This document shows, piece by piece, positions 1 to 64,000 of a stretch of DNA of 64,000 bases. A model generated the notes under the pieces. That model saw only the letters and a program-made list of their open reading frames with translations, was not told the origin of the DNA and searched no databases. The position numbers and the translations under genes were made by a program. Every line of letters begins with the position of its first letter. Positions within the stretch are counted from its first letter, which is position 1. The DNA comes from Streptomyces virus StarPlatinum (taxonomy: Duplodnaviria; Heunggongvirae; Uroviricota; Caudoviricetes), in IMG/VR virus record IMGVR_UViG_2974628900_000001, positions 60,305-124,304 of that record; one strand, given 5' to 3'.

Positions 1-1970
1 CAATCAACAAGTTCCAGGGTAAGGCTGCCGTAAAGGCTGCTGCTCGTGTATTCCGAGTCCCGGTGGGAGAGGTCAACTCTGCTACTAAGGACGTAGACGC
101 ACCTGCGGATAAGCCAGACCTATTCTTTGATCTGTTTAGCAAGTCAGATAAGGGTCGGAAGTTCACCGAGAAGTATCCAGAGGTTCTTGAGCTTGCTCAT
201 CACCTCAGTGGTCGCATTCAGTCAATGGGTAAGCACCCTGCTGGTATCGTAGTAGCGAAGGAAGAAATTGCTCGCTACGCTCCAATCGAGACGGCAAAGG
301 ACCCCAACGACGCAAATGCACCACGACTTCCTATCGTTGCGTATGACATGAATGAGGCGGCGGACATTGGGCTGATTAAGCTTGACGCCCTTGGTCTAAA
401 GACTCTGACTGTTATCGATGACACCCTTGCGATGATCAAGGATCGTACTGGTAAGGACATTGATCTGCATAAGATCAATCTGGAAGACCGAAGTGTATAT
501 CAGATGCTTGCAGATGGTTACACACTCGGTGTATTCCAGGCAGAAGGAAATACCTTTACCAAGTGGATTCTTGAGGCCGGTGCTAGTGAGTTCAACGATC
601 TAGTCATTGGTACATCAATCGCCCGTCCTGGTCCTCTCAACACCGTTGGTGTTAGCTACAAGGCTAGGAAGAAGGGTAAGGAAAAGGTTGAGTATGACCA
701 CTTCATCATGAAGAGACACACAGAGGAAACTCTTGGTCTCATCATTTATCAGGAGCAGGTCATGCTTGCGATGACTGAGCTTGCCGGAATGTCTATGACA
801 GAGGCAAACAAGGTCCGTAAGATCATCGGTAAGAAGCGTGACGCAAAGGAATTCGAACAGTACAAGGACAAGTTCATTGAGGGAGCCAGCACGAAGGTTC
901 ATCGAGCTGTAGCCGAAAAGCTGTGGCACGACTTCGAGCAGCACGCTGGTTACTCATTCAACAAGTCTCACGCGGTTGTATACTCTATGATCACGTACTG
1001 GACTGCTTGGTTGAAGAAGCATTATCCTCTGGAGTTCATGTGCGCTCTGCTCAAGAACGAAAAGGACACAAGCAAGAAGACTTCAAAGCTGACTGACTAT
1101 CTGATCGAGGCAAAGCGTTTGGGGATTAAGATCCTTCTTCCTCACGTGAACGCCTCCAAGGAGGAATTCAGCATTGAAGAAAACTCCATCAGGTTTGGTA
1201 TCACCAACGTAAAGTACATTCGTGGAAACACGGGTAAGAGGCTTCTGGAGCATGCTCCGTACGCCAACTACGCCGAGCTTGAGGCGAAGGTGATGGAGAA
1301 GGGCAGTGGAATGACTGTCCGAGTGCTTACAGCGCTTAATGCCGTTGGTGGTGCAGCCTTTGAGGACAATCCACGAAGGGGTAACGAGCGTGAGAACTTC
1401 TACGAGTATCTGATGATTCCTGCTTTCGGTACTCAGAGGGTTCCTCCGCGTGTTCAGAATCAGTTCAGGACTTTGGACGAATATTCTGGCACTGGAGCCT
1501 TCCCTGTCCTTGCAATGGTCAAGGATGTTCGTAGGGGTGAAGGATGGGCGCGGGTGGAAATGGTTGACGAAACAGGTACGGCTGGTGTGTTCACCGATAA
1601 GGAAACTCCTATCGAAGCAGGCCAGATGTATGCTATCCTGGTATCTGACAACCGAGTCCACAGGTATGCTACGATGGATGAGTTGATCGGAAAGATCGAC
1701 ACTCCGTTTGTCGAGTATCTGTATGCGAAGGACTACAGTGACATTCCTCCGGGCATGTACAAGGTCTTGAGCTTCATGCCATACAAGACAAAGGCAGGAA
1801 AGATGATGGCCTACACTATCCTTGCAGATTCTGAAAAGGCTCTGCTTCCTGTGATGGCCTTTCCGACTACATTCCACAAGGCTTATGGAAAGTGCAAGCC
1901 TGGTGCAGTGATCGATCCTGTATTGAAGCAGACCCAAGAGGGCTCATTCTTCTACGACAACATTCTCTAG
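1..1970 (+). CDS. dnaE: DNA polymerase III alpha subunit (DnaE), C-terminal part; 5' end lies outside window
   Basis: Reading frame open to window start; motifs HPAGIVV, GYSFNKSHAVVYSMITYW, YPLEFMCALL match DnaE palm/fingers-thumb region. Confidence 0.85.
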   Translation, partial: INKFQGKAAVKAAARVFRVPVGEVNSATKDVDAPADKPDLFFDLFSKSDKGRKFTEKYPEVLELAHHLSGRIQSMGKHPAGIVVAKEEIARYAPIETAKDPNDANAPRLPIVAYDMNEAADIGLIKLDALGLKTLTVIDDTLAMIKDRTGKDIDLHKINLEDRSVYQMLADGYTLGVFQAEGNTFTKWILEAGASEFNDLVIGTSIARPGPLNTVGVSYKARKKGKEKVEYDHFIMKRHTEETLGLIIYQEQVMLAMTELAGMSMTEANKVRKIIGKKRDAKEFEQYKDKFIEGASTKVHRAVAEKLWHDFEQHAGYSFNKSHAVVYSMITYWTAWLKKHYPLEFMCALLKNEKDTSKKTSKLTDYLIEAKRLGIKILLPHVNASKEEFSIEENSIRFGITNVKYIRGNTGKRLLEHAPYANYAELEAKVMEKGSGMTVRVLTALNAVGGAAFEDNPRRGNERENFYEYLMIPAFGTQRVPPRVQNQFRTLDEYSGTGAFPVLAMVKDVRRGEGWARVEMVDETGTAGVFTDKETPIEAGQMYAILVSDNRVHRYATMDELIGKIDTPFVEYLYAKDYSDIPPGMYKVLSFMPYKTKAGKMMAYTILADSEKALLPVMAFPTTFHKAYGKCKPGAVIDPVLKQTQEGSFFYDNIL

Positions 1971-1977
1971 GAGTACA

Positions 1978-2175
1978 ATGGAAGAGGCAGTAAAGGCGGA
2001 GGATCTTCTTCGCCTTCTGCTCCTCGCAAAGGGTGATATCGTAATCACCGCAGAGGAGCTAGAAAGAGCGGTCAATGATCGCACACGTTATTCAGTGGGT
2101 CTGAGTCATGATCCGCTTAAGAAGGAATTCACCTTTCACCTGATTGGAAACGATGAACGACCTGTCAATGACTGA
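1978..2175 (+). CDS. hypothetical protein
   Basis: 65-aa ORF directly after dnaE, co-oriented; no motif recognised. Confidence 0.4.
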   Translation: MEEAVKAEDLLRLLLLAKGDIVITAEELERAVNDRTRYSVGLSHDPLKKEFTFHLIGNDERPVND

Positions 2176-2503
2176 TTACCAGATGGCTGCCGCTGAGACT
2201 GGCATCTATCCTGGTCATGGCGAAGCTACCACCGAGGCAATTGGATACACTGTTCTTGGCCTTGTGGGAGAAGCTGGTGAAATCGCCAATGGATTCAAGA
2301 AGTCAATCCGAGATGAGGATGGCGTAGTAACTGCCGAAAAGGCACAGGCGCTGGCCGCTGAGCTAGGAGATGTGCTTTGGTATGTTGCCAATCTTGCCAG
2401 CGAGCTTGGATATCCGCTTGAGCTAATCGCCAAGCAGAATCTACAGAAGCTAAAGTCTCGGGCCGCCCGTGGAGTGATTTCAGGTAGCGGAGACAACCGA
2501 TAA
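2144..2503 (+). CDS. mazG: MazG-like nucleoside triphosphate pyrophosphohydrolase
   Basis: All-alpha NTP-PPase signature EAGEIAN...LGDVLWYVANLASELG typical of MazG/HisE family. Confidence 0.75.
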   Translation: METMNDLSMTDYQMAAAETGIYPGHGEATTEAIGYTVLGLVGEAGEIANGFKKSIRDEDGVVTAEKAQALAAELGDVLWYVANLASELGYPLELIAKQNLQKLKSRAARGVISGSGDNR

Positions 2504-2664
2504 CTGATATACTTGCTCCATGAGCACAGAAGCATATTTCCTCCGGGGAGTCGAAGAAGAACACCTATTGGTATTCCGAGGCGATGACCCGGAGGAAATT
2601 TTGTTTATCATTAAGCGGTTGGCCGCCTGCCGCGATAAGAAAATAAAGGCAATGGCAGAAAAAC

Positions 2665-3696
2665 TTGAAGAGGAATGGAACCAGAGAGAATATGGAAATC
2701 GAAGAGGAGATCCTAGCAAAGCTAAGTCCCAAGGTGCTGGCGCGGGCGAAGATGGGCTCAGAAGTAATTCTTCAAAAGCAGCCGACTCCAAGCACCGGAC
2801 TTAATGCTGCATTGCGTGGAGGCATCGGCTATGGCCGTCAGACACTAATCTGGGGTAGCAAGTCAGCCGGTAAGTCAACCTTCTGCCTAGGAACACTAGG
2901 TCTAGCGCAAGCAGCGGGCAAGAAGGTAGCGTTCATCGACTCAGAGCAGTCCTTTGATCCATCATGGGCTGAAAGACTGGGAGTCGATACAAGAAAGCTG
3001 ATCTATACAGACGTAAAGACGATTGAAGATATGGTTGGGGCCGGTGTCGAGTTTATGAAGGCTGGCATCGATGTTGTAACTGTAGACTCAATCTCAGCCC
3101 TACTGTCATCTGCATACTTTGAGAAGGACAAGAAGGGTGACGAACTAAAGGAACTTAGCGGAACTAAGCAGATTGGTTCAGAGGCCCGTGAGCTTGCAAA
3201 TGGTGTAAAGATGCTTAACTACGCAAACAAGAATACGGCACTTCTGCTAATCTCACAGGTGAGAAACAAGATCACAACTTATGGTGCAATGCACCAGGCT
3301 ACTGGTGGACATGCTGTAGACTTCTTTAGCAGCACGGTTATCAAGCTTTGGTCATCTGCACGTGAGGCCGATCAGATTCAGGGAGAAGTCTACAATGGAG
3401 ACATGATCCTTAAGGAGCCTATCGGACGTGAGGTAACCTGGAGCATTGACAAGAACAAGCTAGGTCCACCAAACAAGACAGGTAGTTACAACCTATTCTA
3501 CGATGGTTCATTCATCGGAATTGACAATCTTGGCGAAGCCATTGATCTGGCAATCGCTCTGGGAATTGTTGAAAAGAAGGGCAACTGGCTTTACTACCAA
3601 GACATTAAGGAAAACGGCAAGGCCGGATTCACTGCTGTTTTGAGGGCAAGCGAGGAGCTTTCTGCCAAGCTAATTGGGGAGGTGGAAAGTGCATAA
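2665..3696 (+). CDS. RecA/UvsX-family recombinase
   Basis: Walker A GSKSAGKST at about residue 66 (same position as RecA), IDSE Walker B-like, 343 aa. Confidence 0.8.
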   Translation: MKRNGTRENMEIEEEILAKLSPKVLARAKMGSEVILQKQPTPSTGLNAALRGGIGYGRQTLIWGSKSAGKSTFCLGTLGLAQAAGKKVAFIDSEQSFDPSWAERLGVDTRKLIYTDVKTIEDMVGAGVEFMKAGIDVVTVDSISALLSSAYFEKDKKGDELKELSGTKQIGSEARELANGVKMLNYANKNTALLLISQVRNKITTYGAMHQATGGHAVDFFSSTVIKLWSSAREADQIQGEVYNGDMILKEPIGREVTWSIDKNKLGPPNKTGSYNLFYDGSFIGIDNLGEAIDLAIALGIVEKKGNWLYYQDIKENGKAGFTAVLRASEELSAKLIGEVESA

Positions 3697-3886
3697 TCCT
3701 TTCGAAGAAGTCCCGGCGCAAGAGAAGCCAATTCAGCCAGGCATCCTGATTGATGGAAGCTTCTCTTGCATGACCTGCGGCGAAGTAGTTGACGAAGCGG
3801 AGTATTTGCCAGTCGATAAGATTCTCGGCTGGCTTTGCTCAGAAGGACACAAGTCCTTGATTGAAAACTTTAACCTGGGAGCGTAA
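3674..3886 (+). CDS. small Cys-containing protein (possible zinc ribbon)
   Basis: 70 aa, CxxC pair CMTCGE plus C/H. Confidence 0.4.
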   Translation: MGRWKVHNPFEEVPAQEKPIQPGILIDGSFSCMTCGEVVDEAEYLPVDKILGWLCSEGHKSLIENFNLGA

Positions 3887-4206
3887 TGACAGAACTAAAC
3901 GAGATTAAGAGAGACGGCGGAAAGGCTCAGAAGAATTCCGGCCGTGGAAAGATTCAAAAGGGCGATGCCAAGCTAGGTCCGTTCTGCTACGACATCAAGG
4001 AGTATGCTAATTCCTTTAGTGTCTCCAAGGATGTCTGGGGAAAGGTTTGCACAGATGCCTTCCGATCTGGTAGGATGGTACCGGCACTCAAGCTAGTTCT
4101 TGGAGCTGGCAATGAGAAGACCCGAGTATGGGTCATCGGAGACAATATGTTTCACGAGATGCTAGAAGCATGGGAGGAGAAGTATGGCGAAGCTAATGAG
4201 AGTTGA
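3886..4206 (+). CDS. hypothetical protein
   Basis: 106-aa ORF, start overlaps upstream stop (ATGA). Confidence 0.45.
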   Translation: MTELNEIKRDGGKAQKNSGRGKIQKGDAKLGPFCYDIKEYANSFSVSKDVWGKVCTDAFRSGRMVPALKLVLGAGNEKTRVWVIGDNMFHEMLEAWEEKYGEANES

Positions 4207-4396
4207 GTTTATCCGTCGTGACAATGGCGGATGGATGGTTTACGAGAAGTTTGAAGATGGAGCTGAGCAGGGCGGCCCGGTGGGATATGAAGAAGCCCGC
4301 CACGTCCTTGCAAACGCCTTCGGTGAAACCAATACCGAACCATTCAATATGGATCTAGTTAAGGAATCAGATGAAGCTAGTAATCACGGTTCCTGA
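4184..4396 (+). CDS. hypothetical protein
   Basis: 70-aa ORF in co-directional array. Confidence 0.4.
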   Translation: MAKLMRVEFIRRDNGGWMVYEKFEDGAEQGGPVGYEEARHVLANAFGETNTEPFNMDLVKESDEASNHGS

Positions 4397-4553
4397 GCAA
4401 GTATTCGAGTACGAGATTCCAGACTATGTTGCTGAGCGCTATCGTGAAATGATGGCCGAACCTCACGAAGAGTGGGAGGAGCAAGACTTCTGGGATACTT
4501 GGACATCTGATACATGGCCCGAAACATATTTGGAGGTAGTTGATGACGACTGA
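4371..4553 (+). CDS. hypothetical acidic protein
   Basis: 60-aa acidic, Trp-rich ORF. Confidence 0.35.
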   Translation: MKLVITVPEQVFEYEIPDYVAERYREMMAEPHEEWEEQDFWDTWTSDTWPETYLEVVDDD

Positions 4554-4884
4554 GGAAAACCCTCTCGTCCTCATTTCAAGGATTTCTGAGTTCCAGGAAG
4601 TTCATGAGTTCATGGAAGACGAAGATCTTGACAGGGCTCTGCACTATGTGATTAAGTTGATGATGAAGCCGGACGTAAAAAACCCGGTGGCAGCACAGCA
4701 GCTTATCATTCAGCTACAAGCATATGCAGCCAAGTTTGCCATGATGGCTACGATTTATTCTACAATCAAGAAGGATCGTGGTGGAACAGTAAATGGAATG
4801 AAGAAGAACATCTACTATACAGCCGCAGCCGAACTGGATAAGGTTGTTCAGTCCTTGAAGTATTCATTCAAGACTCAAGTATGA
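4540..4884 (+). CDS. hypothetical protein
   Basis: 114-aa ORF, overlaps upstream stop. Confidence 0.45.
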   Translation: MMTTEENPLVLISRISEFQEVHEFMEDEDLDRALHYVIKLMMKPDVKNPVAAQQLIIQLQAYAAKFAMMATIYSTIKKDRGGTVNGMKKNIYYTAAAELDKVVQSLKYSFKTQV

Positions 4885-4907
4885 TACAATGATATTCGTT
4901 AAGAGAA

Positions 4908-5690
4908 ATGGATACTATGTCTACAGGACTAATCAAAACAGTACGGCTAGGGAAGAAGCTGTCTTTCGACACTAAGAAGTTTCTTTCTATCGTTGAGCAG
5001 GCTTATGTCAACTCACGGCCGAAGAGTAAGTATTCCAAGAAGGTTTCCTTTTCTCCATCTTCTGTAGGCTATGGTGCTGGTACTTGTCCAAGGTACTGGT
5101 ACCTAGCCTTTACAGGTGGAGAATTCGAGAACACATTCGACGGACTAAGTGTCGCCAATATGGCTAATGGTACGGCAGCTCACGATAGAATCGAAAAGCT
5201 ATTTGCTGACGCGGGCGTACTTGAAGAAGCAGAGCGTGAAATCACACATCAGAATCCCCCAATCAGGGGGTTTGTTGATGTTATCGTGAATTTTGAGGGA
5301 AAGCGTGTAGTCGGAGAGTTTAAGACAACTCGACAGGAGTCCTACATTCATCGTGAGGCAACTGGAACGGCTATCGATTACCACAAGGTTCAGGTCCTTA
5401 TTTATATGCGTGTCCTCGGTCTAGACGAGGGCTTTGTTCTTTACGAGAACAAGAATACGCAGGAGCTTTTCCTTGTACCTGTAATCATGGACGAGGCAAA
5501 TGCTGAATATACGGACTACATCTTCAACTGGATGAATGAAGTTCGAAAGCTGTGGGAGGAAGAGAAGCTTCCTACGCGGCCATTCAGTCAGAAGAATAAG
5601 GCATGCAAGTCATGCGCGCTATTCAATCTGTGTTGGAACGAATCTCCAGAAGGCGACGTTACTAAAGCACCATTGGAGGTGAAGAAGTAA
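4908..5690 (+). CDS. PD-(D/E)XK nuclease, Cas4/RecB-like with C-terminal Cys cluster
   Basis: N-terminal Cys (CPRYWY), D...E.K nuclease core (DVIVNFEGKRVVGEFKT), C-terminal CKSCALFNLC: the Cas4-like Fe-S exonuclease pattern. Confidence 0.65.
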   Translation: MDTMSTGLIKTVRLGKKLSFDTKKFLSIVEQAYVNSRPKSKYSKKVSFSPSSVGYGAGTCPRYWYLAFTGGEFENTFDGLSVANMANGTAAHDRIEKLFADAGVLEEAEREITHQNPPIRGFVDVIVNFEGKRVVGEFKTTRQESYIHREATGTAIDYHKVQVLIYMRVLGLDEGFVLYENKNTQELFLVPVIMDEANAEYTDYIFNWMNEVRKLWEEEKLPTRPFSQKNKACKSCALFNLCWNESPEGDVTKAPLEVKK

Positions 5691-5972
5691 TTGATTTGCG
5701 CCTATGGAGAGTGCGGCAACATGTTCGAGCCCAAGACTCATAATCAGAAGTTTTGCAGCTCAGCATGTTGCCGTAAGGCGACCAACGCACGTATCATGGA
5801 AAAGTATTACGCCAGACGTGATCGCAAGAGAGGTAAAGTGCGAACATGTTCTGAGTGCCCGACTGTTCTTTCCCGATATAACAGCTCAGAAAAGTGCGAG
5901 GGTTGTCAGGGAAAGACGCGGCGGGACGAGAGAGCCGAACTTTTGGAGTTGATTGGTAGTGCCTCTTTCTGA
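5691..5972 (+). CDS. zinc-ribbon protein
   Basis: TTG start; two CxxC pairs (CAYGEC..CSSACC; CSEC..CEGC); basic. Confidence 0.45.
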   Translation: MICAYGECGNMFEPKTHNQKFCSSACCRKATNARIMEKYYARRDRKRGKVRTCSECPTVLSRYNSSEKCEGCQGKTRRDERAELLELIGSASF

Positions 5973-6528
5973 CCTTCACAAGACGAAGGCTCAGAAGGTA
6001 ATGGGTATCGACTGCTCAACTAAGTCTATTGCATTTACCATCTTCGATGGAGAGAACTTCTACAGATGTGGAGAGGTTAATTTCAACGGTGAAACAGTTT
6101 TTGACAGAACTTATGACGCTCACGTAAAGACTTTGGCACTATTCGAAGAGTTCACTCCTGACTTTGTAGCAATCGAAGCAGCAATTATGGTTCGAAGCAC
6201 ATCAGTAGCTATTAAGATGGCTTATGTGTTTGGCGCAGTAATTGCTGCATTGCTCAAGAATGGAGCGAAGGTAATTGAAGTACCTCCTATGAGCTGGCAG
6301 TCATTTATTGGAAACAAGATTTTGACTAAGGCTGAGAAGGATGCAATTAAGGCTGAGTTCCCTGGGAAGTCTGCAAGCTGGTATCAGAATAAGGGCAGAC
6401 AGATCAGGAAGCAGCGAACCATCACCTTTGCCAAGGAAAAATTTGGCATTGAGCTAGAAAGCGATAACGTGGCTGACTCACTGGGAATTGGCTGGTGGGC
6501 AGTACAGAACAAAACTAGAAGGAGCTAA
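5953..6528 (+). CDS. RuvC-like Holliday junction resolvase
   Basis: MGIDCSTKSIAF (RuvC motif I-like Asp), acidic residues, DSLGIGWW C-terminal motif; 191 aa. Confidence 0.7.
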   Translation: MVVPLSDLHKTKAQKVMGIDCSTKSIAFTIFDGENFYRCGEVNFNGETVFDRTYDAHVKTLALFEEFTPDFVAIEAAIMVRSTSVAIKMAYVFGAVIAALLKNGAKVIEVPPMSWQSFIGNKILTKAEKDAIKAEFPGKSASWYQNKGRQIRKQRTITFAKEKFGIELESDNVADSLGIGWWAVQNKTRRS

Positions 6529-6529
6529 C

Positions 6530-6994
6530 ATGATAGTAGCGGGAACTGGACATCGAGATCTGAGGGACCGTGACTGGATTGCTGGCCAAATCGAGAAGGC
6601 CCTCATTGATATGGGGGCCTCTCTTGTTTACGTCGGCATGGCCTCTGGAGCTGATCTCCTAATGGCGAAAATCTCTTGGGGTCTAGGTATTCCATTCATT
6701 GCTGCAAAGCCATGGAGGGGCCACAAGCCTCGCCAGGCCGATGAGTATGACTATGGCCGAGCGCTTCACTACGCAGAAGAGGTTGTCAACGTTACTAACT
6801 ATGACAGCTACCCTGGAGCATGGGTGTACGACGAGCGAAACCGGTTCATGGTTGACAACGCTGATGCCTATCTGGCAGTATTGGAAGCCGGTAGGACTGG
6901 CGGCACTTACAATTGCGTTAAGTACGCATCCCGCAAGGGCAAGTCAGGCATAATCATCGATCCTCTGATGAGGGAGGTGACAAAGCTTGGCTAA
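6530..6994 (+). CDS. SLOG/DprA-like Rossmann-fold protein (DUF1273/DUF2493-like)
   Basis: AGGAG RBS before ATG 6530; GTGHRD...GMASGADLL motifs; family assignment tentative. Confidence 0.45.
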   Translation: MIVAGTGHRDLRDRDWIAGQIEKALIDMGASLVYVGMASGADLLMAKISWGLGIPFIAAKPWRGHKPRQADEYDYGRALHYAEEVVNVTNYDSYPGAWVYDERNRFMVDNADAYLAVLEAGRTGGTYNCVKYASRKGKSGIIIDPLMREVTKLG

Positions 6995-7137
6995 GCTATA
7001 TGAGAGCAAGGCGTGGTTGCAGGAAAGATATCGCAGAAAGACTGCGGCTCAGATTGCTAAGATCTGTGGCGTCTCTGAAATGACGATCACTCGATGGCTC
7101 GCAAAACATAACATTCCAATCAGGAGGAGCCGATGAG
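6988..7137 (+). CDS. small helix-turn-helix protein
   Basis: 49-aa ORF (TTG start) with HTH-like AKICGVSEMTITRWLAKHNI; below 60-aa track cutoff. Confidence 0.35.
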
Positions 7138-7924
7138 ATACAATTCTCGTCAAGAAGTCGAGCGTGCTGGAGAGCGCGGCGCAAAGAGTGAAACGGATGA
7201 CTTCGGTACTAGATACTGGATGCTAGACAGCTTTTGGATGTATGCCGAAGACAATGACTATGCAATGACTCCGCATTTTGCAGCGGGCCGGTGCTATTGG
7301 GAATCATGGGTTACTGCCTACATTTCTCAAAGAGTAGAGCCAGGATCAGTATTTGTAGACGTTGGTGCTAATCTAGGCTACTACTCCTTGTGGGCGGCAA
7401 AGCATGGATGCAATGTCATGGCATATGAACCAAACAGAGATCTGTTTATGAAGCTATTCAATTCAAAGCTTCTGAATAATGTGAAGATTTATCAGGGGTC
7501 TGTAGCGCTTGGCGATAGCTGGGAGCCCACTGAAAGAGTTCTCTATATTCCAGAGGGTCATTCTGGCGGAGCAAATATGTACGGAGCTAGTGGATCTTAC
7601 ACAATGCAGCACATGTATGTGCAGAGCTTTGACAGCGGCGTTCCAATTCCACGAGACTACGATGGCACGATCTATGTAAAGATTGATGCAGAAGGCGCGG
7701 AGCCAGAGATCTTTTCTGGCATGAAGTGGTGCTGGAAGCAAAAGCCAATGGTTCTATTCATGGAGTGGGATATCAGCCGTTACGATTCTTCATTTGGTGA
7801 GAAGCTTCTTGACAGTGGCAAGGTAAGCCTGATAGAGTACGATGGTACAGCCAGGGAGCTGGATCTTGATGGCCTATTGAGCCTAAAGGAACTACGAATG
7901 ATTGTGGTGGAAAACGACAAGTGA
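7133..7924 (+). CDS. FkbM-family SAM-dependent methyltransferase
   Basis: VFVDVGANLGYYSLWAA glycine-rich SAM motif and FkbM-like architecture. Confidence 0.7.
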   Translation: MRYNSRQEVERAGERGAKSETDDFGTRYWMLDSFWMYAEDNDYAMTPHFAAGRCYWESWVTAYISQRVEPGSVFVDVGANLGYYSLWAAKHGCNVMAYEPNRDLFMKLFNSKLLNNVKIYQGSVALGDSWEPTERVLYIPEGHSGGANMYGASGSYTMQHMYVQSFDSGVPIPRDYDGTIYVKIDAEGAEPEIFSGMKWCWKQKPMVLFMEWDISRYDSSFGEKLLDSGKVSLIEYDGTARELDLDGLLSLKELRMIVVENDK

Positions 7925-8544
7925 TTAAGATCGGAATGACCGGTGCCCAAGGCACTGGAAAAACATCCATGGCTCAGGCCATGGCACAAAGCCCGGCGTT
8001 CAAGGATTTCGTCCTTGTTCCATCAACAGCTAGACAGATCAAGGATTACGGTTATCCTATCAACAGGGAAGCAACCGAGCTAAGTCAGATCCTTGTTCCA
8101 GTTCTTAGAATGGTGGACGAGTGGGAAACCATGACCAGTCCACAGAACACTCTGTATAAGCAGGGAATCATTTCTGACAGAACACTGATCGATTCACTAG
8201 CATACACCTATTACCAGAATGAATACGTCTGGGAGAACGGTGCGCTTATTGAGAATGTGACCAGGCGACTGACAGAAATGCACATGCAGTCATACCACTT
8301 CGTTCTATATTTCCCGGTGTACTGGGAGGCAGAAGAAGACGGTGTGAGAGACGCAGACGAATCATATAGAAATCGTATTGATGACTATGTCATTCAGTCT
8401 CTAGAAATGCTCAACGTTCCCTATCTGACAGTTCCAGATGTTTCACCAGAAGAACGAGTAGAATGGTTCATTGGTGAAGTGCAGGAGCTATACGCCGAAG
8501 CAGAGAAGCAGTACCTGCGCCGATACGGCAATGGTCTGCTATAA
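7921..8544 (+). CDS. P-loop NTPase (AAA_28/NadR-kinase-like)
   Basis: Walker A GAQGTGKTS at N-terminus, 207 aa. Confidence 0.55.
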   Translation: MIKIGMTGAQGTGKTSMAQAMAQSPAFKDFVLVPSTARQIKDYGYPINREATELSQILVPVLRMVDEWETMTSPQNTLYKQGIISDRTLIDSLAYTYYQNEYVWENGALIENVTRRLTEMHMQSYHFVLYFPVYWEAEEDGVRDADESYRNRIDDYVIQSLEMLNVPYLTVPDVSPEERVEWFIGEVQELYAEAEKQYLRRYGNGLL

Positions 8545-8565
8545 TAATCTTGAAAGCGAGGAGAT

Positions 8566-8886
8566 ATGGGAACACCTACTAGAAGACGTTCCAAGGTAAA
8601 GAACCCGGATGCGTGGTGGCAGCAAGCCTACCTTGGGATTGATTACATCGTTCCCGCGTTTGAATTCGAGCTTGATGGAGAAGTGATCTTGCCAAAGGCA
8701 CTCATCAAGTTTAAGAACACGCGAGGCACTTACAAGTTTCGATGCGTTGCTACGAATGTGAGGACTGGAAAGACCTGGATCGATTGCATTAATGCAGATA
8801 CAGGGGAATGGAAGTCTTTCTACGTAGAACGTCTAAAGGGACTGGTGAAGCCTAAGCGTTCACGTAGAAGGAGAAAGGTTGCCTAA
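8566..8886 (+). CDS. hypothetical basic protein
   Basis: 106-aa ORF, Arg/Lys-rich termini. Confidence 0.45.
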   Translation: MGTPTRRRSKVKNPDAWWQQAYLGIDYIVPAFEFELDGEVILPKALIKFKNTRGTYKFRCVATNVRTGKTWIDCINADTGEWKSFYVERLKGLVKPKRSRRRRKVA

Positions 8887-9403
8887 AGAACTAGCAGAAA
8901 TCGACAGAATTGAGCGAATGAATGAAGTCGTAACTGCATACCTTAAGGGCGACAATCCTACTCAGATTGCCAAGATCACTGGGCTTAAGCGCGCAGAGGT
9001 GCTTGAATATATTGAAGAGTGGCGCGTAGTCGCTCAGAACAACAAGACTATTCAGGCACGAGCCACTGAGGCATTGACCTCAATGGATGAGCATTACAAT
9101 ATGATCATCCGTGAACTGTGGGAAACCATGGAACAGGCTGACCTCAATAACGACTTCAAGCTAAAGGCAACTGTTCTAAAGTCTCTTGCAGATGTTGAAG
9201 GCAAGAGGGTCGATCTGCTACAGAAGGCAGGACTTCTCGATAACCAGCAAATTGGTGATGAAGTCATCGAGATGGAGAAGAAGCACGAAATCCTTATCGG
9301 AATTCTGCGAGAAGTAACCTCCGACTGTCCTCACTGCAAGGTCGAAGTTGCCAGAAGGCTTTCCAGCGTAACGGGCAAGACAGAAACCATTGTCGTCCCC
9401 TGA
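8879..9403 (+). CDS. putative terminase small subunit
   Basis: N-terminal HTH-like segment, coiled C-terminus, immediately upstream of terminase large subunit. Confidence 0.5.
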   Translation: MPKELAEIDRIERMNEVVTAYLKGDNPTQIAKITGLKRAEVLEYIEEWRVVAQNNKTIQARATEALTSMDEHYNMIIRELWETMEQADLNNDFKLKATVLKSLADVEGKRVDLLQKAGLLDNQQIGDEVIEMEKKHEILIGILREVTSDCPHCKVEVARRLSSVTGKTETIVVP

Positions 9404-9408
9404 TCAAT

Positions 9409-9464
9409 AATCCTATATCCTTTCATGATATACTATTCAATATGAAAGGATATAGGATTTTTTG
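9409..9464 (+). terminator. perfect 18-bp stem-loop plus T-run immediately before terL start
   Basis: AATCCTATATCCTTTCAT-15 nt loop-ATGAAAGGATATAGGATT followed by TTTTT; ends 1 nt before ATG 9465. Confidence 0.6.
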
Positions 9465-11285
9465 ATGTCAACAGACTTTACCGAGTTCTTTAATGCTCTC
9501 TCTGACGAGGACTTTGAAGAGATTCCAGTAGATATTGAAACATTCGTGCAGAGCCAAGACTACTTGGGAATGCCTCATCTGTCCGAATATCAGTATCAAC
9601 TTATTCGTGCTTCCAGTCAGATTTACAAGGAGAGCACTCTTTACAACATCTACGAGGTACAAAAGGCCCGGCAGAGATGGGCGGAGACATGTAACGAAGT
9701 CATTGCCTGTCTAGGTAAGGGTAGCGGTAAGGACTTCACATCCACCATCGCCTGTGCGTATATCGTATACCTCTTGCTATGTCTACGCAATCCAGCTAAG
9801 TATTTTGGTAAGCCTGCTGGAGACTCCATTGACATTCTGAACATTGCTATCAACGCAGCCCAGGCCAACAACGTCTTCTTCAAGGGCTTCAAGAGCCGCA
9901 TCGAGGGGTCACCATGGTTTGTAGGAAAGTTCACGACTAAGGCGGGCCACATCGCATTTGATAAAAACGTGAACGTGTACTCAGGCCACTCCGAACGTGA
10001 AGCCTGGGAGGGTTACAACCTGATCTACTGCGTGCTTGACGAGATCTCCGGTTTTGCACTAGACTCTACATCAGGTAACGAGCAGGCTAAGACGGCCGAT
10101 GCTGTCTATAAGATGTATCGAGCATCTGTAGACTCTCGATTCCCAGCAGAAGGAAAGGTAGTTCTTCTATCATTCCCTCGCTTCAAGAACGACTTTATCT
10201 CTCAGAGATACGAAGCTGTTGTTGCTGATAAGCAGGTAATCGAACGTACACATACGTTTAAGCTTGATCCAGATCTTCCCGATGAGATTGAAGAGAACAA
10301 GTTCACAATCAAGTGGGAAGAGGACCATATCATTTCCTACAACATTCCACGTGTATACGCATTGAAGCGTCCTACGTGGGAGGTTAATCCTACTCGTAAG
10401 ATTGAAGACTTTACCACTGCATTCTTCACTGATCCTGTTGATGCATTGTCTCGATTTGCATGTATGCCACCTGATGCAATTGACGCCTTCTTCAAGGATA
10501 AGGAGAAGGTAGAAGCGGCGTTCTGTCGTCAAAATCCAATTGACGAAGATGGAACATACAGCCCTGACTTTGTGCCAAAGGAAGGCGTGCGCTACTATGT
10601 TCACGTTGACCTTGCGCAGAAGCATGACCGTTGTGCCGTAGCGCTAGCACATGTGGAGAAGTTTGTCCAGAAGAAAATCGGTGGACAGCTAAACGAAGTC
10701 TTGCCTTTTGTTGTAGTTGATGCTGTAAGATGGTGGACGCCGAAGCCAGGTCAGGACATTGACTTTGCCGACGTTCGAGAGTATATTACAGGATTGAAGC
10801 GAAGAGGATTCGACCTCAGACTTGTGACCTTTGACCGATGGAACTCTAATGACCAAATGAAGTATTTGCGAGGAGTTGGAATCAATTCAGAGGTTTTGTC
10901 TGTGGCAAAGAAGCATTACGAAGATCTGAGCTGGGTCGTCTATGACCAGAGGCTTGTTGGTCCGGATGCTGGTGTTCTTCGCAGAGAGCTGCTACAGTTG
11001 AGAATCATGCCGAACGACAAGATTGATCACCCAAGAACGGGATCAAAGGACTTGGCGGACGCGGTGTGTGGAGCAGTTCACAATGCAATTACATACACTC
11101 CTCGTGAAGAGAGCGCTGTCATTGAAGTTCAGACTTATCAGACTCTTCGACGTGCTGAGATTCAGGCTCGTCAGGAAGAGGTTGACAGCCAGCGAGAACG
11201 TGATAATGTAATTATAGCTCCTCGTGAGAGGCGTGAGATGCCTGATGACATTCAGGAATATCTCACAAGGCTAGAAATTATCTAA
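9465..11285 (+). CDS. terL: terminase large subunit
   Basis: Walker A-like LGKGSGKD, Walker B YCVLDEISGF, C-terminal RNaseH-like nuclease region with acidic residues (VHVDLAQKHDR); 606 aa. Confidence 0.85.
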   Translation: MSTDFTEFFNALSDEDFEEIPVDIETFVQSQDYLGMPHLSEYQYQLIRASSQIYKESTLYNIYEVQKARQRWAETCNEVIACLGKGSGKDFTSTIACAYIVYLLLCLRNPAKYFGKPAGDSIDILNIAINAAQANNVFFKGFKSRIEGSPWFVGKFTTKAGHIAFDKNVNVYSGHSEREAWEGYNLIYCVLDEISGFALDSTSGNEQAKTADAVYKMYRASVDSRFPAEGKVVLLSFPRFKNDFISQRYEAVVADKQVIERTHTFKLDPDLPDEIEENKFTIKWEEDHIISYNIPRVYALKRPTWEVNPTRKIEDFTTAFFTDPVDALSRFACMPPDAIDAFFKDKEKVEAAFCRQNPIDEDGTYSPDFVPKEGVRYYVHVDLAQKHDRCAVALAHVEKFVQKKIGGQLNEVLPFVVVDAVRWWTPKPGQDIDFADVREYITGLKRRGFDLRLVTFDRWNSNDQMKYLRGVGINSEVLSVAKKHYEDLSWVVYDQRLVGPDAGVLRRELLQLRIMPNDKIDHPRTGSKDLADAVCGAVHNAITYTPREESAVIEVQTYQTLRRAEIQARQEEVDSQRERDNVIIAPRERREMPDDIQEYLTRLEII

Positions 11286-11298
11286 GGAAGGTCATGCC

Positions 11299-11826
11299 AT
11301 GCCTGCTTTAAAGCAGAACCGTAAGGAAATTGTCAAGACTCTCCTAGTGCGTGATGGTAACCTATGTCGTCACCCCGATTGTGGGTTGCCATTCACCAAG
11401 GAGAAGCCTGCTACTATCGACCACTGGATACCGTTGAGTGCTGGTGGAACTTGGGAACTAACTAACCTAGTTCTCATGCACCAGAAGTGTAATGCCGCTA
11501 AGGGCGACAAGATCCCTCTTGACGACGGCACACTTCCTGTGGTACAAAAGAAGCAGAGGGTTGATCGCGCTGTGAAGCGTGCGGCTCGTCCAGTAGTTTG
11601 TGAACGTTGTCAGTCTGGTAGGCTGCTCGGTCCAGACGAAGAGTGCGAGCAGTGTGGAAGCGGTCCTATGCCGCCAACATACCCTCAATGGTCTAAGATG
11701 AAGCCAAACGAGTGTACGCACGAAGGCATCTGGTGGTGCTGGTGCTGCATGTCTGGTATCATACAAAGACAACCAGCAAGTAAGTACGTCTTTAATGGCG
11801 GTGAGCCGGGCATAGATCCGGCGTGA
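11299..11826 (+). CDS. HNH endonuclease
   Basis: HNH core DHWIPLSAGGTWELTNLVLMHQKCNAAK plus extra Cys-rich C-terminus. Confidence 0.75.
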   Translation: MPALKQNRKEIVKTLLVRDGNLCRHPDCGLPFTKEKPATIDHWIPLSAGGTWELTNLVLMHQKCNAAKGDKIPLDDGTLPVVQKKQRVDRAVKRAARPVVCERCQSGRLLGPDEECEQCGSGPMPPTYPQWSKMKPNECTHEGIWWCWCCMSGIIQRQPASKYVFNGGEPGIDPA

Positions 11827-11835
11827 AAGGATTAA

Positions 11836-12456
11836 ATGTCTACTACTACAGCAATGTTGCTCATCCTCGACCGGTCTGGTAGCATGTCTAGTATCCAGAT
11901 GGAGGCAGAGCAAGCGCTGAATGACTTCCTGACTAAGCAGAAGGCCGTTGACGGTCGATGTGGAGTCAAGGTTGTTCAGTTCGACAGCGAAGTAGAAGAT
12001 CTATTTGGTCCAGTTTCTCTAGCTAACGCACCTGAGATCAAGATCGTCCCTCGTGGAATGACAGCACTACTTGACGCAATCGGCAAGTCTGTGACAGAAT
12101 TCAGAGAGACGATGGACCACATGCCTGTGGATAAGCGACTCGTCGTTATCATGACAGATGGTCTAGAGAATGTTTCTCAGGAGTGGAATCTAGAAGCAGT
12201 TAACAAGCTGATTAGCGAGTCAAGGGAGTTGGGCTATGAGTTCATCTTCCTTGCCGCTAACCAGGATGCAATTGCGACTGGCGCTCAAATGGGTATTCCA
12301 ACAGCTTCAAGTTTGACCTTTGCGGCTAGTCCGGCTGGTGTGCGTGGCATGGGAATGACCATGGACATGTACGTCACCAACTATCGTGAGGGTAAGTCAG
12401 CAGAATTCACTGATCAGGACAGGGCAACAGCTTCTGGCTTGACAGACGAAGACTAA
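11836..12456 (+). CDS. von Willebrand factor A (vWA) domain protein
   Basis: MIDAS motif LDRSGSM, later TDG; 206 aa. Confidence 0.7.
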   Translation: MSTTTAMLLILDRSGSMSSIQMEAEQALNDFLTKQKAVDGRCGVKVVQFDSEVEDLFGPVSLANAPEIKIVPRGMTALLDAIGKSVTEFRETMDHMPVDKRLVVIMTDGLENVSQEWNLEAVNKLISESRELGYEFIFLAANQDAIATGAQMGIPTASSLTFAASPAGVRGMGMTMDMYVTNYREGKSAEFTDQDRATASGLTDED

Positions 12457-12476
12457 GCTGCTAAAGTAGTAAATGT

Positions 12477-12560
12477 GGGTCGAAGGGCTCGGTCGGTTAT
12501 CTTACATTGGAAATAGAAAGCCATTAAATTGGCACCCGACTCCCAACACTTATCCACATT
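12477..12560 (+). ncRNA. Y-RNA-like element, copy d (GGGTCGAAGGG...CGGTTATCTTACA module)
   Basis: 5' sequence tGGGTCGAAGGGctcggtCGGTTATC resembles the conserved metazoan Y RNA 5' end (GGUCCGAAGG...GUUAUC); GGTCGG/CCGACT can pair; no T-loop. Confidence 0.4.
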
Positions 12561-12562
12561 AT

Positions 12563-12633
12563 GCGTCGGTAGTTTAATGGTAGAACGAGAGACTTCCAAT
12601 CTTTCAGCGCGGGTTCGATTCCCGCTCGGCGCT
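12563..12633 (+). tRNA. tRNA-Gly (anticodon TCC)
   Basis: Cloverleaf parsed by hand: acceptor gcgtcgg/tcggcgc, T-loop GGTTCGATTCC, anticodon loop cTTCCAa. Confidence 0.75.
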
Positions 12634-12641
12634 CTCACCAT

Positions 12642-12713
12642 TCCCCATTGGTGTAATCGGCAACACAACAGGCTCTGACCCTGTTATTCCTAGTTCGAAT
12701 CTAGGGTGGGGAG
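12642..12713 (+). tRNA. tRNA-Gln (anticodon CTG)
   Basis: Acceptor tccccat/gtgggga, T-arm cctagTTCGAATctagg, anticodon loop ctCTGac. Confidence 0.7.
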
Positions 12714-12943
12714 CTGGTCCGACTTTACGATATCGGCGGAAATAACGGAACCGGAACTCACATAATAACCATGGTAAAAGTGAGGAATGGCGAAGGGAAA
12801 TATGCGGGAAGCGATGGGTAAAACCTCCTCGGATCGACAATTTAAGGCCAGTTGCAGGCCAGCATAGAACAATAGATCTCCCTGGGTTAGGCGCTTACGC
12901 CGTCTATTGTTTGAATGCGAAGGGGTCACGCCCAAGCAACTAT

Positions 12944-13014
12944 ATGTCCTAAGTGTTACGGTAGCACGGTGGTCTCCAAAACCACAAGCGAGGGTTCAAC
13001 TCCTTCAGGACATG
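12944..13014 (+). tRNA. tRNA-Trp (anticodon CCA)
   Basis: Perfect acceptor atgtcct/aggacat, anticodon stem gtggt/accac, loop ctCCAaa. Confidence 0.8.
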
Positions 13015-13020
13015 CTCTAT

Positions 13021-13056
13021 AAGGGTTCCAAACTTGCAATAAGATTTGGAACCCTT
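13021..13056 (+). terminator. 12-bp stem hairpin after tRNA-Trp, followed by TATAAT
   Basis: AAGGGTTCCAAA-12 nt-TTTGGAACCCTT then TATAAT and the HNH start. Confidence 0.5.
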
Positions 13057-13068
13057 TATAATTGCCTC

Positions 13069-13422
13069 ATGGCATACGCAGATATTGAGAAGAGTCGGGC
13101 AGCGAAGCGCGCCCACTATCACAAGAACAAGGAACAGTACAAGCTTAGGAACACTCAGAGAAAGCTGGAGATGAGAAACTATCTCATTGAGCTTAAGAGG
13201 GTTCCGTGTATGGACTGTGGAAATTCATACCCATTCTATTGCATGGATTTCGATCACAGAGATCCTTCTGAAAAGGAAGGGAACATTGGTCAAATTGTAA
13301 ACAATGGATCATGGAATAAACTTTACGCAGAGGTCGCCAAGTGCGATGTTGTCTGCGCAAACTGTCACAGAATTCGAACGGCGAAGAAGTCTAACTGGAC
13401 TCCTGACCAGCTATATAAGTGA
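13069..13422 (+). CDS. HNH endonuclease (small, tRNA-cluster associated)
   Basis: CMDCGNSYPFYCMDFDHRDP...CANCHRIRT HNH/zinc motif; paralogue of 29307..29651; extended ORF from 12907 would overlap tRNA-Trp. Confidence 0.7.
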   Translation: MAYADIEKSRAAKRAHYHKNKEQYKLRNTQRKLEMRNYLIELKRVPCMDCGNSYPFYCMDFDHRDPSEKEGNIGQIVNNGSWNKLYAEVAKCDVVCANCHRIRTAKKSNWTPDQLYK

Positions 13423-13876
13423 GGCAACATGGGATACTACACTTCGATACCAAGTTGAGATTGTCAGAGACAGCGAGAGAGCTAAGGATCTCATTGACAA
13501 CGCTGATAGTGTCACCATTCCTGGAAGCTACGAACTGAATCTATCTAGACTGCTCAACGGCAACTATGATACGATGAAGTGGTACGACTGGGAAGACGAC
13601 ATGGCTAGCCTCTCTAGAGATTGGCCGAATGTCCTCTTTGCCCTGAGTGGTGAAGGAGAGGAGCCCGGTGATCTCTGGAAGGCTTGGGTAAGAAACGGCA
13701 AGGTTGTCAAGGTAGAAGGTAGAATCGTCTACGATGTGCCAGACCTTGACAAGGTGCTTCCGATCAACGATACTGTAGAAGAGAAGTACAAGGCACAGAA
13801 GAAGGCAGAGCTTCAAGCCACGATCAAGGATCTTGAGAACAGGCTACAGGAGCTTAAGGGTCTATCTAAGGATTGA
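13304..13876 (+). CDS. hypothetical protein (start uncertain)
   Basis: 190-aa ORF; first 119 nt overlap HNH gene in another frame, so true start may be internal. Confidence 0.4.
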   Translation: MDHGINFTQRSPSAMLSAQTVTEFERRRSLTGLLTSYISEATWDTTLRYQVEIVRDSERAKDLIDNADSVTIPGSYELNLSRLLNGNYDTMKWYDWEDDMASLSRDWPNVLFALSGEGEEPGDLWKAWVRNGKVVKVEGRIVYDVPDLDKVLPINDTVEEKYKAQKKAELQATIKDLENRLQELKGLSKD

Positions 13877-13877
13877 G

Positions 13878-14045
13878 ATGGCACTAGTTGGAAACGGCAA
13901 TACATGCTGGTTTCAGCGATGTGGCAACAAGCCAATCCATCGAATTAGGTACTACAACAAGACCGTAATGGTTTGCAACAAGCACAAGAATCTCGATGGA
14001 GCTGGTTGTGCGCCTAGTCGCAGAAGGCCAAAAGATTCAGCTTGA
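13878..14045 (+). CDS. small Cys-rich protein
   Basis: AAGGA RBS, 55 aa, CWFQRC...CNKHK...C. Confidence 0.4.
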   Translation: MALVGNGNTCWFQRCGNKPIHRIRYYNKTVMVCNKHKNLDGAGCAPSRRRPKDSA

Positions 14046-14077
14046 CAGACGCTAGCGGGTCTGTTAGTATTAAGTAC
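14042..14077 (+). promoter_or_regulatory. sigma-70-like promoter before tRNA cluster
   Basis: TTGACA-17 nt-TAGTAT. Confidence 0.5.
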
Positions 14078-14099
14078 AACGCAGCGACAACGCTGCTAT

Positions 14100-14171
14100 C
14101 TGGCACGGGGAAGATGGTAATCCATTCGCTTTGGAAGCGTAAGAAACCCGGTTCGATTCCGGGGTGCCAGA
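14100..14171 (+). tRNA. tRNA-Pro (anticodon TGG), copy 1
   Basis: Acceptor ctggcac/gtgccag, T-arm cccggTTCGATTccggg, anticodon loop ttTGGaa (one stem mismatch). Confidence 0.6.
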
Positions 14172-14194
14172 CTCGGACTGCAAAAGCAGTCTAT

Positions 14195-14269
14195 CGGGAT
14201 GTAGCTCAGCTTGGTCAGAGCGCGCCGTTTGGGGCGGTGAAGTCGCAGGTTCGAATCCTGTCATCCCGA
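14195..14269 (+). tRNA. tRNA-Pro (anticodon TGG), copy 2
   Basis: Acceptor cgggatg/catcccg, D-arm GCTCAGCTTGGTCAGAGC, anticodon loop ttTGGgg. Confidence 0.65.
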
Positions 14270-14275
14270 CAATTT

Positions 14276-14346
14276 GGGTCGAATGGGACACGGTTATCAC
14301 TCAATGGATAATAGGTTCGATTCCTATCGCTGGGTTCGCTCGGTAG
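14276..14346 (+). ncRNA. Y-RNA-like element, copy a (5' module plus canonical T-arm, no pairing acceptor)
   Basis: GGGTCGAATGGGacaCGGTTATCACTCAATGG then T-arm ataggTTCGATTcctat; 5' and 3' ends do not form a tRNA acceptor stem. Confidence 0.4.
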
Positions 14347-14432
14347 ATACAAGTCATCCGAGATTGTGTGTGGTAGGATGACGTTAAGGACTACACACTA
14401 TCCGTTCCCGCCATATACCTAAAGGACTTACT

Positions 14433-14954
14433 ATGACTGTACTATTGAGAACAATTCATGGTTCCCATCTGTATGGGCTCGCTCACAAGGGTTCTGACAA
14501 AGACATTTACGAAGTAATTGCAACCAGTCGAACCAAGCGTAAGCGAAACATCAAGCAAACCATTGTGAATGGTGTTGACAAGACGACGGTAGATATGTCA
14601 ACATTTATGAATATGGTTGACGAATGCGTACCTCAAGCACTTGAAGCGCTATGGACGCCGGTCGCTGAGATCGATAAGATCCACGAATTCCGGACTCAAT
14701 ATCGAGTGAATCGCGCCAAGATGAAGGAAGTATACATTCGAACCGCTCTGAACTTCGCTAAGAGTGATGGAGTAAAGCAGAGGCGTCACGCTATCCGCCT
14801 GCTTCTGAATCTCGGTGCAGCTTTGGAATACGGTAAGTTTAATCCCCAGCTTTCCAACATGGACAAGTTCATTCTTGAATCTTCCATGGGCGAGACTGGA
14901 GCATATGAGGATGTCTTTCTAGGCGTCCTTGACGAAGTACAAAAGTGGGTCTGA
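14433..14954 (+). CDS. Pol-beta-superfamily nucleotidyltransferase domain protein
   Basis: hGSxxYGL(x9)GSDxD motif (HGSHLYGLAHKGSDKD) near N-terminus; 173 aa. Confidence 0.55.
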   Translation: MTVLLRTIHGSHLYGLAHKGSDKDIYEVIATSRTKRKRNIKQTIVNGVDKTTVDMSTFMNMVDECVPQALEALWTPVAEIDKIHEFRTQYRVNRAKMKEVYIRTALNFAKSDGVKQRRHAIRLLLNLGAALEYGKFNPQLSNMDKFILESSMGETGAYEDVFLGVLDEVQKWV

Positions 14955-14971
14955 AAGATGGCTCACGCCAC

Positions 14972-15048
14972 TGGGGCGTATACCCTCTGTCTGATAAACA
15001 GTTGAAAGGTTAAGTGGTCACATGTGGGTTCAACTCCCACCGTCCCAA
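14972..15048 (+). tRNA. probable tRNA, identity unresolved
   Basis: Canonical T-arm gtgggTTCAACTcccac and pairing acceptor tggggcg/cgtccca, but D and anticodon arms could not be folded by eye. Confidence 0.35.
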
Positions 15049-15087
15049 CTGGTCTCCTTGGTGAGACAATAGCAGAAAAACTAAATC

Positions 15088-16899
15088 ATGGTAGATTTCG
15101 ACAAGAAGCATTCAAAAGAACTTGTGAAACTCCCTGACTCAGACCTAGAGCTTAGCTCTAGGTCTTTTAGGCTTTCCAGTCAGGGTGCGCTTAAGCATGT
15201 CTCAGGAGGGGCACGCCTAAGCATGAAGAATCTGATTGACTGGTTGACTGTCGCAGACTACAAGATTGAGATTGCTAAGGCTAGACACGAAGGCAATCAT
15301 GAGAAGGCTCGCAAGCTGCGAATGGAACAACAGAAGCACGCACAACCACGCAGGAAGAGATTCTACATTTGCGTGGCGGCGTCTCTGGCCATCACAGCAT
15401 GGCTTACAAGCGCCTTCGGTGCTGTCACATTTGGCGCGGTGGCAGTCAGCCTCTTGATCGCCTTTGCCATAGTAGGAGTGACTAACAAGACTTACATCTT
15501 TGGTGAGGAAGAAGAAGATCAAGAAGAGGATGCTATGGCACCTTTCCCAATTGCAGATGCTCGTAACAGAGAAGAAGCGATTGAGTGCCTACGCAGAGCA
15601 TTGCTTGCAGAAGGAATCACTCCTCGGAATATCCTTGAACCAACTCGATACAATTGGGGCTGGGAATTCCCAGTCATTCTACGTAAGGGAACACCTGATG
15701 ATGTAATGGCTAAGACCAAGGATATGGAAACTCTGATGAGACTTCCCGCTGATGGAATGCTTGTTGCAGCTACCAGATTCCGAGCCGAAGTGATTATTCG
15801 TCTTATGCAGTCCGACCCATTTGCTGATATGACTGGACAGGGCAGAGCAGAGCCTCTATCTCGTTCAATCAAAAACAAGTACAAGGTCGCCCAGCGTATG
15901 GACGGACAGTTCCTTGAGATGTCTCTTCTAAGGAATCACGCAGTCATCATCGCCGCGCCTGGTGGTGGTAAGTCTATGTTCATGCGAACACTAGCAGACA
16001 TTACGACTAGCTGTCGTGATTGTGTAACCTGGGACATTGACCCCGGTGGAAATGGTCTTGAAGTATTCGGAGATGCTATTGCACGTAGAGGTAGAACAGA
16101 AGCTGAAATTGAGGAAATGCTCACTGAGGCTCTTGAATACACCAAGATTCGTGCAAAGAAGCTGACAAAGCTTCGCATGGGAGATAACTGGCAGCCAACG
16201 AGGGAACACCCTGCATTGGTCATCTTCATTGATGAGTTTATCCAGCTCAACAAGAAGTGCAAGGATCTCGCTGTAGACATCATTCGTAATGGACGTAAGT
16301 CAGCAATCACAGTCATTCTAGCTGCACAGCAGGCAACCAAGGATCAGCTTGGAGCGGCCATTGCAGACGCTGTATCAATTAAGGTAATGTTCGCCTCACG
16401 TCACGCCGATGTTCCTTTGGTATTTGGAGAGGGAGCCATCAGTCAGGGCTGGAGGCCAGATAAGCTACATCCTGCATCTGGAGAAGATCCAGAGGACGCA
16501 GGTAAGTGCTACATTATGGGCGGTGGCTCAAGAGAGCCATATCTCTACAAGGCATTTCCAATTGATCCAGACGAAGCAATTGAGATTGGTGATGAACGAG
16601 CCGGTGAAGGAATTGTCCAGCTAGATAAGGATACTTATCTAGACGTAACAGTCACAGATGTAACAGACAGAAGACTGCTCGAAGACATCATGGACATCTT
16701 TGAGAACTTTGACGAGCATGACTGGCTACCTGCTAGCATCTTGACCAAGGAACTACGAGGCTACGGACACATCTTGACAGCTCGTCAGCTTCATGAGATT
16801 CTAGGTAACACCGGTCGGGAGAGCCGAGTATGGGAAGGCTCTAAGTACAAGGTTGCCGGTTACTTTAGAAAGAACATCGAGAAGCAACTGGAGCAGTAA
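15088..16899 (+). CDS. FtsK/SpoIIIE-family DNA translocase-like ATPase with N-terminal membrane anchor
   Basis: TM segment FYICVAASLAITAWLTSAFGAVTFGAVAVSLLIAFAIVG, acidic linker, Walker A IIAAPGGGKSMF, Walker B LVIFIDEF. Confidence 0.75.
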   Translation: MVDFDKKHSKELVKLPDSDLELSSRSFRLSSQGALKHVSGGARLSMKNLIDWLTVADYKIEIAKARHEGNHEKARKLRMEQQKHAQPRRKRFYICVAASLAITAWLTSAFGAVTFGAVAVSLLIAFAIVGVTNKTYIFGEEEEDQEEDAMAPFPIADARNREEAIECLRRALLAEGITPRNILEPTRYNWGWEFPVILRKGTPDDVMAKTKDMETLMRLPADGMLVAATRFRAEVIIRLMQSDPFADMTGQGRAEPLSRSIKNKYKVAQRMDGQFLEMSLLRNHAVIIAAPGGGKSMFMRTLADITTSCRDCVTWDIDPGGNGLEVFGDAIARRGRTEAEIEEMLTEALEYTKIRAKKLTKLRMGDNWQPTREHPALVIFIDEFIQLNKKCKDLAVDIIRNGRKSAITVILAAQQATKDQLGAAIADAVSIKVMFASRHADVPLVFGEGAISQGWRPDKLHPASGEDPEDAGKCYIMGGGSREPYLYKAFPIDPDEAIEIGDERAGEGIVQLDKDTYLDVTVTDVTDRRLLEDIMDIFENFDEHDWLPASILTKELRGYGHILTARQLHEILGNTGRESRVWEGSKYKVAGYFRKNIEKQLEQ

Positions 16900-17114
16900 T
16901 GGAAATGTTGATGGTTGGTCCGGTGTTCCTGTGGGGTCTGGTCAGTCTCTTTCTTGTAAAGAAGAAGGGTAGGCAGTGGCCAGACCTCATTTGGGGAATT
17001 CTCGGCGGACTCATTCTCGCCAAGCTATTTCCGCAAACCGTAGACAGCGTGTTCAACCTGTTTAGCGGTGCCTGGGACACTATCGTCAGCCTCTTCAACA
17101 GCGTCAGTGCTTGA
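16899..17114 (+). CDS. small membrane protein (2 predicted TM helices)
   Basis: 71 aa, hydrophobic segments GPVFLWGLVSLFLV and ILGGLILAKLF. Confidence 0.45.
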   Translation: MEMLMVGPVFLWGLVSLFLVKKKGRQWPDLIWGILGGLILAKLFPQTVDSVFNLFSGAWDTIVSLFNSVSA

Positions 17115-17162
17115 CAGACAAGCTGACACGTTGTAAGCTGTAGCTAAAGGTCTTCGGACCGA

Positions 17163-17236
17163 GCGCCTGTAGCATATGTGGTTGATGCGCCAGTCTTATA
17201 AACTGGAGAAAGCGGGTTCAAATCCCGCCAGGCGTA
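17163..17236 (+). tRNA. tRNA-Ile (anticodon TAT)
   Basis: Acceptor gcgcctg/caggcgt, D gcat/atgc, anticodon stem ccagt/actgg, loop cTTATAa; preceded by TTGACA-17-TAAGCT and a UUCG hairpin. Confidence 0.7.
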
Positions 17237-17262
17237 CTTTGTAATCAACCGAAGGGACAGAA

Positions 17263-17436
17263 ATGGCTCTGTCAAAGCTATTTCCGGTGGGAACTCGGGT
17301 GAAGGTTACTCGTGGTTCTTACAAGAACAAGTACGGCAAGGTTACACTTGTGGGCGGCGATCATAAGATCGTCATCCTTGAAAGGGAAGGCACTCCGCTG
17401 TATGGTGTGAGTGACGAGATGGTTCAGAAGGCATGA
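17263..17436 (+). CDS. small KOW/SH3-like protein (family member)
   Basis: 57 aa, VGTRVKVTRGSYKNKYGKVTLVG KOW-like; starts 27 nt after tRNA-Ile; below 60-aa cutoff. Confidence 0.5.
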   Translation: MALSKLFPVGTRVKVTRGSYKNKYGKVTLVGGDHKIVILEREGTPLYGVSDEMVQKA

Positions 17437-17747
17437 TGAATCTGAATGAGCTAATGAAGTGCAGGCGTTGCCATCGACATGAGCCTTTGTGGTCCCATGC
17501 TTTGGGAACATTTTGCACTGAATGCGCACATCTGGCAGACAAGATCATGGATGATGATTGCAAGATTCTTGCGTTTCTTGCTTATGAAGTTCATGAGTTT
17601 GTCGAAGGAGATCTTGTCTGGGATCTTGAAACTGGAGATCACGGATACTTCTTCACGGAAGGATTGCAGTGCCATCATGTGCTAGTCGATGGCGAAATCC
17701 GTCAGTACAACAAGATGAACGTCTATCTCTCAAACGTGGAGGTCTAA
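17433..17747 (+). CDS. Cys/His-rich hypothetical protein
   Basis: 104 aa, CRRCHRHE...CTEC...C..HH. Confidence 0.45.
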   Translation: MMNLNELMKCRRCHRHEPLWSHALGTFCTECAHLADKIMDDDCKILAFLAYEVHEFVEGDLVWDLETGDHGYFFTEGLQCHHVLVDGEIRQYNKMNVYLSNVEV

Positions 17748-17923
17748 TGGACAGCAAGAAGGGTCTTGAAGTCGGGACAAAGGTCATTGTTGGTTCAGAC
17801 AAGAAGAAGGGTGAGATCTGGGAGCTTGGAACCAATCCAACTCTCGTTAAAGTTCTCATGAAGGAAGGACCCTGGGAGGGACAGGTTATGCTTGTCGTTC
17901 TTAAGCAGGTGAAGATTGCCTGA
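17747..17923 (+). CDS. small KOW/SH3-like protein (family member)
   Basis: 58 aa from ATG 17747 (TAATG overlap), VGTKVIVGSDKKKGEIWELG. Confidence 0.5.
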   Translation: MDSKKGLEVGTKVIVGSDKKKGEIWELGTNPTLVKVLMKEGPWEGQVMLVVLKQVKIA

Positions 17924-18125
17924 GTTCAAGTCAGGTGATATAATCAGAGTGAAGCCAGACAATCCGAAGATGCCCAAGAAGTATTGGAGGTTGACTGGAG
18001 TCATCGCTTCAAGGGAGACCTTTCTTGTTCGGAAGATATTTCGGACAGACTATCTTGTGATCATGCATGGTAGTTTGGAAGCTGCGACTTTCAAAGAAAG
18101 TGACATAGAGCTTTACCGCCCCTAA
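17916..18125 (+). CDS. small KOW/SH3-like protein (family member)
   Basis: 69 aa, SGDIIRVKPDNPKMPKKYWRLTGVI. Confidence 0.5.
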   Translation: MPEFKSGDIIRVKPDNPKMPKKYWRLTGVIASRETFLVRKIFRTDYLVIMHGSLEAATFKESDIELYRP

Positions 18126-18135
18126 CAGGGCACAT

Positions 18136-18220
18136 GGAAGGTAAGCGATTGGTTAGCAGGCGTCTTGGAAAGGCGCTAAGGGTGTCAAAGCCCGGCAGGG
18201 TTCAATTCCCTGGCCTTCCG
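18136..18220 (+). tRNA. tRNA-Ser (anticodon GGA), type II
   Basis: Acceptor ggaaggt/gccttcc, anticodon stem gcgtc/ggcgc, loop ttGGAaa, long variable arm, T-arm cagggTTCAATTccctg. Confidence 0.75.
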
Positions 18221-18231
18221 CTGGAGGTGCT

Positions 18232-18459
18232 ATGATTATCTGTGGCGACATGGTTCAAGTAAAGCACAACCGTGAGAATGTTGATCCTGCTTATTACGGT
18301 AAGCGTGGTCGGGTTCACAAGCGTACTCGATTTCTCAAGAGGCTCGGTGCCGGTGAGTACGAAATTATGTTCTTCGAAAGGGATCTCAATCATCCTATCA
18401 TGGGTGTAATGGGAGGATTCCTTGAGGAAGATCTAGAAGTTGTTGGCGGTAAGTGCTGA
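18232..18459 (+). CDS. small KOW/SH3-like protein (family member)
   Basis: 75 aa, GDMVQVKHNRENVDPAYYGKRGRVHK. Confidence 0.5.
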   Translation: MIICGDMVQVKHNRENVDPAYYGKRGRVHKRTRFLKRLGAGEYEIMFFERDLNHPIMGVMGGFLEEDLEVVGGKC

Positions 18460-18468
18460 CAGCTTTAT

Positions 18469-18556
18469 GGAGGCGTTAACGTTGGCAGTGTGGAGGGCTC
18501 TTGAAAAGCCCACGGTATAGTGATATGCCGCGAGAGTTCGAATCTCTCCGCCTCCG
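18469..18556 (+). tRNA. tRNA-Ser (anticodon TGA), type II
   Basis: Acceptor ggaggcg/cgcctcc, anticodon stem gggct/agccc, loop ctTGAaa, 20-nt variable arm. Confidence 0.8.
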
Positions 18557-18559
18557 CTT

Positions 18560-18590
18560 AGTCCGGTACATTATTGTGCCGGACTTTTTC
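18560..18590 (+). terminator. rho-independent terminator after tRNA-Ser
   Basis: AGTCCGG-12 nt loop-CCGGACT followed by TTTTT. Confidence 0.65.
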
Positions 18591-18601
18591 ATAGGAGCAC
18601 T

Positions 18602-18754
18602 ATGCTAAGAAAAGGAAAGAAACAAAAGGACTGCTATCACGTCAACGTGAGAAAGATCTACGGAGACGAGATTATCGCAGCCGGATTCAACAGAGCCTAT
18701 TGCTATGATTGCAAGAGGTTTTTGCCAACACTTCCGCCCGAAAGGACTAAATAA
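18602..18754 (+). CDS. small Cys-containing protein
   Basis: AGGAG RBS, 50 aa (MLRKGKKQKDCYHVN...CYDCKRF). Confidence 0.4.
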   Translation: MLRKGKKQKDCYHVNVRKIYGDEIIAAGFNRAYCYDCKRFLPTLPPERTK

Positions 18755-18969
18755 TGGCAATGAGCGATCAGGAAGAAGTTCGCTTTTACTACAGGCTTGT
18801 GCGTGAACTTCCTGAAAAGGAAAGGGCCTACAAGGAGATGCTTAAGAACATCCGTGGTCTTAAGGGTGCAGAAAAGGATAAGGCTTCAAGGAAAGCCCTT
18901 CCTTATGGCATGGAGATTGGTGGAATGAAGGAAACCATCAAGGCTCTAAAGAAGAAGCACAAGCTGTGA
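18754..18969 (+). CDS. hypothetical protein
   Basis: 71-aa charged ORF. Confidence 0.4.
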   Translation: MAMSDQEEVRFYYRLVRELPEKERAYKEMLKNIRGLKGAEKDKASRKALPYGMEIGGMKETIKALKKKHKL

Positions 18970-19358
18970 ACGCTGTGCTCATTGGCGTTCTACTGCATTT
19001 CGTTGGTGACTATCTAATCCAGACGGATTGGATGGCCCAATTGAAGACAAAGAGATGGACACCGGCCATTCTTCACGGAGTGACCTATGGTGCTCCATTT
19101 CTTTTTGTCACGCAGTCATGGCTAGCTCTACTAGTCATCATTGGAACGCACATCATAATTGACCATTATCGCCTGGCTCGTCATGTAGTCTGGGCGAAAA
19201 ACCAATTGGCTCCGCGCGAGTTTAGATACTCCTGGGCCGAAGGTAGCAAGACGGGATACAGAGACGATGCACCTGTGTGGCTTACCACATGGCTTATGAT
19301 CATCGCTGACAACACTATTCATATTGCTATCAATACACTAGCCATCCTCTACCTATGA
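18966..19358 (+). CDS. integral membrane protein
   Basis: 130 aa with about 4 hydrophobic helices. Confidence 0.5.
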   Translation: MNAVLIGVLLHFVGDYLIQTDWMAQLKTKRWTPAILHGVTYGAPFLFVTQSWLALLVIIGTHIIIDHYRLARHVVWAKNQLAPREFRYSWAEGSKTGYRDDAPVWLTTWLMIIADNTIHIAINTLAILYL

Positions 19359-19370
19359 GGGTGGCTTTTG

Positions 19371-19510
19371 TCATGTCACAACTGTCATGACATCGGGGTG
19401 ACATGTCACGGTGACAGTGACACTTCTGTCACGGCCTCTGTCACGCTGTCACGCATTGAAGAATGTCACGGTGTCACTCTGTCACGTGACACTTTTCTGA
19501 TTTGTCACGG
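19371..19510. repeat. array of about 7 direct TGTCACG heptamers plus inverted GTGACA copies
   Basis: catGTCACGgtg, tcTGTCACGgcc, tcTGTCACGctg, gcTGTCACGcat, aaTGTCACGgtg, tcTGTCACGtga, ttTGTCACGggc within 140 bp of intergenic DNA. Confidence 0.7.
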
Positions 19511-19694
19511 GCGCGGCGGGCCGGTGCGGAGGGGTTACGTCTTTGCGGTTCTCCATATATCTAAAGGATACAAGGAAGGAGTTGACAGAACGACAGAGAC
19601 CTGTTAAGGTAAATTATACTGGGAAGAGAAAAGAAATAGAGTACAAGAAATCGATACGGGTATCGATACAAGATAGTATATTAGGATAATATAT

Positions 19695-19949
19695 ATGAGA
19701 CTGTTCGAGCTACATAGAGACATCGACTCATCAGGAGTCAGCGGCACGGGCATCGTTGCTCAGGGCGTAGAGTTTGACAACGGGCAGTGTGCTATGTCAT
19801 GGTTGTCTCAGTGGACCTCAGTCGCCTTGTATCCAGACATTGAGACTCTGGAGGCGATTCATGGACACAATGGCAACACTCGTGTAGTATGGCTAGAAGA
19901 TGATGACGATTACTGGGCAGGCTATCAGTCAGCACCAGTTGGATCTTAA
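19695..19949 (+). CDS. hypothetical protein
   Basis: 84-aa ORF downstream of TTGACA promoter-like site and palindrome ATCGATACGGGTATCGAT. Confidence 0.45.
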   Translation: MRLFELHRDIDSSGVSGTGIVAQGVEFDNGQCAMSWLSQWTSVALYPDIETLEAIHGHNGNTRVVWLEDDDDYWAGYQSAPVGS

Positions 19950-19957
19950 GGACTCAG

Positions 19958-20122
19958 ATGTTCAACGGCTTCGGTGACTTCCTTGACATGGTAGACAGGA
20001 ATATGACACAGTGGGAAGCAGAACAAGAAAAGATCCGAGAAGCATTTGCTGAGGGTGTTACTGTTGAGTTTGATGACGGTGAAGTACGAGAGTACGGCCC
20101 GTTTGACAAGCCCTCACCTTGA
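19958..20122 (+). CDS. small hypothetical protein
   Basis: AAGGA RBS, 54 aa (MFNGFGDFLDMVDRNMTQWEAEQEK...). Confidence 0.35.
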   Translation: MFNGFGDFLDMVDRNMTQWEAEQEKIREAFAEGVTVEFDDGEVREYGPFDKPSP

Positions 20123-20188
20123 TGCTACTGTAGTTAGTAGGTGGTCAGTCGTAAGGGTTACAAAATCCGAATCGGCCCGCCACCCTTT

Positions 20189-20265
20189 GGCCTCTGGGAC
20201 TGCTAGGTTGTGGTCACTGCCCTGTCAAGGCAGACATCAGGCGGGTTCGATTCCCGTAGGGGTCG
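20189..20265 (+). tRNA. tRNA-Asp (anticodon GTC), copy 1
   Basis: Acceptor ggcctct/aggggtc (two G-U pairs), anticodon stem ctgcc/ggcag, loop ctGTCaa; variable region slightly long. Confidence 0.55.
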
Positions 20266-20295
20266 CTTCAATAAGAAAACAACAAGCGAGGTTCA

Positions 20296-20487
20296 ATGAC
20301 CAAGCGAGAAGCTGCCGTTGTGGCAGTATTTACTGGAATACTCATCGGTGACTTTGCCGATATGCACGAGTACATTGAAGAACTGGCTGGCCGTCCTGTA
20401 TGGACACATGAGCTAGCGTCAGAAGAGTTTGCTGCTGAGCTTAAGGAACTAGCCCGGCCAGACTTTATGGAAATCGTTGTAGAGTAA
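20296..20487 (+). CDS. hypothetical protein
   Basis: 63-aa ORF. Confidence 0.4.
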   Translation: MTKREAAVVAVFTGILIGDFADMHEYIEELAGRPVWTHELASEEFAAELKELARPDFMEIVVE

Positions 20488-20502
20488 CCAACAAGGGATA
20501 TT

Positions 20503-20745
20503 ATGGCTGATAAGCTGTGGGAAGTCAGCGGCACATTCGTTCGAAATGGTGCCAAGCGAGAGTTCAACAACGTTTACTCTGGCAAGAACGCTGATGCTGC
20601 AAAGAGCGCGGCGATGAAGGACTACAACACTCATGTTCGAGCTGGTTACGAGAAGAAGGTAAGCTACGGCAAGCTTTCTATTACCAAGGTCGAAGAGTGG
20701 ACCAAGGAGAGGGCTCGCGCCTTTGCCAAGAGTAAGGGCTTCTGA
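20503..20745 (+). CDS. small Lys-rich protein (tandem paralogue 1)
   Basis: 80 aa; pattern WEVSG...SGKNADAAKSAAMKDY echoes next ORF. Confidence 0.45.
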   Translation: MADKLWEVSGTFVRNGAKREFNNVYSGKNADAAKSAAMKDYNTHVRAGYEKKVSYGKLSITKVEEWTKERARAFAKSKGF

Positions 20746-20957
20746 TGGGTAGGGCTAACTGGGATGTCAAAGGAAAGTATGACGTAAAGTACCCTGACGC
20801 AAAGAAGCCGGTGACAGAAGCATACCATCTGTCATTCGAGGCAAAGAGCAAGTCCGATGCTTTGAGTCAGGCGAAGAACGATTTCAGGGCAAACTCCAAG
20901 GTTAATGGATTAGTTTACTCCAATCTCCGCGACCTTGTGGCAACGCCAATCAAGTAA
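20745..20957 (+). CDS. small Lys-rich protein (tandem paralogue 2)
   Basis: 70 aa; WDVKG...KSKSDALSQAKNDF. Confidence 0.45.
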   Translation: MGRANWDVKGKYDVKYPDAKKPVTEAYHLSFEAKSKSDALSQAKNDFRANSKVNGLVYSNLRDLVATPIK

Positions 20958-20977
20958 GACTTGCCCTTCGGGGCTAA

Positions 20978-21048
20978 CCCGGCGTAGTGTAATGGAAACA
21001 CGATACGTTGTCAGCGTATTATCGAGGGTTCGATTCCCTTCGTCGGGA
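20978..21048 (+). tRNA. tRNA-Asp (anticodon GTC), copy 2
   Basis: Acceptor cccggcg/cgtcggg, D gtgt/acac, anticodon stem atacg/cgtat, loop ttGTCag; preceded by GCCC-UUCG-GGGC hairpin. Confidence 0.65.
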
Positions 21049-21053
21049 CTTTT

Positions 21054-21128
21054 GGGTCGAATGACTATCGGTTATCTGTCTATGAAACAGACTGAAACAC
21101 GGTTCGAATCCGTGGATTGCTTTGGATG
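21054..21128 (+). ncRNA. Y-RNA-like element, copy b (5' module + GAA-loop hairpin + canonical T-arm)
   Basis: GGGTCGAATGActatCGGTTATCTGTCTatgaaacAGAC then cacggTTCGAATccgtg; no complementary 3' acceptor; 0.5 kb upstream of Ro60 gene. Confidence 0.45.
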
Positions 21129-21171
21129 CTAGGTTTACGGTCGATGTCAACAACTTACCCATACAACTTAA

Positions 21172-21246
21172 TTCGGGCCGAATGGAATCGGTTATCTTAC
21201 ACTGCAAATATAAGGTCGATTCCTACCAACTTGCCCGATCTTTTCA
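21172..21246 (+). ncRNA. Y-RNA-like element, copy c (closing stem TCGGGC/GCCCGA + U-tail)
   Basis: tcGGGCCGAATGGaatCGGTTATCTTACA...aaggTCGATTCct...GCCCGAtcttttc; 5' and 3' ends pair, T-rich tail; 0.4 kb upstream of Ro60 gene. Confidence 0.45.
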
Positions 21247-21267
21247 TTTCTACGGAAGGATCAAAGG

Positions 21268-21603
21268 TTGGACACCGAAGCACGCATTGCGCGTTTCAAG
21301 GAGCTATGGTCATCAGGCCAGAGCTATTGGGCAGAAGATATCGTTGACGAAATCAACGAAGAACTCGGTGAAGATGAGTTCAAGCTAAAGCATGTAGAGA
21401 CAGTCGAAGAGGCTACTTCTCGCTGGATGGATCACATGCTAGATATCGTTGAGATTGATGAAGGTGTCTTTGTCGGAGTACGCTGGGAAAGCGGTAAGAC
21501 AGAGATGCAAGAAAACATGTATGAAGACGATGATGTCTATCTGCTTGAACGAGTAGAGAAGGTCGTCACCACTGTTGAGTGGAATGACGTAAAGACTCTC
21601 TAA
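21268..21603 (+). CDS. hypothetical acidic protein
   Basis: 111 aa, TTG start with GGAAGGA RBS. Confidence 0.45.
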   Translation: MDTEARIARFKELWSSGQSYWAEDIVDEINEELGEDEFKLKHVETVEEATSRWMDHMLDIVEIDEGVFVGVRWESGKTEMQENMYEDDDVYLLERVEKVVTTVEWNDVKTL

Positions 21604-21638
21604 AACTAAATGCCCTACAAGGGCCGGAAAGGAAAGAA

Positions 21639-23267
21639 ATGTCCAACGCACTAACTAATGCCGCAAAGGCAACCAACAAGACTTCTCAGAATCTGCCAGC
21701 AAAGGCAGGACAGGTCAAGAACAACGCTGGTGGATTCGTCTTCCAGGTTTCTGATCAGTCTCGCCTTGAGCGATTTCTGATTCTTGGAACTGATGGAGGA
21801 ACGTATTACGTTTCTGAGGTTAACCACACTCAGTCAAACGTGACCTTCCTCAACGAGATGATTGCCCGAGACGAAGCCTCTGTACTGAACACAATCGTTG
21901 ATGTATCTGTCAATGGTCGTGCGTACAAGCAGTCTCCTGCCCTGTTCGCTCTAGCCTCTGTCATTGTCAACGGCAAGGATAAGCAGGCGGTCAAGGCGGT
22001 ATTCAACAAGGTCGTAAGGACTGCTACTCACCTCTACGAGGTAGTTAACTATCTTAACGAGCTTGGTGGATGGGGTCGCGCAAAGCGAGAAATCGTAGCT
22101 GGCTGGTTCGACAAGGACGCTGATAAGCTTGCTTATCAGGCTGTCAAGTATCGTTCCCGCACGTTCGGTGGAAACACCTGGACGCTACGAGACGTAATGC
22201 GAAAGGCTCACCCACAGAACGTTAACACGTCTGTTGCTGATTTCGTCCTAGGCAAGGAGCACGCGGCTGTAGATGACCTTCGGGTTATCGAGGGCTTCAA
22301 GCTTATGCAGAAGGCGGAGTCTGTAGAGGCTGTGCACGCAGTTCTGCGGGATTACGAGATGCTTAGCTGGGAGACCATTCCAACGCAGTTCCTCACGGAT
22401 GCTAGCGTTTGGAAGCGACTCTTTGCTAATGGTCAGCTTCGTGGTCAGGCTGCTGTTCGAAACATTACTCGCCTCGCGCGTATTGGTGCTTTCAAGGACA
22501 TGCGGTTCGCTGCGAACTTTGCTAGCCAGCTAGCGAATGAGGAAATGATTCGTCAATCTCGACTGCACCCAATTAACTTCCTTAACGCTGCCGTTGTTTA
22601 TGCCGATGGCCAGGTGGATCGAAAGAACATCTGGGGTGGACGTGTAAAGAACTGGGAGACTGAGGGTGTTATTGTCGATGCAATCGATGAGGCGTTCCAC
22701 AAGTCATTCAAGACCATTGAGCCAGCCGGTAAGAGGACGATGCTAGCCATCGACTGTTCCGGTTCAATGAGCACACAGGCTATGGGTCTCGACCTAAGCT
22801 GTGCGCAGGTTGCTGGCGCTATGGCAATGACCATTGCTCGTACTGAGCCAGCTCACATCATCCGTGGTTTCTCTTCCAAGGGATACAACTGGCGTGATAG
22901 CGGTATGGCCGAACTAAAGATCACCAGCCGTAGCTCTCTTGCTCAGGCAATGAGTGCAATGCGTGCGGTGAACTGGGGAGGCACAGACTGCTCACTTCCA
23001 ATGACGTGGGCGCTTGAGAATGGCGTAGAGGTTGACACCTTCGTCGTTATCACTGATAACGAGACGTGGGCTGGAAAGATTCACCCATTCCAGGCTCTTA
23101 AGAAGTACCGCAAGGAAATGGGAATTGACGCAAGGCTCGCTGTTCTAGGAGTCGCTTCAACTCCATTTACTATCGCTGATCCTAGCGATAGCGGCATGAT
23201 GGACTTCGTTGGCTTTGATAGCAACGCTCCACGTGTTCTTGCTGACTTCTCCGCAGGTCGCATCTGA
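21639..23267 (+). CDS. rsr: Ro60/Rsr-like ribonucleoprotein (TROVE domain + vWA domain)
   Basis: RLERFLILGTDGGTYY matches Ro60 signature RLHRFLCFGSEGGTYY; PALFALASV matches PMLFALAIC; C-terminal vWA MIDAS AIDCSGSM; 542 aa. Confidence 0.9.
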   Translation: MSNALTNAAKATNKTSQNLPAKAGQVKNNAGGFVFQVSDQSRLERFLILGTDGGTYYVSEVNHTQSNVTFLNEMIARDEASVLNTIVDVSVNGRAYKQSPALFALASVIVNGKDKQAVKAVFNKVVRTATHLYEVVNYLNELGGWGRAKREIVAGWFDKDADKLAYQAVKYRSRTFGGNTWTLRDVMRKAHPQNVNTSVADFVLGKEHAAVDDLRVIEGFKLMQKAESVEAVHAVLRDYEMLSWETIPTQFLTDASVWKRLFANGQLRGQAAVRNITRLARIGAFKDMRFAANFASQLANEEMIRQSRLHPINFLNAAVVYADGQVDRKNIWGGRVKNWETEGVIVDAIDEAFHKSFKTIEPAGKRTMLAIDCSGSMSTQAMGLDLSCAQVAGAMAMTIARTEPAHIIRGFSSKGYNWRDSGMAELKITSRSSLAQAMSAMRAVNWGGTDCSLPMTWALENGVEVDTFVVITDNETWAGKIHPFQALKKYRKEMGIDARLAVLGVASTPFTIADPSDSGMMDFVGFDSNAPRVLADFSAGRI

Positions 23268-23272
23268 GCAAA

Positions 23273-23298
23273 ACCCCTTCTTCGGAAGGGGTTTTTGC
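23273..23298 (+). terminator. rho-independent terminator after rsr
   Basis: CCCCTTC-TTCG-GAAGGGG followed by TTTTT. Confidence 0.75.
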
Positions 23299-23482
23299 TA
23301 TACTAGATAGATGATAAGTAAAGAAGAACGAAAAGAACTCAAGCTTGCAAGATCAAAGGCAGAACTTGTAAGAACTGTGACAAGCATCTTTCAGATGATT
23401 ATTGCTTCTGCCACTCTCATCATCCTGGTGTACGTCAACTTCCTACGTTGACAAGCTGATCGAGATGCGATAGCTTAGAGAC

Positions 23483-23668
23483 ATGAAAGAGGACGAGCCA
23501 GGAGTAACACTCTCCAGTCTGTTCCATATGATCTTTCGCAGGTCTGCCAAGGAACGCCCGGCGATAGAAGAGTCTACTTGTGGTCATTGTAAGACTAAGT
23601 ACAATGTCAACGTAGGACACATGTGTCCCTACATCAGAGAACTCTACTCCAAACTGGGGGAGCAATGA
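23483..23668 (+). CDS. small Cys/His protein
   Basis: 61 aa, CGHC...HMCPY. Confidence 0.4.
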   Translation: MKEDEPGVTLSSLFHMIFRRSAKERPAIEESTCGHCKTKYNVNVGHMCPYIRELYSKLGEQ

Positions 23669-23877
23669 ATTACGAGACTCGAACGTATCGATTCTCTGGA
23701 TCAATGAAGCTTGCCGACGAGATTGCTATGCTTGCAATTAAGTATCAGCTTCGAGTGAGCACCCGCACGAACACAGGCATCATCAAGAAGTCTCACTTCT
23801 TTGAGATCTTCGGTGACACCCCTGCCTTTGCCCGATTTGAGTCAGCAATGGAAAGCACTAAGCGGAGGCTTAAGTGA
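23665..23877 (+). CDS. hypothetical protein
   Basis: 70 aa from internal ATG (ATGA overlap). Confidence 0.4.
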   Translation: MNYETRTYRFSGSMKLADEIAMLAIKYQLRVSTRTNTGIIKKSHFFEIFGDTPAFARFESAMESTKRRLK

Positions 23878-24245
23878 CATTTGAACAGAAGTTCAAGCAG
23901 GCTTTCAAGAATACTCGCAAGGCGAACGTTACTGCTAAGATGCAGGTTCAGGAGTGTTGTCGAGGCTGCATCAATAAGGAAAAGCTTGGCATGGATTCTG
24001 ACTCCGATCCGTATGTTTACACATATGCTGGTCAGGGTTCAAGGCTTCGGTTCGCGGGTGATTCAGTTGTGTATGCTGACACCCGTAACCCTGTTCCTCA
24101 CATCTACGTCTATCACGGAAACGGCGGCGGCGAGAAGTTCGCAGAGGTTGCCAAGTCTCTTGGTCTTGATGTAGAGTGGGACGGAAGTCAGTGGTCAGCA
24201 ATCGTGGTAAAGGTGCCCAATGAAGGAATGCCCGGTCTGCGGTAA
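23874..24245 (+). CDS. hypothetical protein
   Basis: 123-aa ORF. Confidence 0.45.
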   Translation: MTFEQKFKQAFKNTRKANVTAKMQVQECCRGCINKEKLGMDSDSDPYVYTYAGQGSRLRFAGDSVVYADTRNPVPHIYVYHGNGGGEKFAEVAKSLGLDVEWDGSQWSAIVVKVPNEGMPGLR

Positions 24246-24537
24246 CGAAAAGGAACTTGATGAGTTTGGCAGGCAGATCACTAATCCTGCCAAGTTTTAC
24301 AAGTGGTGTCGTGACTGCCGCCTCGCCCTGAATCGCAAGAAGCGAAACAATTTCGATGAAGGCCGAGAGCTTCGGTCAAAGACCATTCAGCTTCGTAAGC
24401 TGACCGATTCACAAGTGACAGAGGTCAAGCTTCTTGCCGAGTGGGATACTCCTTATTCAGAGATCGCTAGTCAATATGGTGTGTCTGTAACTACAATTTC
24501 AAAGGTCGTAAACAGAGGCTATGCAAACGTTTACTGA
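24220..24537 (+). CDS. zinc-ribbon + HTH putative transcription regulator
   Basis: CPVCG...CRDC then HTH-like YSEIASQYGVSVTTISKVVNRG. Confidence 0.5.
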   Translation: MKECPVCGNEKELDEFGRQITNPAKFYKWCRDCRLALNRKKRNNFDEGRELRSKTIQLRKLTDSQVTEVKLLAEWDTPYSEIASQYGVSVTTISKVVNRGYANVY

Positions 24538-24763
24538 CATGACTGGTCGCCTGCTGAATGTGGGCGATAAAGTCATTTTCGCTAGGCCACGAGGTGGCAA
24601 TTCAAATGGTGGAATACTGGACGCTGGCACTATTGTCAAGATCAATAGTGATTCAGGCGTGATTTCCATCCGTGTTGACAACGGTCCTAAGTCCAAGTAT
24701 GGTAAAAGGACAGTAGCCACTCCGTGGCACGAAAGAAAGTTCTATAAGCTGGAGGACCAGTGA
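24521..24763 (+). CDS. small KOW/SH3-like protein (family member)
   Basis: 80 aa, VGDKVIFARPRGGNSNGGILDAGTIVKI. Confidence 0.45.
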   Translation: MQTFTDMTGRLLNVGDKVIFARPRGGNSNGGILDAGTIVKINSDSGVISIRVDNGPKSKYGKRTVATPWHERKFYKLEDQ

Positions 24764-24963
24764 GAAAGATCGCAGAAGCATATGTTGATGATGAAAACGG
24801 CCTGGTGCTGGTAAAGACCAAGAGCGGAACATACACAACATATCTTTCAACCGATACAGTAGAAGACGAACTCAGGCGCTATAGAATTCGTAGCGATATT
24901 CCAAAGCTCGTGGCGGCTTCTCTCAAGCGTCTCATTGGCTTCCTTGGGAGGACCAATGTCTAA
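24760..24963 (+). CDS. hypothetical protein
   Basis: 67-aa ORF. Confidence 0.4.
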   Translation: MRKIAEAYVDDENGLVLVKTKSGTYTTYLSTDTVEDELRRYRIRSDIPKLVAASLKRLIGFLGRTNV

Positions 24964-25348
24964 TAGCTGGTTTCATGCTGTAAGCAGCTCTCGTAAGTGG
25001 GGCGGAAAGCCAGAAGACTACCTAGCTATCCATGAATGGATTGATGGATCAAAGGCACATTTTGGTGACGCTCGTCACCGTGCTCTGCGCCACCACACCG
25101 AAGGGTGTTGGGAGGCTGAGAGAGTCTTTGGACCAACTATCACGGTAATGAAGAAAAACGGTATGGGCTCCCATCAGGTTCCTGTTAGGGAAATTGCAGA
25201 GCAGCACGTTTTCGAGGATCTAGGGCGCATTCCTAGTCTCGCTGACTGGCTGGAGTGCATGACCTTGAAGACCTGGATGGGTGGAAAGATCAAGAAGTTC
25301 TTGGGACGCGAGGACGTTCTAAACAACATTGTTAAGGATGCAAAGTGA
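24935..25348 (+). CDS. hypothetical protein
   Basis: 137-aa ORF. Confidence 0.45.
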   Translation: MASLGGPMSNSWFHAVSSSRKWGGKPEDYLAIHEWIDGSKAHFGDARHRALRHHTEGCWEAERVFGPTITVMKKNGMGSHQVPVREIAEQHVFEDLGRIPSLADWLECMTLKTWMGGKIKKFLGREDVLNNIVKDAK

Positions 25349-25890
25349 GTGAACTAGAAGAAGTAACCGGACGCCCAATTACGGGTGATCGTCAGTACGC
25401 CTCAAGCCATATGGTTGAGCAGCGTGATCCAAGAGAGTTCGTAGAGGCTATGGATGCTGTACTTGCGCATCCTAATGTAGTTGCTGTAAAGTGGACTCAG
25501 TACACACCGGGATTTAACGACGGAGAGCCATGTACCTTTGATGGTCATTCTCCAGAGGTCAAGGTTGTAGGCTTCCCAAATCCAGAAGAGGATGTTGAGC
25601 TGGAGTCCGGAGACTACCTCAATGACTCAGAAGATGGAGTTTGGCTATCTGAGTACGATCTCTATGAGTATCGTAACGAGGCCGGTGAGAGAGATTACCG
25701 TAATGGTAAGAGAGTCTATGAAGTAGGTGGACTCGACACTACTGAAATCTCTAAGCTACTTGGAGACTTCGAAGGCTGTGTAACTTCTGGTGCACACGAC
25801 GTATGGATGAATACCAACTTTGGTGATCCTGCGGAAGTTGTTGCTACACCAGAGGGCTTCGAGGTAGAATACTACGAGTGCGGTTACTGA
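25345..25890 (+). CDS. hypothetical acidic protein
   Basis: 181-aa ORF. Confidence 0.45.
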   Translation: MSELEEVTGRPITGDRQYASSHMVEQRDPREFVEAMDAVLAHPNVVAVKWTQYTPGFNDGEPCTFDGHSPEVKVVGFPNPEEDVELESGDYLNDSEDGVWLSEYDLYEYRNEAGERDYRNGKRVYEVGGLDTTEISKLLGDFEGCVTSGAHDVWMNTNFGDPAEVVATPEGFEVEYYECGY

Positions 25891-25898
25891 GGAGTTAA

Positions 25899-26084
25899 AT
25901 GTCTATTGACAAGATCGATGCTGAGCGCATCCTAGACGTTCTGACCAGTCATGTTGACGGAGACTGGAACGATGGTCTAGAGTGTTATGTATCAGCAAGT
26001 CACGACGGCGAGACCTTGAAGGTTACCGTTACTGACGATGATGAGAAGAAGAAGGTTTTCTATCTCACACTCGAAAGTGACTGA
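25899..26084 (+). CDS. hypothetical acidic protein
   Basis: 61-aa ORF. Confidence 0.35.
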   Translation: MSIDKIDAERILDVLTSHVDGDWNDGLECYVSASHDGETLKVTVTDDDEKKKVFYLTLESD

Positions 26085-26138
26085 TCCTCTTTCATAATCA
26101 TTAGTCATATATAATGGCTAATGAAAGAGAGGTGAAGC

Positions 26139-26411
26139 ATGGCTTACTACCAGATTTCTCAGTTCTACTACAACTCAGAGACGAACAACATCGTTGTTCA
26201 GTTCTCCCTAGTTGGTGAGCCACCAGAGTATGAAACAAACGCTGGTGACCTACCTTACGACGTTTACGAAGCTGAAATCTTCCTAGACGCAGGGCAGAAC
26301 AAGGTGGGACAGTACATTCCTGGATCTGCTGATGGAACAATTCTTCCGCAGACTCTTGGGCGTGACATCGGTCAATCTCCTGCGGAGATTCCTGAGAACC
26401 CACTACCTTGA
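26139..26411 (+). CDS. hypothetical protein
   Basis: 90-aa ORF with RBS GAGAGGTG. Confidence 0.45.
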   Translation: MAYYQISQFYYNSETNNIVVQFSLVGEPPEYETNAGDLPYDVYEAEIFLDAGQNKVGQYIPGSADGTILPQTLGRDIGQSPAEIPENPLP

Positions 26412-26480
26412 GTTGACAGAGCTTGAGGACTACGATAGACTAGCTATACAGCGCAGGACGGAGCGCTTTAATCCGTTCAT

Positions 26481-26556
26481 GCCCCGGTAGGATAGTCCGG
26501 TCCAATCCGCCAGACTCTCAATCTGGAGAACACGGGTTCAAATCCCGTTCGGGGTA
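26481..26556 (+). tRNA. tRNA-Glu (anticodon CTC)
   Basis: TTGACA-17-TAGACT promoter and AGCGC hairpin upstream; acceptor gccccgg/tcggggt, anticodon stem ccaga/tctgg, loop ctCTCaa. Confidence 0.7.
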
Positions 26557-26557
26557 C

Positions 26558-26806
26558 GTGCCAGCAAAGATACCAACCCAAATAGAAGCAAGAATAGTAG
26601 TGGCCATTTTAAGTGGAATCATCGGCGCACTACTACTAAGCTTCCTCTTAATGGGATGTATCGCTGAAAGCAATGAAACAAGCAAGATGAAAGCTTGTGT
26701 TTCTAAGAACATGGAGTGGGTAAACGCGCCCGGTGGCCCGGAGTGCAGGAAGCCACTTGACAGACTACCAGAACCAAGCTACAGTAGTACAAGTAAGCCA
26801 GAGTAA
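26558..26806 (+). CDS. putative lipoprotein
   Basis: GTG start; hydrophobic N-terminus ending in lipobox-like LLMGC. Confidence 0.4.
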   Translation: MPAKIPTQIEARIVVAILSGIIGALLLSFLLMGCIAESNETSKMKACVSKNMEWVNAPGGPECRKPLDRLPEPSYSSTSKPE

Positions 26807-26848
26807 ATCCTCACGAAGTCACATAAGAAGTTGACAAGAGGAGGCACA

Positions 26849-27088
26849 ATGGATACGATGGAATACATCGAGTACATCAAGCAGTTCCCGAAGTGCGAGC
26901 GGTGTGAGAAGTATGCTTGTCCACCACACGTATATAAGGATCGCTCAATTACTCGATATGATTACAGCATGGTCTGTGATGGGATTCCTACCTGGGGTCC
27001 TGATCCATTCGCAGAAGAGATTCACGGCGATCACTCTGATTACTTCATGTGTGATGGTGAACGTTATGAATCTGGTCAGGATATCTGA
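26849..27088 (+). CDS. Cys/His-rich small protein
   Basis: AGGAGG RBS, 79 aa, CERCEKYACPPH...C...H.DH...C. Confidence 0.5.
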   Translation: MDTMEYIEYIKQFPKCERCEKYACPPHVYKDRSITRYDYSMVCDGIPTWGPDPFAEEIHGDHSDYFMCDGERYESGQDI

Positions 27089-27105
27089 CAGCCCGGAAGG
27101 GCAAT

Positions 27106-27179
27106 GCCCCGTTGGTCTAGTGGTTTAGGATACCGGACTTTCAATCCGTGTGAACGTCGGTTCGAATCCGACACGGGGT
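27106..27179 (+). tRNA. tRNA-Glu (anticodon TTC)
   Basis: Glu-type D-arm GTCTAGTGGTTTAGGATAC, anticodon loop cTTTCaa; GCCC-GGAA-GGGC hairpin upstream. Confidence 0.75.
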
Positions 27180-27248
27180 ACGTGGGCCGTGACGCAACAA
27201 ACTCTTTAAGAGAAAATCCTGTAGTGTACATGCAGGAACACGGCTTAT

Positions 27249-27321
27249 GCGGGTGTCGTCTAGCGGCAAAGGCTCCTGCCTTACAAGCAGGTAATCGGAG
27301 GTTCGAGTCCTCTCACCCGTA
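27249..27321 (+). tRNA. tRNA-Val (anticodon TAC)
   Basis: Acceptor gcgggtg/cacccgt, anticodon stem cctgc/gcagg, loop ctTACaa. Confidence 0.8.
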
Positions 27322-27464
27322 CACTGAGGTAGCAGGGCTTGTCAGAGCCAAGTTAACGTGCTACAGTCATTGGAGAGCTGACACTCTCGTGAATGATGTC
27401 CTCTAGCTAGCAGCTAGTAGAGTGGGGGCGAAGTGACCTTAGTCGTCACACAAAACCACTCAAT

Positions 27465-27542
27465 GGGTCTGACAGGTGTGACGTTACTGAAAGCCGACAA
27501 TGGACCGGTAACGGATAGTGGGTTCGACTCCCACCAGATCCA
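27465..27542 (+). ncRNA. tRNA-like element (acceptor + T-arm, non-canonical middle)
   Basis: gggtctg/cagatcc acceptor pairing and gtgggTTCGACTcccac T-arm, but no standard D/anticodon arms could be folded. Confidence 0.3.
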
Positions 27543-27562
27543 CTTGGTGATAATTCACCTAT

Positions 27563-27637
27563 GCTCCCATAGCCCAACTGGTAGGAGGCACAAGGCTTAG
27601 ACCCTTGGTAGTGTCAGTTCGAATCTGACTGGGAGTA
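27563..27637 (+). tRNA. tRNA, class I body with anticodon TAG (Leu-like anticodon)
   Basis: Acceptor gctccca/tgggagt, anticodon stem caagg/ccttg, loop ctTAGac, 5-nt variable loop (unusual for Leu). Confidence 0.55.
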
Positions 27638-27650
27638 CGCAAGAATTGAT

Positions 27651-27731
27651 GGGCTCGTGGTGGAATGGTATACACGCTAGTCTTAGGAACTAGTGCCGAA
27701 AGGATTGTGAGTTCGAGTCTCACCGGGCCTA
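27651..27731 (+). tRNA. tRNA-Leu (anticodon TAG), type II
   Basis: Acceptor gggctcg/cgggcct, anticodon stem ctagt/actag, loop ctTAGga, 13-nt variable arm. Confidence 0.7.
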
Positions 27732-27785
27732 CTTTGATATGTAACGTACGGCATATCAAATGCATATCAGGTCGCTCCTGATATG

Positions 27786-27901
27786 AGGAGTGTAGTTTAA
27801 TTGGCAAAACCGCGAAATGCAATGTCGAAAGCGTCTGTGGCGTGAGCCCACGGTTAGTAGATATCAAAGTAGCAGTTGCGGGTTCGAGTCCCGTCACTCC
27901 G
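27786..27901 (+). ncRNA. tRNA-like element with about 40-nt internal insertion
   Basis: Acceptor aggagtg/cactcc (1:72 mismatch), D-arm GTTTAATTGGCAAAAC, canonical T-arm gcgggTTCGAGTcccgt, but 65 nt between D- and T-arms. Confidence 0.3.
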
Positions 27902-28041
27902 CTAGCCTGAGATGACGATCCGATGTAGGTCCCCTAGGGCTTGCGCAGGCCCGAAGGGCATTCGGGAAAGGTGCCTAGCTAGGTCCGTCTACCAACAAGG
28001 TGAGAGTTTTTCACGGTTTTCCTCATAATTAAACCGTGTTT

Positions 28042-28113
28042 GGTCCTTTGGCAGAGATGGTAATGCACTCGGTTGAAGCCCGAGATATCTCAGTTCGATT
28101 CTGAGGGGGACCA
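28042..28113 (+). tRNA. tRNA-Phe (anticodon GAA)
   Basis: Acceptor ggtcctt/ggggacc, anticodon stem ctcgg/ccgag, loop ttGAAgc. Confidence 0.75.
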
Positions 28114-28117
28114 CAAT

Positions 28118-28181
28118 GAATAAGCCAGGAACGGTTCGATTCCGTGTTACCTAGGTTGGTGTATGGCGCATAGGCTTATTC
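28118..28181 (+). ncRNA. T-arm-containing stem-loop (tRNA fragment-like)
   Basis: 9-bp closing stem GAATAAGCC/GGCTTATTC enclosing aacggTTCGATTccgtt T-arm hairpin; too short for a tRNA. Confidence 0.35.
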
Positions 28182-28186
28182 AGCAA

Positions 28187-28257
28187 TCCGCAGTGGTGAA
28201 ATGGTATCATGCGACCTTGCCAAGGTTGTGGCGCGAGTTCGATTCTCGTCTGCGGGA
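28187..28257 (+). tRNA. tRNA-Gly (anticodon GCC)
   Basis: Acceptor tccgcag/ctgcggg, anticodon stem cgacc/ggttg, loop ttGCCaa. Confidence 0.7.
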
Positions 28258-28334
28258 CTTTGCCGGAAGATGATAGACTCTGGGGAAGGCCAGATAAATA
28301 ACGAAAGCGCGGTGCGAGTCCGTCAACGGTTTAT

Positions 28335-28407
28335 GCCTCGGTAGCGTAGTGGATAACGCGACTGTCTTCTAAACAGTTATAGGCAGGTTCGATTCCTGTC
28401 CGGGGTA
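28335..28407 (+). tRNA. tRNA-Arg (anticodon TCT)
   Basis: D gcgt/acgc, anticodon stem actgt/acagt, loop ctTCTaa. Confidence 0.8.
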
Positions 28408-28427
28408 CTTTCTACAATGGAGGCATC

Positions 28428-28613
28428 ATGCCTGTAACGATGACAGAGCTTTTTCTGGCCGGTGTGATCGAGCATCACGGAGTAGAAGATAACGGCGAAG
28501 CTCTCATAAAGATCAATTGGGACATCCTTCGTGAATACAACTATGATCTCTATGTTCACATGAAGGCGGCGGAGATTGACGCCGACCTAGATGGTGATAC
28601 AATGGAGCCATGA
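28428..28613 (+). CDS. hypothetical acidic protein
   Basis: 61-aa ORF with GGAGG RBS. Confidence 0.4.
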   Translation: MPVTMTELFLAGVIEHHGVEDNGEALIKINWDILREYNYDLYVHMKAAEIDADLDGDTMEP

Positions 28614-28937
28614 ATACATACGAAGTAGCTGTAAGCCTATTGGTTACAGTGGAAGCACCCGATGAGTCAGATGCAAGAGAAGCGGTCCGCGATGCATTTG
28701 ATGTTGGCGAGTTTTGCGGACTAGATGTTAAAGACGTAGAGGTCGAGATCCTTGAGTCTTGATTTCAATACGATCTCTAACATGGTTCAAGATGTAGAGT
28801 TCCTACTTAAGTGTACATTCTGTCCAGAACCAGCAACTACAGAGTTGACAGTAGAGGTTGGACCTGATACAGTAGTACCAATGCCAAGCTGCGAATCATG
28901 CAAGATTGCAGAGGCACAATGAGGCCGGAAGGCCAAT

Positions 28938-29009
28938 GGGCGATTAGTGTTAATGGTAGCACGTCTGTTTTGCAAGCAGATAGAGGGGGTTCGAGTCCCC
29001 CATTGTCCA
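28938..29009 (+). tRNA. tRNA-Ala (anticodon TGC)
   Basis: Acceptor gggcgat/attgtcc with G3:T70 wobble, anticodon loop ttTGCaa; GGCC-GGAA-GGCC hairpin upstream. Confidence 0.7.
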
Positions 29010-29174
29010 CAACTTCCTGCGCAGGAGGTGGTAACATGAGTCTAGAACGTGTGCTAGTGATTGTAATCCTAGTGATTCTAGTTGTGTGGCTAGCTGTCAC
29101 ACTGCTCTAAAAGAATTGGCTGGCCGATACGAACCCCATCGTATCCTTTGCCCGAGGGTTAGGGACCAGCATCT

Positions 29175-29247
29175 GATCCGGTAGCTCAGTCTGGCCGAGC
29201 GGAGGGCTCTTAACCCTTGGACGTGAGTTCGAATCTCACTCGGATCA
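29175..29247 (+). tRNA. tRNA-Lys (anticodon CTT)
   Basis: Acceptor gatccgg/tcggatc, anticodon stem gaggg/ccctt, loop ctCTTaa. Confidence 0.75.
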
Positions 29248-29256
29248 CATAAAACA

Positions 29257-29283
29257 CCCAGTCCCTTGTGGACTGGGTTTCTT
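29257..29283 (+). terminator. rho-independent terminator after tRNA-Lys
   Basis: CCCAGTCC-cttgt-GGACTGGG then TTTCTT. Confidence 0.7.
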
Positions 29284-29306
29284 AATTTCTGTGATACAAT
29301 TAAGAT

Positions 29307-29651
29307 ATGACAGAAGAAGAGAAGAAGCTTGCAAAGGCTGCCGCTCAAAAGCGGTGGTATGAAAAGAACAAAGAGAAGCATGCTGCGAACACTGCTAAAC
29401 GAGCTAAGCTTCACAGGGAGATAGCGAGAGCACATGTACAGAAGCTTAAGGAAGCTTCACCATGTACTGATTGCGGAAATCATTTCCCTCACTATGTAAT
29501 GCAATGGGATCATCTTGGAGACAAGAAGATGGACGTTAGCAGAATGGTTCAAAGCGGCAACTCTATTCAAACTATTGAGAAGGAGATTGCGAAGTGCGAG
29601 CCAGTATGTGCTAACTGTCATTGCATTAGAACGCACAATCGTAGACAATGA
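29307..29651 (+). CDS. HNH endonuclease (small, tRNA-cluster associated)
   Basis: CTDCGNHFPHYVMQWDH...CANCHCIRT; paralogue of 13069..13422. Confidence 0.7.
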   Translation: MTEEEKKLAKAAAQKRWYEKNKEKHAANTAKRAKLHREIARAHVQKLKEASPCTDCGNHFPHYVMQWDHLGDKKMDVSRMVQSGNSIQTIEKEIAKCEPVCANCHCIRTHNRRQ

Positions 29652-29655
29652 AATT

Positions 29656-30210
29656 ATGACTACACCAAAGAAGTACACACCAAAGCCCGGTGACATTGGG
29701 CTCACTCGTATTGGTGGTCTCACAGGCGTCCTAGTAGGTCTAGGGCAATTCATCATTAGAGACGCAAGCCGATACACCCACGTGTTTGTCGTATTGGACA
29801 ACAACGAAGTCATCGAAGCTATGCCTGGCGGAGCGATCATCAGTCCTCTGTCTAAGTATGAAGGAACTACCAAGTATGGTAGCCCTCTAGCTGCCTACCT
29901 CGACATCAAGTTGACAGCAGAGCAGCGAGCACGTATCGTAGAAGAAGCTAGACAGCTCGTAGGAACGCCGTACAGCTTCCTTGACTACATTGCTCTAGCC
30001 CTGGAACGATTTGGTTTCAATTGGAAGTGGCTAGAGAACTATGTCACATCTACCAAGCATATGATCTGCTCTCAGCTAGCTGATGAAGTATACAAGCGTG
30101 CTGGCGTTCATCTGTTCGAAGATGGTAGACTACCTCAGAAGGTCACGCCTGGTGATCTTACCTACGTTGGAATGGACCAGCGATATGAAGAAGAACTGCC
30201 TGGGCTGTAA
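29656..30210 (+). CDS. putative permuted papain-fold (NlpC/P60, YiiX/DUF830-like) peptidase
   Basis: His before Cys order (HVFVVLD ... MICSQLADEVY ... GVHLFEDG); start taken at ATG 29656 after HNH stop. Confidence 0.4.
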   Translation: MTTPKKYTPKPGDIGLTRIGGLTGVLVGLGQFIIRDASRYTHVFVVLDNNEVIEAMPGGAIISPLSKYEGTTKYGSPLAAYLDIKLTAEQRARIVEEARQLVGTPYSFLDYIALALERFGFNWKWLENYVTSTKHMICSQLADEVYKRAGVHLFEDGRLPQKVTPGDLTYVGMDQRYEEELPGL

Positions 30211-30376
30211 GAAGGACAAGCCTGTCAGTGATTTTGGAACGTCTGGCATGCAGAAGGCGTTGTGCAAGAGCTGCCGATCTGGTAGAGTAGTTTCCAGTGG
30301 GAAGAAGTCCGGTGGCAAGGGCCTTGTTGATGCCATTGGTGACTTGTTCGACGGGATCGGTGATCTGTTCTCTTGA
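30185..30376 (+). CDS. small Cys4 protein
   Basis: 63 aa, CLGC...CKSC, Gly/Asp repeat GDLFDGIGDLF. Confidence 0.4.
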   Translation: MKKNCLGCKKDKPVSDFGTSGMQKALCKSCRSGRVVSSGKKSGGKGLVDAIGDLFDGIGDLFS

Positions 30377-30553
30377 CAAGAACCAAGTTGCTTGCTATCT
30401 TGGACAGGAAGGCCAAGCTTGCTAAGCGAAAGATGTCAGAAGCCAATCAGCGTGATGACCGAATTGAAACTCGTGCATATGCTGTTGAGCTTACAGAAAC
30501 AAATGCCTTTATTCAGGCACTCAAAGGACTGACAAGTCTTAACTAGGAGAAAA

Positions 30554-30826
30554 ATGTACCTACGTGATAAGATTGTTGAAGTTCAAGGTGACGTGCTTGC
30601 TACCATCACTCGATGGCGTTATGATTACAAGGGGGCGCGCAGGGCGACAAAGCATCTTGCCAGCCTTCTTCTAATAAAAATGCTTGTTCTTGTTGCGGCC
30701 TTTGTGTTCAATGCAGCAGGAATGAGTCTGGCAGTCACAATCTGTCTTGCAACATCACTTGCTATAAGTGTTGTTATGTATAGCGTTTACGCTGTAGATG
30801 TCAAGCTTGAAAAGTCCAGAGCTTGA
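30554..30826 (+). CDS. membrane protein
   Basis: 90 aa, two hydrophobic helices. Confidence 0.45.
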   Translation: MYLRDKIVEVQGDVLATITRWRYDYKGARRATKHLASLLLIKMLVLVAAFVFNAAGMSLAVTICLATSLAISVVMYSVYAVDVKLEKSRA

Positions 30827-30859
30827 TGCTAGACTAAGTACAATGCCCGAAAGGGTTAT

Positions 30860-30935
30860 TCCGGTGGGGCTACTATTGGCAGTAGCGACGAGCTGTTAAC
30901 TCGTTTCCCTGTAGGTTCGATTCCTGCCTCCGGAG
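30860..30935 (+). tRNA. tRNA-Asn (anticodon GTT), copy 1
   Basis: Anticodon stem acgag/ctcgt, loop ctGTTaa, D gcta/tagc; acceptor has one T:T mismatch; GCCC-GAAA-GGG hairpin upstream. Confidence 0.6.
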
Positions 30936-31102
30936 CTGGCCGCCAAAGCTTGAGGAGATAGCTACCTCGGGCAAGGATAAACCGGATGGTAGGTCATAGT
31001 TTTCTAGATAAGCTATGACTGAGGACAAGGTGGAAACCCGGAGGCAAACCGGGGCACGGCCAACCACTTGACACAGTAGCTATCAACTACTAGGATGGAC
31101 AC

Positions 31103-31270
31103 ATGACAGAAAACGAAGGATACCTGGTTACCTCACGCGGGCTCTTTAAGGGTCTCTATAAGGATGAGGTAGTAATGAAGCAGGGTCGTCTGTGGGTCTG
31201 GTTCAAGCATGAAAATGGCAAGGAATGGGCTCTCCAGTGCCCTAACCAAATTGTAGTTGACACTGACTGA
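31103..31270 (+). CDS. small hypothetical protein
   Basis: TTGACA-17-TAGGAT promoter, AGGATGG RBS, 55 aa. Confidence 0.35.
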   Translation: MTENEGYLVTSRGLFKGLYKDEVVMKQGRLWVWFKHENGKEWALQCPNQIVVDTD

Positions 31271-31473
31271 CAAGCTTGACTCACAGCACGTAGATTCTAA
31301 GATCGAAGGGGTTTTACGTCTTTTCAAATTCCGGCGTCGAAGATGAAGAACAGTTTAGCGGCTGTACTTGTACAAGAGGAAGACGTTGAGTACAATCGTG
31401 CTAGAGTGAAAGAAGCTGACGGACAGCTTAGAGCAAGAGACCCGGCTCAAACGGGGAGTGCTGCATCCGACTA

Positions 31474-31546
31474 TGGCCTATAGCTTAATTGGCAGAGCGG
31501 TTGGTTGTTACCCAATCTGGTGCAGGTTCGAGTCCTGCTAGGTCAG
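31474..31546 (+). tRNA. tRNA-Asn (anticodon GTT), copy 2 (tentative)
   Basis: Acceptor tggccta/taggtca, D-arm GCTTAATTGGCAGAGC, anticodon stem gttgg/ccaat, loop ttGTTac. Confidence 0.55.
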
Positions 31547-31574
31547 CTCCAACAATGGCTAACAAAGGAATCAA

Positions 31575-32441
31575 ATGGCATATCTGGTATTCGCCATCAT
31601 CATGGTGGTAATTATCCTTGGCGGCGCAGCAGGTTATCTGTTCACTAAGGATAAGCTGGGTGTACTAGTAGCTGTTGGTGGCGTAGCGGTGCTAGGTGCT
31701 GTATCACTAATCTGGTCCATCACTAGCGTCGATAGTCGTAGCGTCGGTATCCAGACCTCATTTAACCGATACCAGGGAACACTTGACAGTGGCTTCCAGC
31801 TTACGGCTCCTTGGACAGAGCACGAAGACTTTACTACCCGCATTCAGTACCTCGACCTTGACGGTGAGAAGTGGTCCGATGGAGCACCTGTTACTTTTAA
31901 GGGCGGCGGTCGTGGTGTAGTCTTCGCAACCCCTCGTTGGAAGATCGATGAGGCTTCCGCTGGTAAGCTTTGGAACAAGTACAAGACTTTTGACAATGTT
32001 CAGGAGCAGCTTGTGCGTTCCTCAGTGAAGGATTCATTCCGAGCTGTGCTTACCGACTACACTCCGAATGAGGCTCGTGAGAATGTTCGTGAGATCACCG
32101 GAGCTGTTGAGAGGGATCTAGCCAAGACCCTTACTGATGATGGTATTAAGATCGACTCCATTAGCATTAAGGACATCAAGCTTGACGACCGTACTCAGGC
32201 TTCTCTAGACAAGATCGTTCAGGCCAACAACGATATTGAGCGTGCTCGTGCTGAGCAGGAGCGTGCAAAGATCGATGCTGAGACCTTGAAGATCAAGGAG
32301 AAGGCTGGTAACCTGACTGAGGGTGGTCTTCGTGACAAGTGCCTGACTGTCATGGACAAGTGGGATGTCAAGAAGAACGGTAACCTGCCTGCTGGCTTTA
32401 GCTGCAATGGTAGCGTTCCGTTCACCGTCACTAACAAGTAA
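31575..32441 (+). CDS. SPFH/band-7 (prohibitin/HflK-like) domain membrane protein
   Basis: N-terminal TM helix, SPFH-like core, C-terminal coiled coil ERARAEQERAKIDAETLKIKEKAG. Confidence 0.65.
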   Translation: MAYLVFAIIMVVIILGGAAGYLFTKDKLGVLVAVGGVAVLGAVSLIWSITSVDSRSVGIQTSFNRYQGTLDSGFQLTAPWTEHEDFTTRIQYLDLDGEKWSDGAPVTFKGGGRGVVFATPRWKIDEASAGKLWNKYKTFDNVQEQLVRSSVKDSFRAVLTDYTPNEARENVREITGAVERDLAKTLTDDGIKIDSISIKDIKLDDRTQASLDKIVQANNDIERARAEQERAKIDAETLKIKEKAGNLTEGGLRDKCLTVMDKWDVKKNGNLPAGFSCNGSVPFTVTNK

Positions 32442-32481
32442 CAATTCTCGCAGTGAGATGACTTCAATCTGCTCTCGTCAT

Positions 32482-32507
32482 GCCGGTCCTTCGGGACCGG
32501 CTTTTGG
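32482..32507 (+). terminator. rho-independent terminator
   Basis: GCCGGTCC-TTCG-GGACCGGC then TTTTGG. Confidence 0.75.
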
Positions 32508-32624
32508 CGGTTAGAGGCCCGGTGCAGAAGATGTTGACAGCACTCCTTGCCTCTAGTAGAGTAGTAACTAAGCGAGCAAGGCAAAAGTGTGGTATCCTTT
32601 AATACACAATTAAAGGAGCCGCAT

Positions 32625-32792
32625 ATGTATAAGTTCGCTAAGAGTCTACAGCCTGGAGACGTAACACCGTATGGACGGATCGTTGCGAATCAGCTACTAT
32701 GGACTAACAAGACTGTTCAGCTAACAATTGCCGAACAGAGCGAGAACGTTTACCTAAAAAAGTATAAGATCGTTCGGACTAACAAAGGATAA
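32625..32792 (+). CDS. small hypothetical protein
   Basis: TTGACA-17-TAGAGTAGT promoter, AAGGAG RBS, 55 aa. Confidence 0.45.
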   Translation: MYKFAKSLQPGDVTPYGRIVANQLLWTNKTVQLTIAEQSENVYLKKYKIVRTNKG

Positions 32793-32795
32793 AAA

Positions 32796-33182
32796 TTGAG
32801 CATCGAAGACGACATTGCCAAGGAAATTGCGGGCGAGGCTGAGGCTGAGGTCGCTGCTGGTAAGTCTTGGAAGCGCGTTGCCGCTGAGGCAGCATGGAAG
32901 TTTTCTAAGGAAAAGGGCTACCCTGCTTTCCGCGCTGGTGTAAAGTATCTTTACGCACAGGGCAAGGATCTCAAGAACAAGCCCATGAAGCCCGGTGAGA
33001 AGAAGGCATCAGCCCTTCGCCCTGGTGACATGACTGTTCTTGGTCAGGTCTCAGAGGCTAAGCGAGACCCGATTCAGAAGAATAACTACCAGATCTCATT
33101 CATTTCCTCAACTGGGGTTAAGGTTGAGAGCGTGCCTGGCAACAAGAAGTTCGGCGTATTCGAGCGTCGAAGCATTCGTTGA
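32796..33182 (+). CDS. hypothetical protein
   Basis: 128-aa ORF (non-ATG start likely). Confidence 0.4.
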   Translation: MSIEDDIAKEIAGEAEAEVAAGKSWKRVAAEAAWKFSKEKGYPAFRAGVKYLYAQGKDLKNKPMKPGEKKASALRPGDMTVLGQVSEAKRDPIQKNNYQISFISSTGVKVESVPGNKKFGVFERRSIR

Positions 33183-33201
33183 TCGTCGGCCTTCGGGCCT
33201 A

Positions 33202-33273
33202 GTCTCCATAGTTTAATGGACAGAACGGTTGCCTCCTAAGCAACAGATTCCGGTTCGAATCCGGGTGGGGACA
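33202..33273 (+). tRNA. tRNA-Arg (anticodon CCT)
   Basis: Acceptor gtctcca/tggggac, anticodon stem gttgc/gcaac, loop ctCCTaa; GGCC-UUCG-GGCC hairpin upstream. Confidence 0.8.
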
Positions 33274-33354
33274 CGTTGACAGATCGGCCCGGTGAGGGTA
33301 GAGTAGTTAACAGATCGACAGTGAGCGTCTGGAGTACACTACACTGGAGGTCAA

Positions 33355-33501
33355 ATGAAGGTATACATCGTAACGACGGACATCTGCTGCTGCGGCGAAG
33401 AAATCTTGGAAGTCTTTTCAACAGAAGAGAAGGCCAAGGAGTTTGTTGACAGCGGAGAGAAGTTCAAGTACGCTGATATCAACGAGTGGGAAGTGAAGTA
33501 A
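33355..33501 (+). CDS. small Cys-cluster protein
   Basis: TTGACA-17-TAGAGTAGT promoter, GGAGG RBS, 48 aa with CCCGEE. Confidence 0.45.
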   Translation: MKVYIVTTDICCCGEEILEVFSTEEKAKEFVDSGEKFKYADINEWEVK

Positions 33502-33515
33502 GGCCGAAAGGCCCT

Positions 33516-33588
33516 GGGGTTGTAGCTCAATTGGAAGAGCATCTGCATGGCATGCAGAAGGTTGTGGGTTCGAGTCCCATCTTCTCCA
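33516..33588 (+). tRNA. tRNA-like (Ala GGC anticodon?) with mismatched acceptor stem
   Basis: D-arm GCTCAATTGGAAGAGC, anticodon stem tctgc/gcaga, loop atGGCat, T-arm gtgggTTCGAGTcccat; acceptor has two T:T mismatches (possible pseudogene). Confidence 0.35.
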
Positions 33589-33823
33589 CTCTTTTAATGG
33601 TTCTTCACAGAGGTGATAGTAACCATGCGGGTCAGCTCTAGCAGGCTGATATTGGGTGCAAGGTAATAGCCCGTATACACCCCTTGCAGCAGACGCACCA
33701 CATGTGCTAGCATGGTCTGTAGATGGCAACGAGCTGGTAACTTGAAGCCATCGATTATTTCCCGAGGAACTGACGCGCTATGCGCTAAGCCTCTATTCGC
33801 TGTAAGGTACCTTGCAGCGACCA

Positions 33824-33896
33824 GCTCCGGTAGCTCAGTTGGTAGAGCAGTTGACTCTTAATCATCAGGTCCACGGTTCGAGTCCGTGTCGGAGTA
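33824..33896 (+). tRNA. tRNA-Lys (anticodon CTT), copy 2 (tentative)
   Basis: D-arm GCTCAGTTGGTAGAGC, anticodon loop ctCTTaa (one stem mismatch), T-arm cacggTTCGAGTccgtg. Confidence 0.55.
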
Positions 33897-33923
33897 CAAA
33901 GCAAGGTTGCAAACTTGCTCAAT

Positions 33924-33960
33924 CATGTTGGGGTTCGATTCCCTCTGGTGAAACAACATG
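33924..33960 (+). ncRNA. T-arm-containing stem-loop (tRNA fragment-like)
   Basis: 7-bp closing stem CATGTTG/CAACATG enclosing gggTTCGATTccc. Confidence 0.3.
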
Positions 33961-34021
33961 GTGTAATTGAGTAGGAAAAGGCGACGGCGGAATGAGCCGT
34001 GCTGTCTAGCCTCTCTCTTAT

Positions 34022-34095
34022 GATCCAGTCGCACAATTGGCCGTGCAATGGGCTCTTAACCCTTGTGAATGTGAGTTCGAGTCTCACCTGGATCA
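34022..34095 (+). tRNA. tRNA-Lys (anticodon CTT) paralogue
   Basis: Shares gggCTCTTAAcccttg anticodon arm and gtgagTTCGA(A/G)Tctcac T-arm with tRNA at 29175 but has a different D-arm; acceptor gatccag/ctggatc. Confidence 0.6.
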
Positions 34096-34096
34096 C

Positions 34097-34267
34097 GTGG
34101 CTAATAACAAGGTATGGAAGGTCGGGGACAAGGTAAAGTCCAACGACAACAAGTATAGTGGAACTGTCAACAAGATCATCGACGAAGGACATGTCAATGT
34201 CAACGTCACTGGTCATGGAGATATGCAATTTCGTAACAGGGAGCTAAAGCGCCAATTCAGGGGCTGA
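34097..34267 (+). CDS. small KOW/SH3-like protein (family member, GTG start abutting tRNA)
   Basis: GTG 2 nt after tRNA 3' end (caCGTGGCT); 56 aa, VWKVGDKVKSNDNKYSGTVNKIIDEG. Confidence 0.45.
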   Translation: MANNKVWKVGDKVKSNDNKYSGTVNKIIDEGHVNVNVTGHGDMQFRNRELKRQFRG

Positions 34268-34275
34268 GGCTCTAT

Positions 34276-34350
34276 GATTCCTTAGCTCAGTTGGTAGAGC
34301 ACCAGACTTTTAATCTGTTGTGGTCCTCGGTTCGAGTCCGAGAGGAATCA
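34276..34350 (+). tRNA. tRNA-Lys (anticodon TTT)
   Basis: Perfect acceptor gattcct/aggaatc, anticodon loop ctTTTaa. Confidence 0.75.
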
Positions 34351-34351
34351 C

Positions 34352-34504
34352 GTGGCTTACAAAACGAATGATATAGTGAAGATAATAGAAGGTCCGCACA
34401 AGGGGAAGTCGGGTATAGTTCAAGGCAAGGCTGGCAAGACTTACATTGTGAGAACCAACTCAGGGACGTTCTACGTGCACGAGAATCATTTGAAAGAGGC
34501 ATAA
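34352..34504 (+). CDS. small KOW/SH3-like protein (family member, GTG start abutting tRNA)
   Basis: GTG 2 nt after tRNA (caCGTGGCT again); 50 aa, NDIVKIIEGPHKGKSGIVQGKAGKTYIV KOW motif. Confidence 0.45.
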   Translation: MAYKTNDIVKIIEGPHKGKSGIVQGKAGKTYIVRTNSGTFYVHENHLKEA

Positions 34505-34511
34505 GCCTCAT

Positions 34512-34584
34512 CCCTCTGTGGCGCAACGGATAGCGCAGCGGTCTTCGAAGTCGTTGGTTGGGGGTTCGAATCCCTCCAGAGGGG
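34512..34584 (+). tRNA. tRNA, anticodon uncertain (TCG, Arg?)
   Basis: Perfect acceptor ccctctg/cagaggg, D gcgc/gcgc, T-arm gggggTTCGAATccctc; anticodon stem needs 3 G-U pairs (loop cTTCGAa). Confidence 0.5.
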
Positions 34585-34789
34585 CTTTGACATAGCCAGA
34601 CTGGCATGTCATACTGTCAACAGGACACAGCGGACAAGGCTTAGGCGGATGAAATAAGCCGGTGGGATGCGAGTGGCTGACCAGTCCTGTTGACACAAGC
34701 GGGGAACGTTGAGTATGCTAACCTCATAGAGGAACGACGACTAACAAGTTCCCCGCTTTTATAATATCAATTCCTATTCAAGGAGCAAC

Positions 34790-35584
34790 ATGGGATTCCT
34801 TTCCCGCAAGATTAAGCCGACCTTCGTTCCGGCTCAGAACCTTTCAGCGAAGAAGACTGTGACGCTTACTCCAATTGTGTCCGGTCAGCCTGCTGCGAAT
34901 GTCAGCCTGATTAAGCAGAATGGTGTCAGCTTCGAGAAGAAGGTTGAAAGCGCTGTCAAGCTACAAAAGGACGCTGGCGTTACAAACCGATTCGATGTAA
35001 TTGGCATGGTGGATGAATCCTACTCAATGGATTACATGTTCGCCGATGGCACGGTTCAGACGATCACTGAGCGAGTGCTTGCATGGACTGCTGGTGTAGA
35101 TGCTGACGGCATGGCACCGGTTGGTGGCTTTGCTAGCGGATTCCAGTGGCATGGTGAAATTGACCTGACTAACGTCATGGGTTGTGCATCAAGCTGGGGT
35201 TGCTGGGGAGGCACTGACCTTGCGGCTGGTCTTCGAGAGGCTTTCGAGGTTGCCAAGGATGCCGACAACCCTGTCTATCTGTTCATTGTCACCGATGGTG
35301 CTCCGAACGATCAAAAGGCTGTGATTGATCTAGTTTCTCAGATGAGCGAGTACCCGATCTTCATCAAGATTGTTCTTGTTGGTAATGACCCGATGGGTAA
35401 GCGTTTCGTTGAGTACCTGGATGACCTTGAGAAGCACGAGCCTGGTCGTCGTCTCTTCGACAATGTAGACACTCAGCACATCCGTGACGCCTCTCGTGTG
35501 AGCGATGACGATTTCAACAAGGCGATGACGGAGGAAGTTCCGTCTGCGATTGACGCAATGCGTCAGGTCGGTCTAGTCGCCTGA
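34790..35584 (+). CDS. vWA domain protein (second)
   Basis: MIDAS VDESYSM, later TDGAPND; upstream inverted repeats and GCGGGGAAC/GTTCCCCGC hairpin. Confidence 0.65.
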   Translation: MGFLSRKIKPTFVPAQNLSAKKTVTLTPIVSGQPAANVSLIKQNGVSFEKKVESAVKLQKDAGVTNRFDVIGMVDESYSMDYMFADGTVQTITERVLAWTAGVDADGMAPVGGFASGFQWHGEIDLTNVMGCASSWGCWGGTDLAAGLREAFEVAKDADNPVYLFIVTDGAPNDQKAVIDLVSQMSEYPIFIKIVLVGNDPMGKRFVEYLDDLEKHEPGRRLFDNVDTQHIRDASRVSDDDFNKAMTEEVPSAIDAMRQVGLVA

Positions 35585-35705
35585 TTTGACAAGGTCTGCT
35601 TGATCCTGTAGAGTAGTTACTACAAACCAGCTCATGCTTGGCCGAAAGGCCCGGTGGCGTTCAGGGAAGCTGGGTAGTGTGGTAGAGTGAACGTACCCAC
35701 ACAAT

Positions 35706-35777
35706 GGCTCGGTAGTGAAACGGCTATCACGCTTCGCTCATAACGAAGTATTTCGGGTTCGAGTCCCGGCTGAGCTA
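35706..35777 (+). tRNA. tRNA-Met (anticodon CAT)
   Basis: TTGACA-17-TAGAGTAGT promoter upstream; acceptor ggctcgg/ctgagct, anticodon stem cttcg/cgaag, loop ctCATaa. Confidence 0.75.
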
Positions 35778-35780
35778 CAA

Positions 35781-35849
35781 AGCGGATTAGTGAAACGGTA
35801 TCACGCGAGGCTCATAATCTCGTATTCCTGTTCGAATCAGGGTCCGCCC
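35781..35849 (+). tRNA. tRNA with CAT anticodon and 1:72 mismatch (initiator-like or Ile2)
   Basis: Same D-arm as previous (GTGAAACGGTATCAC), anticodon stem cgagg/tctcg, loop ctCATaa; terminal acceptor pair unpaired. Confidence 0.55.
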
Positions 35850-35930
35850 CCACGTGATAGTGAAAGGAAGCATCATACCGATGCGATACGATTAAACTCC
35901 TTCTACCGTAAAAAGTAGAAGGAGGTGCAA

Positions 35931-36050
35931 ATGCCAGGACCAATGAGTCGCCCTGATGGTGTTCGAGAGAATGCCGAACAGCGCAAGGAGCGCGGGCGAA
36001 AGATTATTGCCGGTAAGCCTGTTAAGACAGGCAAGACTGCGAAGAAGTGA
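35931..36050 (+). CDS. small basic protein
   Basis: 39 aa; its GAAGGAGG RBS lies inside hairpin CTCCTTCTAC/GTAGAAGGAG. Confidence 0.3.
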   Translation: MPGPMSRPDGVRENAEQRKERGRKIIAGKPVKTGKTAKK

Positions 36051-36057
36051 GGTGTTC

Positions 36058-36243
36058 ATGGCTGAACGCTTCGTCAAGGATCTTGGCGAGGCCGATAGTG
36101 AAGAACATGCTTGGGCAATCTGTGTAGAACTTCGGCAGAAGATGTCAAAGGGCGCAGTTGCAGAATTCAAGCGTAAGAATTACGTCTTCAAGGCTCACAA
36201 GATTAAGAGCAGATGGCATGCCTGTCTGTTCCAGAAAACATGA
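36058..36243 (+). CDS. hypothetical protein
   Basis: 61 aa from internal ATG of track ORF 35956..36243. Confidence 0.4.
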   Translation: MAERFVKDLGEADSEEHAWAICVELRQKMSKGAVAEFKRKNYVFKAHKIKSRWHACLFQKT

Positions 36244-36263
36244 CAAACGGCCTTCGGGCCTAT

Positions 36264-36345
36264 GCGTAAGCGACGAAGTTGGAGAGTCGTGGCGGTCTGT
36301 AAAACCGTTCCTTCGGGTGAGTCAGTTCGAATCTGACCTTACGCA
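36264..36345 (+). tRNA. tRNA-Tyr (anticodon GTA), type II
   Basis: Perfect acceptor gcgtaag/cttacgc, anticodon stem gcggt/accgt, loop ctGTAaa, 12-nt variable arm; GGCC-UUCG-GGCC hairpin upstream. Confidence 0.8.
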
Positions 36346-36420
36346 CGCGAGGTTTGTAGTTCGCCCTCTGTACGGCAAGAGCGCAGCATCCATTAAGTTG
36401 GGGTACAGGAAAACTACACT

Positions 36421-36492
36421 GGTTGCAAGCCAGGGATAAGCTAGGCGGGCCTGTAAAGCCCTACCTCGTTGGTTCGAATCCAACTGCAACCA
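36421..36492 (+). tRNA. tRNA, class I body with anticodon GTA (tentative)
   Basis: Perfect acceptor ggttgca/tgcaacc, T-arm gttggTTCGAATccaac, anticodon loop ctGTAaa with 4-bp stem. Confidence 0.45.
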
Positions 36493-36494
36493 CT

Positions 36495-36567
36495 GTGACG
36501 TAAGCCGAGCGGTTAAGGCACTTGGTTGTGACCCAAGGTTTGGCGGGTTCGACTCCCGTACGTCACC
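36495..36567 (+). tRNA. tRNA-His (anticodon GTG)
   Basis: Perfect acceptor gtgacgt/acgtcac, anticodon stem cttgg/ccaag, loop ttGTGac. Confidence 0.8.
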
Positions 36568-36598
36568 CTCTACAAGTCCCTCTAACATTGGAACAAAC

Positions 36599-36976
36599 AT
36601 GGAAGACAAGTGGGGCAAGCAGGGTTTTCTCAATCCCGTAGACAGTCGTGATGACGGCTGGTACAAGTTCGCTACTGAGTTCACCAAGGATGATCGTAAG
36701 ATCTGTGTGAACACTCAGTTCACAATTTCAGACTGTTCAAACAAGGCTTATCTTGAGTTTGATGTCCGATATCTTTACTTCGGTACAACTTCTCTGGACG
36801 AGATCTCTGAGCGCCAGAAGGAAATAAACGCCCGGCGCAAGAAGGTCAAGGAACTTCGTGATGCTGTAGCAGAATGGGCAGAAGAAACCCTCGCTATTTA
36901 CGACAAATACGAGGATGCCCTAAAGAGCATCAAGAAGGAAGCCAAGAAGAATGGGAAGAAGAAGGGTAGCAAGTAG
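36599..36976 (+). CDS. hypothetical Lys-rich protein
   Basis: 125-aa ORF. Confidence 0.45.
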   Translation: MEDKWGKQGFLNPVDSRDDGWYKFATEFTKDDRKICVNTQFTISDCSNKAYLEFDVRYLYFGTTSLDEISERQKEINARRKKVKELRDAVAEWAEETLAIYDKYEDALKSIKKEAKKNGKKKGSK

Positions 36977-37283
36977 TCTTGCGATCATGCTACTGAGTGT
37001 AGTAGCATGTAGTCGTGGGGAGTCAGACTTCTCTACTAAGGACAAAGCATTTGTCAAGACTGTGAGACAAGAGATCACAGCAAGTAGAGACATGTCTGAT
37101 GGTCAATTGATTGAGTCTGCAAAGGCTGTCTGCAACATCGCAGAAGAGGAAGACAACTTCCTTGACGTTGTTGACAGAACACGCCCGGCGCTAGGATTCA
37201 CCCCAAGTGATACTAGCTATTACGTAGGCGCATCAATTGCTGCTTACTGCCCTGAAAACAAAAACATCATTCCTGGAGCATAA
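36951..37283 (+). CDS. putative lipoprotein
   Basis: Signal-like SLAIMLLSVVAC with lipobox Cys. Confidence 0.45.
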   Translation: MGRRRVASSLAIMLLSVVACSRGESDFSTKDKAFVKTVRQEITASRDMSDGQLIESAKAVCNIAEEEDNFLDVVDRTRPALGFTPSDTSYYVGASIAAYCPENKNIIPGA

Positions 37284-37284
37284 G

Positions 37285-37539
37285 ATGCAGATTGGTTTTG
37301 AATACATTGAGGGCAACGGTCCATTCACTGTAGTTGGATATATCGGAGACAGCTTCAATCCCTTGAAACAGCCTTTCGAGCTTCACTATCATGATGGATT
37401 CGCAGAACTGATTGTCATCACCGATGACTATGTAGTTCGTGCCACTGGAGAATACAACAGAGGCATTGGCGTTCTCAATGCTGGAGAAACTGGTCAGCTT
37501 ATCTTTAACCTAGTCCATCAACTTGACAATGGGGACTAA
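37285..37539 (+). CDS. hypothetical protein
   Basis: 84 aa from internal ATG (TAAGATG junction). Confidence 0.4.
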   Translation: MQIGFEYIEGNGPFTVVGYIGDSFNPLKQPFELHYHDGFAELIVITDDYVVRATGEYNRGIGVLNAGETGQLIFNLVHQLDNGD

Positions 37540-37558
37540 CTCCTGTAATGTAGTTAAT

Positions 37559-37633
37559 GGCGGCGTCGTAGAGAGTTTCTACCGGTAGTCTGCAAAACTA
37601 CTCGATTAGAGGGTGCGACTCCCTCCGTTGCCT
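37559..37633 (+). tRNA. tRNA (Cys GCA?) with non-canonical T-loop
   Basis: Acceptor ggcggcg/cgttgcc, D gtag/ctac, anticodon stem gtagt/actac, loop ctGCAaa; T-loop TGCGACT rather than TTCGAxT. Confidence 0.45.
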
Positions 37634-37635
37634 CT

Positions 37636-37710
37636 GCCGGATTAGCTCATTTGGTGTAGAGCGGCTGTCTTGTAAACAGCAGGTGATCGGTTCGAAACCG
37701 ATATCCGGCT
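37636..37710 (+). tRNA. tRNA-Thr (anticodon TGT)
   Basis: Perfect acceptor gccggat/atccggc, anticodon stem gctgt/acagc, loop ctTGTaa. Confidence 0.8.
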
Positions 37711-37802
37711 CAATGGAGGACCAACCCAGGGAGAATGCAACCGAACTGGGCAATGGGAATTCAGGACGGTCTAGTACCTAGTTGCAGGGGAACGGCCTTT
37801 AT

Positions 37803-37874
37803 GCCCCCATAGTGCTAGTGGTAACACGGTATCTTGGTAAGATACTATCGTCAGTTCGATTCTGACTGGGGGAT
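37803..37874 (+). tRNA. tRNA-Thr (anticodon GGT)
   Basis: Anticodon stem gtatc/gatac, loop ttGGTaa, T-arm gtcagTTCGATTctgac. Confidence 0.7.
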
Positions 37875-37997
37875 CTGGAAGGATGTGATTTCATGTACAG
37901 GCTAAAGTCTCTAGTGGCAAAGCTTAAGCCATATCTACCAGCAGCCCTTGCTTGGTGGAGTGCACGAAAGCGTAAGACCAGGGTGTAACAGCCCTTT

Positions 37998-38069
37998 CTC
38001 TCCGTAGGCTAATGGATAAACCGAGAGGCTACGAACCTCTAATTCTCAGTTCGAGTCTGGGCGGAGAGG
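37998..38069 (+). tRNA. tRNA-Arg (anticodon ACG)
   Basis: Perfect acceptor ctctccg/cggagag, anticodon stem agagg/cctct, loop ctACGaa. Confidence 0.8.
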
Positions 38070-38071
38070 CT

Positions 38072-38096
38072 GGCCCCGATCATTTGATCGGGGCCT
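38072..38096 (+). terminator. rho-independent terminator after tRNA cluster
   Basis: GGCCCCGATC-attt-GATCGGGGCC then T-rich. Confidence 0.7.
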
Positions 38097-38121
38097 TACT
38101 TCATGTTTAAGGTGATTTAAC

Positions 38122-38268
38122 ATGTGTGAAATGAACCGGTGGGAGAACGAGGGAGGTAAGACAACTAAGCTTCCTTGCATCTTTCATGGAAAAGAATATA
38201 AAGAACATGACTTCTACTATGGTGATCAATGCCGTAGGTGTGGAGTCTGGAAGGATGAGCAAGATTGA
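38122..38268 (+). CDS. small Cys-containing protein
   Basis: 48 aa, C...CIFH...CRRC. Confidence 0.35.
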   Translation: MCEMNRWENEGGKTTKLPCIFHGKEYKEHDFYYGDQCRRCGVWKDEQD

Positions 38269-38822
38269 AGATTTTTTACGACACCGAATTTTATGAGACT
38301 GGACCGGAGGAGCCTGTTAGGTTCATCAGTCTAGGCGCGGTGCGCGAGGATGGCGAACGACTGTACCTGATCACCAACAACCTCTACGTGCTCAACAGAG
38401 CAAATGAGAATGAGTGGATGAGGGAGAACGTCATCGCCCATTTGCCAGTAAAGCAGACGGACACTGGAAGCCTCGCATGGGACACTCAGCATCCCGACTA
38501 CGCAAGGGTTCTGCCCAACGAGGCGATTGCTGGATTGTGGAGAGATTTCGTCCTGGACTACGACGAGGCACATGAGTTTGACAAGCCCGAGCTGTGGGCC
38601 TACTATGGAGCCTATGACCATGTGGTTGTCAGCCAGCTCTTTGGGCGTATGATTGACTTGCCAGATGGCATGCCGATGTATACAATGGATCTAAAGCAGC
38701 GTTGGCACAACGAGGGAAGACCTCCGCTACCAAAGCAAGACGGTGGAGAGCACAACGCCCTTGACGATGCCTTGTGGAACAAGATAGTATCAGACTATCT
38801 AGACGCTTACGGCGAAAGGTAA
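38265..38822 (+). CDS. DEDDh 3'-5' exonuclease (DnaQ/RNase T-like)
   Basis: Exo I FYDTEF, Exo II YGAYDHVV, Exo III HNALDDA. Confidence 0.75.
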   Translation: MKIFYDTEFYETGPEEPVRFISLGAVREDGERLYLITNNLYVLNRANENEWMRENVIAHLPVKQTDTGSLAWDTQHPDYARVLPNEAIAGLWRDFVLDYDEAHEFDKPELWAYYGAYDHVVVSQLFGRMIDLPDGMPMYTMDLKQRWHNEGRPPLPKQDGGEHNALDDALWNKIVSDYLDAYGER

Positions 38823-38826
38823 TTAA

Positions 38827-39222
38827 ATGGGTGATCGCACCAATGTTGGCGTAGTCATGCGTGGCAGCAATGGACAAGAGAAGCTTGGTATCCTGTGGGT
38901 TTATTCACACTGGGGTCTACCTGGCATTACGGCTTCCATTGCGAAGGCTCTTGACAACGCCAAGGGTCGATGGGATGATGATATGTATGGACAGCGAATC
39001 TTCGTTCAGTCCATCATGGAGGCCGGTGGCATGGAAGGTAGCTCTGAGCTAGGCGGTGGACTAAGCTTTAACTTCATCGCTGACAATGAGCACAAGCTTT
39101 GGGTGGCTGACTTCTACGACCAAACGATGTATCTCTTCCCTGAGTACAGCGGTGGTCTTGACACACCCGAGCCTCTTGTGGCAACATCATTTCAGAACTT
39201 CGTCACTAAGTATCTTAAGTGA
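38827..39222 (+). CDS. hypothetical protein
   Basis: 131-aa ORF. Confidence 0.45.
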   Translation: MGDRTNVGVVMRGSNGQEKLGILWVYSHWGLPGITASIAKALDNAKGRWDDDMYGQRIFVQSIMEAGGMEGSSELGGGLSFNFIADNEHKLWVADFYDQTMYLFPEYSGGLDTPEPLVATSFQNFVTKYLK

Positions 39223-39243
39223 CGTAGGCCCTTCGGGGCTCTA

Positions 39244-39522
39244 GGGGATGCCTTGGTTTCGACTGGGGTGGATGACTTTAGTTTGCAGCCTGACATTGAG
39301 GAGATGTCATTAAAAAGCCTCAAACCTATAAATGCCAACTCTAACGTTGCATCTGCCTACGCCCTAGCGGCGTGATGGCCGGGCGGCGACTGCCTAGGAA
39401 CAGAAAGTTGCGAATGTTTGGCCCGGTGGGGATAAACACATCGTAGTATCTGCTTGACACATGGCTGTGTATAGACTACTGTTTGAAGCATCAGGACGCG
39501 GGTTCGACTCCCGCCATCTCCA
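39244..39522 (+). ncRNA. ssrA: tmRNA (SsrA), tag peptide (A)NSNVASAYALAA
   Basis: 5' GGGGATGCCTTGGTTTCGACTGGGG and 3' GGACGCGGGTTCGACTCCCGCCATCTCCA parallel E. coli tmRNA ends; G3:U70 in acceptor; internal ORF GCC AAC TCT AAC GTT GCA TCT GCC TAC GCC CTA GCG GCG TGA. Confidence 0.85.
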
Positions 39523-39535
39523 CTTAAGGATCATC

Positions 39536-39850
39536 ATGAACTTGACAGGTCGCTCCACTATGGTAGACTTCGATCTGAGCGAGCAAGACGCTCGAACGAT
39601 TCAGAAGAGCATGCGAACTGGTCCTGTGACTCTCAAGGTTACTAGGATTCAGATCAGCTACACATACGGCGCGGTGCTTGTTGGCCTTGATCGTAACCCT
39701 GGCCCTCACTACAAGGTGAGAGTATCAGGATATCGAATGAAGGCTGGCATGAAGCAACGTGATACTGTTGTTCAGCACAGCTATCTTAACCCTGACCTGC
39801 CAGACTGGCTTGAGCAGATGGTTGTTGACAACGCTCCCAACTGGTACTAG
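39536..39850 (+). CDS. hypothetical protein
   Basis: AAGGA RBS; 104 aa; start placed after tmRNA 3' end. Confidence 0.45.
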   Translation: MNLTGRSTMVDFDLSEQDARTIQKSMRTGPVTLKVTRIQISYTYGAVLVGLDRNPGPHYKVRVSGYRMKAGMKQRDTVVQHSYLNPDLPDWLEQMVVDNAPNWY

Positions 39851-39859
39851 GATGTAAAC

Positions 39860-40084
39860 ATGCCGAAATGGATGCGACTTCCGGGAACGGATAAGGAAGC
39901 CAGCCTTAGTGATAGGGTTGGCTCTGCCTTCGAAAATGGTTATGGCGATGAAGGCCCTTTGGCCAAGGGAATCGTCATTGGAGGATGTGTTTTCCTCCCT
40001 CTCATAGTTACTCTTGGCATCTTTGGTGGTGCTGCGTATGGACTCTGGAGGCTTGCCGAATGGCTCTGGACTATGATAGCCTGA
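39860..40084 (+). CDS. membrane protein
   Basis: 74 aa with C-terminal hydrophobic helices. Confidence 0.45.
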   Translation: MPKWMRLPGTDKEASLSDRVGSAFENGYGDEGPLAKGIVIGGCVFLPLIVTLGIFGGAAYGLWRLAEWLWTMIA

Positions 40085-40132
40085 TGAAGAAGTGGATGGA
40101 CACCATCCGAAAGATGAATCAGAAAGGCTGAC

Positions 40133-40537
40133 ATGCGTACCAAAACAGTTACTAAACTGGTGCGTAATCTCACGCAAAAAGAATACAGTCAGTGCAAGTC
40201 TCTGAACTTCCGCTATGACGGCTGTATGATGTATGATCTCCCCTGGTCAAAGAAGGCTTTTCCAAAGCAGGCCAGAGTGGTTATGATCAAAGACGCTGAG
40301 ACTGATATGCTTATCGCTTGGTGTCTCGCATATCCGAACAATGCGGGTGACAACTTCATCACTCAGTATTACACTAGAGTGAAGTTCCGCAACATGGGTT
40401 ATGGAAGCCGTCTGATTTACCATGTCAGAAAGTTCGCTCCAAGCCCTGTAGTAATGCCGCACGATCCAAATAGTCGTGCGTTTTTCCGTAAGCACGAAGA
40501 CAAGATCACTGTCCGTGCTTCTCACTCTCTCTACTGA
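40133..40537 (+). CDS. putative GNAT-family acetyltransferase
   Basis: RNMGYGSRLIYHVRKF resembles GNAT motif A; weak. Confidence 0.35.
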   Translation: MRTKTVTKLVRNLTQKEYSQCKSLNFRYDGCMMYDLPWSKKAFPKQARVVMIKDAETDMLIAWCLAYPNNAGDNFITQYYTRVKFRNMGYGSRLIYHVRKFAPSPVVMPHDPNSRAFFRKHEDKITVRASHSLY

Positions 40538-40547
40538 AAGGCCCAAA

Positions 40548-40763
40548 ATGGCTAAGCGTGTCAAGGCTCTTGAGCTTCGTTCCACCGACCGTGACAACTT
40601 CTTCAACCTGTACGTTTCTGGTTCTTGGAAGGGTCTCGTTGAGACCAGCAAGGTCGGCCGTAAGACCAACTTCCGTATCCACGGTGCAAAGCGTAACTTC
40701 GAGGACTTCACTGGCACCAAGAAGGACTTTGAGGCTTTCGCCAAGGAGCGCTTCTCCAAGTGA
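40548..40763 (+). CDS. hypothetical basic protein
   Basis: 71 aa from internal ATG; overlapping minus-strand ORFs judged spurious. Confidence 0.4.
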   Translation: MAKRVKALELRSTDRDNFFNLYVSGSWKGLVETSKVGRKTNFRIHGAKRNFEDFTGTKKDFEAFAKERFSK

Positions 40764-40767
40764 GGTA

Positions 40768-41016
40768 ATGATGTTTGACAGGGTTGTCAAGAGTTACGAC
40801 TACTCCTGCTACGCTTGTCCGGTAATTGTAGATGGCTTCCTTAAGTCTGGGGAGCCATTCTATTTCCGACTTCGTCACGGTGTCGCCAGGCTCGTTCTGG
40901 AGGACACAAAACGCGCGGCGGTGATGGAAGCAATTGACGGTCTAGACGGCACATGTAGCAATGAGCAGTTCAAGCAAATGTTCAATCGCCTGTACCTTGA
41001 AATCGTAATGGGCTGA
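40768..41016 (+). CDS. hypothetical Cys-containing protein
   Basis: GAGGTAA RBS; 82 aa (MMFDRVVKSYDYSCYACPV...). Confidence 0.4.
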   Translation: MMFDRVVKSYDYSCYACPVIVDGFLKSGEPFYFRLRHGVARLVLEDTKRAAVMEAIDGLDGTCSNEQFKQMFNRLYLEIVMG

Positions 41017-41027
41017 AAGGCCCTAAT

Positions 41028-41086
41028 GCTACGTAGCTTAATATGGCAAAGCAACTCTTGGCCAGAGTGTCATGTGGTTCGAACCC
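41028..41086 (+). ncRNA. degenerate tRNA-like element
   Basis: Acceptor gctacgt/tcgtagc and D-arm GCTTAATATGGCAAAGC present, but weak T-stem and 4-bp anticodon stem. Confidence 0.3.
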
Positions 41087-41176
41087 CATCGTAGCAGCAA
41101 TATCAATTAGACTTCATAATCACTCTCCTGTTATACTATAGATGCCTAATTCATCAGAGGCAGGAGGATTGATTAT

Positions 41177-41617
41177 ATGGATTTTGTAGAACATTTGGGC
41201 TACCAATACCTCACTGACCTTCTGACGGAAATCCGCGTAGGCCAGCAGGGATTGGAGGAACGAATGGCAGACCTAACAACTGAGGTTGCAAACCTCCGTG
41301 AGGCAGTAAGCGGTGTTAGCGCACGTGTAGATGCTCTTGTTGGTCCACTAACGGACGCCGTTAGAGAGGCCCAGGATGCACTAGCAGCCGAGCGTCAGGC
41401 AGCAGCAGATCTTGCAGCAGCCGAAGACGCAGAGGACGTAGCGCAGAACCAGGCTCTTGCAGATGCGCAGGCTGCAACAGATGCCGCACTTGCAAACGCT
41501 CAGACAGCAGCCGACGAGATCAGTGCAGAAACTGCACGTCTTAACGAGGTTGCAAAGCCAGCCGAGGAGCCTACTCCAGAGCCAGAGCAGCCATCTGGTC
41601 CAGTAGTAGAAGGTTGA
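41177..41617 (+). CDS. Ala/Glu-rich coiled-coil protein
   Basis: 146 aa, low complexity AAADLAAAEDAEDVAQNQALADAQAA; RBS partly sequestered by CTCCTG/CAGGAG inverted repeat. Confidence 0.5.
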   Translation: MDFVEHLGYQYLTDLLTEIRVGQQGLEERMADLTTEVANLREAVSGVSARVDALVGPLTDAVREAQDALAAERQAAADLAAAEDAEDVAQNQALADAQAATDAALANAQTAADEISAETARLNEVAKPAEEPTPEPEQPSGPVVEG

Positions 41618-41673
41618 TAAAAAAGGAGTTGACAGCCCCTATAGGTCTCTAGTAGACTAGCTGTCATAAGCAT

Positions 41674-41801
41674 GGCCCCAAAGAGCCACTAGCGGTCTAC
41701 GGTAGCGCTGCCGCCCGTTAGACTCCATGCGGCACCAGGCTTGTGCAACCGACGGGTTGAGAACATAAGCAAAGGGGAGGGTTCGAATCCCTCTGGGGTC
41801 C
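41674..41801 (+). ncRNA. long tRNA-like element (about 128 nt)
   Basis: TTGACA-18-TAGACT promoter upstream; ggcccca/tggggtc acceptor pairing and canonical T-arm gagggTTCGAATccctc separated by about 95 nt. Confidence 0.3.
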
Positions 41802-41872
41802 ACTATGATTATAAACTATGACCCTGGTTAAGTAGCTTGACAAGCTACACTACAACAACTAGGATGTGATGT

Positions 41873-42169
41873 ATGGCTACCATCAAGGAACGCGGAACCG
41901 ACAAGTGGAACATGAGCAAGGCGACTCGTCGCAGTGCCCGCAACTTTGTCGAGCGTGAGAAGGTTGGCAAGGCTAAGAAGAAGAACACTCGCAAGTGGTG
42001 CAAGGGTAAGGAAGGGCGTAAGCACACTCTCGCTCTTTACAACAAGTACACCTGGCGTCACGGATACAAGTGCTTCAAGTGCAGCAAGGAATTCTACTTC
42101 CCCATCAACCGCGAGGACTTTGACTTCGTTGAGCGCAAGTGGGAAGATGACTACAACTGGGGCAACTGA
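41873..42169 (+). CDS. basic Cys-containing protein
   Basis: TTGACA-17-TAGGAT promoter; 98 aa, Lys/Arg-rich, CKGK...CFKC. Confidence 0.45.
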   Translation: MATIKERGTDKWNMSKATRRSARNFVEREKVGKAKKKNTRKWCKGKEGRKHTLALYNKYTWRHGYKCFKCSKEFYFPINREDFDFVERKWEDDYNWGN

Positions 42170-42354
42170 TGCAGCTTAAGATGTACGCTATTGCCTGTGA
42201 CCAAGCAGAAGCTATCAAAAACTGCTACACAGGCAAGTACACAAATCAACCATTCTGGCCAGAGCATAAGACTCTGGTACCATATCTGCAAAGGGCCAGG
42301 GAGGAAAACCCTGACCTTCCACTAAAGATCTTTGTCATTAAGGTGAGTGGATAA
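42169..42354 (+). CDS. hypothetical protein
   Basis: 61-aa ORF (ATGA overlap). Confidence 0.4.
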   Translation: MQLKMYAIACDQAEAIKNCYTGKYTNQPFWPEHKTLVPYLQRAREENPDLPLKIFVIKVSG

Positions 42355-42356
42355 AA

Positions 42357-42617
42357 TTGGCCGGTAACAAGAACAGCCGTAAGAAGTGGCTTTGTCTTGA
42401 CTGTGGTGTTGACACTGGCAAGATTGGCGAACACTTCTTTCTGATCAACGATGTCTGGTCCTTGACAGGACTTGGACACAAGGGTATGCTCTGTGTAGAG
42501 CACGTTGAGAAGCGCATCGGCAGGCGTCTTGTTCCGGCCGATTTTGCTTCTGTATGGATTAACGGACCGCGAGGCGGCGTCAAGAGCCAGCGCCTTGCTA
42601 ATCGATTGGGATTGTAA
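42357..42617 (+). CDS. zinc-finger protein
   Basis: 86 aa, CLDCG...CVEH. Confidence 0.45.
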   Translation: MAGNKNSRKKWLCLDCGVDTGKIGEHFFLINDVWSLTGLGHKGMLCVEHVEKRIGRRLVPADFASVWINGPRGGVKSQRLANRLGL

Positions 42618-42829
42618 TGGTGTGGAATTGGGTTGAGGCAGCGCCAGAAGCTGTCGAATACTACAAAAAGAAGAAGGCTGCACATGTTGCCGACGTTGGT
42701 GACATTGAGGTCTGGCGAGACGCCTACGGTTATTCTCGTCTGATCAAGGAGTCTGACGGCAAGATCTACATCAGCGGCCGAGACTTCTTCACGATCAAGG
42801 ACGCCAAAGATGCAGCCGCTGCGTGTTAA
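42617..42829 (+). CDS. hypothetical protein
   Basis: 70-aa ORF. Confidence 0.4.
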   Translation: MVWNWVEAAPEAVEYYKKKKAAHVADVGDIEVWRDAYGYSRLIKESDGKIYISGRDFFTIKDAKDAAAAC

Positions 42830-43001
42830 TGTTGGCGATATAGTCTGTGACTGTCGCTACCTTCACCTAAAGGTCTTGAAGATCTGGCCCGATGGTGATA
42901 CAGTATCTCTAGAAGATGGATCAAGTTGCTCCATCAGACATTGCTTGGATGCTGCTGATCATGAATGGCAGCATCCGGAAAACTACTAATCTGGAGGACC
43001 G

Positions 43002-44078
43002 ATGAAGTTCACCAAGATCTTCTCACAGGAGCTGCTTGACGAGATGATCTCAGAGGGCTATGTCCGGGCGCAATTTCATCCGGTTCTGCCTCTCAAGATT
43101 CTCAACTACTCCGAGAAGACTCAGTTCGCTGGAAAGTGGAATGACTGCACGCTTAACTGTCGTGGATTGATCGTTGACCTTGACGGCAACTTGATTGCTC
43201 GTCCTTTCATGAAGTTCTTCAACTTGGGTGACTCTCAGTCTGCACAACTTGACTGGGATGCTCCGGTTGAGGTTACGGACAAGAAGGACGGCTCAATGGG
43301 GGTTCTGTACTCATACGGCGGTGATTGGGCAATTGCGACTCGCGGCTCATTCATGTCAGACCAGGCGATTCACGGAACTCGTGTGCTAAATGAGCGTTAC
43401 AGCCACATCCAGTTTGTCTCAGACTACACTTTCATCTTCGAGATCGTTTACCCTGAGAACAGGATTGTTCTGGACTACGGTTCAATGGACGACCTGATTC
43501 TTCTGGGTGCGGTTCACAAGGAGTACGGTTACGTCTGCGGCCCTCTGGAGGCTCAGGCAATTGTTAATTGGGACGGGCCGGTGACGGAGGTCTTCAATTA
43601 CAACTCATTGCGTGAGGCGGCTGGAGCGCAGTACAGGAAGAACGCAGAGGGTTTCGTAGTCCGCTCTGGCAACAAGATGGTCAAGATCAAGCAGGCAGAT
43701 TACGTTGAGCTGCACCGCATGATCTCCATGCTTTCAGAGCGTTCTGTATGGAGCCAGCTCACCGAGGGCAAGACGATTCTTGAGATTTGTGAGGCACTGC
43801 CTGACGAGTTTCACGGGTTTGTCAAGGACGTTGGTGGCAAGCTTCTCACTGACTACGAGCGCATCGAGGTCGAGGTTTACGGTATCTACCAGAACCTTCT
43901 GACTTCTTTGGGCGAGGGTTTCACGCGACGTGACTTCGCAATGGCCGCAAACCGAATCGATCTCTACAGGTCTCACATGTTCAACCTGCTTGACGGGAAG
44001 AGCATCAATGAGCTAATCTGGAAGCAGATCAGGCCGGAGGCCAAGCGAGAGGACGTACACCCTACCAATGCAGGCTAA
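43002..44078 (+). CDS. rnlA: RNA ligase 1 (T4 RnlA-like) tRNA repair ligase
   Basis: NCRGLIVDLDGNLIARPFMKFFNLGD matches T4 Rnl1 ECRGIMFEMDGE..RPMEKFFNLNE; motif I KxDGS (TDKKDGSMG); FEIVYPENRIVLDY; motif V KMVKIKQADY. Confidence 0.85.
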   Translation: MKFTKIFSQELLDEMISEGYVRAQFHPVLPLKILNYSEKTQFAGKWNDCTLNCRGLIVDLDGNLIARPFMKFFNLGDSQSAQLDWDAPVEVTDKKDGSMGVLYSYGGDWAIATRGSFMSDQAIHGTRVLNERYSHIQFVSDYTFIFEIVYPENRIVLDYGSMDDLILLGAVHKEYGYVCGPLEAQAIVNWDGPVTEVFNYNSLREAAGAQYRKNAEGFVVRSGNKMVKIKQADYVELHRMISMLSERSVWSQLTEGKTILEICEALPDEFHGFVKDVGGKLLTDYERIEVEVYGIYQNLLTSLGEGFTRRDFAMAANRIDLYRSHMFNLLDGKSINELIWKQIRPEAKREDVHPTNAG

Positions 44079-44358
44079 CGAGGAGTGGCGCAAAGATCCT
44101 CACCGTAGGTATTTGGCCGAGCACCTTTGTAAGAAGCGTGCTCGGCTGTACCTAATGCTGATCGAGGATCTTGAGCGCGCCGACAGATGTCTCCAAATGA
44201 TTCGAGAGACAAAAGAAGAAATACCAAACGCCAATAATGGATATCGTGCAATGAGCTTCTATGCCGATATCGAAGAGGCCCGGCGTAAGTATAACCACTA
44301 CAACAATCCTACAGAAACCCTAATCGGCAACATGGCTGCCTTTGGGGAAGGAGCATAA
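44068..44358 (+). CDS. hypothetical protein
   Basis: 96-aa ORF. Confidence 0.4.
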   Translation: MQANEEWRKDPHRRYLAEHLCKKRARLYLMLIEDLERADRCLQMIRETKEEIPNANNGYRAMSFYADIEEARRKYNHYNNPTETLIGNMAAFGEGA

Positions 44359-44416
44359 TGAACGAGTTTATTGCCAAGCATCCTGTAGCATTCGCTGCCG
44401 CGTTCTTCGTGATGGG

Positions 44417-44623
44417 ATGGATTATCGGGTGAACGAGGCTCGTAGGAAGGCTCAAGCAGCAGTTGCCAAGGGTAAGTGTGTAAGTCTTGCTGGTCTTCCA
44501 ATAGGTTGCGGAGCGATAGTCTCAGAAAACGATTTCCGAGACGATCTTTCCAGGAGAGAATACAAGATTTCTGGTCTCTGCCAGTCTTGTCAAGACAGAT
44601 TTGAGGCGATGTTTGATGAGTGA
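44417..44623 (+). CDS. zinc-ribbon protein
   Basis: 68 aa from internal ATG; CVSLAGLPIGCG...CQSC. Confidence 0.35.
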   Translation: MDYRVNEARRKAQAAVAKGKCVSLAGLPIGCGAIVSENDFRDDLSRREYKISGLCQSCQDRFEAMFDE

Positions 44624-44826
44624 GAAGGACTTTGTCTGCATGGATTGCGGAACTCCGTTTCCGAATCATGCGCCGACGTGCCCTTGGCACCCTGACAACA
44701 TAGGCAAGCGTTGATTGCACTGACAGCAGGTCTCGTTATCGGGACCTGCGTCTTTGTTTACGGACTCATAGATGGGTTGACAGACCGAGGCAGACGCGAT
44801 ACTGTAGTTACAGATCGAACGAAGGA

Positions 44827-45723
44827 GTGAAGATGCAGCTTCTCATCCTCCGGGGCGTTCCCGGTTGTGGTAAGAGCACCTGGGCACATGACGTGTGGCT
44901 GAGGGAAAACCCGAATGGTGTTCGAGTCAATCGTGATGACATTCGTATGCAGCTCTTTGGCCGGGAGACCGGAGTAGACGAGGAGCTTGTCACTCGAATT
45001 GAGCACGGAATGGTTGATGGGGCTCTGGCAAAGGGCTACTCAGTCATTGTCGATGACACGAACATCCGACACAAGTACATCAAGGAATTCGTAAAGATCG
45101 GTCAGCGTCACGGCGCTAGCGTTGCTGTAAAGCAGTTCGACGTTCCTCTTGAGACGGCAATTGCTCGAAACAAGGCTCGTGCCGAGTCCGGTGGTCGAGA
45201 TGTTCCTGAGTCTGTGATTCGTAGAATGCATCAGTCCCTTAAGTCTAGTGGAGTCTTCACTGATTTCCACACAGACGTTACGGCCGTTCGTCCTTACGAG
45301 CGTCCCGAAGGTGCAGAGAAGGTTTACCTCTTTGACATCGACGGAACTCTTGCTGAGATGAACAATCGTGATCCCTTCAATTGGAGGGAAGTTGGGACGG
45401 ATGATCCACGACGACAGGTGATCCTTACTGCTCAGGCTCACGCCAAGGCGGGATACAAGATCATCGTTATGAGTGGACGAGACGGCTCATGTCGCAATGG
45501 AACAATCGCTTGGCTGGATCTGTACGACATTCCTTTCTCAGAATTGCACATGCGTGCTGAGGGGGATATGCGTAAGGACTCCATCGTCAAGCAAGAGTTG
45601 TTCGATGAGCACATTCGAGACATCTACGATGTTGTGGCTGTCTACGATGATCGTCAGCAGGTTGTTGACATGTGGCGTGCGATGGGCATAGACTGTTTCC
45701 AGGTAGCACCCGGAAACTTCTGA
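44827..45723 (+). CDS. pnk: polynucleotide kinase / 3'-phosphatase (T4 Pnk-like)
   Basis: P-loop GVPGCGKSTWA, RVNRDDIR, HAD phosphatase motif LFDIDGTLAEMN, C-terminal QVVDMWRAMGIDCFQVAPGNF matches T4 [21 protein letters not shown]. Confidence 0.9.
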   Translation: MKMQLLILRGVPGCGKSTWAHDVWLRENPNGVRVNRDDIRMQLFGRETGVDEELVTRIEHGMVDGALAKGYSVIVDDTNIRHKYIKEFVKIGQRHGASVAVKQFDVPLETAIARNKARAESGGRDVPESVIRRMHQSLKSSGVFTDFHTDVTAVRPYERPEGAEKVYLFDIDGTLAEMNNRDPFNWREVGTDDPRRQVILTAQAHAKAGYKIIVMSGRDGSCRNGTIAWLDLYDIPFSELHMRAEGDMRKDSIVKQELFDEHIRDIYDVVAVYDDRQQVVDMWRAMGIDCFQVAPGNF

Positions 45724-45726
45724 CAA

Positions 45727-45750
45727 AAGGGAGCTTCGGCTCCCTTTTGT
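45727..45750 (+). terminator. rho-independent terminator after pnk
   Basis: GGGAGC-TTCG-GCTCCC then TTTTG. Confidence 0.75.
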
Positions 45751-45764
45751 TGTTGGGAGAACAA

Positions 45765-45953
45765 ATGGAAATCATAGGAATAATCACAGTCACTATTCTT
45801 TTTGGATGGCTGGCAGTGATGGGAATCGCCATCAACATGATTCCAGCAGAAATGAAGATGTATCAAAGGCTGCTAGCATTGGCATGGAGTCTCGGATGGA
45901 TCTATCTCTGGTGGATATTTGTTGGTCTTAGAATTGAGGTGAGCTTCAACTGA
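45765..45953 (+). CDS. small membrane protein
   Basis: 62 aa, two hydrophobic helices. Confidence 0.45.
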   Translation: MEIIGIITVTILFGWLAVMGIAINMIPAEMKMYQRLLALAWSLGWIYLWWIFVGLRIEVSFN

Positions 45954-46159
45954 TGTTGCCAAACCCTGAGAAGTACGTTAAGGTCTATACATATCAGACC
46001 AGAAGTTGGTCTGTCCTTGGGACAGATGGTTATCGTCCCGAGATTATTAAGTCTGGCTTCAAGAGTCAAGAGCTTGCAGAAGCTTGGAAGACAGTGTATC
46101 TTGAGAACTACGTCAGGCAAAACATGTTGCGCGGCGACGAAGAGTACGAACTGTCTTGA
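45953..46159 (+). CDS. hypothetical protein
   Basis: 68-aa ORF. Confidence 0.4.
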   Translation: MLPNPEKYVKVYTYQTRSWSVLGTDGYRPEIIKSGFKSQELAEAWKTVYLENYVRQNMLRGDEEYELS

Positions 46160-46213
46160 CAGCAACACTCCAGCACGATAGAGTAGTACCAACAACAACG
46201 ACGAAGGGTCGAA

Positions 46214-46636
46214 ATGAACACTAAGCTTATCCCGTCAGTCATCGCTGGTGCGGTTGTCAGTGCTGTGATTCTGACTGGCTGCAAGGAAGCCAGCAATGAG
46301 TTTAAGCAGGACTGCAAGCAGCGCGGTGGCAAGGTTGTCCGTGAGGATGACTTTGAAGGCGAATACCTCGGTATGGCTCCAATGGCTGTGAGCGTTCCCA
46401 AGCCTCCGCCTGCTACAAAGCCTGCTGCGCCGAAGGCACCGAAGGTTGACAAGCTTCCGAAGAATAGCGCCCCGAAGCCTGCTAAGCCTGCGGCTCCTAA
46501 GACACAGGCTCCGAACGGAAACGACCTGGCCTTTGGTGGCACCACAAAGCCGAAGAAGAACAAGAAGTCCAAGAAGGACGACAACGACTTCCTCTGTGTG
46601 AAGAACGGCGAAGTGCTGTTCGAAGAGGACGAGTAA
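46214..46636 (+). CDS. lipoprotein with Pro/Ala/Lys-rich repeats
   Basis: TTGACA-17-TAGAGTAGT promoter; signal + lipobox LTGC; PKPPPATKPAAPKAPKVDKLPKNSAPKPAKPAAPK. Confidence 0.55.
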   Translation: MNTKLIPSVIAGAVVSAVILTGCKEASNEFKQDCKQRGGKVVREDDFEGEYLGMAPMAVSVPKPPPATKPAAPKAPKVDKLPKNSAPKPAKPAAPKTQAPNGNDLAFGGTTKPKKNKKSKKDDNDFLCVKNGEVLFEEDE

Positions 46637-46662
46637 GATCAACTACTAACGAAAGCTGATCA

Positions 46663-47061
46663 ATGGGACTAATGGATTTCCTCACCGGAGTTGGCAATCC
46701 TCTAAGTGCGACTTCACGCGCTGGACGGAAGCTAGAGAATGAAGCGCTTCGGTGGGCGTGTAATCGATGCAAGCTAAATACTCCGTATTACGTCCGAGCT
46801 GAGATTGCTGATAAGCATAAGGCTACTTATGCTGGCACCAATCCTGACGGATATGTTTACATGGAGTATGTCTTCACCAAGAAGAGTCTGGTTCACAAGA
46901 TTCCAATGACTGATTATGGAACTCGTGCAAATCAGATTTACTACTACTACAATGGTGAAATCACCGATAGGCGTCCGAAGAACTATCTGACAAAGAAGCA
47001 GCTCCGGGAGCTTGAGGCTCGCATCATGAAGGAGTGTCAGGAAGGTTTCACCTTCGACTGA
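46663..47061 (+). CDS. hypothetical protein
   Basis: 132-aa ORF. Confidence 0.45.
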   Translation: MGLMDFLTGVGNPLSATSRAGRKLENEALRWACNRCKLNTPYYVRAEIADKHKATYAGTNPDGYVYMEYVFTKKSLVHKIPMTDYGTRANQIYYYYNGEITDRRPKNYLTKKQLRELEARIMKECQEGFTFD

Positions 47062-47222
47062 TGGCAGAGTACACAAAGGGCGATAAGGTTGAATTTATCC
47101 GAGGTCGCCTAGATGGTAAAAGGGGTAAGGTCAAGTTCGTCACCGCTCATGGCAAGTTGCTTGTTGACTTGAATGAGGGCGGAGATGTATACTGTAACCC
47201 AGAAGATGTTAAGCCTGCGTAA
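47061..47222 (+). CDS. small KOW/SH3-like protein (family member)
   Basis: 53 aa, KGDKVEFIRGRLDGKRGKVKFVTAHG. Confidence 0.45.
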   Translation: MAEYTKGDKVEFIRGRLDGKRGKVKFVTAHGKLLVDLNEGGDVYCNPEDVKPA

Positions 47223-47231
47223 GCAGGCCCC

Positions 47232-47313
47232 GCGCCCATGGTGGAATGGCAGACACACTAGGCTGAGACCCTAGGCTCGAATGAGCGTCCGAGTTCGATT
47301 CTCGGTGGGCGTA
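47232..47313 (+). tRNA. tRNA-Leu (anticodon GAG), type II
   Basis: Acceptor gcgccca/tgggcgt, anticodon stem ctagg/cctag, loop ctGAGac, 14-nt variable arm; GCCTGC-gtaa-GCAGGC hairpin upstream. Confidence 0.75.
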
Positions 47314-47314
47314 C

Positions 47315-47518
47315 ATGGCAAAATACAGAGTAGGCCAGCAAATTGTTGTAACACAATTTGTTCAGAAGGGCGTTGAGTATGCCGGACGCCGAGGCTTTGT
47401 TGAGATTGTAGAGAGCCGAGGACGATATACGGTCCTCCTTTATGAAACAGAGTACAATGGGATCAAAGTCCCTGAATGCACTATCGATGTCAGGGAAAAC
47501 AACATCCGAAAAGCTTAA
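47315..47518 (+). CDS. small KOW/SH3-like protein (family member)
   Basis: ATG 2 nt after tRNA-Leu; 67 aa, VGQQIVVTQFVQKGVEYAGRRGFV. Confidence 0.45.
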   Translation: MAKYRVGQQIVVTQFVQKGVEYAGRRGFVEIVESRGRYTVLLYETEYNGIKVPECTIDVRENNIRKA

Positions 47519-47652
47519 GGAATCAAATGAGCTGGTGGGCAATCGTTCTCATTACTCTTGGCTGTGTAGCATCAGTCGGGTTTGGTTTGTTTGTATGGGC
47601 AATGATCCGTGTGGCTAAGTCTCCTGGTAACTGGGGACTCTGAAAGGATAAA

Positions 47653-47874
47653 ATGAGCACTGATTTCAAGAAGTTCGTAGAGGCTGGAAAGATTCTCGGC
47701 ACGATGGTTCTTGATGTTGCCGAGCTTGTTCTTCTTGCTCGAAAGGCTGACACCGCGCAGCGTAAGGCGGCTGAGGCGTACATGAGCGCTTACGAAGAGC
47801 AAAAGGGTAAGGTCAAGAGCAAGGAAGACTGGACCGTCTTCTACAACGGCGTAAAGAAGCGTCTGACGGTTTGA
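47653..47874 (+). CDS. hypothetical protein
   Basis: 73-aa ORF. Confidence 0.4.
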   Translation: MSTDFKKFVEAGKILGTMVLDVAELVLLARKADTAQRKAAEAYMSAYEEQKGKVKSKEDWTVFYNGVKKRLTV

Positions 47875-47900
47875 ACAATGGGAGTGGCAACACTCCACCA

Positions 47901-47971
47901 ACCCGCTTAGTTCAATGGTAGAGCGCCTGCTCGACACGCAGGGGACGGGAGTTCGATTCTCCCAGTGGGTA
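47901..47971 (+). tRNA. tRNA-Val (anticodon GAC)
   Basis: Acceptor acccgct/agtgggt, anticodon stem cctgc/gcagg, loop tcGACac (C33 unusual); GGAGTG-gcaa-CACTCC hairpin upstream. Confidence 0.6.
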
Positions 47972-47993
47972 CTCCATCGACCGAAGGGTTTCA

Positions 47994-48431
47994 ATGAATC
48001 TCATTCGAGCCGAGCGCCTTGCGCGCGATCTTATGTGGGAATTCGACCTTTTCACTAGAGGTTGGGATTTCGGTTGGAATCGTATGGTAAAGACATACGG
48101 AACAACTTATCACATGCAGAAGATGATTAAGCTGTCAAAGACCTGCACTCCGAATCTTACAGAAGATCAGGTTGACAACGTCATTCGACATGAAATTGCA
48201 CACGCTCTGGTTGGGCCGGGGCATGGTCACAATGCAATTTGGCGGGCAAAGGCAATCGAGATTGGTTGTACAGGAAATACCTGTGAAAACTACACTCCTG
48301 CTACGCCAAAGTGGAAGGCTGTTTGTCCTGATGGACATACCGCTGGAACACGTTACCGACGACCGGCACGAGGTAGAATCCTTGTTTGTGCCGTTCACCG
48401 CAAGCAAGTCGATTGGGTAGCCAATGGATAA
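47994..48431 (+). CDS. SprT-like zinc metalloprotease domain protein
   Basis: HExxH in VIRHEIAHALV, SprT-like YGTTYHMQKMIKLS, C-terminal Cys/His cluster. Confidence 0.65.
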   Translation: MNLIRAERLARDLMWEFDLFTRGWDFGWNRMVKTYGTTYHMQKMIKLSKTCTPNLTEDQVDNVIRHEIAHALVGPGHGHNAIWRAKAIEIGCTGNTCENYTPATPKWKAVCPDGHTAGTRYRRPARGRILVCAVHRKQVDWVANG

Positions 48432-48624
48432 ACATGAAGTAAGAGTTGCCATGATTGTTGCGTCTGTGTTCATCGCACTGTTTGCGACAATTGGAATTGC
48501 TGTCAACTACAATGATTACCTAAAGAATCAGACCATCCAGAAGTGTATTGCTTCTGACAAGGTCTGGGGCGAGGGCTCCTGTGTTGACAACGTAGAAGAT
48601 CTCAAGTATATTGATAATGACTGA
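48424..48624 (+). CDS. small membrane protein
   Basis: 66 aa, N-terminal TM helix, Cys pair. Confidence 0.4.
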   Translation: MDKHEVRVAMIVASVFIALFATIGIAVNYNDYLKNQTIQKCIASDKVWGEGSCVDNVEDLKYIDND

Positions 48625-48644
48625 TCAAAGGCCGCAAGGCCGAT

Positions 48645-48718
48645 GGCCCTGTAGCAGAATGGCATATGCGGCGGTCTCAAACACCGCGTCAATGTGGGTT
48701 CGAGTCCCATCAGGGCTA
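48645..48718 (+). tRNA. tRNA, class I body with anticodon CAA (Leu-like anticodon)
   Basis: Acceptor ggccctg/cagggct, perfect anticodon stem gcggt/accgc, loop ctCAAac, 6-nt variable loop; GGCC-gcaa-GGCC hairpin upstream. Confidence 0.55.
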
Positions 48719-48719
48719 C

Positions 48720-48947
48720 ATGGAATATACACTAGGTAAGGCACCGAAGGGTTACGAGTGGTCTCTTGAGCATGCAGATGGAGATCCGCTATTCACTGGT
48801 CGCAAAGGAACAACTTACGGAATCATTGTGACCAAGAATGGCAAGTTTGTAGAACGTCGAGGGGTATTTGTTCCAGCGGAGAGCGAGAAGGACACACAGT
48901 CCTTTATCACCGCAATGGAAGAAAGCCTTCGTCAGTCTCTTAAGTGA
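48720..48947 (+). CDS. small KOW/SH3-like protein (family member)
   Basis: ATG 2 nt after tRNA; 75 aa, GRKGTTYGIIVTKNGKFVERRGV. Confidence 0.45.
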   Translation: MEYTLGKAPKGYEWSLEHADGDPLFTGRKGTTYGIIVTKNGKFVERRGVFVPAESEKDTQSFITAMEESLRQSLK

Positions 48948-48953
48948 GACATT

Positions 48954-49044
48954 GGAAGTGTGGCTGAGTCCGGTTTAAGGCGCATCACTGCTAATGATGT
49001 GAGTGAATTAAGTAGCTCCGCAGGTTCGAATCCTGTCACTTCCG
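48954..49044 (+). tRNA. tRNA-Ser (anticodon GCT), type II
   Basis: Perfect acceptor ggaagtg/cacttcc, anticodon stem catca/tgatg, loop ctGCTaa, long variable arm. Confidence 0.8.
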
Positions 49045-49062
49045 CAATGATATAATCTTCAC

Positions 49063-49356
49063 ATGGAGATTAATCGTCATAGAAAAGAGGGGAGCTTTGT
49101 TAGGCGTCACAGTCTTTCACTAGCTCTCCTCTTTGTTTTCGTTTTGCAGTCTATTATCGTATGGTTCTCAGGTTATGAAGACTGGGCCGGTGATCAGATG
49201 GTTCACAACCAACCTGTTGACATCTGGCCCGGTTACCTGATACATTGGATCTATGAAATGGCAGTCAGCCTAGTAGCTGACACATATGGCGCACTCGTGC
49301 TGGTTCTCTTTGCTAAATGGTTTTATGAACAGGGTAGCCCAGAGAGCGAGGATTAA
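49063..49356 (+). CDS. membrane protein
   Basis: 97 aa, hydrophobic helices. Confidence 0.45.
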   Translation: MEINRHRKEGSFVRRHSLSLALLFVFVLQSIIVWFSGYEDWAGDQMVHNQPVDIWPGYLIHWIYEMAVSLVADTYGALVLVLFAKWFYEQGSPESED

Positions 49357-49470
49357 TGTTTTATTTGAACTGTAGTCGCTGTGGTCCCCACTATAGCGAC
49401 GACGACTACATGGAAGACGGAGTATGCGCCCCGTGCATCCTTGTAGAGATTACTGAGGAGTTGGGACTAT

Positions 49471-49677
49471 ATGAGAAAGACGAAGTGGATTAAGCCTGGC
49501 AATCGTGTGATGGACCGGGCTTACATGTATGACAAGAGTGGCAATGTCCACACTGGTGAAGCTCTATTGCTAGCGCTACTCCTGCATGCCAAGGGAAAGA
49601 CTCGGCGCGGCGAGAAGGAGCTTCTAGAAGTAAGCAAGATTATGAAGGACCCGAATCTACCAAAGGACAAGAAGTGA
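49471..49677 (+). CDS. hypothetical protein
   Basis: 68-aa ORF. Confidence 0.4.
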   Translation: MRKTKWIKPGNRVMDRAYMYDKSGNVHTGEALLLALLLHAKGKTRRGEKELLEVSKIMKDPNLPKDKK

Positions 49678-50057
49678 TTCAGAGCGAACTTCCCGTAGAG
49701 GTTACCCGTCTTGAGTGGCATTACATCGACATGGAAGAGTTCATTCAGAAGCTTTACGGTCAGAAGTGGGAAGGCGGGGCCGCTCTAGGCTTCCCTGCTC
49801 AGGACACCTATCATGACTTTGACGTCGATGGTGGAAGTGTGTATGATGGAATCAATGACGAAGGCAACGAGGTCAATGCTCTTTGGATGGATGAGGGGCA
49901 TACCTACGATCAGGCCAAGGCTGTGATTGAACAGTTTAAGGTTGAGGGAATGCCCAGGGAAGAATATGCTAATCCTGGTGCTGAACTGATGCTCAATTGG
50001 CTTTGCCATGAAGGTCACATTCCTGCGGGCAAGTACCGCATTATTGTTTGGTGGTGA
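49674..50057 (+). CDS. hypothetical protein (tandem paralogue 1, C-terminus IPAGKYRIIVWW)
   Basis: 127 aa; C-terminal motif shared with next ORF. Confidence 0.45.
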   Translation: MIQSELPVEVTRLEWHYIDMEEFIQKLYGQKWEGGAALGFPAQDTYHDFDVDGGSVYDGINDEGNEVNALWMDEGHTYDQAKAVIEQFKVEGMPREEYANPGAELMLNWLCHEGHIPAGKYRIIVWW

Positions 50058-50323
50058 CAATGTTTCATCCGAAGCGCGAAGTGTATTACACCATTGACGC
50101 ATTCGATCTGAATGAGCTTGTCGAAGGTGAGTTCGGATTTGCTTGGGATTTCGTTGCTGCGGAAGAGTGCAGCAATGACAGTGCCCATGTGATTCATCCT
50201 GATTCAAGTGGTCTTAGTGAAGACGACGAGATTCAGTACGTTCCGGCTCGAACCATCATTGGTGAACTTGTGAAGCGAGAGATTCTTCCTTCTGGTAAGT
50301 ATCTCGTGGAGGTGTGCTGGTAA
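50048..50323 (+). CDS. hypothetical protein (tandem paralogue 2, C-terminus LPSGKYLVEVCW)
   Basis: 91 aa. Confidence 0.45.
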   Translation: MVVTMFHPKREVYYTIDAFDLNELVEGEFGFAWDFVAAEECSNDSAHVIHPDSSGLSEDDEIQYVPARTIIGELVKREILPSGKYLVEVCW

Positions 50324-50790
50324 TGGGTTGGGGATCAGGAACAAGCTACTTTGACGTGCCTCTAGATCTCATGCTAGAGTATGTCCCAGAAGACAAGCGC
50401 AAGGAAGTGGTTGAGGCTCTTTACAACCACGTGCGTGACGGAGACTGGGATACAGTTGACGAATCCGCATACTGGGATTTGCTTGTCGAATACGACATTG
50501 ACGGCTACGGAAAGTATAAAATGACCTACGTTCAGCGTGCCATTGAGACTCTTAGTGAAAGGCTGAGTCTTCCCAATGAGCTGATGGATCTGTATACCCT
50601 GCTTGTTCTTGTGAAGGGTGAAGAGACTACCCTCAAGGACGTGCACGATGCTTGGGCAATTTGGAAGAATCGGATTCGTCCAGATCATCACTCAATTATT
50701 CCATTCGAGGAGCTGACCGAAGAGGTTCAGCAGCTTGACAAGAAGTATGCAGATGCTATCATTGAGACTGCATATGAACTTGAGGACTAA
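50314..50790 (+). CDS. hypothetical acidic protein
   Basis: 158-aa ORF. Confidence 0.45.
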   Translation: MLVMGWGSGTSYFDVPLDLMLEYVPEDKRKEVVEALYNHVRDGDWDTVDESAYWDLLVEYDIDGYGKYKMTYVQRAIETLSERLSLPNELMDLYTLLVLVKGEETTLKDVHDAWAIWKNRIRPDHHSIIPFEELTEEVQQLDKKYADAIIETAYELED

Positions 50791-50992
50791 GCAAAGAAAT
50801 GTGGGCAAGTGTAAGTGTGGTCGGGATAAGCTAACTGGCCACCTTCGCACTTACAATGGATACGACAAGAATCTCTGTCCGCAGTGCAATGCTGAAAGAA
50901 TCATTTATGAAATCACGGGTCGCACTCCTGCTGACCATCTTGATAGCAATCGGAGCGCTGGGAAATCTGGCGCTGATGATAGCACTAAATGA
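50774..50992 (+). CDS. zinc-ribbon protein
   Basis: 72 aa from internal ATG; CKCGRD...CPQC. Confidence 0.35.
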   Translation: MNLRTKQRNVGKCKCGRDKLTGHLRTYNGYDKNLCPQCNAERIIYEITGRTPADHLDSNRSAGKSGADDSTK

Positions 50993-51023
50993 GGCAGAGC
51001 AGCAATTCGTAAAGGAAATAAAT

Positions 51024-51191
51024 GAGATACAGTGATATGCGCGAAGATATGCCGATCAAGCACAGGGAGACCGGCAGAACAGCAGTAATTGCTAAGGTCA
51101 AGAACGGTAAGTTCCAGATCGTAGACAGCAAGGGTCACACTGAAACGCTTGACAGATATTACGCTGGTGAGTGGGAGCGCAATGGCTAACG
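51024..51191 (+). CDS. small hypothetical protein
   Basis: RBS GTAAAGGAAA; 55 aa. Confidence 0.35.
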
Positions 51192-51550
51192 GAGAATCGA
51201 CCGGTCTTTCTAAGAAGGACCGGTCATTCCTGTCTCTTGCGATGGAGTTGTCTGCCAACTCTAACATGAAGCAGAAGCACGGAGCTGTCATTGTTAGGTC
51301 TGGTAGGGTTCTGTCCCGAGGCTGGAACACGTTGAAGAACGATCCTAGCAATGTCAGTGATGAGCACATTGAGCGCTTCTGCTCTGTGCATGCCGAAGCA
51401 ATGGCCATTGCCCGGTGCAAGAAGGCCGCTGGAGCAATTATTTATATCGCCCGGAGCAAGGATGGGCAGCCTGTTTTCTCAAAGCCCTGCGACGCCTGTG
51501 ACAAGGCGATCAGGCTTGCTGGCATCAAGCGCGTTGTGTATACGTCTTGA
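51182..51550 (+). CDS. CMP/dCMP-type zinc deaminase
   Basis: HAE zinc ligand (CSVHAEAMAI) and PCDACDKAI motif. Confidence 0.75.
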   Translation: MANGESTGLSKKDRSFLSLAMELSANSNMKQKHGAVIVRSGRVLSRGWNTLKNDPSNVSDEHIERFCSVHAEAMAIARCKKAAGAIIYIARSKDGQPVFSKPCDACDKAIRLAGIKRVVYTS

Positions 51551-51604
51551 CGAAGTGATCAGCACTGTGTTAATGTTGTACTAACAACGAACGAAAGGAA
51601 CGAC

Positions 51605-52375
51605 ATGGCAAAGATCATGATCGCTGGTGACTGGCATGGCGATACAGTTCATGCCCGTAAGACTGTCCGACGTGCGGATGCCATGGGTGTTCGTAAGATC
51701 ATGCAGGTTGGTGACTTCGGTTACTGGGAGCATGATGAGGATGGCGTTACGTACCTTGACGCTCTGAATGAGGAGTGCCGGAAGTACGGAATCAAGGTCT
51801 ATTTCGTTGCTGGTAACCATGAGAATTGGGATCGACTCGACTGGCTTGAGAAGAACAACCCCAAGACTTACAATGGTTTGACAATCATCCGAAGCCATAT
51901 CCGTTACACTGGACGAGTGAACCGGTGGCGTTTCGATGATCGTTGGTTCCAGGCTGTAGGCGGCGCGGTGTCAATTGACAAGAATCATCGTAAGCTTGGT
52001 AAGACTTGGTGGGCGCAGGAGGCTGTTCCGGAGAGGGTCGTCAAGACTCTTGAGATCCAGGGCAACCAGTCTGACATTCTTCTTACTCATGACTGTCCGA
52101 CTCATGCACCATTTGGTTTCCGGTTGAAGGATGATCCTGATTCAACGGCTCATCGTCAGCTCATGGACAGGGTGGGTCGAGTTGTTCGGCCTACATTGTG
52201 GTTTCACGGTCACTATCACACGTGGATGGAGAATTATCCATTCGCTCATCAGCTTGGTGAGGCCAGCGTTTACGGCCTTGAGATGAACGGGATGTTCTAC
52301 AACTACTGTGTTCTTGACACGAACAACCTGTCTGTCCAGACTGCTACTGGAAAGGTCAACCATCTGCTTGCTTGA
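51605..52375 (+). CDS. calcineurin-like metallophosphoesterase (Ser/Thr phosphatase-like)
   Basis: GDWHGD, GDFGYW, GNHE motifs in order. Confidence 0.8.
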   Translation: MAKIMIAGDWHGDTVHARKTVRRADAMGVRKIMQVGDFGYWEHDEDGVTYLDALNEECRKYGIKVYFVAGNHENWDRLDWLEKNNPKTYNGLTIIRSHIRYTGRVNRWRFDDRWFQAVGGAVSIDKNHRKLGKTWWAQEAVPERVVKTLEIQGNQSDILLTHDCPTHAPFGFRLKDDPDSTAHRQLMDRVGRVVRPTLWFHGHYHTWMENYPFAHQLGEASVYGLEMNGMFYNYCVLDTNNLSVQTATGKVNHLLA

Positions 52376-52461
52376 TCCGCCTCATAAACAAGTCTGTGTT
52401 ATTCTTTTAGAGAATTCTTCAAGAATGCGCAGACTTGAAGACAAGGAGGTGAAAGTAAAAG

Positions 52462-52827
52462 ATGGCAGATAACAAGGATTACCAGTACAAGTCTTCACAG
52501 GACGTTGTTGCACCACATCTTGACCCGCTAGCGGGCGAGGATGCAAAGCGTGCTGAGGAGGCCGGTGTAAAGGATTCCGCATACGTTGACTACGAGGTAG
52601 CTCTAGACAATTACCAGTCTCGTCCAGACGTTGAGACCCTAGCGGCTCGTCGTGCACGTGAGGCAGGTTGGAAGTTTGAAGATGCTGCATTCCGTCGTTC
52701 TGTAGAGGATGACGAGCTAACCGGTGGTGGTGTAGTAACCACTGACAATGCAACCGGAAAGACAGCTACTAAGGAAGACGCTAAGACTGATGCGAATTCC
52801 TCACCAGCTCGTAAGTCAAGCAAGTAA
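52462..52827 (+). CDS. hypothetical acidic protein
   Basis: 121-aa ORF. Confidence 0.45.
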   Translation: MADNKDYQYKSSQDVVAPHLDPLAGEDAKRAEEAGVKDSAYVDYEVALDNYQSRPDVETLAARRAREAGWKFEDAAFRRSVEDDELTGGGVVTTDNATGKTATKEDAKTDANSSPARKSSK

Positions 52828-52917
52828 TCAGACTTTGTAGTACAATTGAACAGGGAGGATCTTTCCTCTCTGTTCTTTTGTATCTTACAAACAAATAAGC
52901 ACTATCTAAGGAAAAAC

Positions 52918-53157
52918 ATGTCTGTTGTTCTGGATTACAATTCAGCCGATAAGTTCGTCACTGAGCAGCGCAAGCTAAACAATGATGTTCGATGGGAAGG
53001 CTGGACACTAGTATTCTTCCGCAAGAGTCGCAAGAATCTCGGTTGGAACAAGCGTGAAGGCGCTTACCGAAATGGCAACTGGGGCTTTGAGACTCGCGTA
53101 GCGGTGGACAATGATGGGAAGTGGAGGGTACCTTCTCGCAATGTCCGGAATTCTTGA
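52918..53157 (+). CDS. hypothetical basic protein
   Basis: RBS AAGGAAAAAC; 79 aa. Confidence 0.4.
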   Translation: MSVVLDYNSADKFVTEQRKLNNDVRWEGWTLVFFRKSRKNLGWNKREGAYRNGNWGFETRVAVDNDGKWRVPSRNVRNS

Positions 53158-53452
53158 ACAGAGGGGCATAAGTCCGGATGAAGTACAGTGGGAAGACTTG
53201 GCTCTGTGTCGTGGTCTTCCCACTTCCTTCTTCTTCGAGACTTACGAAGAGGATAAAATCTCTGCCCGATACGTAGATGAAATGTGCCTTCGCTGTCCAG
53301 TCATGAAGCAATGTGCAATGGCAGCCAAGGAGAACTCAGGCTTCGGAGTCTGGGGCGGCGTTTACTGGAACGCTGCTAGAGTAGACAAGTATCGCAATGC
53401 TCATAAGACTCCGGAAACATGGGAGAGAATCAAGGAAAGGCTGAGTGAATGA
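53141..53452 (+). CDS. whiB: WhiB-like (Wbl) Fe-S transcription factor
   Basis: Four Cys arranged LCRGLP...FFFE...CLRCPVMKQCAMAA, matching the WhiB C-x(n)-C-x2-C-x5-C pattern; family largely restricted to Actinobacteria and their phages. Confidence 0.6.
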   Translation: MSGILEQRGISPDEVQWEDLALCRGLPTSFFFETYEEDKISARYVDEMCLRCPVMKQCAMAAKENSGFGVWGGVYWNAARVDKYRNAHKTPETWERIKERLSE

Positions 53453-53757
53453 GCGTAGAGAATGCTTTTGCGCTCATGGCCGTAGATAACGCTAGGAAGG
53501 CGTTCAGGGAATTCAGGTTTGAGCCGGGTACAGGATTCACATGTGACCTTGTTCAATACCCTGCAACGCAGCACGACGTTCCTAACTTCGCTCTGCGAGC
53601 CTACAGCAGCACCTTTGATCACCTCTCTGAACACAACAGGATGTTGATCACCGAGCAGATCAGCGACCTGATTAAAAAGATCCGTTCTCTTGGTGTAAAC
53701 TGTATTTTGGAGGTCCATGATGCACCGGGAAAGCCAAGTGGTTCTGGTAGTCAGTGA
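53449..53757 (+). CDS. hypothetical protein
   Basis: 102-aa ORF. Confidence 0.45.
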   Translation: MSVENAFALMAVDNARKAFREFRFEPGTGFTCDLVQYPATQHDVPNFALRAYSSTFDHLSEHNRMLITEQISDLIKKIRSLGVNCILEVHDAPGKPSGSGSQ

Positions 53758-53892
53758 AGGTGTCTACGGAATTATCACCGAAGTTCATAGCTATATGTGC
53801 AAGGTGCAGTATTCCGTAGGAGGAATCGAATTCAACGAGTATTTCGATAACGATGACCTTGAGGTCATTGGAGAGATTGGATATGAAGAGGA

Positions 53893-54123
53893 GTGAGCGA
53901 ACTGGTTTGTCAGATTTGTGACAAGCAAAGAAATTCACTGGTGAATTACAAGTCACGGCTCAATCCATCCATGGATTTCGTGGTTTGCTCCGAATGCGCG
54001 GCAAACGAACGTGAGCCTAGATGGCTTATAATTCTGATGGCTCGTTCAGGCACCAACGTAGACAGATGGCGAAACGATAGACTCTACGTTGGTGGAGACA
54101 TCACCGATGAACATTTGAATTAA
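53893..54123 (+). CDS. zinc-ribbon protein
   Basis: 76 aa, CQICD...CSEC. Confidence 0.45.
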   Translation: MSELVCQICDKQRNSLVNYKSRLNPSMDFVVCSECAANEREPRWLIILMARSGTNVDRWRNDRLYVGGDITDEHLN

Positions 54124-54129
54124 GCCATC

Positions 54130-54187
54130 AGGCCGGGTATACTAGCCAAGACTAGGGAACTATGGGGTTCGAATCCCTACCGGCCGC
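54130..54187 (+). ncRNA. mini tRNA-like element lacking D-arm
   Basis: 6-bp acceptor aggccgg/ccggccg, CTAG-ccaaga-CTAG hairpin, canonical T-arm tggggTTCGAATcccta; only 58 nt. Confidence 0.3.
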
Positions 54188-54213
54188 AATAAAATCCCCT
54201 TGACGGGAGGATA

Positions 54214-54462
54214 ATGTACTTTGATGACGAGTATTCAACAGCAGAATGCATAAAGGATCTCACAAAGAGCATCTGGATTACCATCAAGCTTGTGTTGAGA
54301 TCAGAAGCAACTCCGGAAGAAATTTCCGGTGCTGCTGAAAGGGCCAAATTTCTGCGGCTCTATATAACGAGGTATCACAATAAGAGAATGACAGCATTGA
54401 CTGATACCGAGATCTGGCTTGCACAGGAAGTGGCCGAAGCTGTTGAAGATCTGATTGATTGA
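54214..54462 (+). CDS. hypothetical protein
   Basis: 82-aa ORF after TTGAC..RBS GGGAGGA. Confidence 0.45.
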   Translation: MYFDDEYSTAECIKDLTKSIWITIKLVLRSEATPEEISGAAERAKFLRLYITRYHNKRMTALTDTEIWLAQEVAEAVEDLID

Positions 54463-54487
54463 CTTTTAACTCATCAGTGATTACAAT

Positions 54488-54895
54488 TTGCATATGTCCA
54501 AGATATCAGCAGTTCTAGTCAAGGCTTACGCGCATCCCCTCGTGATTATCGAGGTGATCATAGCTGTTGGTCTTTTGGTCTCCGGATTGTATACGATGAG
54601 TTGGTTGTATCAGCCTAGTTCCACTACACCTTTGGGCGTGGCAATTGATTCAACTTACGTGAGAATGACCATTGGTGCTTTCTATGCTTCCTCCGCACTA
54701 GCGATTATGGCCGGTGCTAAAAGAGACAAGCGAACACTAGAGGCAACAGGTCTATTTATGGCATCACTGAGCTATGGGTTCATGACATTGCTCAGATGGC
54801 TAACAATTGGGTTCGTACCTTTGACATGGGTATTCAGCCTTACTCTTATGCTCATCGTGGCATTCCTATACTTTAGGATAAGGTTGCTGAGATGA
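54488..54895 (+). CDS. membrane protein (about 4 TM helices)
   Basis: 135 aa strongly hydrophobic. Confidence 0.5.
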   Translation: MHMSKISAVLVKAYAHPLVIIEVIIAVGLLVSGLYTMSWLYQPSSTTPLGVAIDSTYVRMTIGAFYASSALAIMAGAKRDKRTLEATGLFMASLSYGFMTLLRWLTIGFVPLTWVFSLTLMLIVAFLYFRIRLLR

Positions 54896-55194
54896 TGCCC
54901 GAGATGACTACGGCTTGGATTGCCCTTTTGGGAACAGTGCTGGGTGGGGTTGGACTAAAGTTTGTCGAACACTGGCTCAGTCGTAGCAAGGTTCGGGATG
55001 ATACTGCCGCTCAGCTTAGAAATGAGCTAAGGACTGAAATTCAGGGCCTCAAGCAAGAGCTGAACAATGTTGAAGCCGACCTAGACAAGTGGCGCGGAAA
55101 GTATTACGAATTGATGGACAACTTCATCAAGGTAAAGAGTGAGCTAGAAGCAGCCATGAGGCAGCTACAAAACAATCAACCCCCTGGCCCTTAA
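54892..55194 (+). CDS. membrane-anchored coiled-coil protein
   Basis: N-terminal TM helix then coiled coil; adjacent to 4-TM protein (possible lysis or membrane module, speculative). Confidence 0.45.
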   Translation: MMPEMTTAWIALLGTVLGGVGLKFVEHWLSRSKVRDDTAAQLRNELRTEIQGLKQELNNVEADLDKWRGKYYELMDNFIKVKSELEAAMRQLQNNQPPGP

Positions 55195-55225
55195 GCTAGG
55201 GGTGTTGTGCTAAGTAAGGAGCACT

Positions 55226-55417
55226 ATGCAAACAGTTGCGGAACGTCCGCTAAAGAAGACAGAAGATCGTTGCGACAAGTGCAACGCTCAGGCATTCGTA
55301 ATTGCAGAAAAGGGAGATCTGGCCCTTCTCTTCTGCGGGCATCATGGCAAGCAATACAAGCAATCACTTGAAGTAAAGGGATGGAGTCTACTAGACTTCA
55401 CAGACGAGATCGGATGA
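55226..55417 (+). CDS. small Cys/His protein
   Basis: 63 aa, CDKC...CGHH. Confidence 0.4.
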   Translation: MQTVAERPLKKTEDRCDKCNAQAFVIAEKGDLALLFCGHHGKQYKQSLEVKGWSLLDFTDEIG

Positions 55418-55420
55418 TCA

Positions 55421-55636
55421 ATGGGTTACATCGAAGTATGGGTAGATGAAGAGGAATTCGAAGAAGGGTTCCTTGACGCACTGCGTGACGGCGAGTATGA
55501 TGAACATGTAAGGCAGAGGGCAGAGGCAATCGGCCTCGACTTCTCCATAGCTCAAAAGTTCCATGAGATGCTTCACCCGCAGGGCACCTTGACAATCGAA
55601 CGTTGTCGTGAGTATCCTTGTAACGAAGCCACTTGA
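55421..55636 (+). CDS. hypothetical acidic protein
   Basis: 71-aa ORF. Confidence 0.4.
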   Translation: MGYIEVWVDEEEFEEGFLDALRDGEYDEHVRQRAEAIGLDFSIAQKFHEMLHPQGTLTIERCREYPCNEAT

Positions 55637-55649
55637 TGAAGGGCAAAAC

Positions 55650-55925
55650 ATGAAGGTCACACGAACGCAAAGTAAGCGGCCCAATGGCAGTGTTGGACCG
55701 GTCAGGTTCTCATTTGAGATCAAGGTAGAGGGCGAGTCTGGTCAGAACACCAGAGCGCGAGCAATCGCACAAGCTGATGCGGAAGCCTGGTGTAGGGAAA
55801 TGCGCGCCAGCGGCCTGGTCTTTCAGTTTGAGCAGATAGATGACGGTTGGACTAAGCCAGGTCAGATGATTTACATTGCCTACTTTGGCACAGACCTTTG
55901 GCTGGAGAAGGGACCCGGCGAATGA
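55650..55925 (+). CDS. hypothetical protein
   Basis: 91 aa from internal ATG. Confidence 0.4.
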   Translation: MKVTRTQSKRPNGSVGPVRFSFEIKVEGESGQNTRARAIAQADAEAWCREMRASGLVFQFEQIDDGWTKPGQMIYIAYFGTDLWLEKGPGE

Positions 55926-56365
55926 GTAAGTTTGAGATCGGAACCATTGTTGTTCTCAAGAATGACCCCGAAGCGGGCGTAGGCTGGGAAGACTTGCGCT
56001 GTGAGGTAATCGAGAATGACGCGAAGCCTGGATACATGTGGGTTCAGCCTCTGTCTGATCGCCCTGATGGATTCGGAAACTCTCGATTCTTCTGGAAGAC
56101 ACGATTCATGAAGATTGATTCTGACACTCTTCCCCAAGAGGGTAATGAATCAATGCCAATCGGTACTCGCGTGATGATCGTGAACTCTTACGAGGAGATT
56201 CACGCAAAGCCGTTCCTTGAGAAGTGGCAAGGTCTTGTTGGCCGAACAACAGCAAGGCCGTTCAATGGTAAGGTCCGAATGAAGCTTGATGGTCCTCGAC
56301 CTGACGGAATCAACATCGATTCAAATGATTTCTTCTGGAATCTCAGTGGTCTGATGACTGACTGA
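55922..56365 (+). CDS. tandem-repeat small beta-barrel (KOW/SH3-like, RPDG motif) protein
   Basis: Two internal repeats IGTIVVLKNDPEAG...RPDGFGNSRFFW and IGTRVMIVNSYEE...RPDGINIDSNDFFW. Confidence 0.5.
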   Translation: MSKFEIGTIVVLKNDPEAGVGWEDLRCEVIENDAKPGYMWVQPLSDRPDGFGNSRFFWKTRFMKIDSDTLPQEGNESMPIGTRVMIVNSYEEIHAKPFLEKWQGLVGRTTARPFNGKVRMKLDGPRPDGINIDSNDFFWNLSGLMTD

Positions 56366-56386
56366 TCCAGTGCCCTTCGGGGCTAT

Positions 56387-56466
56387 TCCCCAGTTGCTCT
56401 GTTTGGCAGGGGCCGCCTGACTTTGAATCAGGATTAGCGACGTAGGTTCGAATCCTACCTGGGGAG
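56387..56466 (+). tRNA. tRNA with anticodon TTG (Gln?) and long variable region
   Basis: Perfect acceptor tccccag/ctgggga, anticodon stem cctga/tcagg, loop ctTTGaa, 9-nt variable; GCCC-UUCG-GGGC hairpin upstream. Confidence 0.55.
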
Positions 56467-56485
56467 CTTTCTATTTGGAGGGCAA

Positions 56486-56659
56486 ATGAGGTGGGATAGG
56501 TACAGATTTTCCTGGGGCAACGAAGGCCACGTTACCGTAGAACTTCTTGCCAGTGGAAAGGTAATCAATCAGTTCACAATTGACGATGTTGATTGTGACA
56601 ATTTCATTTCCGATCTAGTAAAGTCTCGCAAGCAGGCCAAGCGAGCAAAGAGGAACTGA
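56486..56659 (+). CDS. small hypothetical protein
   Basis: GGAGGG RBS; 57 aa; TGATG overlap with next gene. Confidence 0.4.
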   Translation: MRWDRYRFSWGNEGHVTVELLASGKVINQFTIDDVDCDNFISDLVKSRKQAKRAKRN

Positions 56660-56904
56660 TGGTTGCTGTATTCAGCTTTAATGATCCAAAGGGTAAGCCT
56701 GTCAACAAGGTTGACTTCGTAAAGATTAAGGGTGCACCCATTCGACTGCGTAAGTGGAATGGTGTGGTGGGAATGGTCATGAGCGTTCCGCTTCCTGACG
56801 GCACAGTCCTTCTCTCCATTGAGAAGAATAAGCCGAGGGACTACGATCAGCGGATTGTTTACATTCCGACTCAGTACCTACATCTTGACCAGAAGAGGAC
56901 TTGA
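56659..56904 (+). CDS. small beta-barrel-like protein (RPDG-family relative)
   Basis: 81 aa, VDFVKIKGAPIRLRKWNGVVGMVMSVPLPDGTVLL. Confidence 0.45.
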   Translation: MVAVFSFNDPKGKPVNKVDFVKIKGAPIRLRKWNGVVGMVMSVPLPDGTVLLSIEKNKPRDYDQRIVYIPTQYLHLDQKRT

Positions 56905-56914
56905 TTTGAAAGAC

Positions 56915-57109
56915 ATGGCTGGCAACACACTGTATGGCAACAGCACAGTAGAGCTGTACCATGATGGGCCATGGCATGGCTTCCAGGCAAAAGTATTAAA
57001 TAGGCGCGGGGAAAACCTCGTCTGGCTTTCTCCATTAGCTCCTAGGCCCGATGGAAACGGCATGAACAAGTTCGTATGGCCACTGGACAGGTTGACGGTG
57101 GTCGGATAA
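56915..57109 (+). CDS. small beta-barrel-like protein (RPDG motif)
   Basis: 64 aa from internal ATG; LSPLAPRPDGNGMNKFVWPL parallels repeats in 55922..56365. Confidence 0.4.
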   Translation: MAGNTLYGNSTVELYHDGPWHGFQAKVLNRRGENLVWLSPLAPRPDGNGMNKFVWPLDRLTVVG

Positions 57110-57141
57110 TCAACTACTATAGAGGTAGTTGAAAGGAAGAC

Positions 57142-57351
57142 ATGGACGAATACAGATTGACTGTGGAAGGAGCGGTTCTAGACTCAGACAAGGCTGCAAT
57201 TGCAAGTCTTAATAAGGGTTTCGGACTGCTTCTTTCCATTTTGACAGAGCAGATCGAAGATCCAGACCATTACACTCAACAAGCATTGATTGTGTCAGCT
57301 CAATTGCATGACGCCGTCGCTATGTACCTTGAGAGACATGGTGAATGGTGA
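57142..57351 (+). CDS. hypothetical protein
   Basis: 69-aa ORF. Confidence 0.4.
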   Translation: MDEYRLTVEGAVLDSDKAAIASLNKGFGLLLSILTEQIEDPDHYTQQALIVSAQLHDAVAMYLERHGEW

Positions 57352-57608
57352 CAGAACTAGCTCAGGAAATCAAGAAGCTTTTCGATGAGAAGCAATATCG
57401 TTGGAGAGTAAACGGAAGGCTTAAGAAGCCGACACTCCGCGACTTGACAGACGCTCTTGAAAAGATCAAGGATAGACTCAAGGATGAACCGCTCGGTTCT
57501 TGGGTTTATGTTGGTCGTCTGATTGTCGTGAAAGATGTGGAGGGCAAGCTAGACGTTTATGTTCACCACGGGACAATTGAAGAAGAAGATGCGAACGCTG
57601 ATCAATAA
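57345..57608 (+). CDS. hypothetical protein
   Basis: 87-aa ORF. Confidence 0.4.
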   Translation: MVTELAQEIKKLFDEKQYRWRVNGRLKKPTLRDLTDALEKIKDRLKDEPLGSWVYVGRLIVVKDVEGKLDVYVHHGTIEEEDANADQ

Positions 57609-57638
57609 GCTTCGCAAAGTCATCTACGAAGGAATCAA

Positions 57639-58058
57639 ATGAATCAGTACGAGTTCCCTTACACCGATCACTTCACCGCAAACAGCAGCGTTATTGATGG
57701 AGTCTACTTCAATAAGGATGAGCAGAAGCTTGCTGTCCTTTTCAATCGTGGTGATGTTCAGGTCTACAGTGGAGTAAGCGAGGATGAATTCAGTCGTCTT
57801 CACTCTGCTCTCAGTGTTGGTGTTTATTACAATCGATACATCAAGGGTCAGTACAGCTCACAGGGTTGGGGCGACAGGGTAAAGTTCTACAAGCTGGCAG
57901 AGAAGAAGCCTCTTGAGATGCATCCTGAGTTCAACACTGTCGAAGAGAAGTCCGGCGATGTGAATGTGACTGTTAACATTTACGTCAATGGTAATCCGGA
58001 AGACATTGCAAAGGCCGTTGAGCGCCTTGCTCCGTCATTCCGAGCTATGAGGAGGTAA
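57639..58058 (+). CDS. hypothetical protein
   Basis: 139-aa ORF. Confidence 0.45.
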   Translation: MNQYEFPYTDHFTANSSVIDGVYFNKDEQKLAVLFNRGDVQVYSGVSEDEFSRLHSALSVGVYYNRYIKGQYSSQGWGDRVKFYKLAEKKPLEMHPEFNTVEEKSGDVNVTVNIYVNGNPEDIAKAVERLAPSFRAMRR

Positions 58059-58067
58059 GACATTATA

Positions 58068-58364
58068 GTGAATGTTGCCTCTCCTTCTGCATTGGAGGAG
58101 CAGGTAAAGGAAAGAGCACTGGTTGTCTTTTCTGCCCCGGCGTGGTGTGCGCCTTGTCGTGCACTTGCGCCACATGTCATTGCCCTAAGCGAAGAGGTTG
58201 ATTATCCCATCGTTTATGTGGACATTGACGAGGCTGAGGCAATTAGAGTAATGTACGATGTCATGTCAGTACCGCGTATTTATGAATTCGTCAACGGCGA
58301 ACCTACACGCGAACTAAAGGGCCGTACGATTCTAGCTCTACGAACGGAACTGGCCGCTGAGTAA
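58068..58364 (+). CDS. thioredoxin-like protein
   Basis: Active-site-like WCAPC in FSAPAWCAPCRALAP. Confidence 0.65.
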   Translation: MNVASPSALEEQVKERALVVFSAPAWCAPCRALAPHVIALSEEVDYPIVYVDIDEAEAIRVMYDVMSVPRIYEFVNGEPTRELKGRTILALRTELAAE

Positions 58365-58742
58365 TCAGCGGCCTTTGCCGTACCTTGACAGATAATCGGC
58401 ACAAGAGTATGGTTTAACCATGAACGTTTACATAGCACAGGCAATTGGTTTGATTCTGGGCGTTGTCGGAGTGATCATAGGTCACTACTCATATGAGTTG
58501 GCAAGCCGTATAACTGATTCGAAGGGGATGATCATATGACGTGTGCTGCGTGTGGTGGTGAATGCGACGAAACTATTTGTTTCGAAACATTTGGCGACAA
58601 GATCAGAAGACTATTCTTCTGTAGCATTTCACATCGTGCCGCCTGGTTCTTCGGATGGATGGTATGAGAATTATTGTAATAGGAGGGGTCGTAGTATGGC
58701 TCCTTCTAATTCTTTTTATTTGCAGGTGGTTCTACGTAATCA

Positions 58743-59240
58743 GTGAGAGGCGAGAGCGTGAGGGTAAGTCCGATCGTGAAGTTCGTTGGTGAGGATTACT
58801 ACCTCTCCAATTTCTATTCAGCTCCAGTAAAGCTAGGCAATCTCACATTCAAGACTAATGAGGCTGCCTTTCAGGCGTCTAAGTATCGGGCGATGACTGG
58901 CACACAGCAAGAGCAGTACGCATATATTGCTGCAATTCTTGATTGTGAAAAGCCTGGTGAGACTAAGAAGCTTGGCAAGCAAGTAGCAATAGACCTTGAC
59001 AAGTGGGAGCAAATCAAGGTACGTTGTATGAGAGACATTGTACGAGCGAAGTTCGATCAGAACCAAGATCTAAAGACTAAGCTCATGGCAACAGGTGCAG
59101 CTCTACTGGTTGAAGGTAATGACTGGGGAGATACATTCTGGGGCCGGTGCAATGGTAAGGGTGGTAATGTCCTTGGCTCCATACTAATGGAACTAAGAGG
59201 CTTCTACTACTGGTCAGAGATGGATTCAGTTAACTTCTGA
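58743..59240 (+). CDS. NADAR (YbiA/DUF1768) family protein
   Basis: YLSNFYSAPV..FKTNEAAFQASKY...LGSILMELRG matches NADAR pattern FSNFY..F.T.E..FQA.K ... LG..LM..R. Confidence 0.7.
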   Translation: MRGESVRVSPIVKFVGEDYYLSNFYSAPVKLGNLTFKTNEAAFQASKYRAMTGTQQEQYAYIAAILDCEKPGETKKLGKQVAIDLDKWEQIKVRCMRDIVRAKFDQNQDLKTKLMATGAALLVEGNDWGDTFWGRCNGKGGNVLGSILMELRGFYYWSEMDSVNF

Positions 59241-59243
59241 GAG

Positions 59244-59741
59244 GTGCTAATGGCACTGATGAATGATCTCGCTCGAATGAGCGAGGCTGAGATGTCAAGA
59301 AAGTTCAAGGGCCTTGTCGAGGGCTATGCCAAGGATCTTGCTAAGAGCAACAAGAGTAAGGGTGATCCTGGGACAGCTTCTATCGCCTCTGTGCGAGTCG
59401 GTAAGGTAAAGAGAAAGAAGGGGCAGCTAATCCCCTCACAGATCCTTCTTGCAATGCGTGCAGCCATCTGGAAGATGGGATGGGCACAAGGTGTTCTTCA
59501 AGATGAAGAGGGAAGGCTGTGCCTTCGGGGCGCAATGGTATGGCTCTATCGTAAGGGCTATTTCCACCAGGAAGACGGCGACATTGCTGCACAGTGGCTT
59601 CACGATGAAGTTCGCAGGAAGAATGGCGATGCGCAGAAGTACAATTTCATTTACTGGAACAACGATCCTCGCCGTACACTTGCAGAGATCCTAAAGATTC
59701 TGGAGGATGCAGGTAATCGTGCCAAACTGGCGGGAGAATGA
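59244..59741 (+). CDS. hypothetical protein
   Basis: 165-aa ORF. Confidence 0.45.
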   Translation: MLMALMNDLARMSEAEMSRKFKGLVEGYAKDLAKSNKSKGDPGTASIASVRVGKVKRKKGQLIPSQILLAMRAAIWKMGWAQGVLQDEEGRLCLRGAMVWLYRKGYFHQEDGDIAAQWLHDEVRRKNGDAQKYNFIYWNNDPRRTLAEILKILEDAGNRAKLAGE

Positions 59742-60153
59742 TTGGGAGCTAGCTGGATATCTGTCTGCTGAGGATTTTCAGCTAGCTCAGGCACAATGGG
59801 AAAGGGTAGCGGAGGAGTTCGTAACGCTACGAGATCGAATGCGAGAAATAGGCCCGGTGGCAGAGGCCGCCTCTATTTCTCTCAATGCATTCAGAGAGGC
59901 ACAGGACATGGCAGTGGACATTCGACACAGTGAATACCCCATGCGTGATGGTTACGGAACTTATTGGTATGACCCAAGTGGTTTCCATGGTGACCACGAA
60001 GAGAATTGTTTCATGTGTGGAGAATTCACCAATAGAGTAGACATTGATTATCATGGCTACTTCTGCAATTCAGACGAGTGCAACGAGGCCATTCGTAAGG
60101 ATCTTGAACGTCTGAATGGTGGTCCGGAGGAAACAAATGAAGATCGGGATTGA
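59707..60153 (+). CDS. hypothetical Cys/His protein
   Basis: 148 aa, C-terminal CFMCGEF...YHGYFCNSDEC. Confidence 0.45.
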   Translation: MQVIVPNWRENDWELAGYLSAEDFQLAQAQWERVAEEFVTLRDRMREIGPVAEAASISLNAFREAQDMAVDIRHSEYPMRDGYGTYWYDPSGFHGDHEENCFMCGEFTNRVDIDYHGYFCNSDECNEAIRKDLERLNGGPEETNEDRD

Positions 60154-60364
60154 GGTCAAGACGCTCAACAAGAACACGTTCTTCTCAGACTTGCTAGACT
60201 TGTCTGGCAAGACGGATGATGAGCGAGAAAAGGTTGTCAACATTATCGAAGATGTTCTAGATGGTGTTGCTTCTGGTTCAGGAATCGGCATCAAGGTAGG
60301 GGGAAAGCAGATTGCCATTCCTTCTAGCGCAATCGAATACGCAACGACCTACGAAGCCGATTGA
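60137..60364 (+). CDS. hypothetical protein
   Basis: 75 aa from internal ATG. Confidence 0.4.
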   Translation: MKIGIEVKTLNKNTFFSDLLDLSGKTDDEREKVVNIIEDVLDGVASGSGIGIKVGGKQIAIPSSAIEYATTYEAD

Positions 60365-60399
60365 CAAACTCATAGGTTCTCGTCTAGCATAAGAACATT

Positions 60400-60636
60400 A
60401 TGAGATATACAATTGTAAAGGAGTCTCTTAAAAGAGGCAGAGTGGTGGAGGGCTACAATTACTGTATCCTTGATACCAAGGTAGACAAGGTAGTCTTCCG
60501 CCATTCATCCGAATTCAAAGCTGAGTTCATCAAGGACTCTTTCAATGAGGCAAACGTCAGTAGCCGGTTCGAATACGAATTGCCAGGCAACGAGAGCATT
60601 GAAGATCTAGATGATTCAGCATTTCAAGGGGAATAA
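60400..60636 (+). CDS. hypothetical protein
   Basis: TTGACA-17-CTAGCAT promoter upstream; 78 aa. Confidence 0.45.
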   Translation: MRYTIVKESLKRGRVVEGYNYCILDTKVDKVVFRHSSEFKAEFIKDSFNEANVSSRFEYELPGNESIEDLDDSAFQGE

Positions 60637-60915
60637 ATGCTGGAGAAAATGGCCTGGCGATATCTGGCCCGGCGCATGGAGGCCCATCGTAAAGCAGGTA
60701 GACATCATGATGCAGACCACATCAGAGCAGCCCTTGCTACTAGACCACAGAAGCAATGCGCCCTCTGCTGCATAATGGAGAATACAGACTGGCTTGCATG
60801 GGCATCACGGTTTGATCCGTCCTTTAATATGGACGAAGACAAGGAACTGTATGGAAGTGCTACTAGTAATGCCGCCCGGTTTAGAGATGTGGTTCGGAGA
60901 AGTGGACTGGACTGA
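60637..60915 (+). CDS. hypothetical protein
   Basis: 92 aa; last confident + strand gene before repeat region. Confidence 0.45.
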   Translation: MLEKMAWRYLARRMEAHRKAGRHHDADHIRAALATRPQKQCALCCIMENTDWLAWASRFDPSFNMDEDKELYGSATSNAARFRDVVRRSGLD

Positions 60916-60974
60916 CGAATACTGGGATGAGGATGAGGACTACCGTTTTGGTAGTCCTTTCCCATTTTCCTGGA

Positions 60975-61031
60975 TTTTTAGTCAGCGGCCGATTTTTTAG
61001 TCACGAACTGATTGACCAGATTTTTAGTCAC
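60975..61031. repeat. three direct repeats GATTTTTAGTCA(C)
   Basis: ggATTTTTAGTCAgcgg / cgATTTTTTAGTCAcgaa / caGATTTTTAGTCAcaaa spaced 18-27 bp. Confidence 0.7.
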
Positions 61032-61594
61032 AAAAAGCCCGGTGGCTAGAGTCCCTTCCACACATATAAGACTCATAAGACATCGTATAAGACAGACTAG
61101 TCAATAAAGACTAGACAGAAAGCTTCATACGCCTTTGTAATAAAGAAGGCGTAGTCAGACACGTCAGTTGATTAAAGCATTGTGAGAAGCCAATGCAGCT
61201 ATGCTGCTGGTCTTGTTGAGAGTGCTGGTTGGAGTGGTGAATCAGCAGGATATCTTGATGTCGAGACAATAGTTATTGTCGGCAAGCCGACTATCCACAG
61301 GTAGGTGCACAGGTTGTGGATAACTTTCTCAGATTGTTGATTATCTTGATATAGAGATACTTGTTGAAATGTAGTGTGTAATGGTGCAGGAAATCGAAGG
61401 CGAATCGTAAGCCACACATTAGATTCTAAAGTCAGAAGGGGGTTCCGGCCTTAGAATCACAGCCAACATAGCCAGCCAGCCTAATAAAGTATCGATTCAA
61501 GGGCTCAGACGGCCTCTAAAAACCAGCAAAAATAGCCCCAAAACCTGCAAAATCTGCCAATAATTGGCCCAAATCCTTTGAAAACACAGTATTT

Positions 61595-62069
61595 CCGGGA
61601 GTTTTTGCACTCATTCGTAAAGGGCATGCCAGATAGACCTTAGAATCATAGGTCAGACTGACTATTTAGCCTTAGATTCCCAGGAATTTAGCAGCCATTC
61701 GTAAAGCAGCCTACTATGACAGCCAAAGTATGCAGCCATGGCTATGCAGCCTGGATACTCAGCCAAGACAGATTGATTGTGCTGTGTCTTATATGTAGAA
61801 TTGACCCGGTGGAGTATTGGTTGTTGTTCTATGTCTTATATAGTACAAGGACACCCAATGCCACCGGCCAACAATCTCTCCTTGTCCTATGTCTTATATC
61901 GGAAAACAGAAGAAGCCTGCCAATAAAGACGGCAGGCTTTGTTGCATGTCTTATATAAGACAGACCGAACTAACAATCAGAATCTTCCGCAGATTTTAGA
62001 GCCATTCATAAATGCGCTCCGATGATCTTTGTCAGATCTTCCGGGAATTTTAGGCCCATTCGTAAAGGG
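61595..62069. repeat. four direct copies of about 30-bp repeat ccGGgAATTTTAG..CCATTCGTAAAGgg
   Basis: Copies at about 61595, 61679, 61985, 62037 (ccgggagtttttgcactcattcgtaaaggg / ccaggaatttagcagccattcgtaaagcag / cagattttagagccattcataaatgcg / ccgggaattttaggcccattcgtaaaggg). Confidence 0.7.
61785..61956. repeat. four direct repeats (C)TATGTCTTATAT spaced about 50-60 bp
   Basis: gctgTGTCTTATATgta, ttctaTGTCTTATATagt, tcctaTGTCTTATATcgg, ttgcaTGTCTTATATaag. Confidence 0.7.
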
Positions 62070-62422
62070 CGAAAACTCGGACATGTGGGACAAATCAAAA
62101 TCTAGATGTATAGTCATCGTGTTAGTTAGGCTAAGCAATGAACCGGGGCGGCTCACGCCTTTTCGGGCTTCATGCAGACAGAAGAAGCCGTGTTCTCTCC
62201 GTCGAGAACGTGCACCCAGAATCCCAGCCAAATAACGGTGGTGCCACAGTGCTTGCAGTATCCGGTGTATTCCACAATTCCTCCAGATTGAATTGAAAGG
62301 TCCCTGGGTTGCAGCCGACCATCTGCTATTTAACCCCTCGCCCGAATGGACTGATAGGGGACCCAGGAACACACCTTATGACCTCACTACAATAGTGTAA
62401 CAAGGTCATCGCTCAGTGTCAA

Positions 62423-62665
62423 TCACCACTGCAATTCGTCAGTGACGTTGTAGTGCGAGACGAACGGCACGACCCAGCGAGAATTGAGAAGCTTTCCCTT
62501 CTCCTCCCACAGAGTGAGAGTGCCAGTCTTGGGATTGAACTCAACCCCATTGGACATGATGCCTGTGAACTCCAGCTCCCTTCGGACACCTTCTTCGAGA
62601 ACGATCACGGTTACAGTCACAGTCATGTTCTGTCCCTTCGTTGATACTAGTCTAACAGAGTACAA
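62423..62665 (-). CDS. hypothetical protein (minus strand)
   Basis: 80-aa ORF; AGTCTAACAGAGT motif just upstream (plus coordinates 62645..62657). Confidence 0.45.
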   Translation of the reverse strand: MYSVRLVSTKGQNMTVTVTVIVLEEGVRRELEFTGIMSNGVEFNPKTGTLTLWEEKGKLLNSRWVVPFVSHYNVTDELQW

Positions 62666-62702
62666 GGGACATGTCTACCACCGGGCCAAAATAACCGGGG
62701 CG

Positions 62703-62729
62703 GCCAAAAGCCCCCGCCGAAGCGGGGGC
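62703..62729 (-). terminator. rho-independent terminator (minus strand) after capsid-like gene
   Basis: On minus strand GCCCCCGC-TTCG-GCGGGGGC followed by TTTTGG. Confidence 0.7.
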
Positions 62730-62736
62730 CGTTGAC

Positions 62737-63738
62737 TCAGGCAGCCAGGGAGTAACCCAGGACAACCTTACGGATCTTGTTCTTCTCGGTGTTGGTGACC
62801 GGGTCGAATCCGGAAGCGGCGGCGAACAGGTTGTCCACCTCACCCTTACGCGGCATACGGTACCAGTCCTTGAACTCGGTGAAGGCATTCAGCGCACCGG
62901 CCATGGTACCGGCCAGAGACTGAGTGGTCTTGGGACCGTCGCCCGTGTCAGTGAAGATGCCCATGTGAAGATCGCGCTTGTTGTCCCACTTGACCTGGGA
63001 CCCCTTGACGTTCTCCTTCGGACGCTCACCGTAGATCGCAGCGAACATCTCATCGAACTTGTCCTTCGTGCACTGCACGCGGAACAGCTCGTTCATCTCA
63101 CGCTCGAACTCGTCGGCGTAAGCGAAGGTGATGTTCAGTGCCTCACGCGCGGCAGCCATGCGACCCTCGATGGTCTGAGTGTGGCGCATCTTGAAACTCT
63201 GCTTCACACCGTTACGGAGTGCGAAGTTCAGGGTGTTCTGACACACGACACGGACCGGAGTGACGCTCGCCTGCACCGCGAGAGAACCGTCATGGGAGGT
63301 GTTCACGAGCAGATACATGTTCGTGACATCGTCGTCGCCCACCAGCACCTCACGACCGATGCGCAGAGATCCGAAGACCTGCGTACCGTCCTTGATAGAA
63401 CCGGCAGTCTCCCACGTTCCACCACCCGCGAGGATGCCGTCACCGAAGGCGAACAGTTCCTCATTCTGGACGACCTTATACCGCTCCGCGACGATACCAA
63501 GGCTGTCAGCCTCACCATCGAACGGGTTGGTACGGATCACCTCGAAGGCACTCTTCTTGGTGCGACCCTTACGCTCCAGCAGCTCCAGCCGAACGTTCCA
63601 GTCGGAGAGGTGGGCGAGTCGCAGCATCTCAGAGGTGGTGAGTTCCCCGTCAAAGACGGTGCCAAGCTGGTGCCACGCGGGCTCCAGACGAGAGGCGAAC
63701 GCGACCTGACCACGGGAACCGATTTCGAGACCGTGCAT
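62737..63738 (-). CDS. putative major capsid/structural protein (minus strand)
   Basis: 333 aa from ATG with AGGAG RBS (track ORF extends to 63882); strongly expressed-gene features: terminator and conserved upstream motif; product assignment tentative. Confidence 0.45.
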   Translation of the reverse strand: MHGLEIGSRGQVAFASRLEPAWHQLGTVFDGELTTSEMLRLAHLSDWNVRLELLERKGRTKKSAFEVIRTNPFDGEADSLGIVAERYKVVQNEELFAFGDGILAGGGTWETAGSIKDGTQVFGSLRIGREVLVGDDDVTNMYLLVNTSHDGSLAVQASVTPVRVVCQNTLNFALRNGVKQSFKMRHTQTIEGRMAAAREALNITFAYADEFEREMNELFRVQCTKDKFDEMFAAIYGERPKENVKGSQVKWDNKRDLHMGIFTDTGDGPKTTQSLAGTMAGALNAFTEFKDWYRMPRKGEVDNLFAAASGFDPVTNTEKNKIRKVVLGYSLAA

Positions 63739-64000
63739 TTTTGCTCCTAGTGTAGGTGTTTCTTCTAGCTTACTTGCACGGGGACTACTTGTCAAAGTAG
63801 TCAGAGAGCACACTGTTGAGTTGATCAAGAACAGATCATCCAAGGCTTCGGGCTTTCGCCTTCCCCCTTGCTGATAGCTCAAGTCTAACAGAGTCTAGGC
63901 GGATGTGTCCACATGATTCAAGGGAGATCATTTCGCCGGGGCGGCTTGTGGCCCCCGAAGGGGCCACCGCCAATTAGGGAATCATCCCCAGAGGCTCAAA

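What the first reader, a model, noticed from the sequence alone, without database searches (positions are those of the whole stretch)
12477..14346. Two further copies of the Y-RNA-like 5' module inside distant tRNA clusters
The same GGGTCGAA(G/T)GG...CGGTTATC(T/A)...ACA module recurs at 12477..12560 and 14276..14346, the latter with a canonical T-arm ataggTTCGATTcctat. This gives four paralogous copies in the window. A dispersed family of tRNA-adjacent, tRNA-mimicking RNAs is not explained by ordinary tRNA annotation.
Basis: seen in the sequence. Interest (0 to 1): 0.75.

Follow-up and report, generated by a model that had tools for sequence, protein, structure and literature searches.

The report
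Unannotated phage Y RNA genes
The two flagged stretches are real, unannotated genes for Y RNAs, the small RNAs that partner the Ro60 protein this Streptomyces phage also encodes. They extend a known RNA class rather than defining a new one.

Summary
The window is Streptomyces phage StarPlatinum, which encodes a Ro60 orthologue at 21639-23267.

Exactly four elements share the box GGGYCGAA-N5-12-CGGTTATC. All are on the Ro strand, where about 0.0004 would be expected by chance. No further copy exists in the rest of the genome.

True extents:
- A: 12472-12560.
- B: 14273-14423.
- C: 21053-21161.
- D: 21173-21238.

The box is the published GNCGAAN0-1G motif of bacterial Y RNAs. In every copy the 5' and 3' ends pair into the Y RNA stem: a basal helix GGGY/RCCC, a bulged C, an asymmetric internal loop and an upper helix. 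Covariation is strong across 20 elements from 8 phages.

A covariance model trained without any B sequence finds B at 33 bits (E 7e-6). It also finds all B orthologues and the YrlA-type element of a mycobacteriophage (the one Rfam's YrlA model matches).

A and B are conserved at the same positions in related phage genera. A and D are short Y RNAs with no tRNA-like part. B has V, T, acceptor-like and D-like arms, like YrlA but divergent.

What is new is modest: Streptomyces phages, four paralogues, and two copies 7-9 kb from Ro inside tRNA operons. Ro binding and expression are untested.

The parts
12472..12560 (+). Y RNA paralogue A (about 89 nt, short type, no T-arm). Basal helix 12472-12480 / 12552-12560; bulged C 12481; GAA 12482-12484; upper helix GGG 12485-12487 + GGTCGG 12491-12496 pairing with CCGACT 12536-12541 + CCC 12542-12544; TTATC 12497-12501; small internal hairpin GCCA-TTAAAT-TGGC 12520-12533.
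   Evidence: MFE fold z = -2.4. Consensus fold of 6 orthologues has compensatory changes. CM hits at 99.7 bits (R1) and 76 bits (R3). Same position in Bordeaux, Genie2, NootNoot, Jay2Jay, Mildred21, PacManQ and Naboo.
12439..12467 (+). Sigma-70-like promoter TTGACA-17-TAAAGT with a TG extension. It places a transcription start at about 12473-12475, the first bases of A.
   Evidence: Consensus scan scores 10 of 12. Both hexamers are conserved in 7 phages while the spacer varies. The start site is inferred, not measured.
12563..12634 (+). tRNA-Gly(tcc), starting 2 nt after the end of A. RNase P cleavage at its 5' end would create the 3' end of A (inferred).
   Evidence: ARAGORN and Rfam. The same 2-nt spacing is seen in Naboo.
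14273..14423 (+). Y RNA paralogue B (about 151 nt, YrlA-like). Basal helix 14273-14279 / 14417-14423; bulged C 14280; upper helix 14284-14293 / 14402-14410; TTATC 14294-14298; V hairpin 14295-14310; T-arm 14311-14327; acceptor-like hairpin GCTGGG-TTCG-CTCGGT 14329-14344; D-like arm GTCATCC..GTGGTA..GGATGAC 14353-14382; 19-nt linker 14383-14401.
   Evidence: Consensus fold of 6 orthologues: 98.9% of cells paired, against 40-52% when the partners are slid. Model R3, trained without any B-type sequence, scores 33.3 bits, E 6.6e-6, as a full-length match at 14269-14427. Six orthologues score 32.7-40.5 bits.
14042..14070 (+). Sigma-70-like promoter TTGACA-17-TAGTAT upstream of the two tRNA-Pro genes and B. 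It shares the box GCTTGACAGACG with the promoter of A.
14195..14270 (+). tRNA-Pro(tgg), ending 3-4 nt before B. tRNA 3' processing would free the 5' end of B (inferred).
14433..14954 (+). gp111 nucleotidyltransferase, weakly similar to RlaP of RNA repair pathways. Its Shine-Dalgarno AAGGA (14422-14426) overlaps the last 2 nt of the basal helix of B.
   Evidence: Pfam RlaP 22.2 bits against a cut-off of 23. PHROG 388 nucleotidyltransferase, E 6e-21. Adjacency conserved in Karimacvirus, Samistivirus and the genus-unassigned PacManQ.
11836..12456 (+). gp102, a stand-alone vWA-domain protein directly upstream of A. The promoter of A lies in its 3' end.
   Evidence: Pfam VWA_2 and VWA. Conserved position.
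21053..21161 (+). Y RNA paralogue C (about 109 nt; T-arm CACGG-TTCGAAT-CCGTG at 21098-21114). It starts 4 nt after tRNA-Asp (20978-21049).
   Evidence: 59.9 bits.
21173..21238 (+). Y RNA paralogue D (about 66 nt, short type), followed by the U-rich tract TCTTTTCATTT.
   Evidence: Fold z = -3.05. Rfam nematode stem-bulge RNA family RF01656, which I recall as Y RNA homologues: 32.1 bits, E 1e-4, below the cut-off of 38. R3 scores 62.4 bits.
21639..23267 (+). gp133, the Ro60 orthologue and presumed protein partner of all four RNAs.
   Evidence: Pfam vWA_Ro60 E 3.8e-61 and TROVE E 5.6e-35. GenBank product 'Ro-like RNA binding protein'.

Best explanation
A (12472-12560) and B (14273-14423) are genes for noncoding Y RNAs. 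They are paralogues of C and D, which lie just upstream of the phage Ro60 gene.

Fold (shown): in each RNA the 5' and 3' ends pair into a long stem. The stem presents the Ro60-binding helix GGGY[C]GA / U(U)RCCC with a bulged C, then an asymmetric internal loop, an upper helix and a UUAUC turn.

Binding (inferred): phage Ro60 (gp133) binds this stem.

Specificity (inferred): the variable distal part differs between paralogues. A and D have a short loop that would mainly gate the Ro60 cavity. B and C have a tRNA-like module (T-arm, closed acceptor-like hairpin, D-like arm) that would recruit a tRNA-recognising partner or protect the RNA from nucleases.

Biogenesis (inferred from anatomy): the RNAs are co-transcribed with tRNAs from sigma-70-like promoters and released by tRNA processing. 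A begins at the predicted transcription start and ends 2 nt before tRNA-Gly, where RNase P cuts. B and C begin 3-4 nt after a tRNA 3' end.

Shown here: homology, conserved structure, conserved position, and presence of the Ro60 gene. Not shown: expression, RNA ends, Ro60 binding, partners.
For: - Ro60 orthologue on the same strand.
- The box equals the GNCGAAN0-1G motif that Chen et al. 2014 defined for YrlA and YrlB.
- CGGTTAYC follows that motif in the three Y RNAs upstream of Ro in mycobacteriophage ScottMcG.
- All 25 stem pairs tested, from 9 phage genomes, fold into the same architecture.
- A hand-made structural alignment of 20 stems has 91.6% of cells paired against 72% in shuffles. 16 of 21 pairs show double changes, and slid controls give 34-48%.
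- Orthologue alignments of A and B keep 96-99% pairing with compensatory GGG/CCC to GAG/CUC changes.
- A CM built only from A orthologues finds C, D, the E type and the mycobacteriophage short Y RNAs.
- CM R3, with no B rows, finds B at 33.3 bits, E 6.6e-6. Only four hits occur in 64 kb, and the next best is 8.8 bits.
- R3 also finds six B orthologues and the untrained ScottMcG element that Rfam's YrlA model matches.
- There are no further copies in the rest of the genome.
- The promoter is conserved across phages.
Against: - There are no expression, RNA-end or binding data.
- Rfam YrlA (RF02553) gives no hit to A or B even at E <= 10.
- The D-like arm of B is atypical: a 7-bp stem, a 16-nt loop and a 19-nt linker.
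- A and B lie 9.1 and 7.2 kb from Ro60, outside the 4-kb rule used to call Y RNAs in the literature.
- MFE z-scores for B and C alone are unremarkable, at -0.4 and -0.9.
- The 20-row alignment was fitted by hand to the structure, which inflates its pairing statistics.
Confidence: 0.8

Rival explanations
1. B is mainly a cis-acting leader of the nucleotidyltransferase (gp111) mRNA, and A a processing or stability structure at the 5' end of a tRNA operon transcript. On this view they reuse a Y-RNA-like fold but do not act as free Ro60-bound RNAs.
For: The basal helix of B ends 9 nt before the gp111 start codon and overlaps its Shine-Dalgarno sequence. The B-gp111 adjacency is conserved in Karimacvirus, Samistivirus and the genus-unassigned PacManQ. 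A sits at the predicted transcription start.
Against: The same stem module occurs in C, D and E elements with no downstream gene link. Naboo keeps A, C and D but no B was detected there. In Belfort and TunaTartare the annotated nucleotidyltransferase gene (homology to gp111 not tested) has no such element upstream. The Ro-binding motif is conserved to the base, which a generic leader would not need.
Confidence: 0.08
2. A and B are decaying duplicate copies of the Ro-proximal Y RNA genes, with no function of their own.
For: They are distant from Ro60. The T-loop-distal part of B is irregular, and B scores lower with R3 than A, C or D.
Against: A is conserved at the same position in Karimacvirus, Samistivirus and Tomasvirus, and B in the first two, at Ro60 protein identities down to 72% (A, Naboo) and 74% (B, Mildred21). 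Helices are kept by compensatory changes. A keeps a conserved promoter.
Confidence: 0.06
3. They are tRNA leader or trailer remnants, or tRNA pseudogenes.
For: Both abut tRNA genes. B has a canonical T-arm. The C-type element of Mildred21 was annotated as tRNA-Ser.
Against: ARAGORN and the Rfam tRNA model call neither element. A has no T-arm. The conserved parts are the Y RNA stem strands, not a cloverleaf. The Mildred21 'tRNA-Ser' scores only 25.5 bits as tRNA but 60.6 bits with the Y RNA model.
Confidence: 0.03

Closest known systems
YrlA and YrlB, the bacterial and mycobacteriophage Y RNAs (Chen et al. 2014, PMC4201824; Rfam RF02553 YrlA)
   Same: - GNCGAAN0-1G motif near the 5' end, followed by YCGGUUAYC, as in mycobacteriophage ScottMcG.
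- Ends pair into a long stem.
- Encoded on the same strand as a Ro60 orthologue, with several copies per genome.
- B has the YrlA order V - T-arm - closed acceptor-like hairpin - D-like arm.
- A and D lack the tRNA-like part; Salmonella YrlB is, as I recall, similar in this (the M. smegmatis YrlB is reported with a possible T-arm).
   Different: - A and B are 9.1 and 7.2 kb from Ro60, against the 4 kb or less used in the published search.
- They are embedded in tRNA operons directly next to tRNA genes.
- Both strands of the Ro-binding helix, including the bulged C, are recognisable. Chen et al. report only the 5' strand in Salmonella and M. smegmatis.
- No StarPlatinum copy has the canonical D-arm GUAGCUCA..GGUAGAGC, and none reaches any RF02553 score.
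Metazoan Y RNAs and nematode stem-bulge RNAs (Rfam RF01656 ceN72-3/ceN74-2)
   Same: A terminal stem whose conserved helix carries a bulged C: GGUC[C]GA/UUGACC in animals (recalled from memory) against GGGY[C]GA/U(U)RCCC here. Copy D matches RF01656 at 32.1 bits, E 1e-4.
   Different: The match is below the gathering score of 38. A and B do not hit the family. The phage RNAs are made in a bacterial context with tRNA-linked processing, and B and C carry a tRNA-like module that animal Y RNAs lack.
Canonical YrlA copies in sister phages (E type, after tRNA-Ile in NootNoot, Jay2Jay and PacManQ; also TunaTartare)
   Same: The same stem module and the same tRNA-adjacent placement. They are found by the same models.
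   Different: The NootNoot, Jay2Jay and TunaTartare copies were scanned with Rfam and match YrlA over its full length at 35-40 bits, with a canonical D-arm; PacManQ was not scanned. StarPlatinum lacks this copy and has D instead.
tRNA and tmRNA
   Same: B has a 5-bp T-stem with the 7-nt loop TTCGATT, and a GG-containing D-like loop.
   Different: There is no cloverleaf, no anticodon arm and no free acceptor end. Neither ARAGORN nor Rfam tRNA calls it.

Membership tests
Bacterial/phage Y RNA (YrlA/YrlB type, Chen et al. 2014) | GNCGAAN0-1G motif near the 5' end | tested here: met
   A has GTCGAAG at 12479. B has GTCGAATG at 14278. C has GTCGAATG and D has GCCGAATG. The motif definition comes from PMC4201824.
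Bacterial/phage Y RNA (YrlA/YrlB type, Chen et al. 2014) | 5' and 3' ends pair into a long stem that carries the motif in a bulged helix, conserved across relatives | tested here: met
   In the 20-stem alignment 91.6% of cells pair, 16 of 21 pairs have double changes, and slid controls give 34-48%.
Bacterial/phage Y RNA (YrlA/YrlB type, Chen et al. 2014) | Genome encodes a Ro60 (TROVE) orthologue, and the RNA is on the same strand | tested here: met
   gp133 has TROVE + vWA_Ro60 domains. All four elements and every hit in ten related loci are on the Ro strand.
Bacterial/phage Y RNA (YrlA/YrlB type, Chen et al. 2014) | Located within 4 kb of the Ro60 gene (operational criterion of the published search) | tested here: not met
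   A ends 9,079 nt and B 7,216 nt upstream of the Ro60 start at 21639. C and D meet the criterion, at about 0.4-0.5 kb.
Bacterial/phage Y RNA (YrlA/YrlB type, Chen et al. 2014) | Statistical homology to accepted Y RNAs by a profile not trained on the element | tested here: met
   R3 has no B rows and scores B at 33.3 bits, E 6.6e-6. The same model scores the untrained ScottMcG element that Rfam's YrlA model matches at 34.4 bits. R1, built from A orthologues only, hits the ScottMcG short Y RNAs at 28.5 and 21.3 bits.
Bacterial/phage Y RNA (YrlA/YrlB type, Chen et al. 2014) | Bound by Ro60 and expressed as a stable RNA | not testable with these tools
   This needs a Northern blot or RNA-seq, plus immunoprecipitation or gel shift with gp133.
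YrlA subfamily (Rfam RF02553) | Score at or above the Rfam gathering threshold (69 bits) | tested here: not met
   There is no RF02553 hit to A, B, C or D even at E <= 10. The ScottMcG YrlA-type element also reaches only 36 bits, and the E-type copies only 35-40 bits. The threshold is therefore too strict for phage members.
YrlA subfamily (Rfam RF02553) | tRNA-like domain: T-arm, closed acceptor-like hairpin, D-arm | tested here: inconclusive
   In B the T-arm is met (14311-14327, with covariation A-U to C-G) and the acceptor-like hairpin with a UUCG loop is met. Its D-arm is only D-like: a 7-bp stem, a 16-nt loop with GGUA, and a 19-nt linker. A has no T-arm, so A is not YrlA-type.
tRNA (RF00005) | Cloverleaf recognised by ARAGORN or the Rfam tRNA model | tested here: not met
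   No call at 12472-12560 or 14273-14423.

The most novel reading that the evidence does not exclude
The phage runs a modular Y RNA set whose production is wired into its tRNA operons: the promoter gives the 5' end and RNase P or tRNA 3' processing gives the other ends. Each paralogue would direct the one phage Ro60 to a different partner. On this reading the tRNA-like copy B doubles as the leader of the RlaP-like nucleotidyltransferase mRNA. That would couple expression of an RNA-repair or tailing enzyme to tRNA processing, or to damage inflicted by host anticodon nucleases.
Probability: 0.12. Interest if true: 0.7.

Novelty: new member of a known kind. Interest (0 to 1): 0.42.

Why it matters
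- Annotation: Y RNAs are not annotated in any of the phage records examined here (StarPlatinum and ten relatives), and I found no paper describing them in Streptomyces phages. One was even mis-annotated as a tRNA.
- Search rules: Ro60-encoding phages carry three to five Y RNA paralogues. Some lie well outside the 4-kb search radius used in the literature, so Y RNA inventories in bacteria and phages are probably incomplete.
- Experimental use: these phages plate on S. griseus and offer a compact system with one Ro60 and four distinguishable Y RNAs. The system could address the open question of what the tRNA-like module of bacterial Y RNAs does, and why a virus needs Ro60 at all.
- Processing: the tight tRNA adjacency gives a testable route for Y RNA 5' and 3' end formation.

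Tried and rejected
- Rfam at gathering and at E <= 10 gave no family for A or B. Copy D alone gave a sub-threshold stem-bulge RNA hit.
- Model R1 was built with three or four mis-specified pairs, which was my error. It still found the C, D and E types and the mycobacteriophage Y RNAs, but scored B at only 6 bits.
- Model R2 was built from chimeric stems with the internal domains removed. It found only the short copies A and D, probably because its maximum hit length excludes elements of 110-150 nt.
- The 3'-strand profile HMM alone is weak (E 0.3-3) and not diagnostic.
- The IMG/VR scan with GGGTCGAA-N5-12-GGTTATC returned 120 loci. Only about 12 have a convincing 5' module, and at least some of those are BE-cluster phage genomes already in GenBank (one contig has Jay2Jay's length), so it added no diversity.
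- GGGTCGATGGG at 38964 lies inside a coding region and is not a copy.
- A D-stem GAUA/UAUC in B was considered and dropped because it is not conserved in Bordeaux or Genie2.
- The long stem GUGUGUGGUAG/CUACACAC predicted for B alone is not supported by orthologues.
- The 229-nt spacer at 12715-12943 has no Rfam hit and a fold z of +0.7.
- A Markov-chain simulation for the chance expectation timed out and was replaced by an analytic estimate.
The retry succeeded.
Full report
**Source and context.**
- The window is 100% identical to Streptomyces phage StarPlatinum (MH576965.1, genus Karimacvirus, 133,886 bp). Window position equals record position minus 60,304.
- It holds 42 tRNA genes and a tmRNA by ARAGORN.
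- GenBank annotates an RNA ligase and a polynucleotide kinase.
- At 21639-23267 (+) lies gp133, annotated 'Ro-like RNA binding protein'. Pfam confirms a Ro60 orthologue: vWA_Ro60 E 3.8e-61 and TROVE E 5.6e-35.
- GenBank annotates nothing at any of the four elements discussed here.

**Checking the observation.**
- Both flagged sites carry the box as stated.
- The exact pattern GGG[CT]CGAA.{5,12}CGGTTATC occurs four times, at 12477, 14276, 21054 and 21175. All four are on the + strand, against about 0.0004 expected.
- A profile HMM of the 5' module finds these four (E about 1e-4) and then nothing better than E 1.5.
- Profiles built without B-type rows and without any StarPlatinum row still find B (E 0.003). 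Profiles without A-type rows still find A (E 0.001).
- The T-arm ATAGG-TTCGATT-CCTAT is at 14311-14327.
- One correction is needed. The second element does not end at 14346. Its 3' strand lies at 14402-14423, so it spans 14273-14423.

**What the box is.**
- Chen et al. 2014 (PMC4201824) defined GNCGAAN0-1G near the 5' end as the conserved, probably Ro60-contacting motif of bacterial Y RNAs (YrlA, YrlB). They compared it with the GGUCCGA of animal Y RNAs.
- All four copies match it.
- In mycobacteriophage ScottMcG, three Y-RNA-like elements sit upstream of Ro. Each has GGCCGA(A/U/G).. followed by (C/G)UCGGUUA(U/C)C, the same two boxes as here. The phage belongs to Bixzunavirus (Bxz1 type); Chen et al. 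reported Y RNAs in Ro60-encoding mycobacteriophages.
- Rfam's YrlA model recognises the middle ScottMcG element at only 36 bits, against a gathering score of 69.

**Structure.**
- In each copy the 5' module pairs with a 3' strand 65-150 nt downstream.
- The shared layout has five parts:
  - a basal helix ending ..GGGY / RCCC..;
  - a bulged C;
  - a G-U pair;
  - an asymmetric internal loop (5' AA(N), 3' about 7 nt such as ACCAACW);
  - an upper helix of 8-12 bp, followed by UUAUC.
- All 25 stems tested, from nine phage genomes, fold this way on their own.
- I made a structural alignment of 20 of them by hand, with N in place of gaps (alignment A7).
  - 91.6% of cells form standard pairs, against 72% in shuffles.
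  - 16 of 21 pairs show a change on both sides.
  - Sliding the 3' partner by 1-3 columns gives 34-48% pairing.
  - Because the alignment was fitted to the structure, these numbers lean in its favour.
- The helix sequences differ between paralogues while pairing is kept.
  - Basal helix: UGUGGGU/AUCCACA in A, UUUGGGU/ACCUAAA in B, UGGGU/ACCCA in C, UCGGGC/GCCCGA in D.
- Within orthologues, MAFFT/RNAalifold alignments of A and B keep 95.7% and 98.9% pairing. Compensatory changes occur, such as GGG/CCC to GAG/CUC, and A-U to C-G in the T-stem.

**Independent homology test.**
- Model R1 was built from A orthologues only and had a few mis-specified pairs.
  - It found C- and D-type copies, an extra 'E' copy in sister phages, and two ScottMcG Y RNAs, all as full-length matches.
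  - It did not find B.
- Model R3 was built from 21 natural elements (A, C, D and E types, ScottMcG, Belfort, TunaTartare) and no B-type sequence. It was run on the whole window with filters off.
  - It gave exactly four hits. A, D and C are training members.
  - B matched at 14269-14427 with 33.3 bits, E 6.6e-6, over the full model, and used the predicted 3' strand.
  - The next hit scored 8.8 bits.
- R3 also found all six untrained B orthologues (32.7-40.5 bits) and the untrained ScottMcG element that Rfam's YrlA model matches (34.4 bits).
- The rest of the StarPlatinum genome has no further copy; the best score there is 17.5 bits, E 0.05.

**Anatomy of the two flagged copies.**
- A (12472-12560) is a short Y RNA. 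It has the stem, plus a 34-nt distal region with one small covarying hairpin at 12520-12533. It has no T-arm.
- B (14273-14423) has, in order:
  - the stem;
  - a V hairpin;
  - a canonical T-arm;
  - a closed 6-bp acceptor-like hairpin with a UUCG loop;
  - a D-like arm (7-bp stem, 16-nt loop containing GGUA);
  - a 19-nt linker.
- This is the YrlA order, that of a circularly permuted tRNA. The D region is atypical, and Rfam YrlA gives no score.

**Conservation and copy number.**
- A sits between the vWA-protein gene and tRNA-Gly in Bordeaux, Genie2, NootNoot, Jay2Jay, Mildred21, PacManQ and Naboo. These cover Karimacvirus, Samistivirus and Tomasvirus, plus PacManQ, whose genus is not assigned in the record.
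- B sits between the second tRNA after the promoter (tRNA-Pro; annotated tRNA-Thr(tgg) in NootNoot) and the nucleotidyltransferase gene in the first six of these phages.
- Copy number per phage, counted in the 9.5-17 kb fetched around Ro:

| Phage or genus | Copies | Types |
|---|---|---|
| Karimacvirus | 4 | A, B, C, D |
| Samistivirus | 4 | A, B, E, C |
| Naboo | 3 | A, C, D |
| Belfort | 5 | not typed |
| TunaTartare | 5 | not typed |
| ScottMcG | 3 | not typed |

- Every copy is on the Ro strand.
- The E copies of NootNoot and Jay2Jay, and one TunaTartare copy, match Rfam YrlA over its full length at 35-40 bits and have a canonical D-arm. PacManQ was not scanned with Rfam.

**Biogenesis (inferred).**
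- A sigma-70-like promoter TTGACA-17-TAAAGT with a TG extension lies at 12439-12467. It places the start at about 12473-12475, the first bases of A.
- Both hexamers are conserved in seven phages while the spacer varies.
- A ends 2 nt before tRNA-Gly.
- B starts 3-4 nt after tRNA-Pro and lies downstream of a second promoter that shares the box GCTTGACAGACG.
- C starts 4 nt after tRNA-Asp.
- D is followed by a U-rich tract.
- RNase P and tRNA 3' processing would therefore release the Y RNAs.
- Chen et al. showed that M. smegmatis YrlA and YrlB are cut from one precursor, and that RNase P and CCA addition act on YrlA.

**Function (inferred).**
- By analogy with D. radiodurans and Salmonella, Y RNA tethers Ro60 to PNPase and gates access to the Ro60 cavity.
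- I propose that all four RNAs bind gp133 through the shared stem, and that their different distal modules set partner choice or stability.
- The gene after B (gp111) is a nucleotidyltransferase with a weak RlaP match: 22.2 bits against a cut-off of 23, and PHROG 388 at E 6e-21.
- Its Shine-Dalgarno sequence overlaps the basal helix of B. This leaves open a cis role for B.

**Comparison and novelty.**
- The elements belong to the known Y RNA class.
- They fail two operational criteria: the Rfam YrlA threshold and the 4-kb distance rule. The ScottMcG YrlA-type element fails the first criterion too.
- The differences worth noting are these:
  - Streptomyces phages, not reported in the literature I could search;
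  - four paralogues, two of them 7-9 kb from Ro60 and embedded in tRNA operons;
  - both strands of the Ro-binding helix, with the bulged C, retained as in animal Y RNAs. This is probably why copy D hits the nematode stem-bulge RNA family. Chen et al. saw only the 5' strand in Salmonella and M. smegmatis.
- I rate this a new member of a known kind, of moderate interest.

Noticed in passing
window 14972-15048 (+): A weak tRNA-like element (Rfam tRNA 30.3 bits, cut-off 29) lies between the nucleotidyltransferase and FtsK-like genes. ARAGORN does not call it and GenBank does not annotate it. The same weak hit is conserved in NootNoot (L004 7279-7355), Jay2Jay (L005 6738-6814) and Mildred21 (L006 7204-7280).
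   Followed up: partly
window 27786-27902 (+): A 117-nt match to the Rfam tRNA model (33.6 bits) that ARAGORN does not call. It may be a tRNA with a long insertion or intron.
   Followed up: no
window 12715-12943 (+); L008 12317-12474: A 229-nt non-coding spacer between tRNA-Gln and tRNA-Trp has no Rfam match and an unremarkable fold (z +0.7). In TunaTartare the equivalent Gln-Trp spacer matches the manA RNA motif RF01745 at 45.6 bits, E 1.6e-8, below its cut-off of 55.2.
   Followed up: partly
L006 13401-13472 (Mildred21, NC_042008.1 79900-79971): The annotated 'tRNA-Ser(tga)' is really the 5' part of a Y-RNA-like element. The Y RNA model scores 60.6 bits over 13393-13515, while the Rfam tRNA model scores only 25.5 bits, below its cut-off.
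   Followed up: yes
L004 about 6497-6577 and L005 about 5958-6038: NootNoot and Jay2Jay carry an unannotated insert of about 80 nt between the second tRNA (tRNA-Pro in Jay2Jay; annotated tRNA-Thr(tgg) in NootNoot) and element B. It looks tRNA-like, with paired ends GCCCC/GGGGC followed by TCCA.
   Followed up: no
window 12437, 14040, 17109, 57442 (+): The box GCTTGACAGAC(G/A), containing a perfect -35 hexamer, recurs in front of tRNA/Y RNA clusters, including upstream of tRNA-Ile at 17163. It is probably a phage promoter class for the tRNA region.
   Followed up: partly
window 13018-13059 (+): A long, near-perfect hairpin (AAGGGTTCCAAA...TTTGGAACCCTT) lies directly after tRNA-Trp. It is a plausible terminator for the transcript that starts with element A.
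   Followed up: no
window 11836-12456 (+): A stand-alone vWA-domain protein (gp102, PHROG 7371, function unknown) is conserved directly upstream of element A. Ro60 itself ends in a vWA domain, so a functional link is conceivable but untested.
   Followed up: partly
window 43002-44078 and 44833-45723 (+): An RNA ligase (gp211) and a polynucleotide kinase (gp214) are annotated. With Ro60, the Y RNAs, the tmRNA and 42 tRNAs, they give the phage a broad RNA repair and translation toolkit.
   Followed up: no
L007 12389-13936 and L008 12675-14077: Belfort and TunaTartare (Loccivirinae) each carry about five Y-RNA-like elements interleaved with tRNAs within 2.5 kb of their Ro60 gene. None is annotated.
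   Followed up: partly

Follow-up and report, generated by a model that had tools for sequence, protein, structure and literature searches.

SH3-like barrel miniproteins, some of KOW type, and tRNA-abutting reading frames in the right arm of Streptomyces phage StarPlatinum

The small ORFs studied here lie in the tRNA-rich right arm of the cluster BE Streptomyces phage StarPlatinum (source record MH576965.1), which carries 42 tRNAs and a tmRNA and codes for a Ro60-like protein, an RNA ligase, a polynucleotide kinase and a nucleotidyltransferase. A preliminary description of the window (the whole stretch of 64,000 nucleotides analyzed) listed at least 12 such ORFs and raised the question of whether they form one expanded family of KOW-like proteins linked to tRNAs. 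All 12, of 50–147 aa, are present at their listed coordinates (Table 1) and are annotated CDSs in the source record, called hypothetical proteins; the sole discrepancy is the start of gp256, TTG 56906 in the annotation and ATG 56915 in the list. Conservation in related phages, proposed as a check, was borne out: orthologs were found in related genera, including Samistivirus phages, and in Riptide, LilMartin and Bmoc, and pN far below pS, with dN/dS of 0.04–0.5, indicates purifying selection. Examples are gp115 (orthologs in all three named phages; dN/dS 0.17–0.5), gp117 (kept in relatives; 0.05–0.37), gp118 (pN 0.11 and pS 0.74 against Bmoc, a dN/dS of 0.04 also being given), gp221 (91% amino acid identity to Bmoc at pS 0.82) and gp228 (0.04). 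The candidate ORFs are genuine, conserved miniprotein genes. That the ORFs between tRNAs are nonfunctional spacers or chance frames, aiding processing or holding ribosomes on the transcript, would suit their very short lengths, the lack of a known function and homologs limited to one phage lineage, but this reading is close to refuted by the selection just described, the retention across genera, the confident folded AF2 models and a bona fide KOW motif in some of the proteins.

Table 1. Coordinates of the small ORFs and associated elements (positions in the window)
Feature	Position	Strand	Context
gp115, 57 aa, family A (KOW)	17263..17436	+	25 nt after tRNA-Ile(tat); Shine-Dalgarno (SD) present
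gp117, 58 aa, orphan family, weak barrel-like motif	17747..17923	+	
gp118, 69 aa, family B, TTG start	17916..18125	+	directly 5' of tRNA-Ser(gga)
gp120, 75 aa, family B	18232..18459	+	flanked by tRNA-Ser(gga) and tRNA-Ser(tga)
gp138, 80 aa, family C	24521..24763	+	no adjoining tRNA
tRNA-Glu(ctc) + 82-aa ORF (GTG 26558), not barrel-related	26481..26806	+	zero gap
tRNA-Lys(ctt) 34022-34096 + gp176 34097-34267 (GTG, 56 aa, pI 10)	34022..34267	+	zero gap
tRNA-Lys(ttt) 34276-34351 + gp178 34352-34504 (GTG, 50 aa, family A)	34276..34504	+	zero gap
gp219, 53 aa, family A (KOW)	47061..47222	+	directly 5' of tRNA-Leu(gag)
tRNA-Leu(gag) 47232-47314 + gp221 47315-47518 (ATG, 67 aa)	47232..47518	+	zero gap
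Promoter-like TTGACA-17-TATATT 48584-48612, tRNA-Leu(caa) 48645-48719, gp228 48720-48947 (75 aa)	48584..48947	+	zero gap
gp252, 147 aa, two tandem family-D barrel domains	55922..56365	+	upstream of tRNA-Gln(ttg)
gp255, 81 aa, family C, connects C to D	56659..56904	+	absent from earlier list
gp256, 67 aa, family D, single domain	56906..57109	+	

Relationships were searched by all-against-all hhalign comparison of the window's small ORFs, arranged in 68 ortholog groups, and every one of the ten top pairs of the 2,278 links candidate ORFs or gp255. With deeper alignments, hhalign gave three families: A (gp115, gp178 and gp219), B (gp118 and gp120) and C/D (gp138, gp255, the two halves gp252N and gp252C, and gp256). 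Probabilities within families are high, at 94–95% for gp115 to gp178 and gp219, 95.8% (61 columns) for gp118 to gp120, and 93.5, 90.3 and 87.5% for gp255 to gp252N, gp252C and gp138, while gp256 matches gp252 at ~100% and by BLASTP at 1.2e-5. The tandem repeat reported at 55922 was confirmed, as profile comparison resolves two domains in gp252. Across families the probabilities are 21–66% and cover short N-terminal stretches (gp118 reaches 66% with gp255 and 46% with gp178); gp221 (38% to gp219), gp117 (just 26% to gp252C) and gp176 (21% only to gp219) attach weakly. No profile link to the barrel families was found for gp228 with the deeper alignments, and it was therefore excluded from them; judged by sequence, it is something other than a member. 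The candidates are assigned to separate PHROGs, gp138 matching PHROG 2251 at E 3.7e-7.

The single expanded family is thus replaced by three sequence families and orphans: the candidates dominate the top pairs and show paralogy within families, but no single cluster emerges. Likewise, the proposed shared core holds as profile-level similarity but not literally, as the motif Gx(D/K)V.V...GK.G.V occurs in 0 of 12 ORFs and relaxed half-motifs in 4 of 12 each, making the written motif an idealized consensus. The profiles indicate three lineage-specific families that arose through old duplications.

A KOW or SH3-like fold, as first suggested, is upheld for family A by sequence and for families B and D by structure models. 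The family A profile matches the KOW domains of Spt5, uL24 and NusG in PDB, and gp178 scores 25.1 bits against Pfam KOW (cut-off 22.3), with gp115 slightly below at 21.9; by these matches family A is a true KOW. Families B, C and D are undetected by Pfam KOW; B and D have confident folded AF2 models with an SH3-like barrel, and the predicted barrel of family C follows from its link to D (90–93% hhalign probability). At least ten of the conserved miniproteins have as their core a five-stranded beta-barrel of SH3-like type, a fold that counts the KOW domain among its versions; gp117, gp176 and gp221, weakly linked by profile, are probably further barrels.

The description of the set as not a standard annotated system is half true: it overlooks that gp178 and gp219 already bear the name "KOW domain-containing protein" in UniRef and that the Riptide ortholog of gp178 is annotated as "ribosomal protein uL24" (PV654398; 2025 genome announcement, PMC12509530). 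The latter name, the "ribosomal protein L24" given to some homologs by JGI and the match of the family A profile to bacterial uL24 (E about 1e-4) would agree with gp178 and its paralogs being phage uL24 proteins built into host ribosomes. We find this improbable, as the match is limited to the first ~25–40 residues of bacterial uL24, the phage proteins consist of the KOW barrel alone (50–57 aa, against chains of 100–115 aa), Spt5 KOW domains head the matches in both PDB and Pfam with the NusG CTD matched too, and there are three divergent paralogs of 20–34% identity. More generally, family A shares the motif of the NusG/Spt5 C-terminal and uL24 KOW domains (Pfam PF00467), but the phage proteins are free-standing, of 50–80 aa or a tandem pair, and have neither an NGN domain nor the uL24 C-terminal extension; several paralogs occur within one phage, and families B and C/D do not have the KOW sequence signature.

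We found 36, 24, 6 and 4 homologs of families A, B, D and C, respectively, all on BE-like phage contigs of ~120–135 kb. In Comrade, of a sister subfamily, sampling of 41.5 kb surrounding the Ro-like gene, which took in much of the tRNA region, gave a single KOW member. As sequence families, A to D are confined to BE-like Streptomyces phages and lineage-specific. The fold is far more widespread: 779 structures in BFVD match the gp120 model, mainly uncharacterized small phage proteins, and large phages such as the Pseudomonas phages pf16 and phiPMW and the Streptomyces phage Ibantik have SH3-like miniproteins of the same fold and size, often several per genome. Since the SH3-like barrel is among the commonest small folds, its presence in families A, B and C/D could reflect convergence instead of common descent, and the fold tells little of function. 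The phage families show no detectable sequence relationship to the barrels of PsaE, NdhS, OapB (a KOW-like protein binding OLE RNA), YorP of prophage SPbeta, Tudor or PWWP, whose partners span RNA, proteins and methyl-lysine, so that no function can be transferred from them. With the barrel itself common in phages, the linkage to tRNAs is the more interesting part.

That most of the ORFs adjoin tRNAs was correct: 9 of the 12 candidates are directly tRNA-adjacent compared with 36 of 98 other CDSs (p=0.013), and 4 of 12 compared with 2 of 98 lie between two tRNAs (p=0.001), both p-values being inflated because the candidates were chosen post hoc. These numbers bear on the possibility that the set is a mixture of unrelated ORFans that have a common small barrel but no shared function, their closeness to tRNAs reflecting a dense accessory arm in which 45 of 110 CDSs touch a tRNA. 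The separate PHROGs, the low cross-family probabilities, the absence of Pfam matches for B, C and D, and the like barrels of unrelated phages, which number in the hundreds in BFVD with several to a genome, are all in its favor, as are two properties of the tRNA junctions: some precede membrane and other non-barrel proteins, and a given protein may have an SD in one phage but a zero-gap start elsewhere, as seen for gp120, gp178 and gp219 (gp120 is SD-led in StarPlatinum and zero-gap in Riptide; the gp219 ortholog abuts tRNA-Leu(taa) with zero gap in Wofford). Against it stand the ten top hhalign pairs, the clear paralogy inside families and the tRNA-sandwiched positions, even if the last test is post hoc, and we consider it possible but doubtful.

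Four ORFs, gp176, gp178, gp221 and gp228, and not three as first counted, begin two nucleotides after a tRNA, in the order discriminator N73, C74 and start codon; the identical junction ATCAC/GTGGCT is indeed present at 34096/34097 and 34351/34352. The tRNA-Lys–ORF module was described as duplicated, and its layout does repeat, but the two tRNAs are different isoacceptors, and gp176 and gp178 have no DNA similarity past the first six bases and no BLASTP similarity. Orthologs of gp176 stand after tRNA-Lys(ttt) in Riptide and Bmoc, and a zero-gap ORF of 63–67 aa follows tRNA-Leu(gag) in 8 of 8 genomes examined, ATG and GTG interchanging. Across 163 tRNAs of four genomes, 27 have an ATG or GTG at offset 0 (the base after C74) that begins an ORF no shorter than 40 aa, compared with 0–4 at each of the other offsets between −12 and +40 and a chance expectation of about 0.65 per genome; the start position stays fixed across genomes while ATG and GTG swap. 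The count took in these two codons only, and one zero-gap TTG ORF (46 aa) was seen separately after Riptide tRNA-Trp. The stops of the zero-gap ORFs frequently lie 6–10 nt ahead of the next tRNA (8 nt for gp176, 7 nt for gp178 and 6 nt, before tRNA-Ser(gct), for gp228).

Anti-SD pairing is at background in 4 of 5 junctions, gp176 for instance having no SD and a duplex dG of −3.1. The start codons fixed at the base after C74, together with the mostly missing SD, suggest tRNA-punctuated leaderless mRNAs. On the + strand there are 44 matches to the pattern TTGAC[AT]-N16-18-TANNNT, compared with 3 on the − strand; they include promoter-like sites 33–40 nt ahead of tRNA-Leu(gag), tRNA-Leu(caa) and tRNA-Glu(ctc), the first lying inside gp219 (47164–47193). 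Under the model, promoters ~30–40 nt upstream would start tRNA–ORF transcripts, host RNase P together with either tRNase Z or RNase E as the 3' endonuclease would excise the flanking tRNAs, and the AUG- or GUG-initiated leaderless mRNAs of gp176, gp178, gp221, gp228 and their orthologs, once freed, would be well translated by actinobacterial ribosomes. In mycobacteria an AUG or GUG at the very 5' end is enough for any mRNA to be translated as leaderless (PMC4633059). S. coelicolor has 264 mRNAs with leaders <10 nt and possesses both RNase E and tRNase Z; its mapped processing sites include some immediately 3' of tRNAs without encoded CCA (PMC4681348). [quoted passage not shown]

Such clipping would favor translation of the zero-gap ORFs from the unprocessed tRNA–mRNA, using SD-like purines in the T-arm or acceptor and with maturation and translation in competition, and gp178 offers such a signal, GAGAGGA in the tRNA acceptor strand 5 nt before the start (dG −9.9). 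The pairing at the other four junctions is at background, however, and the sequence is tied up in the folded tRNA; SD-led spacing is flexible, whereas the starts pile up at offset 0; and all 27 junctions are ATG or GTG, the only codons considered, while TTG accounts for 9% of all annotated starts. We therefore deem translation from the precursor unlikely and return to leaderless mRNAs released by tRNA excision.

Animal mitochondrial transcripts are reportedly organized in a similar manner, by the tRNA punctuation of Ojala, Montoya and Attardi (1981). As there, ORFs abut tRNAs with hardly any spacer on either side, and leaderless mRNAs are predicted to be freed by RNase P and tRNase Z. The phage differs in its bacterial host, in involving only about 15–20% of tRNAs, in the one conserved C (C74) between discriminator and start codon, in its frequent promoters and in that the processing is predicted. 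The leaderless mRNAs of Actinobacteria have the same AUG/GUG start rule and reflect the same host capacity, but their 5' ends are polymerase-made triphosphates, whereas those predicted here would be monophosphates produced by RNA processing. Five −10 boxes sit 7–8 nt before an ATG, and so five classical leaderless genes are predicted in the same phage.

An RNA-binding or translation-modulating role for the barrel proteins, as first proposed, is plausible. The free KOW barrel resembles the docking part of NusG/Spt5, which binds ribosomal protein S10 or Rho, and that of uL24, which binds 23S rRNA. The proteins are mostly basic (pI at least 9.2 in 8 of 13 of the set, against a median of 6.3 for the region's small proteins) and their genes lie in the arm of the genome that is given over to translation and RNA repair. 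By analogy, they are most likely small adaptors that bind host RNA or the transcription or translation machinery during takeover, with the ribosome, RNA polymerase and termination factors as candidate targets. To the reading as a whole, three barrel families acting as host-machinery adaptors, several of them expressed via tRNA-released leaderless mRNAs, we assign a probability of roughly 0.6.

The zero-gap junction itself is not specific to the barrel ORFs. After tRNA-Glu(ctc), the annotation starts gp145 at 26651, in frame with the ORF that opens at the junction, and the Riptide and Bmoc orthologs have their annotated starts at the base directly following the tRNA.

More surprising and more testable than the set of small barrel proteins in the tRNA arm of StarPlatinum is the way in which start codons are joined there to tRNA genes. 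The phage belongs to cluster BE (Stanwilliamsviridae, Boydwoodruffvirinae, genus Karimacvirus) and has 49% G+C; adding 60304 to a window position gives the position in its record MH576965.1 (100% identity). ARAGORN called 42 tRNAs and a tmRNA in the window, every one on the plus strand, and these are intermixed with about 110 mostly small CDS. Other genes of the arm specify a Ro60-like protein, in which TROVE and vWA domains were recognised, together with an RNA ligase, a polynucleotide kinase, a DnaQ-like exonuclease and a nucleotidyltransferase that weakly matches RlaP. No Y RNA was found beside the Ro-like gene by Rfam at the gathering score.

The Rfam tRNA model stops at the discriminator N73, and ARAGORN appends one base. 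That base is a C in 41 of the 42 StarPlatinum tRNAs (e.g., those with 3′ ends at 12634, 17237 and 34096), and the base following C74 is never C save in the sole tRNA with a full CCA, a tRNA-Met. A C after the discriminator without the rest of CCA was similarly found in 37–39 of the 40–41 tRNAs of the related phages at L002–L004 and in 23 of 24 in Comrade, which suggests a specific requirement of 3′ processing or CCA completion. The preliminary description had put three ORF starts 2 nt after a tRNA 3′ end, and gp176, gp178, gp221 and gp228 begin immediately after C74 (a zero-gap junction, or offset 0). Across StarPlatinum, Riptide, LilMartin and Bmoc, 27 of 163 tRNAs are followed at offset 0 by an ATG or GTG with which an ORF of 40 aa or more begins; all other offsets from −12 to +40 had 0–4 such starts each, and the chance expectation for a random plus-strand position is ~0.65 per genome. 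Start codons abutting a tRNA 3′ end are thus above chance and conserved across genomes.

What is conserved is the position more than the codon. At the tRNA-Leu(gag) junction the start is ATG in StarPlatinum, LilMartin, L014 and Wofford (L016) and GTG in Riptide, Bmoc, L015 and L017, and the two codons interchange at a fixed position after tRNA-Leu(caa), too. The junctions also come and go: gp120 is zero-gap in Riptide and led by a Shine–Dalgarno (SD) sequence in StarPlatinum (GGAGG, 10-nt spacer), and gp178, which abuts a tRNA in StarPlatinum and LukeCage-like genomes, directly follows gp176 in Riptide and Bmoc. In Wofford, tRNA-Leu(taa) abuts the start codon of the ortholog of the KOW protein gp219; this tRNA is absent from the site in StarPlatinum, where gp219 overlaps the stop of gp218. 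The tRNA genes seem to have been gained exactly before start codons. The junction is not specific to barrels, as the zero-gap ORFs include a membrane protein after tRNA-Glu(ctc), a lipoprotein-like protein after tRNA-His, a Cys-rich protein after tRNA-Ser(gct) and various others after tRNA-Arg(cct) and tRNA-Gln(ttg). In units of the form tRNA–ORF–tRNA, the next tRNA begins 6–10 nt past the stop.

The ORF following tRNA-Leu(gag) has 63–67 aa in every genome and a barrel-like N-terminal pattern in all versions, and phmmer did not detect those of Riptide and LilMartin as homologs of the StarPlatinum/Bmoc type; either this slot evolves fast or its ORF has been replaced. The position right after C74 can also fix start calls. 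The annotated gp145 starts at 26651 (51 aa), and its frame is open from the GTG after tRNA-Glu(ctc), giving 82 aa; the orthologs in Riptide and Bmoc, annotated as membrane protein, start at the tRNA end, and the StarPlatinum start has probably been placed too far downstream. Comrade, which served as the outside control of the junction, has at most two junctions with ORFs of at least 40 aa among 24 tRNAs; Shaeky was unsuitable, its 16 tRNAs being contiguous with no ORFs between. The closeness of the candidate ORFs to tRNAs, described earlier, was borne out as well: 9 of the 12 touch a tRNA versus 36 of the 98 other CDS (p=0.013), and 4 of 12 versus 2 of 98 are the sole ORF between two tRNAs (p=0.001), although these p-values are optimistic because the ORFs had been chosen partly for tRNA proximity.

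Positions of the features discussed (window coordinates unless a related phage locus is named)
Feature	Position	Remark
tRNA genes and tmRNA	12563 to 56467	+ strand
RNA-centred gene set, jointly (Ro60-like protein, RNA ligase, polynucleotide kinase, nucleotidyltransferase, tmRNA)	21639-23267, 43002-44078, 44833-45723, 14433-14954, 39244-39523	
tRNA-Met with full CCA	35781-35852	
Zero-gap junctions	26557/26558, 34096/34097, 34351/34352, 47314/47315, 48719/48720	+ strand; also in L002-L004, L014-L020
ORF after tRNA-Leu(gag)	47315-47518	
ORF after tRNA-Leu(gag), L002	36096-36299	
ORF after tRNA-Leu(gag), L003	35395-35598	
ORF after tRNA-Leu(gag), L004	34846-35049	
tRNA-Leu(taa) and gp219 ortholog, Wofford (L016)	2927-3165	
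gp145 from GTG at tRNA end	26558-26806	
−10 box near ATG, gp165	31068-31105	
−10 box near ATG, gp200	39825-39862	
−10 box near ATG, gp206	41837-41875	
−10 box near ATG, gp247	54459-54496	
−10 box near ATG, gp261	58385-58422	
gp255	56659-56904	
Weak tRNA-like match	27786-27902	117 nt; 33.6 bits
Weak tRNA-like match	14972-15048	30.3 bits
Second tRNA-Tyr	36421-36492	GenBank record
Spacer of the tRNA-Lys(ctt) pair	33898-34021	T-arm-like GGGGTTCGATTCCC

Across all CDS, the median upstream pairing with the anti-SD is −6.4 kcal/mol, against −2.8 for random 17-mers; in four of the five zero-gap junctions it is near the background (−3.1, −5.6, −3.1 and −4.5), and gp178 has an SD-like run (−9.9 kcal/mol). 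The upstream sequence of all of them sits within the tRNA fold. Sites with the promoter-like sequence TTGAC[AT]-N16-18-TANNNT number 44 on the plus strand (within 7809–60390) and 3 on the minus strand, and include predicted promoters that precede tRNA-Leu(gag), tRNA-Leu(caa) and tRNA-Glu(ctc) by 33–40 nt. Because many such sites lie 11–96 nt upstream of tRNA genes, the arm appears to be made of many short transcription units and not of one long operon. The promoter map of the window has no such motif between a tRNA and its zero-gap ORF. A promoter inside the tRNA, considered as a source of leaderless transcripts, was rejected, there being no TANNNT −10 box 6–8 nt upstream of the zero-gap starts. 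Such boxes do end 7–8 nt before the ATG of gp165, gp200, gp206, gp247 and gp261, where the SD is weak or absent, a geometry that looks like that of classical leaderless genes arising from transcription initiation.

The simplest reading of the zero-gap starts would be leaderless mRNAs freed by tRNA excision, similar to mitochondrial tRNA punctuation, in which mRNAs are likewise released. In mycobacteria, any mRNA whose first codon is AUG or GUG is translated leaderless, and this holds for those two codons only (PMC4633059). [quoted passage not shown] Under the excision model, short promoter–tRNA–ORF–tRNA units would be transcribed and then cut by host RNase P together with an endonuclease acting at tRNA 3′ ends, with C74 and the immediate start codon marking the cleavage site. 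Excision would leave an AUG- or GUG-initial mRNA with almost no trailer, coding for miniproteins that include free-standing KOW/SH3-like barrels, and the phage's tRNA production would be coupled to that of small factors targeting the translation or transcription machinery. That BE-cluster Streptomyces phages use tRNA punctuation with this coupling we consider a serious but tentative proposal, with a probability of roughly 0.4. As caveats to it, cleavage after N73 would put a single C ahead of the start codon, cleavage "a few nucleotides downstream" would destroy that codon, and some frames remain open into the tRNA. Were the junction to function in this way, it would represent the first case in a phage of tRNA excision defining mRNA 5′ ends, and a natural test of whether processed 5′-monophosphate leaderless mRNAs are translated in Actinobacteria.

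The twelve small ORFs themselves were confirmed to be open at the positions reported, and all (gp115, gp117, gp118, gp120, gp138, gp176, gp178, gp219, gp221, gp228, gp252 and gp256) are annotated as "hypothetical protein." Each has an ortholog in one or more of the Samistivirus phages Riptide, LilMartin and Bmoc, and IMG/VR scans with single proteins gave just 3–9 close relatives per scan. Their dN/dS is 0.04–0.5 where dS is unsaturated (0.04 for both gp228 and gp118), and gp221 has a pS of 0.82 yet retains 91% amino-acid identity. Nonsynonymous divergence being well under synonymous, the ORFs are, judged by their substitutions, protein-coding genes rather than spacers.

The preliminary description had united them as one expanded family around a shared core, Gx(D/K)V.V...GK.G.V. 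A literal search with this consensus matched none of the 12 ORFs, and we therefore used profile methods; pairwise BLASTP within the window, which is too insensitive, gave three weak links only, and each ORF with a PHROG match fell in its own, different PHROG. When 68 small-ORF ortholog groups were compared by hhalign (2278 pairs), the ten top pairs all involved candidates or gp255, a further member missing from the preliminary list, and the similarity among candidates is not due to chance. In deeper alignments, the probabilities were 94–96% among gp115, gp178 and gp219 (family A), 95.8% over 61 columns for gp118 and gp120 (B), 87.5% for gp138 and gp255 (C) and ~100% among the two domains of gp252 and gp256 (D). 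The protein gp255 joins C to D (93.5% with gp252N, 90.3% with gp252C). Other links between families are weaker and span the N-terminal ~30 residues: gp118 with gp255 (B to C, 66%) and with gp178 (B to A, 46%), gp221 with gp219 (38%), gp117 with gp252C (26%) and gp176 with gp219 (21%); gp228 has no link to any other. HMM searches over all window ORFs added no members. In all, there are ten or more barrel miniproteins, which fall into three families (A, B and C/D), besides three proteins that are probable members and one that does not belong; the original observation was largely real but over-unified. A duplicated module of tRNA-Lys and GTG-ORF, also proposed, did not survive DNA alignment, the likeness being limited to the tRNA and the six opening bases of the ORF.

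By sequence, only family A is KOW. The Pfam model PF00467 (gathering score 22.3 bits) gave 25.1 bits for gp178, 21.9 for gp115, which falls just short, and 13.0 for gp219, which nevertheless aligns with the other two. None of gp117, 118, 120, 138, 176, 221, 228, 252, 255 and 256 matched Pfam KOW at E≤1, and on this evidence they should not be filed as KOW. Since families B, C and D had neither a Pfam match nor a significant one in PDB profile searches, two of them were modelled. The SH3-like small beta-barrel, with five strongly bent antiparallel strands over ~55–70 residues superposing on known members, holds for families A, B and D, as the preliminary description had proposed, but has no support in gp228, which lacks a profile link. 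The same fold is probable for family C, as judged from its sequence links, and gp117, gp176 and gp221 are probable further members.

Against PDB, a family A profile of 12 sequences matched KOW domains of Spt5 (down to 8e-12), uL24 of bacteria (~1e-4) and the C-terminal domain of NusG (1.5e-3). The gp178 ortholog is labelled "ribosomal protein uL24" in the Riptide genome announcement, but a literal replacement of uL24 by the phage barrels is unlikely: uL24 has ~100–115 aa, with an N-terminal KOW barrel and a C-terminal extension, and the phage proteins are half that length. The 50-aa gp178 lacks the full architecture, its match spans just residues ~1–40 of uL24 chains, and Spt5 KOW domains are the closer likeness, outscoring uL24. 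NusG and Spt5 in turn carry an N-terminal NGN domain followed by at least one KOW, whereas the StarPlatinum proteins are single barrels with no NGN match in Pfam and do not belong to the NusG family.

The families are narrow in distribution. Large-database searches found 36 homologs of family A (5.8 billion clusters), 24 of B and 6 of D, and an exhaustive HMMER search with gp138 and gp255 (1.84 billion proteins) gave four real cluster representatives of C, three matches to bacterial Ig/cadherin repeat proteins being spurious. Where contig size was informative, the homologs are on ~120–135 kb BE-like phage contigs. In Comrade, of the sister subfamily Loccivirinae, the 41.5 kb sampled around the Ro-like gene, a stretch that takes in much of the tRNA region, contain one KOW protein, with families B, C and D absent; the expansion is therefore specific to Boydwoodruffvirinae. 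Its novelty is reduced by existing labels, gp178 and gp219 being named "KOW domain-containing protein" in UniRef as well, and by the 779 BFVD structural matches of the gp120 model, nearly all to uncharacterised phage proteins of 60–100 aa, often several per phage. SH3-like miniproteins are commonplace in phages; new here are the number and paralogy of barrels in one arm and how some are expressed, and as proteins the set is lineage-specific, partly KOW-labelled already and moderately novel.

Several features would favour a role with nucleic acid or with the translation or transcription machinery: family A is KOW, there are structural neighbours whose partners are RNA, ribosomes or RNA polymerase, 8 of 13 proteins are basic (pI ≥9.2; regional median 6.3), and the gene context is one of translation and RNA repair. 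The weak point of the argument is the promiscuity of the fold. Our favoured guess, of low confidence, would be that free KOW barrels mimic the isolated NusG/Spt5 C-terminal domain or the uL24 N-domain and dock on S10, Rho or rRNA, by which they would bias host transcription–translation coupling or ribosome function. If their partners are ribosomes, RNA polymerase, Rho, NusE or RNA, the barrels would amount to a compact toolkit, peculiar to the lineage, with which a low-GC phage could reprogram gene expression in a high-GC host, alongside its 42 tRNAs, tmRNA, Ro60-like protein and RNA-repair enzymes. A free-standing KOW of 50 aa is, besides, a minimal model of the module by which transcription and translation are coupled.

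Lastly, the arm holds some irregular tRNA-like sequences. Two weak tRNA-like matches were found by Rfam only and not called by ARAGORN, and a second tRNA-Tyr is in the GenBank record and absent from the output of both programs. The T-arm-like sequence in the spacer of the tRNA-Lys(ctt) pair may be a decayed tRNA copy.
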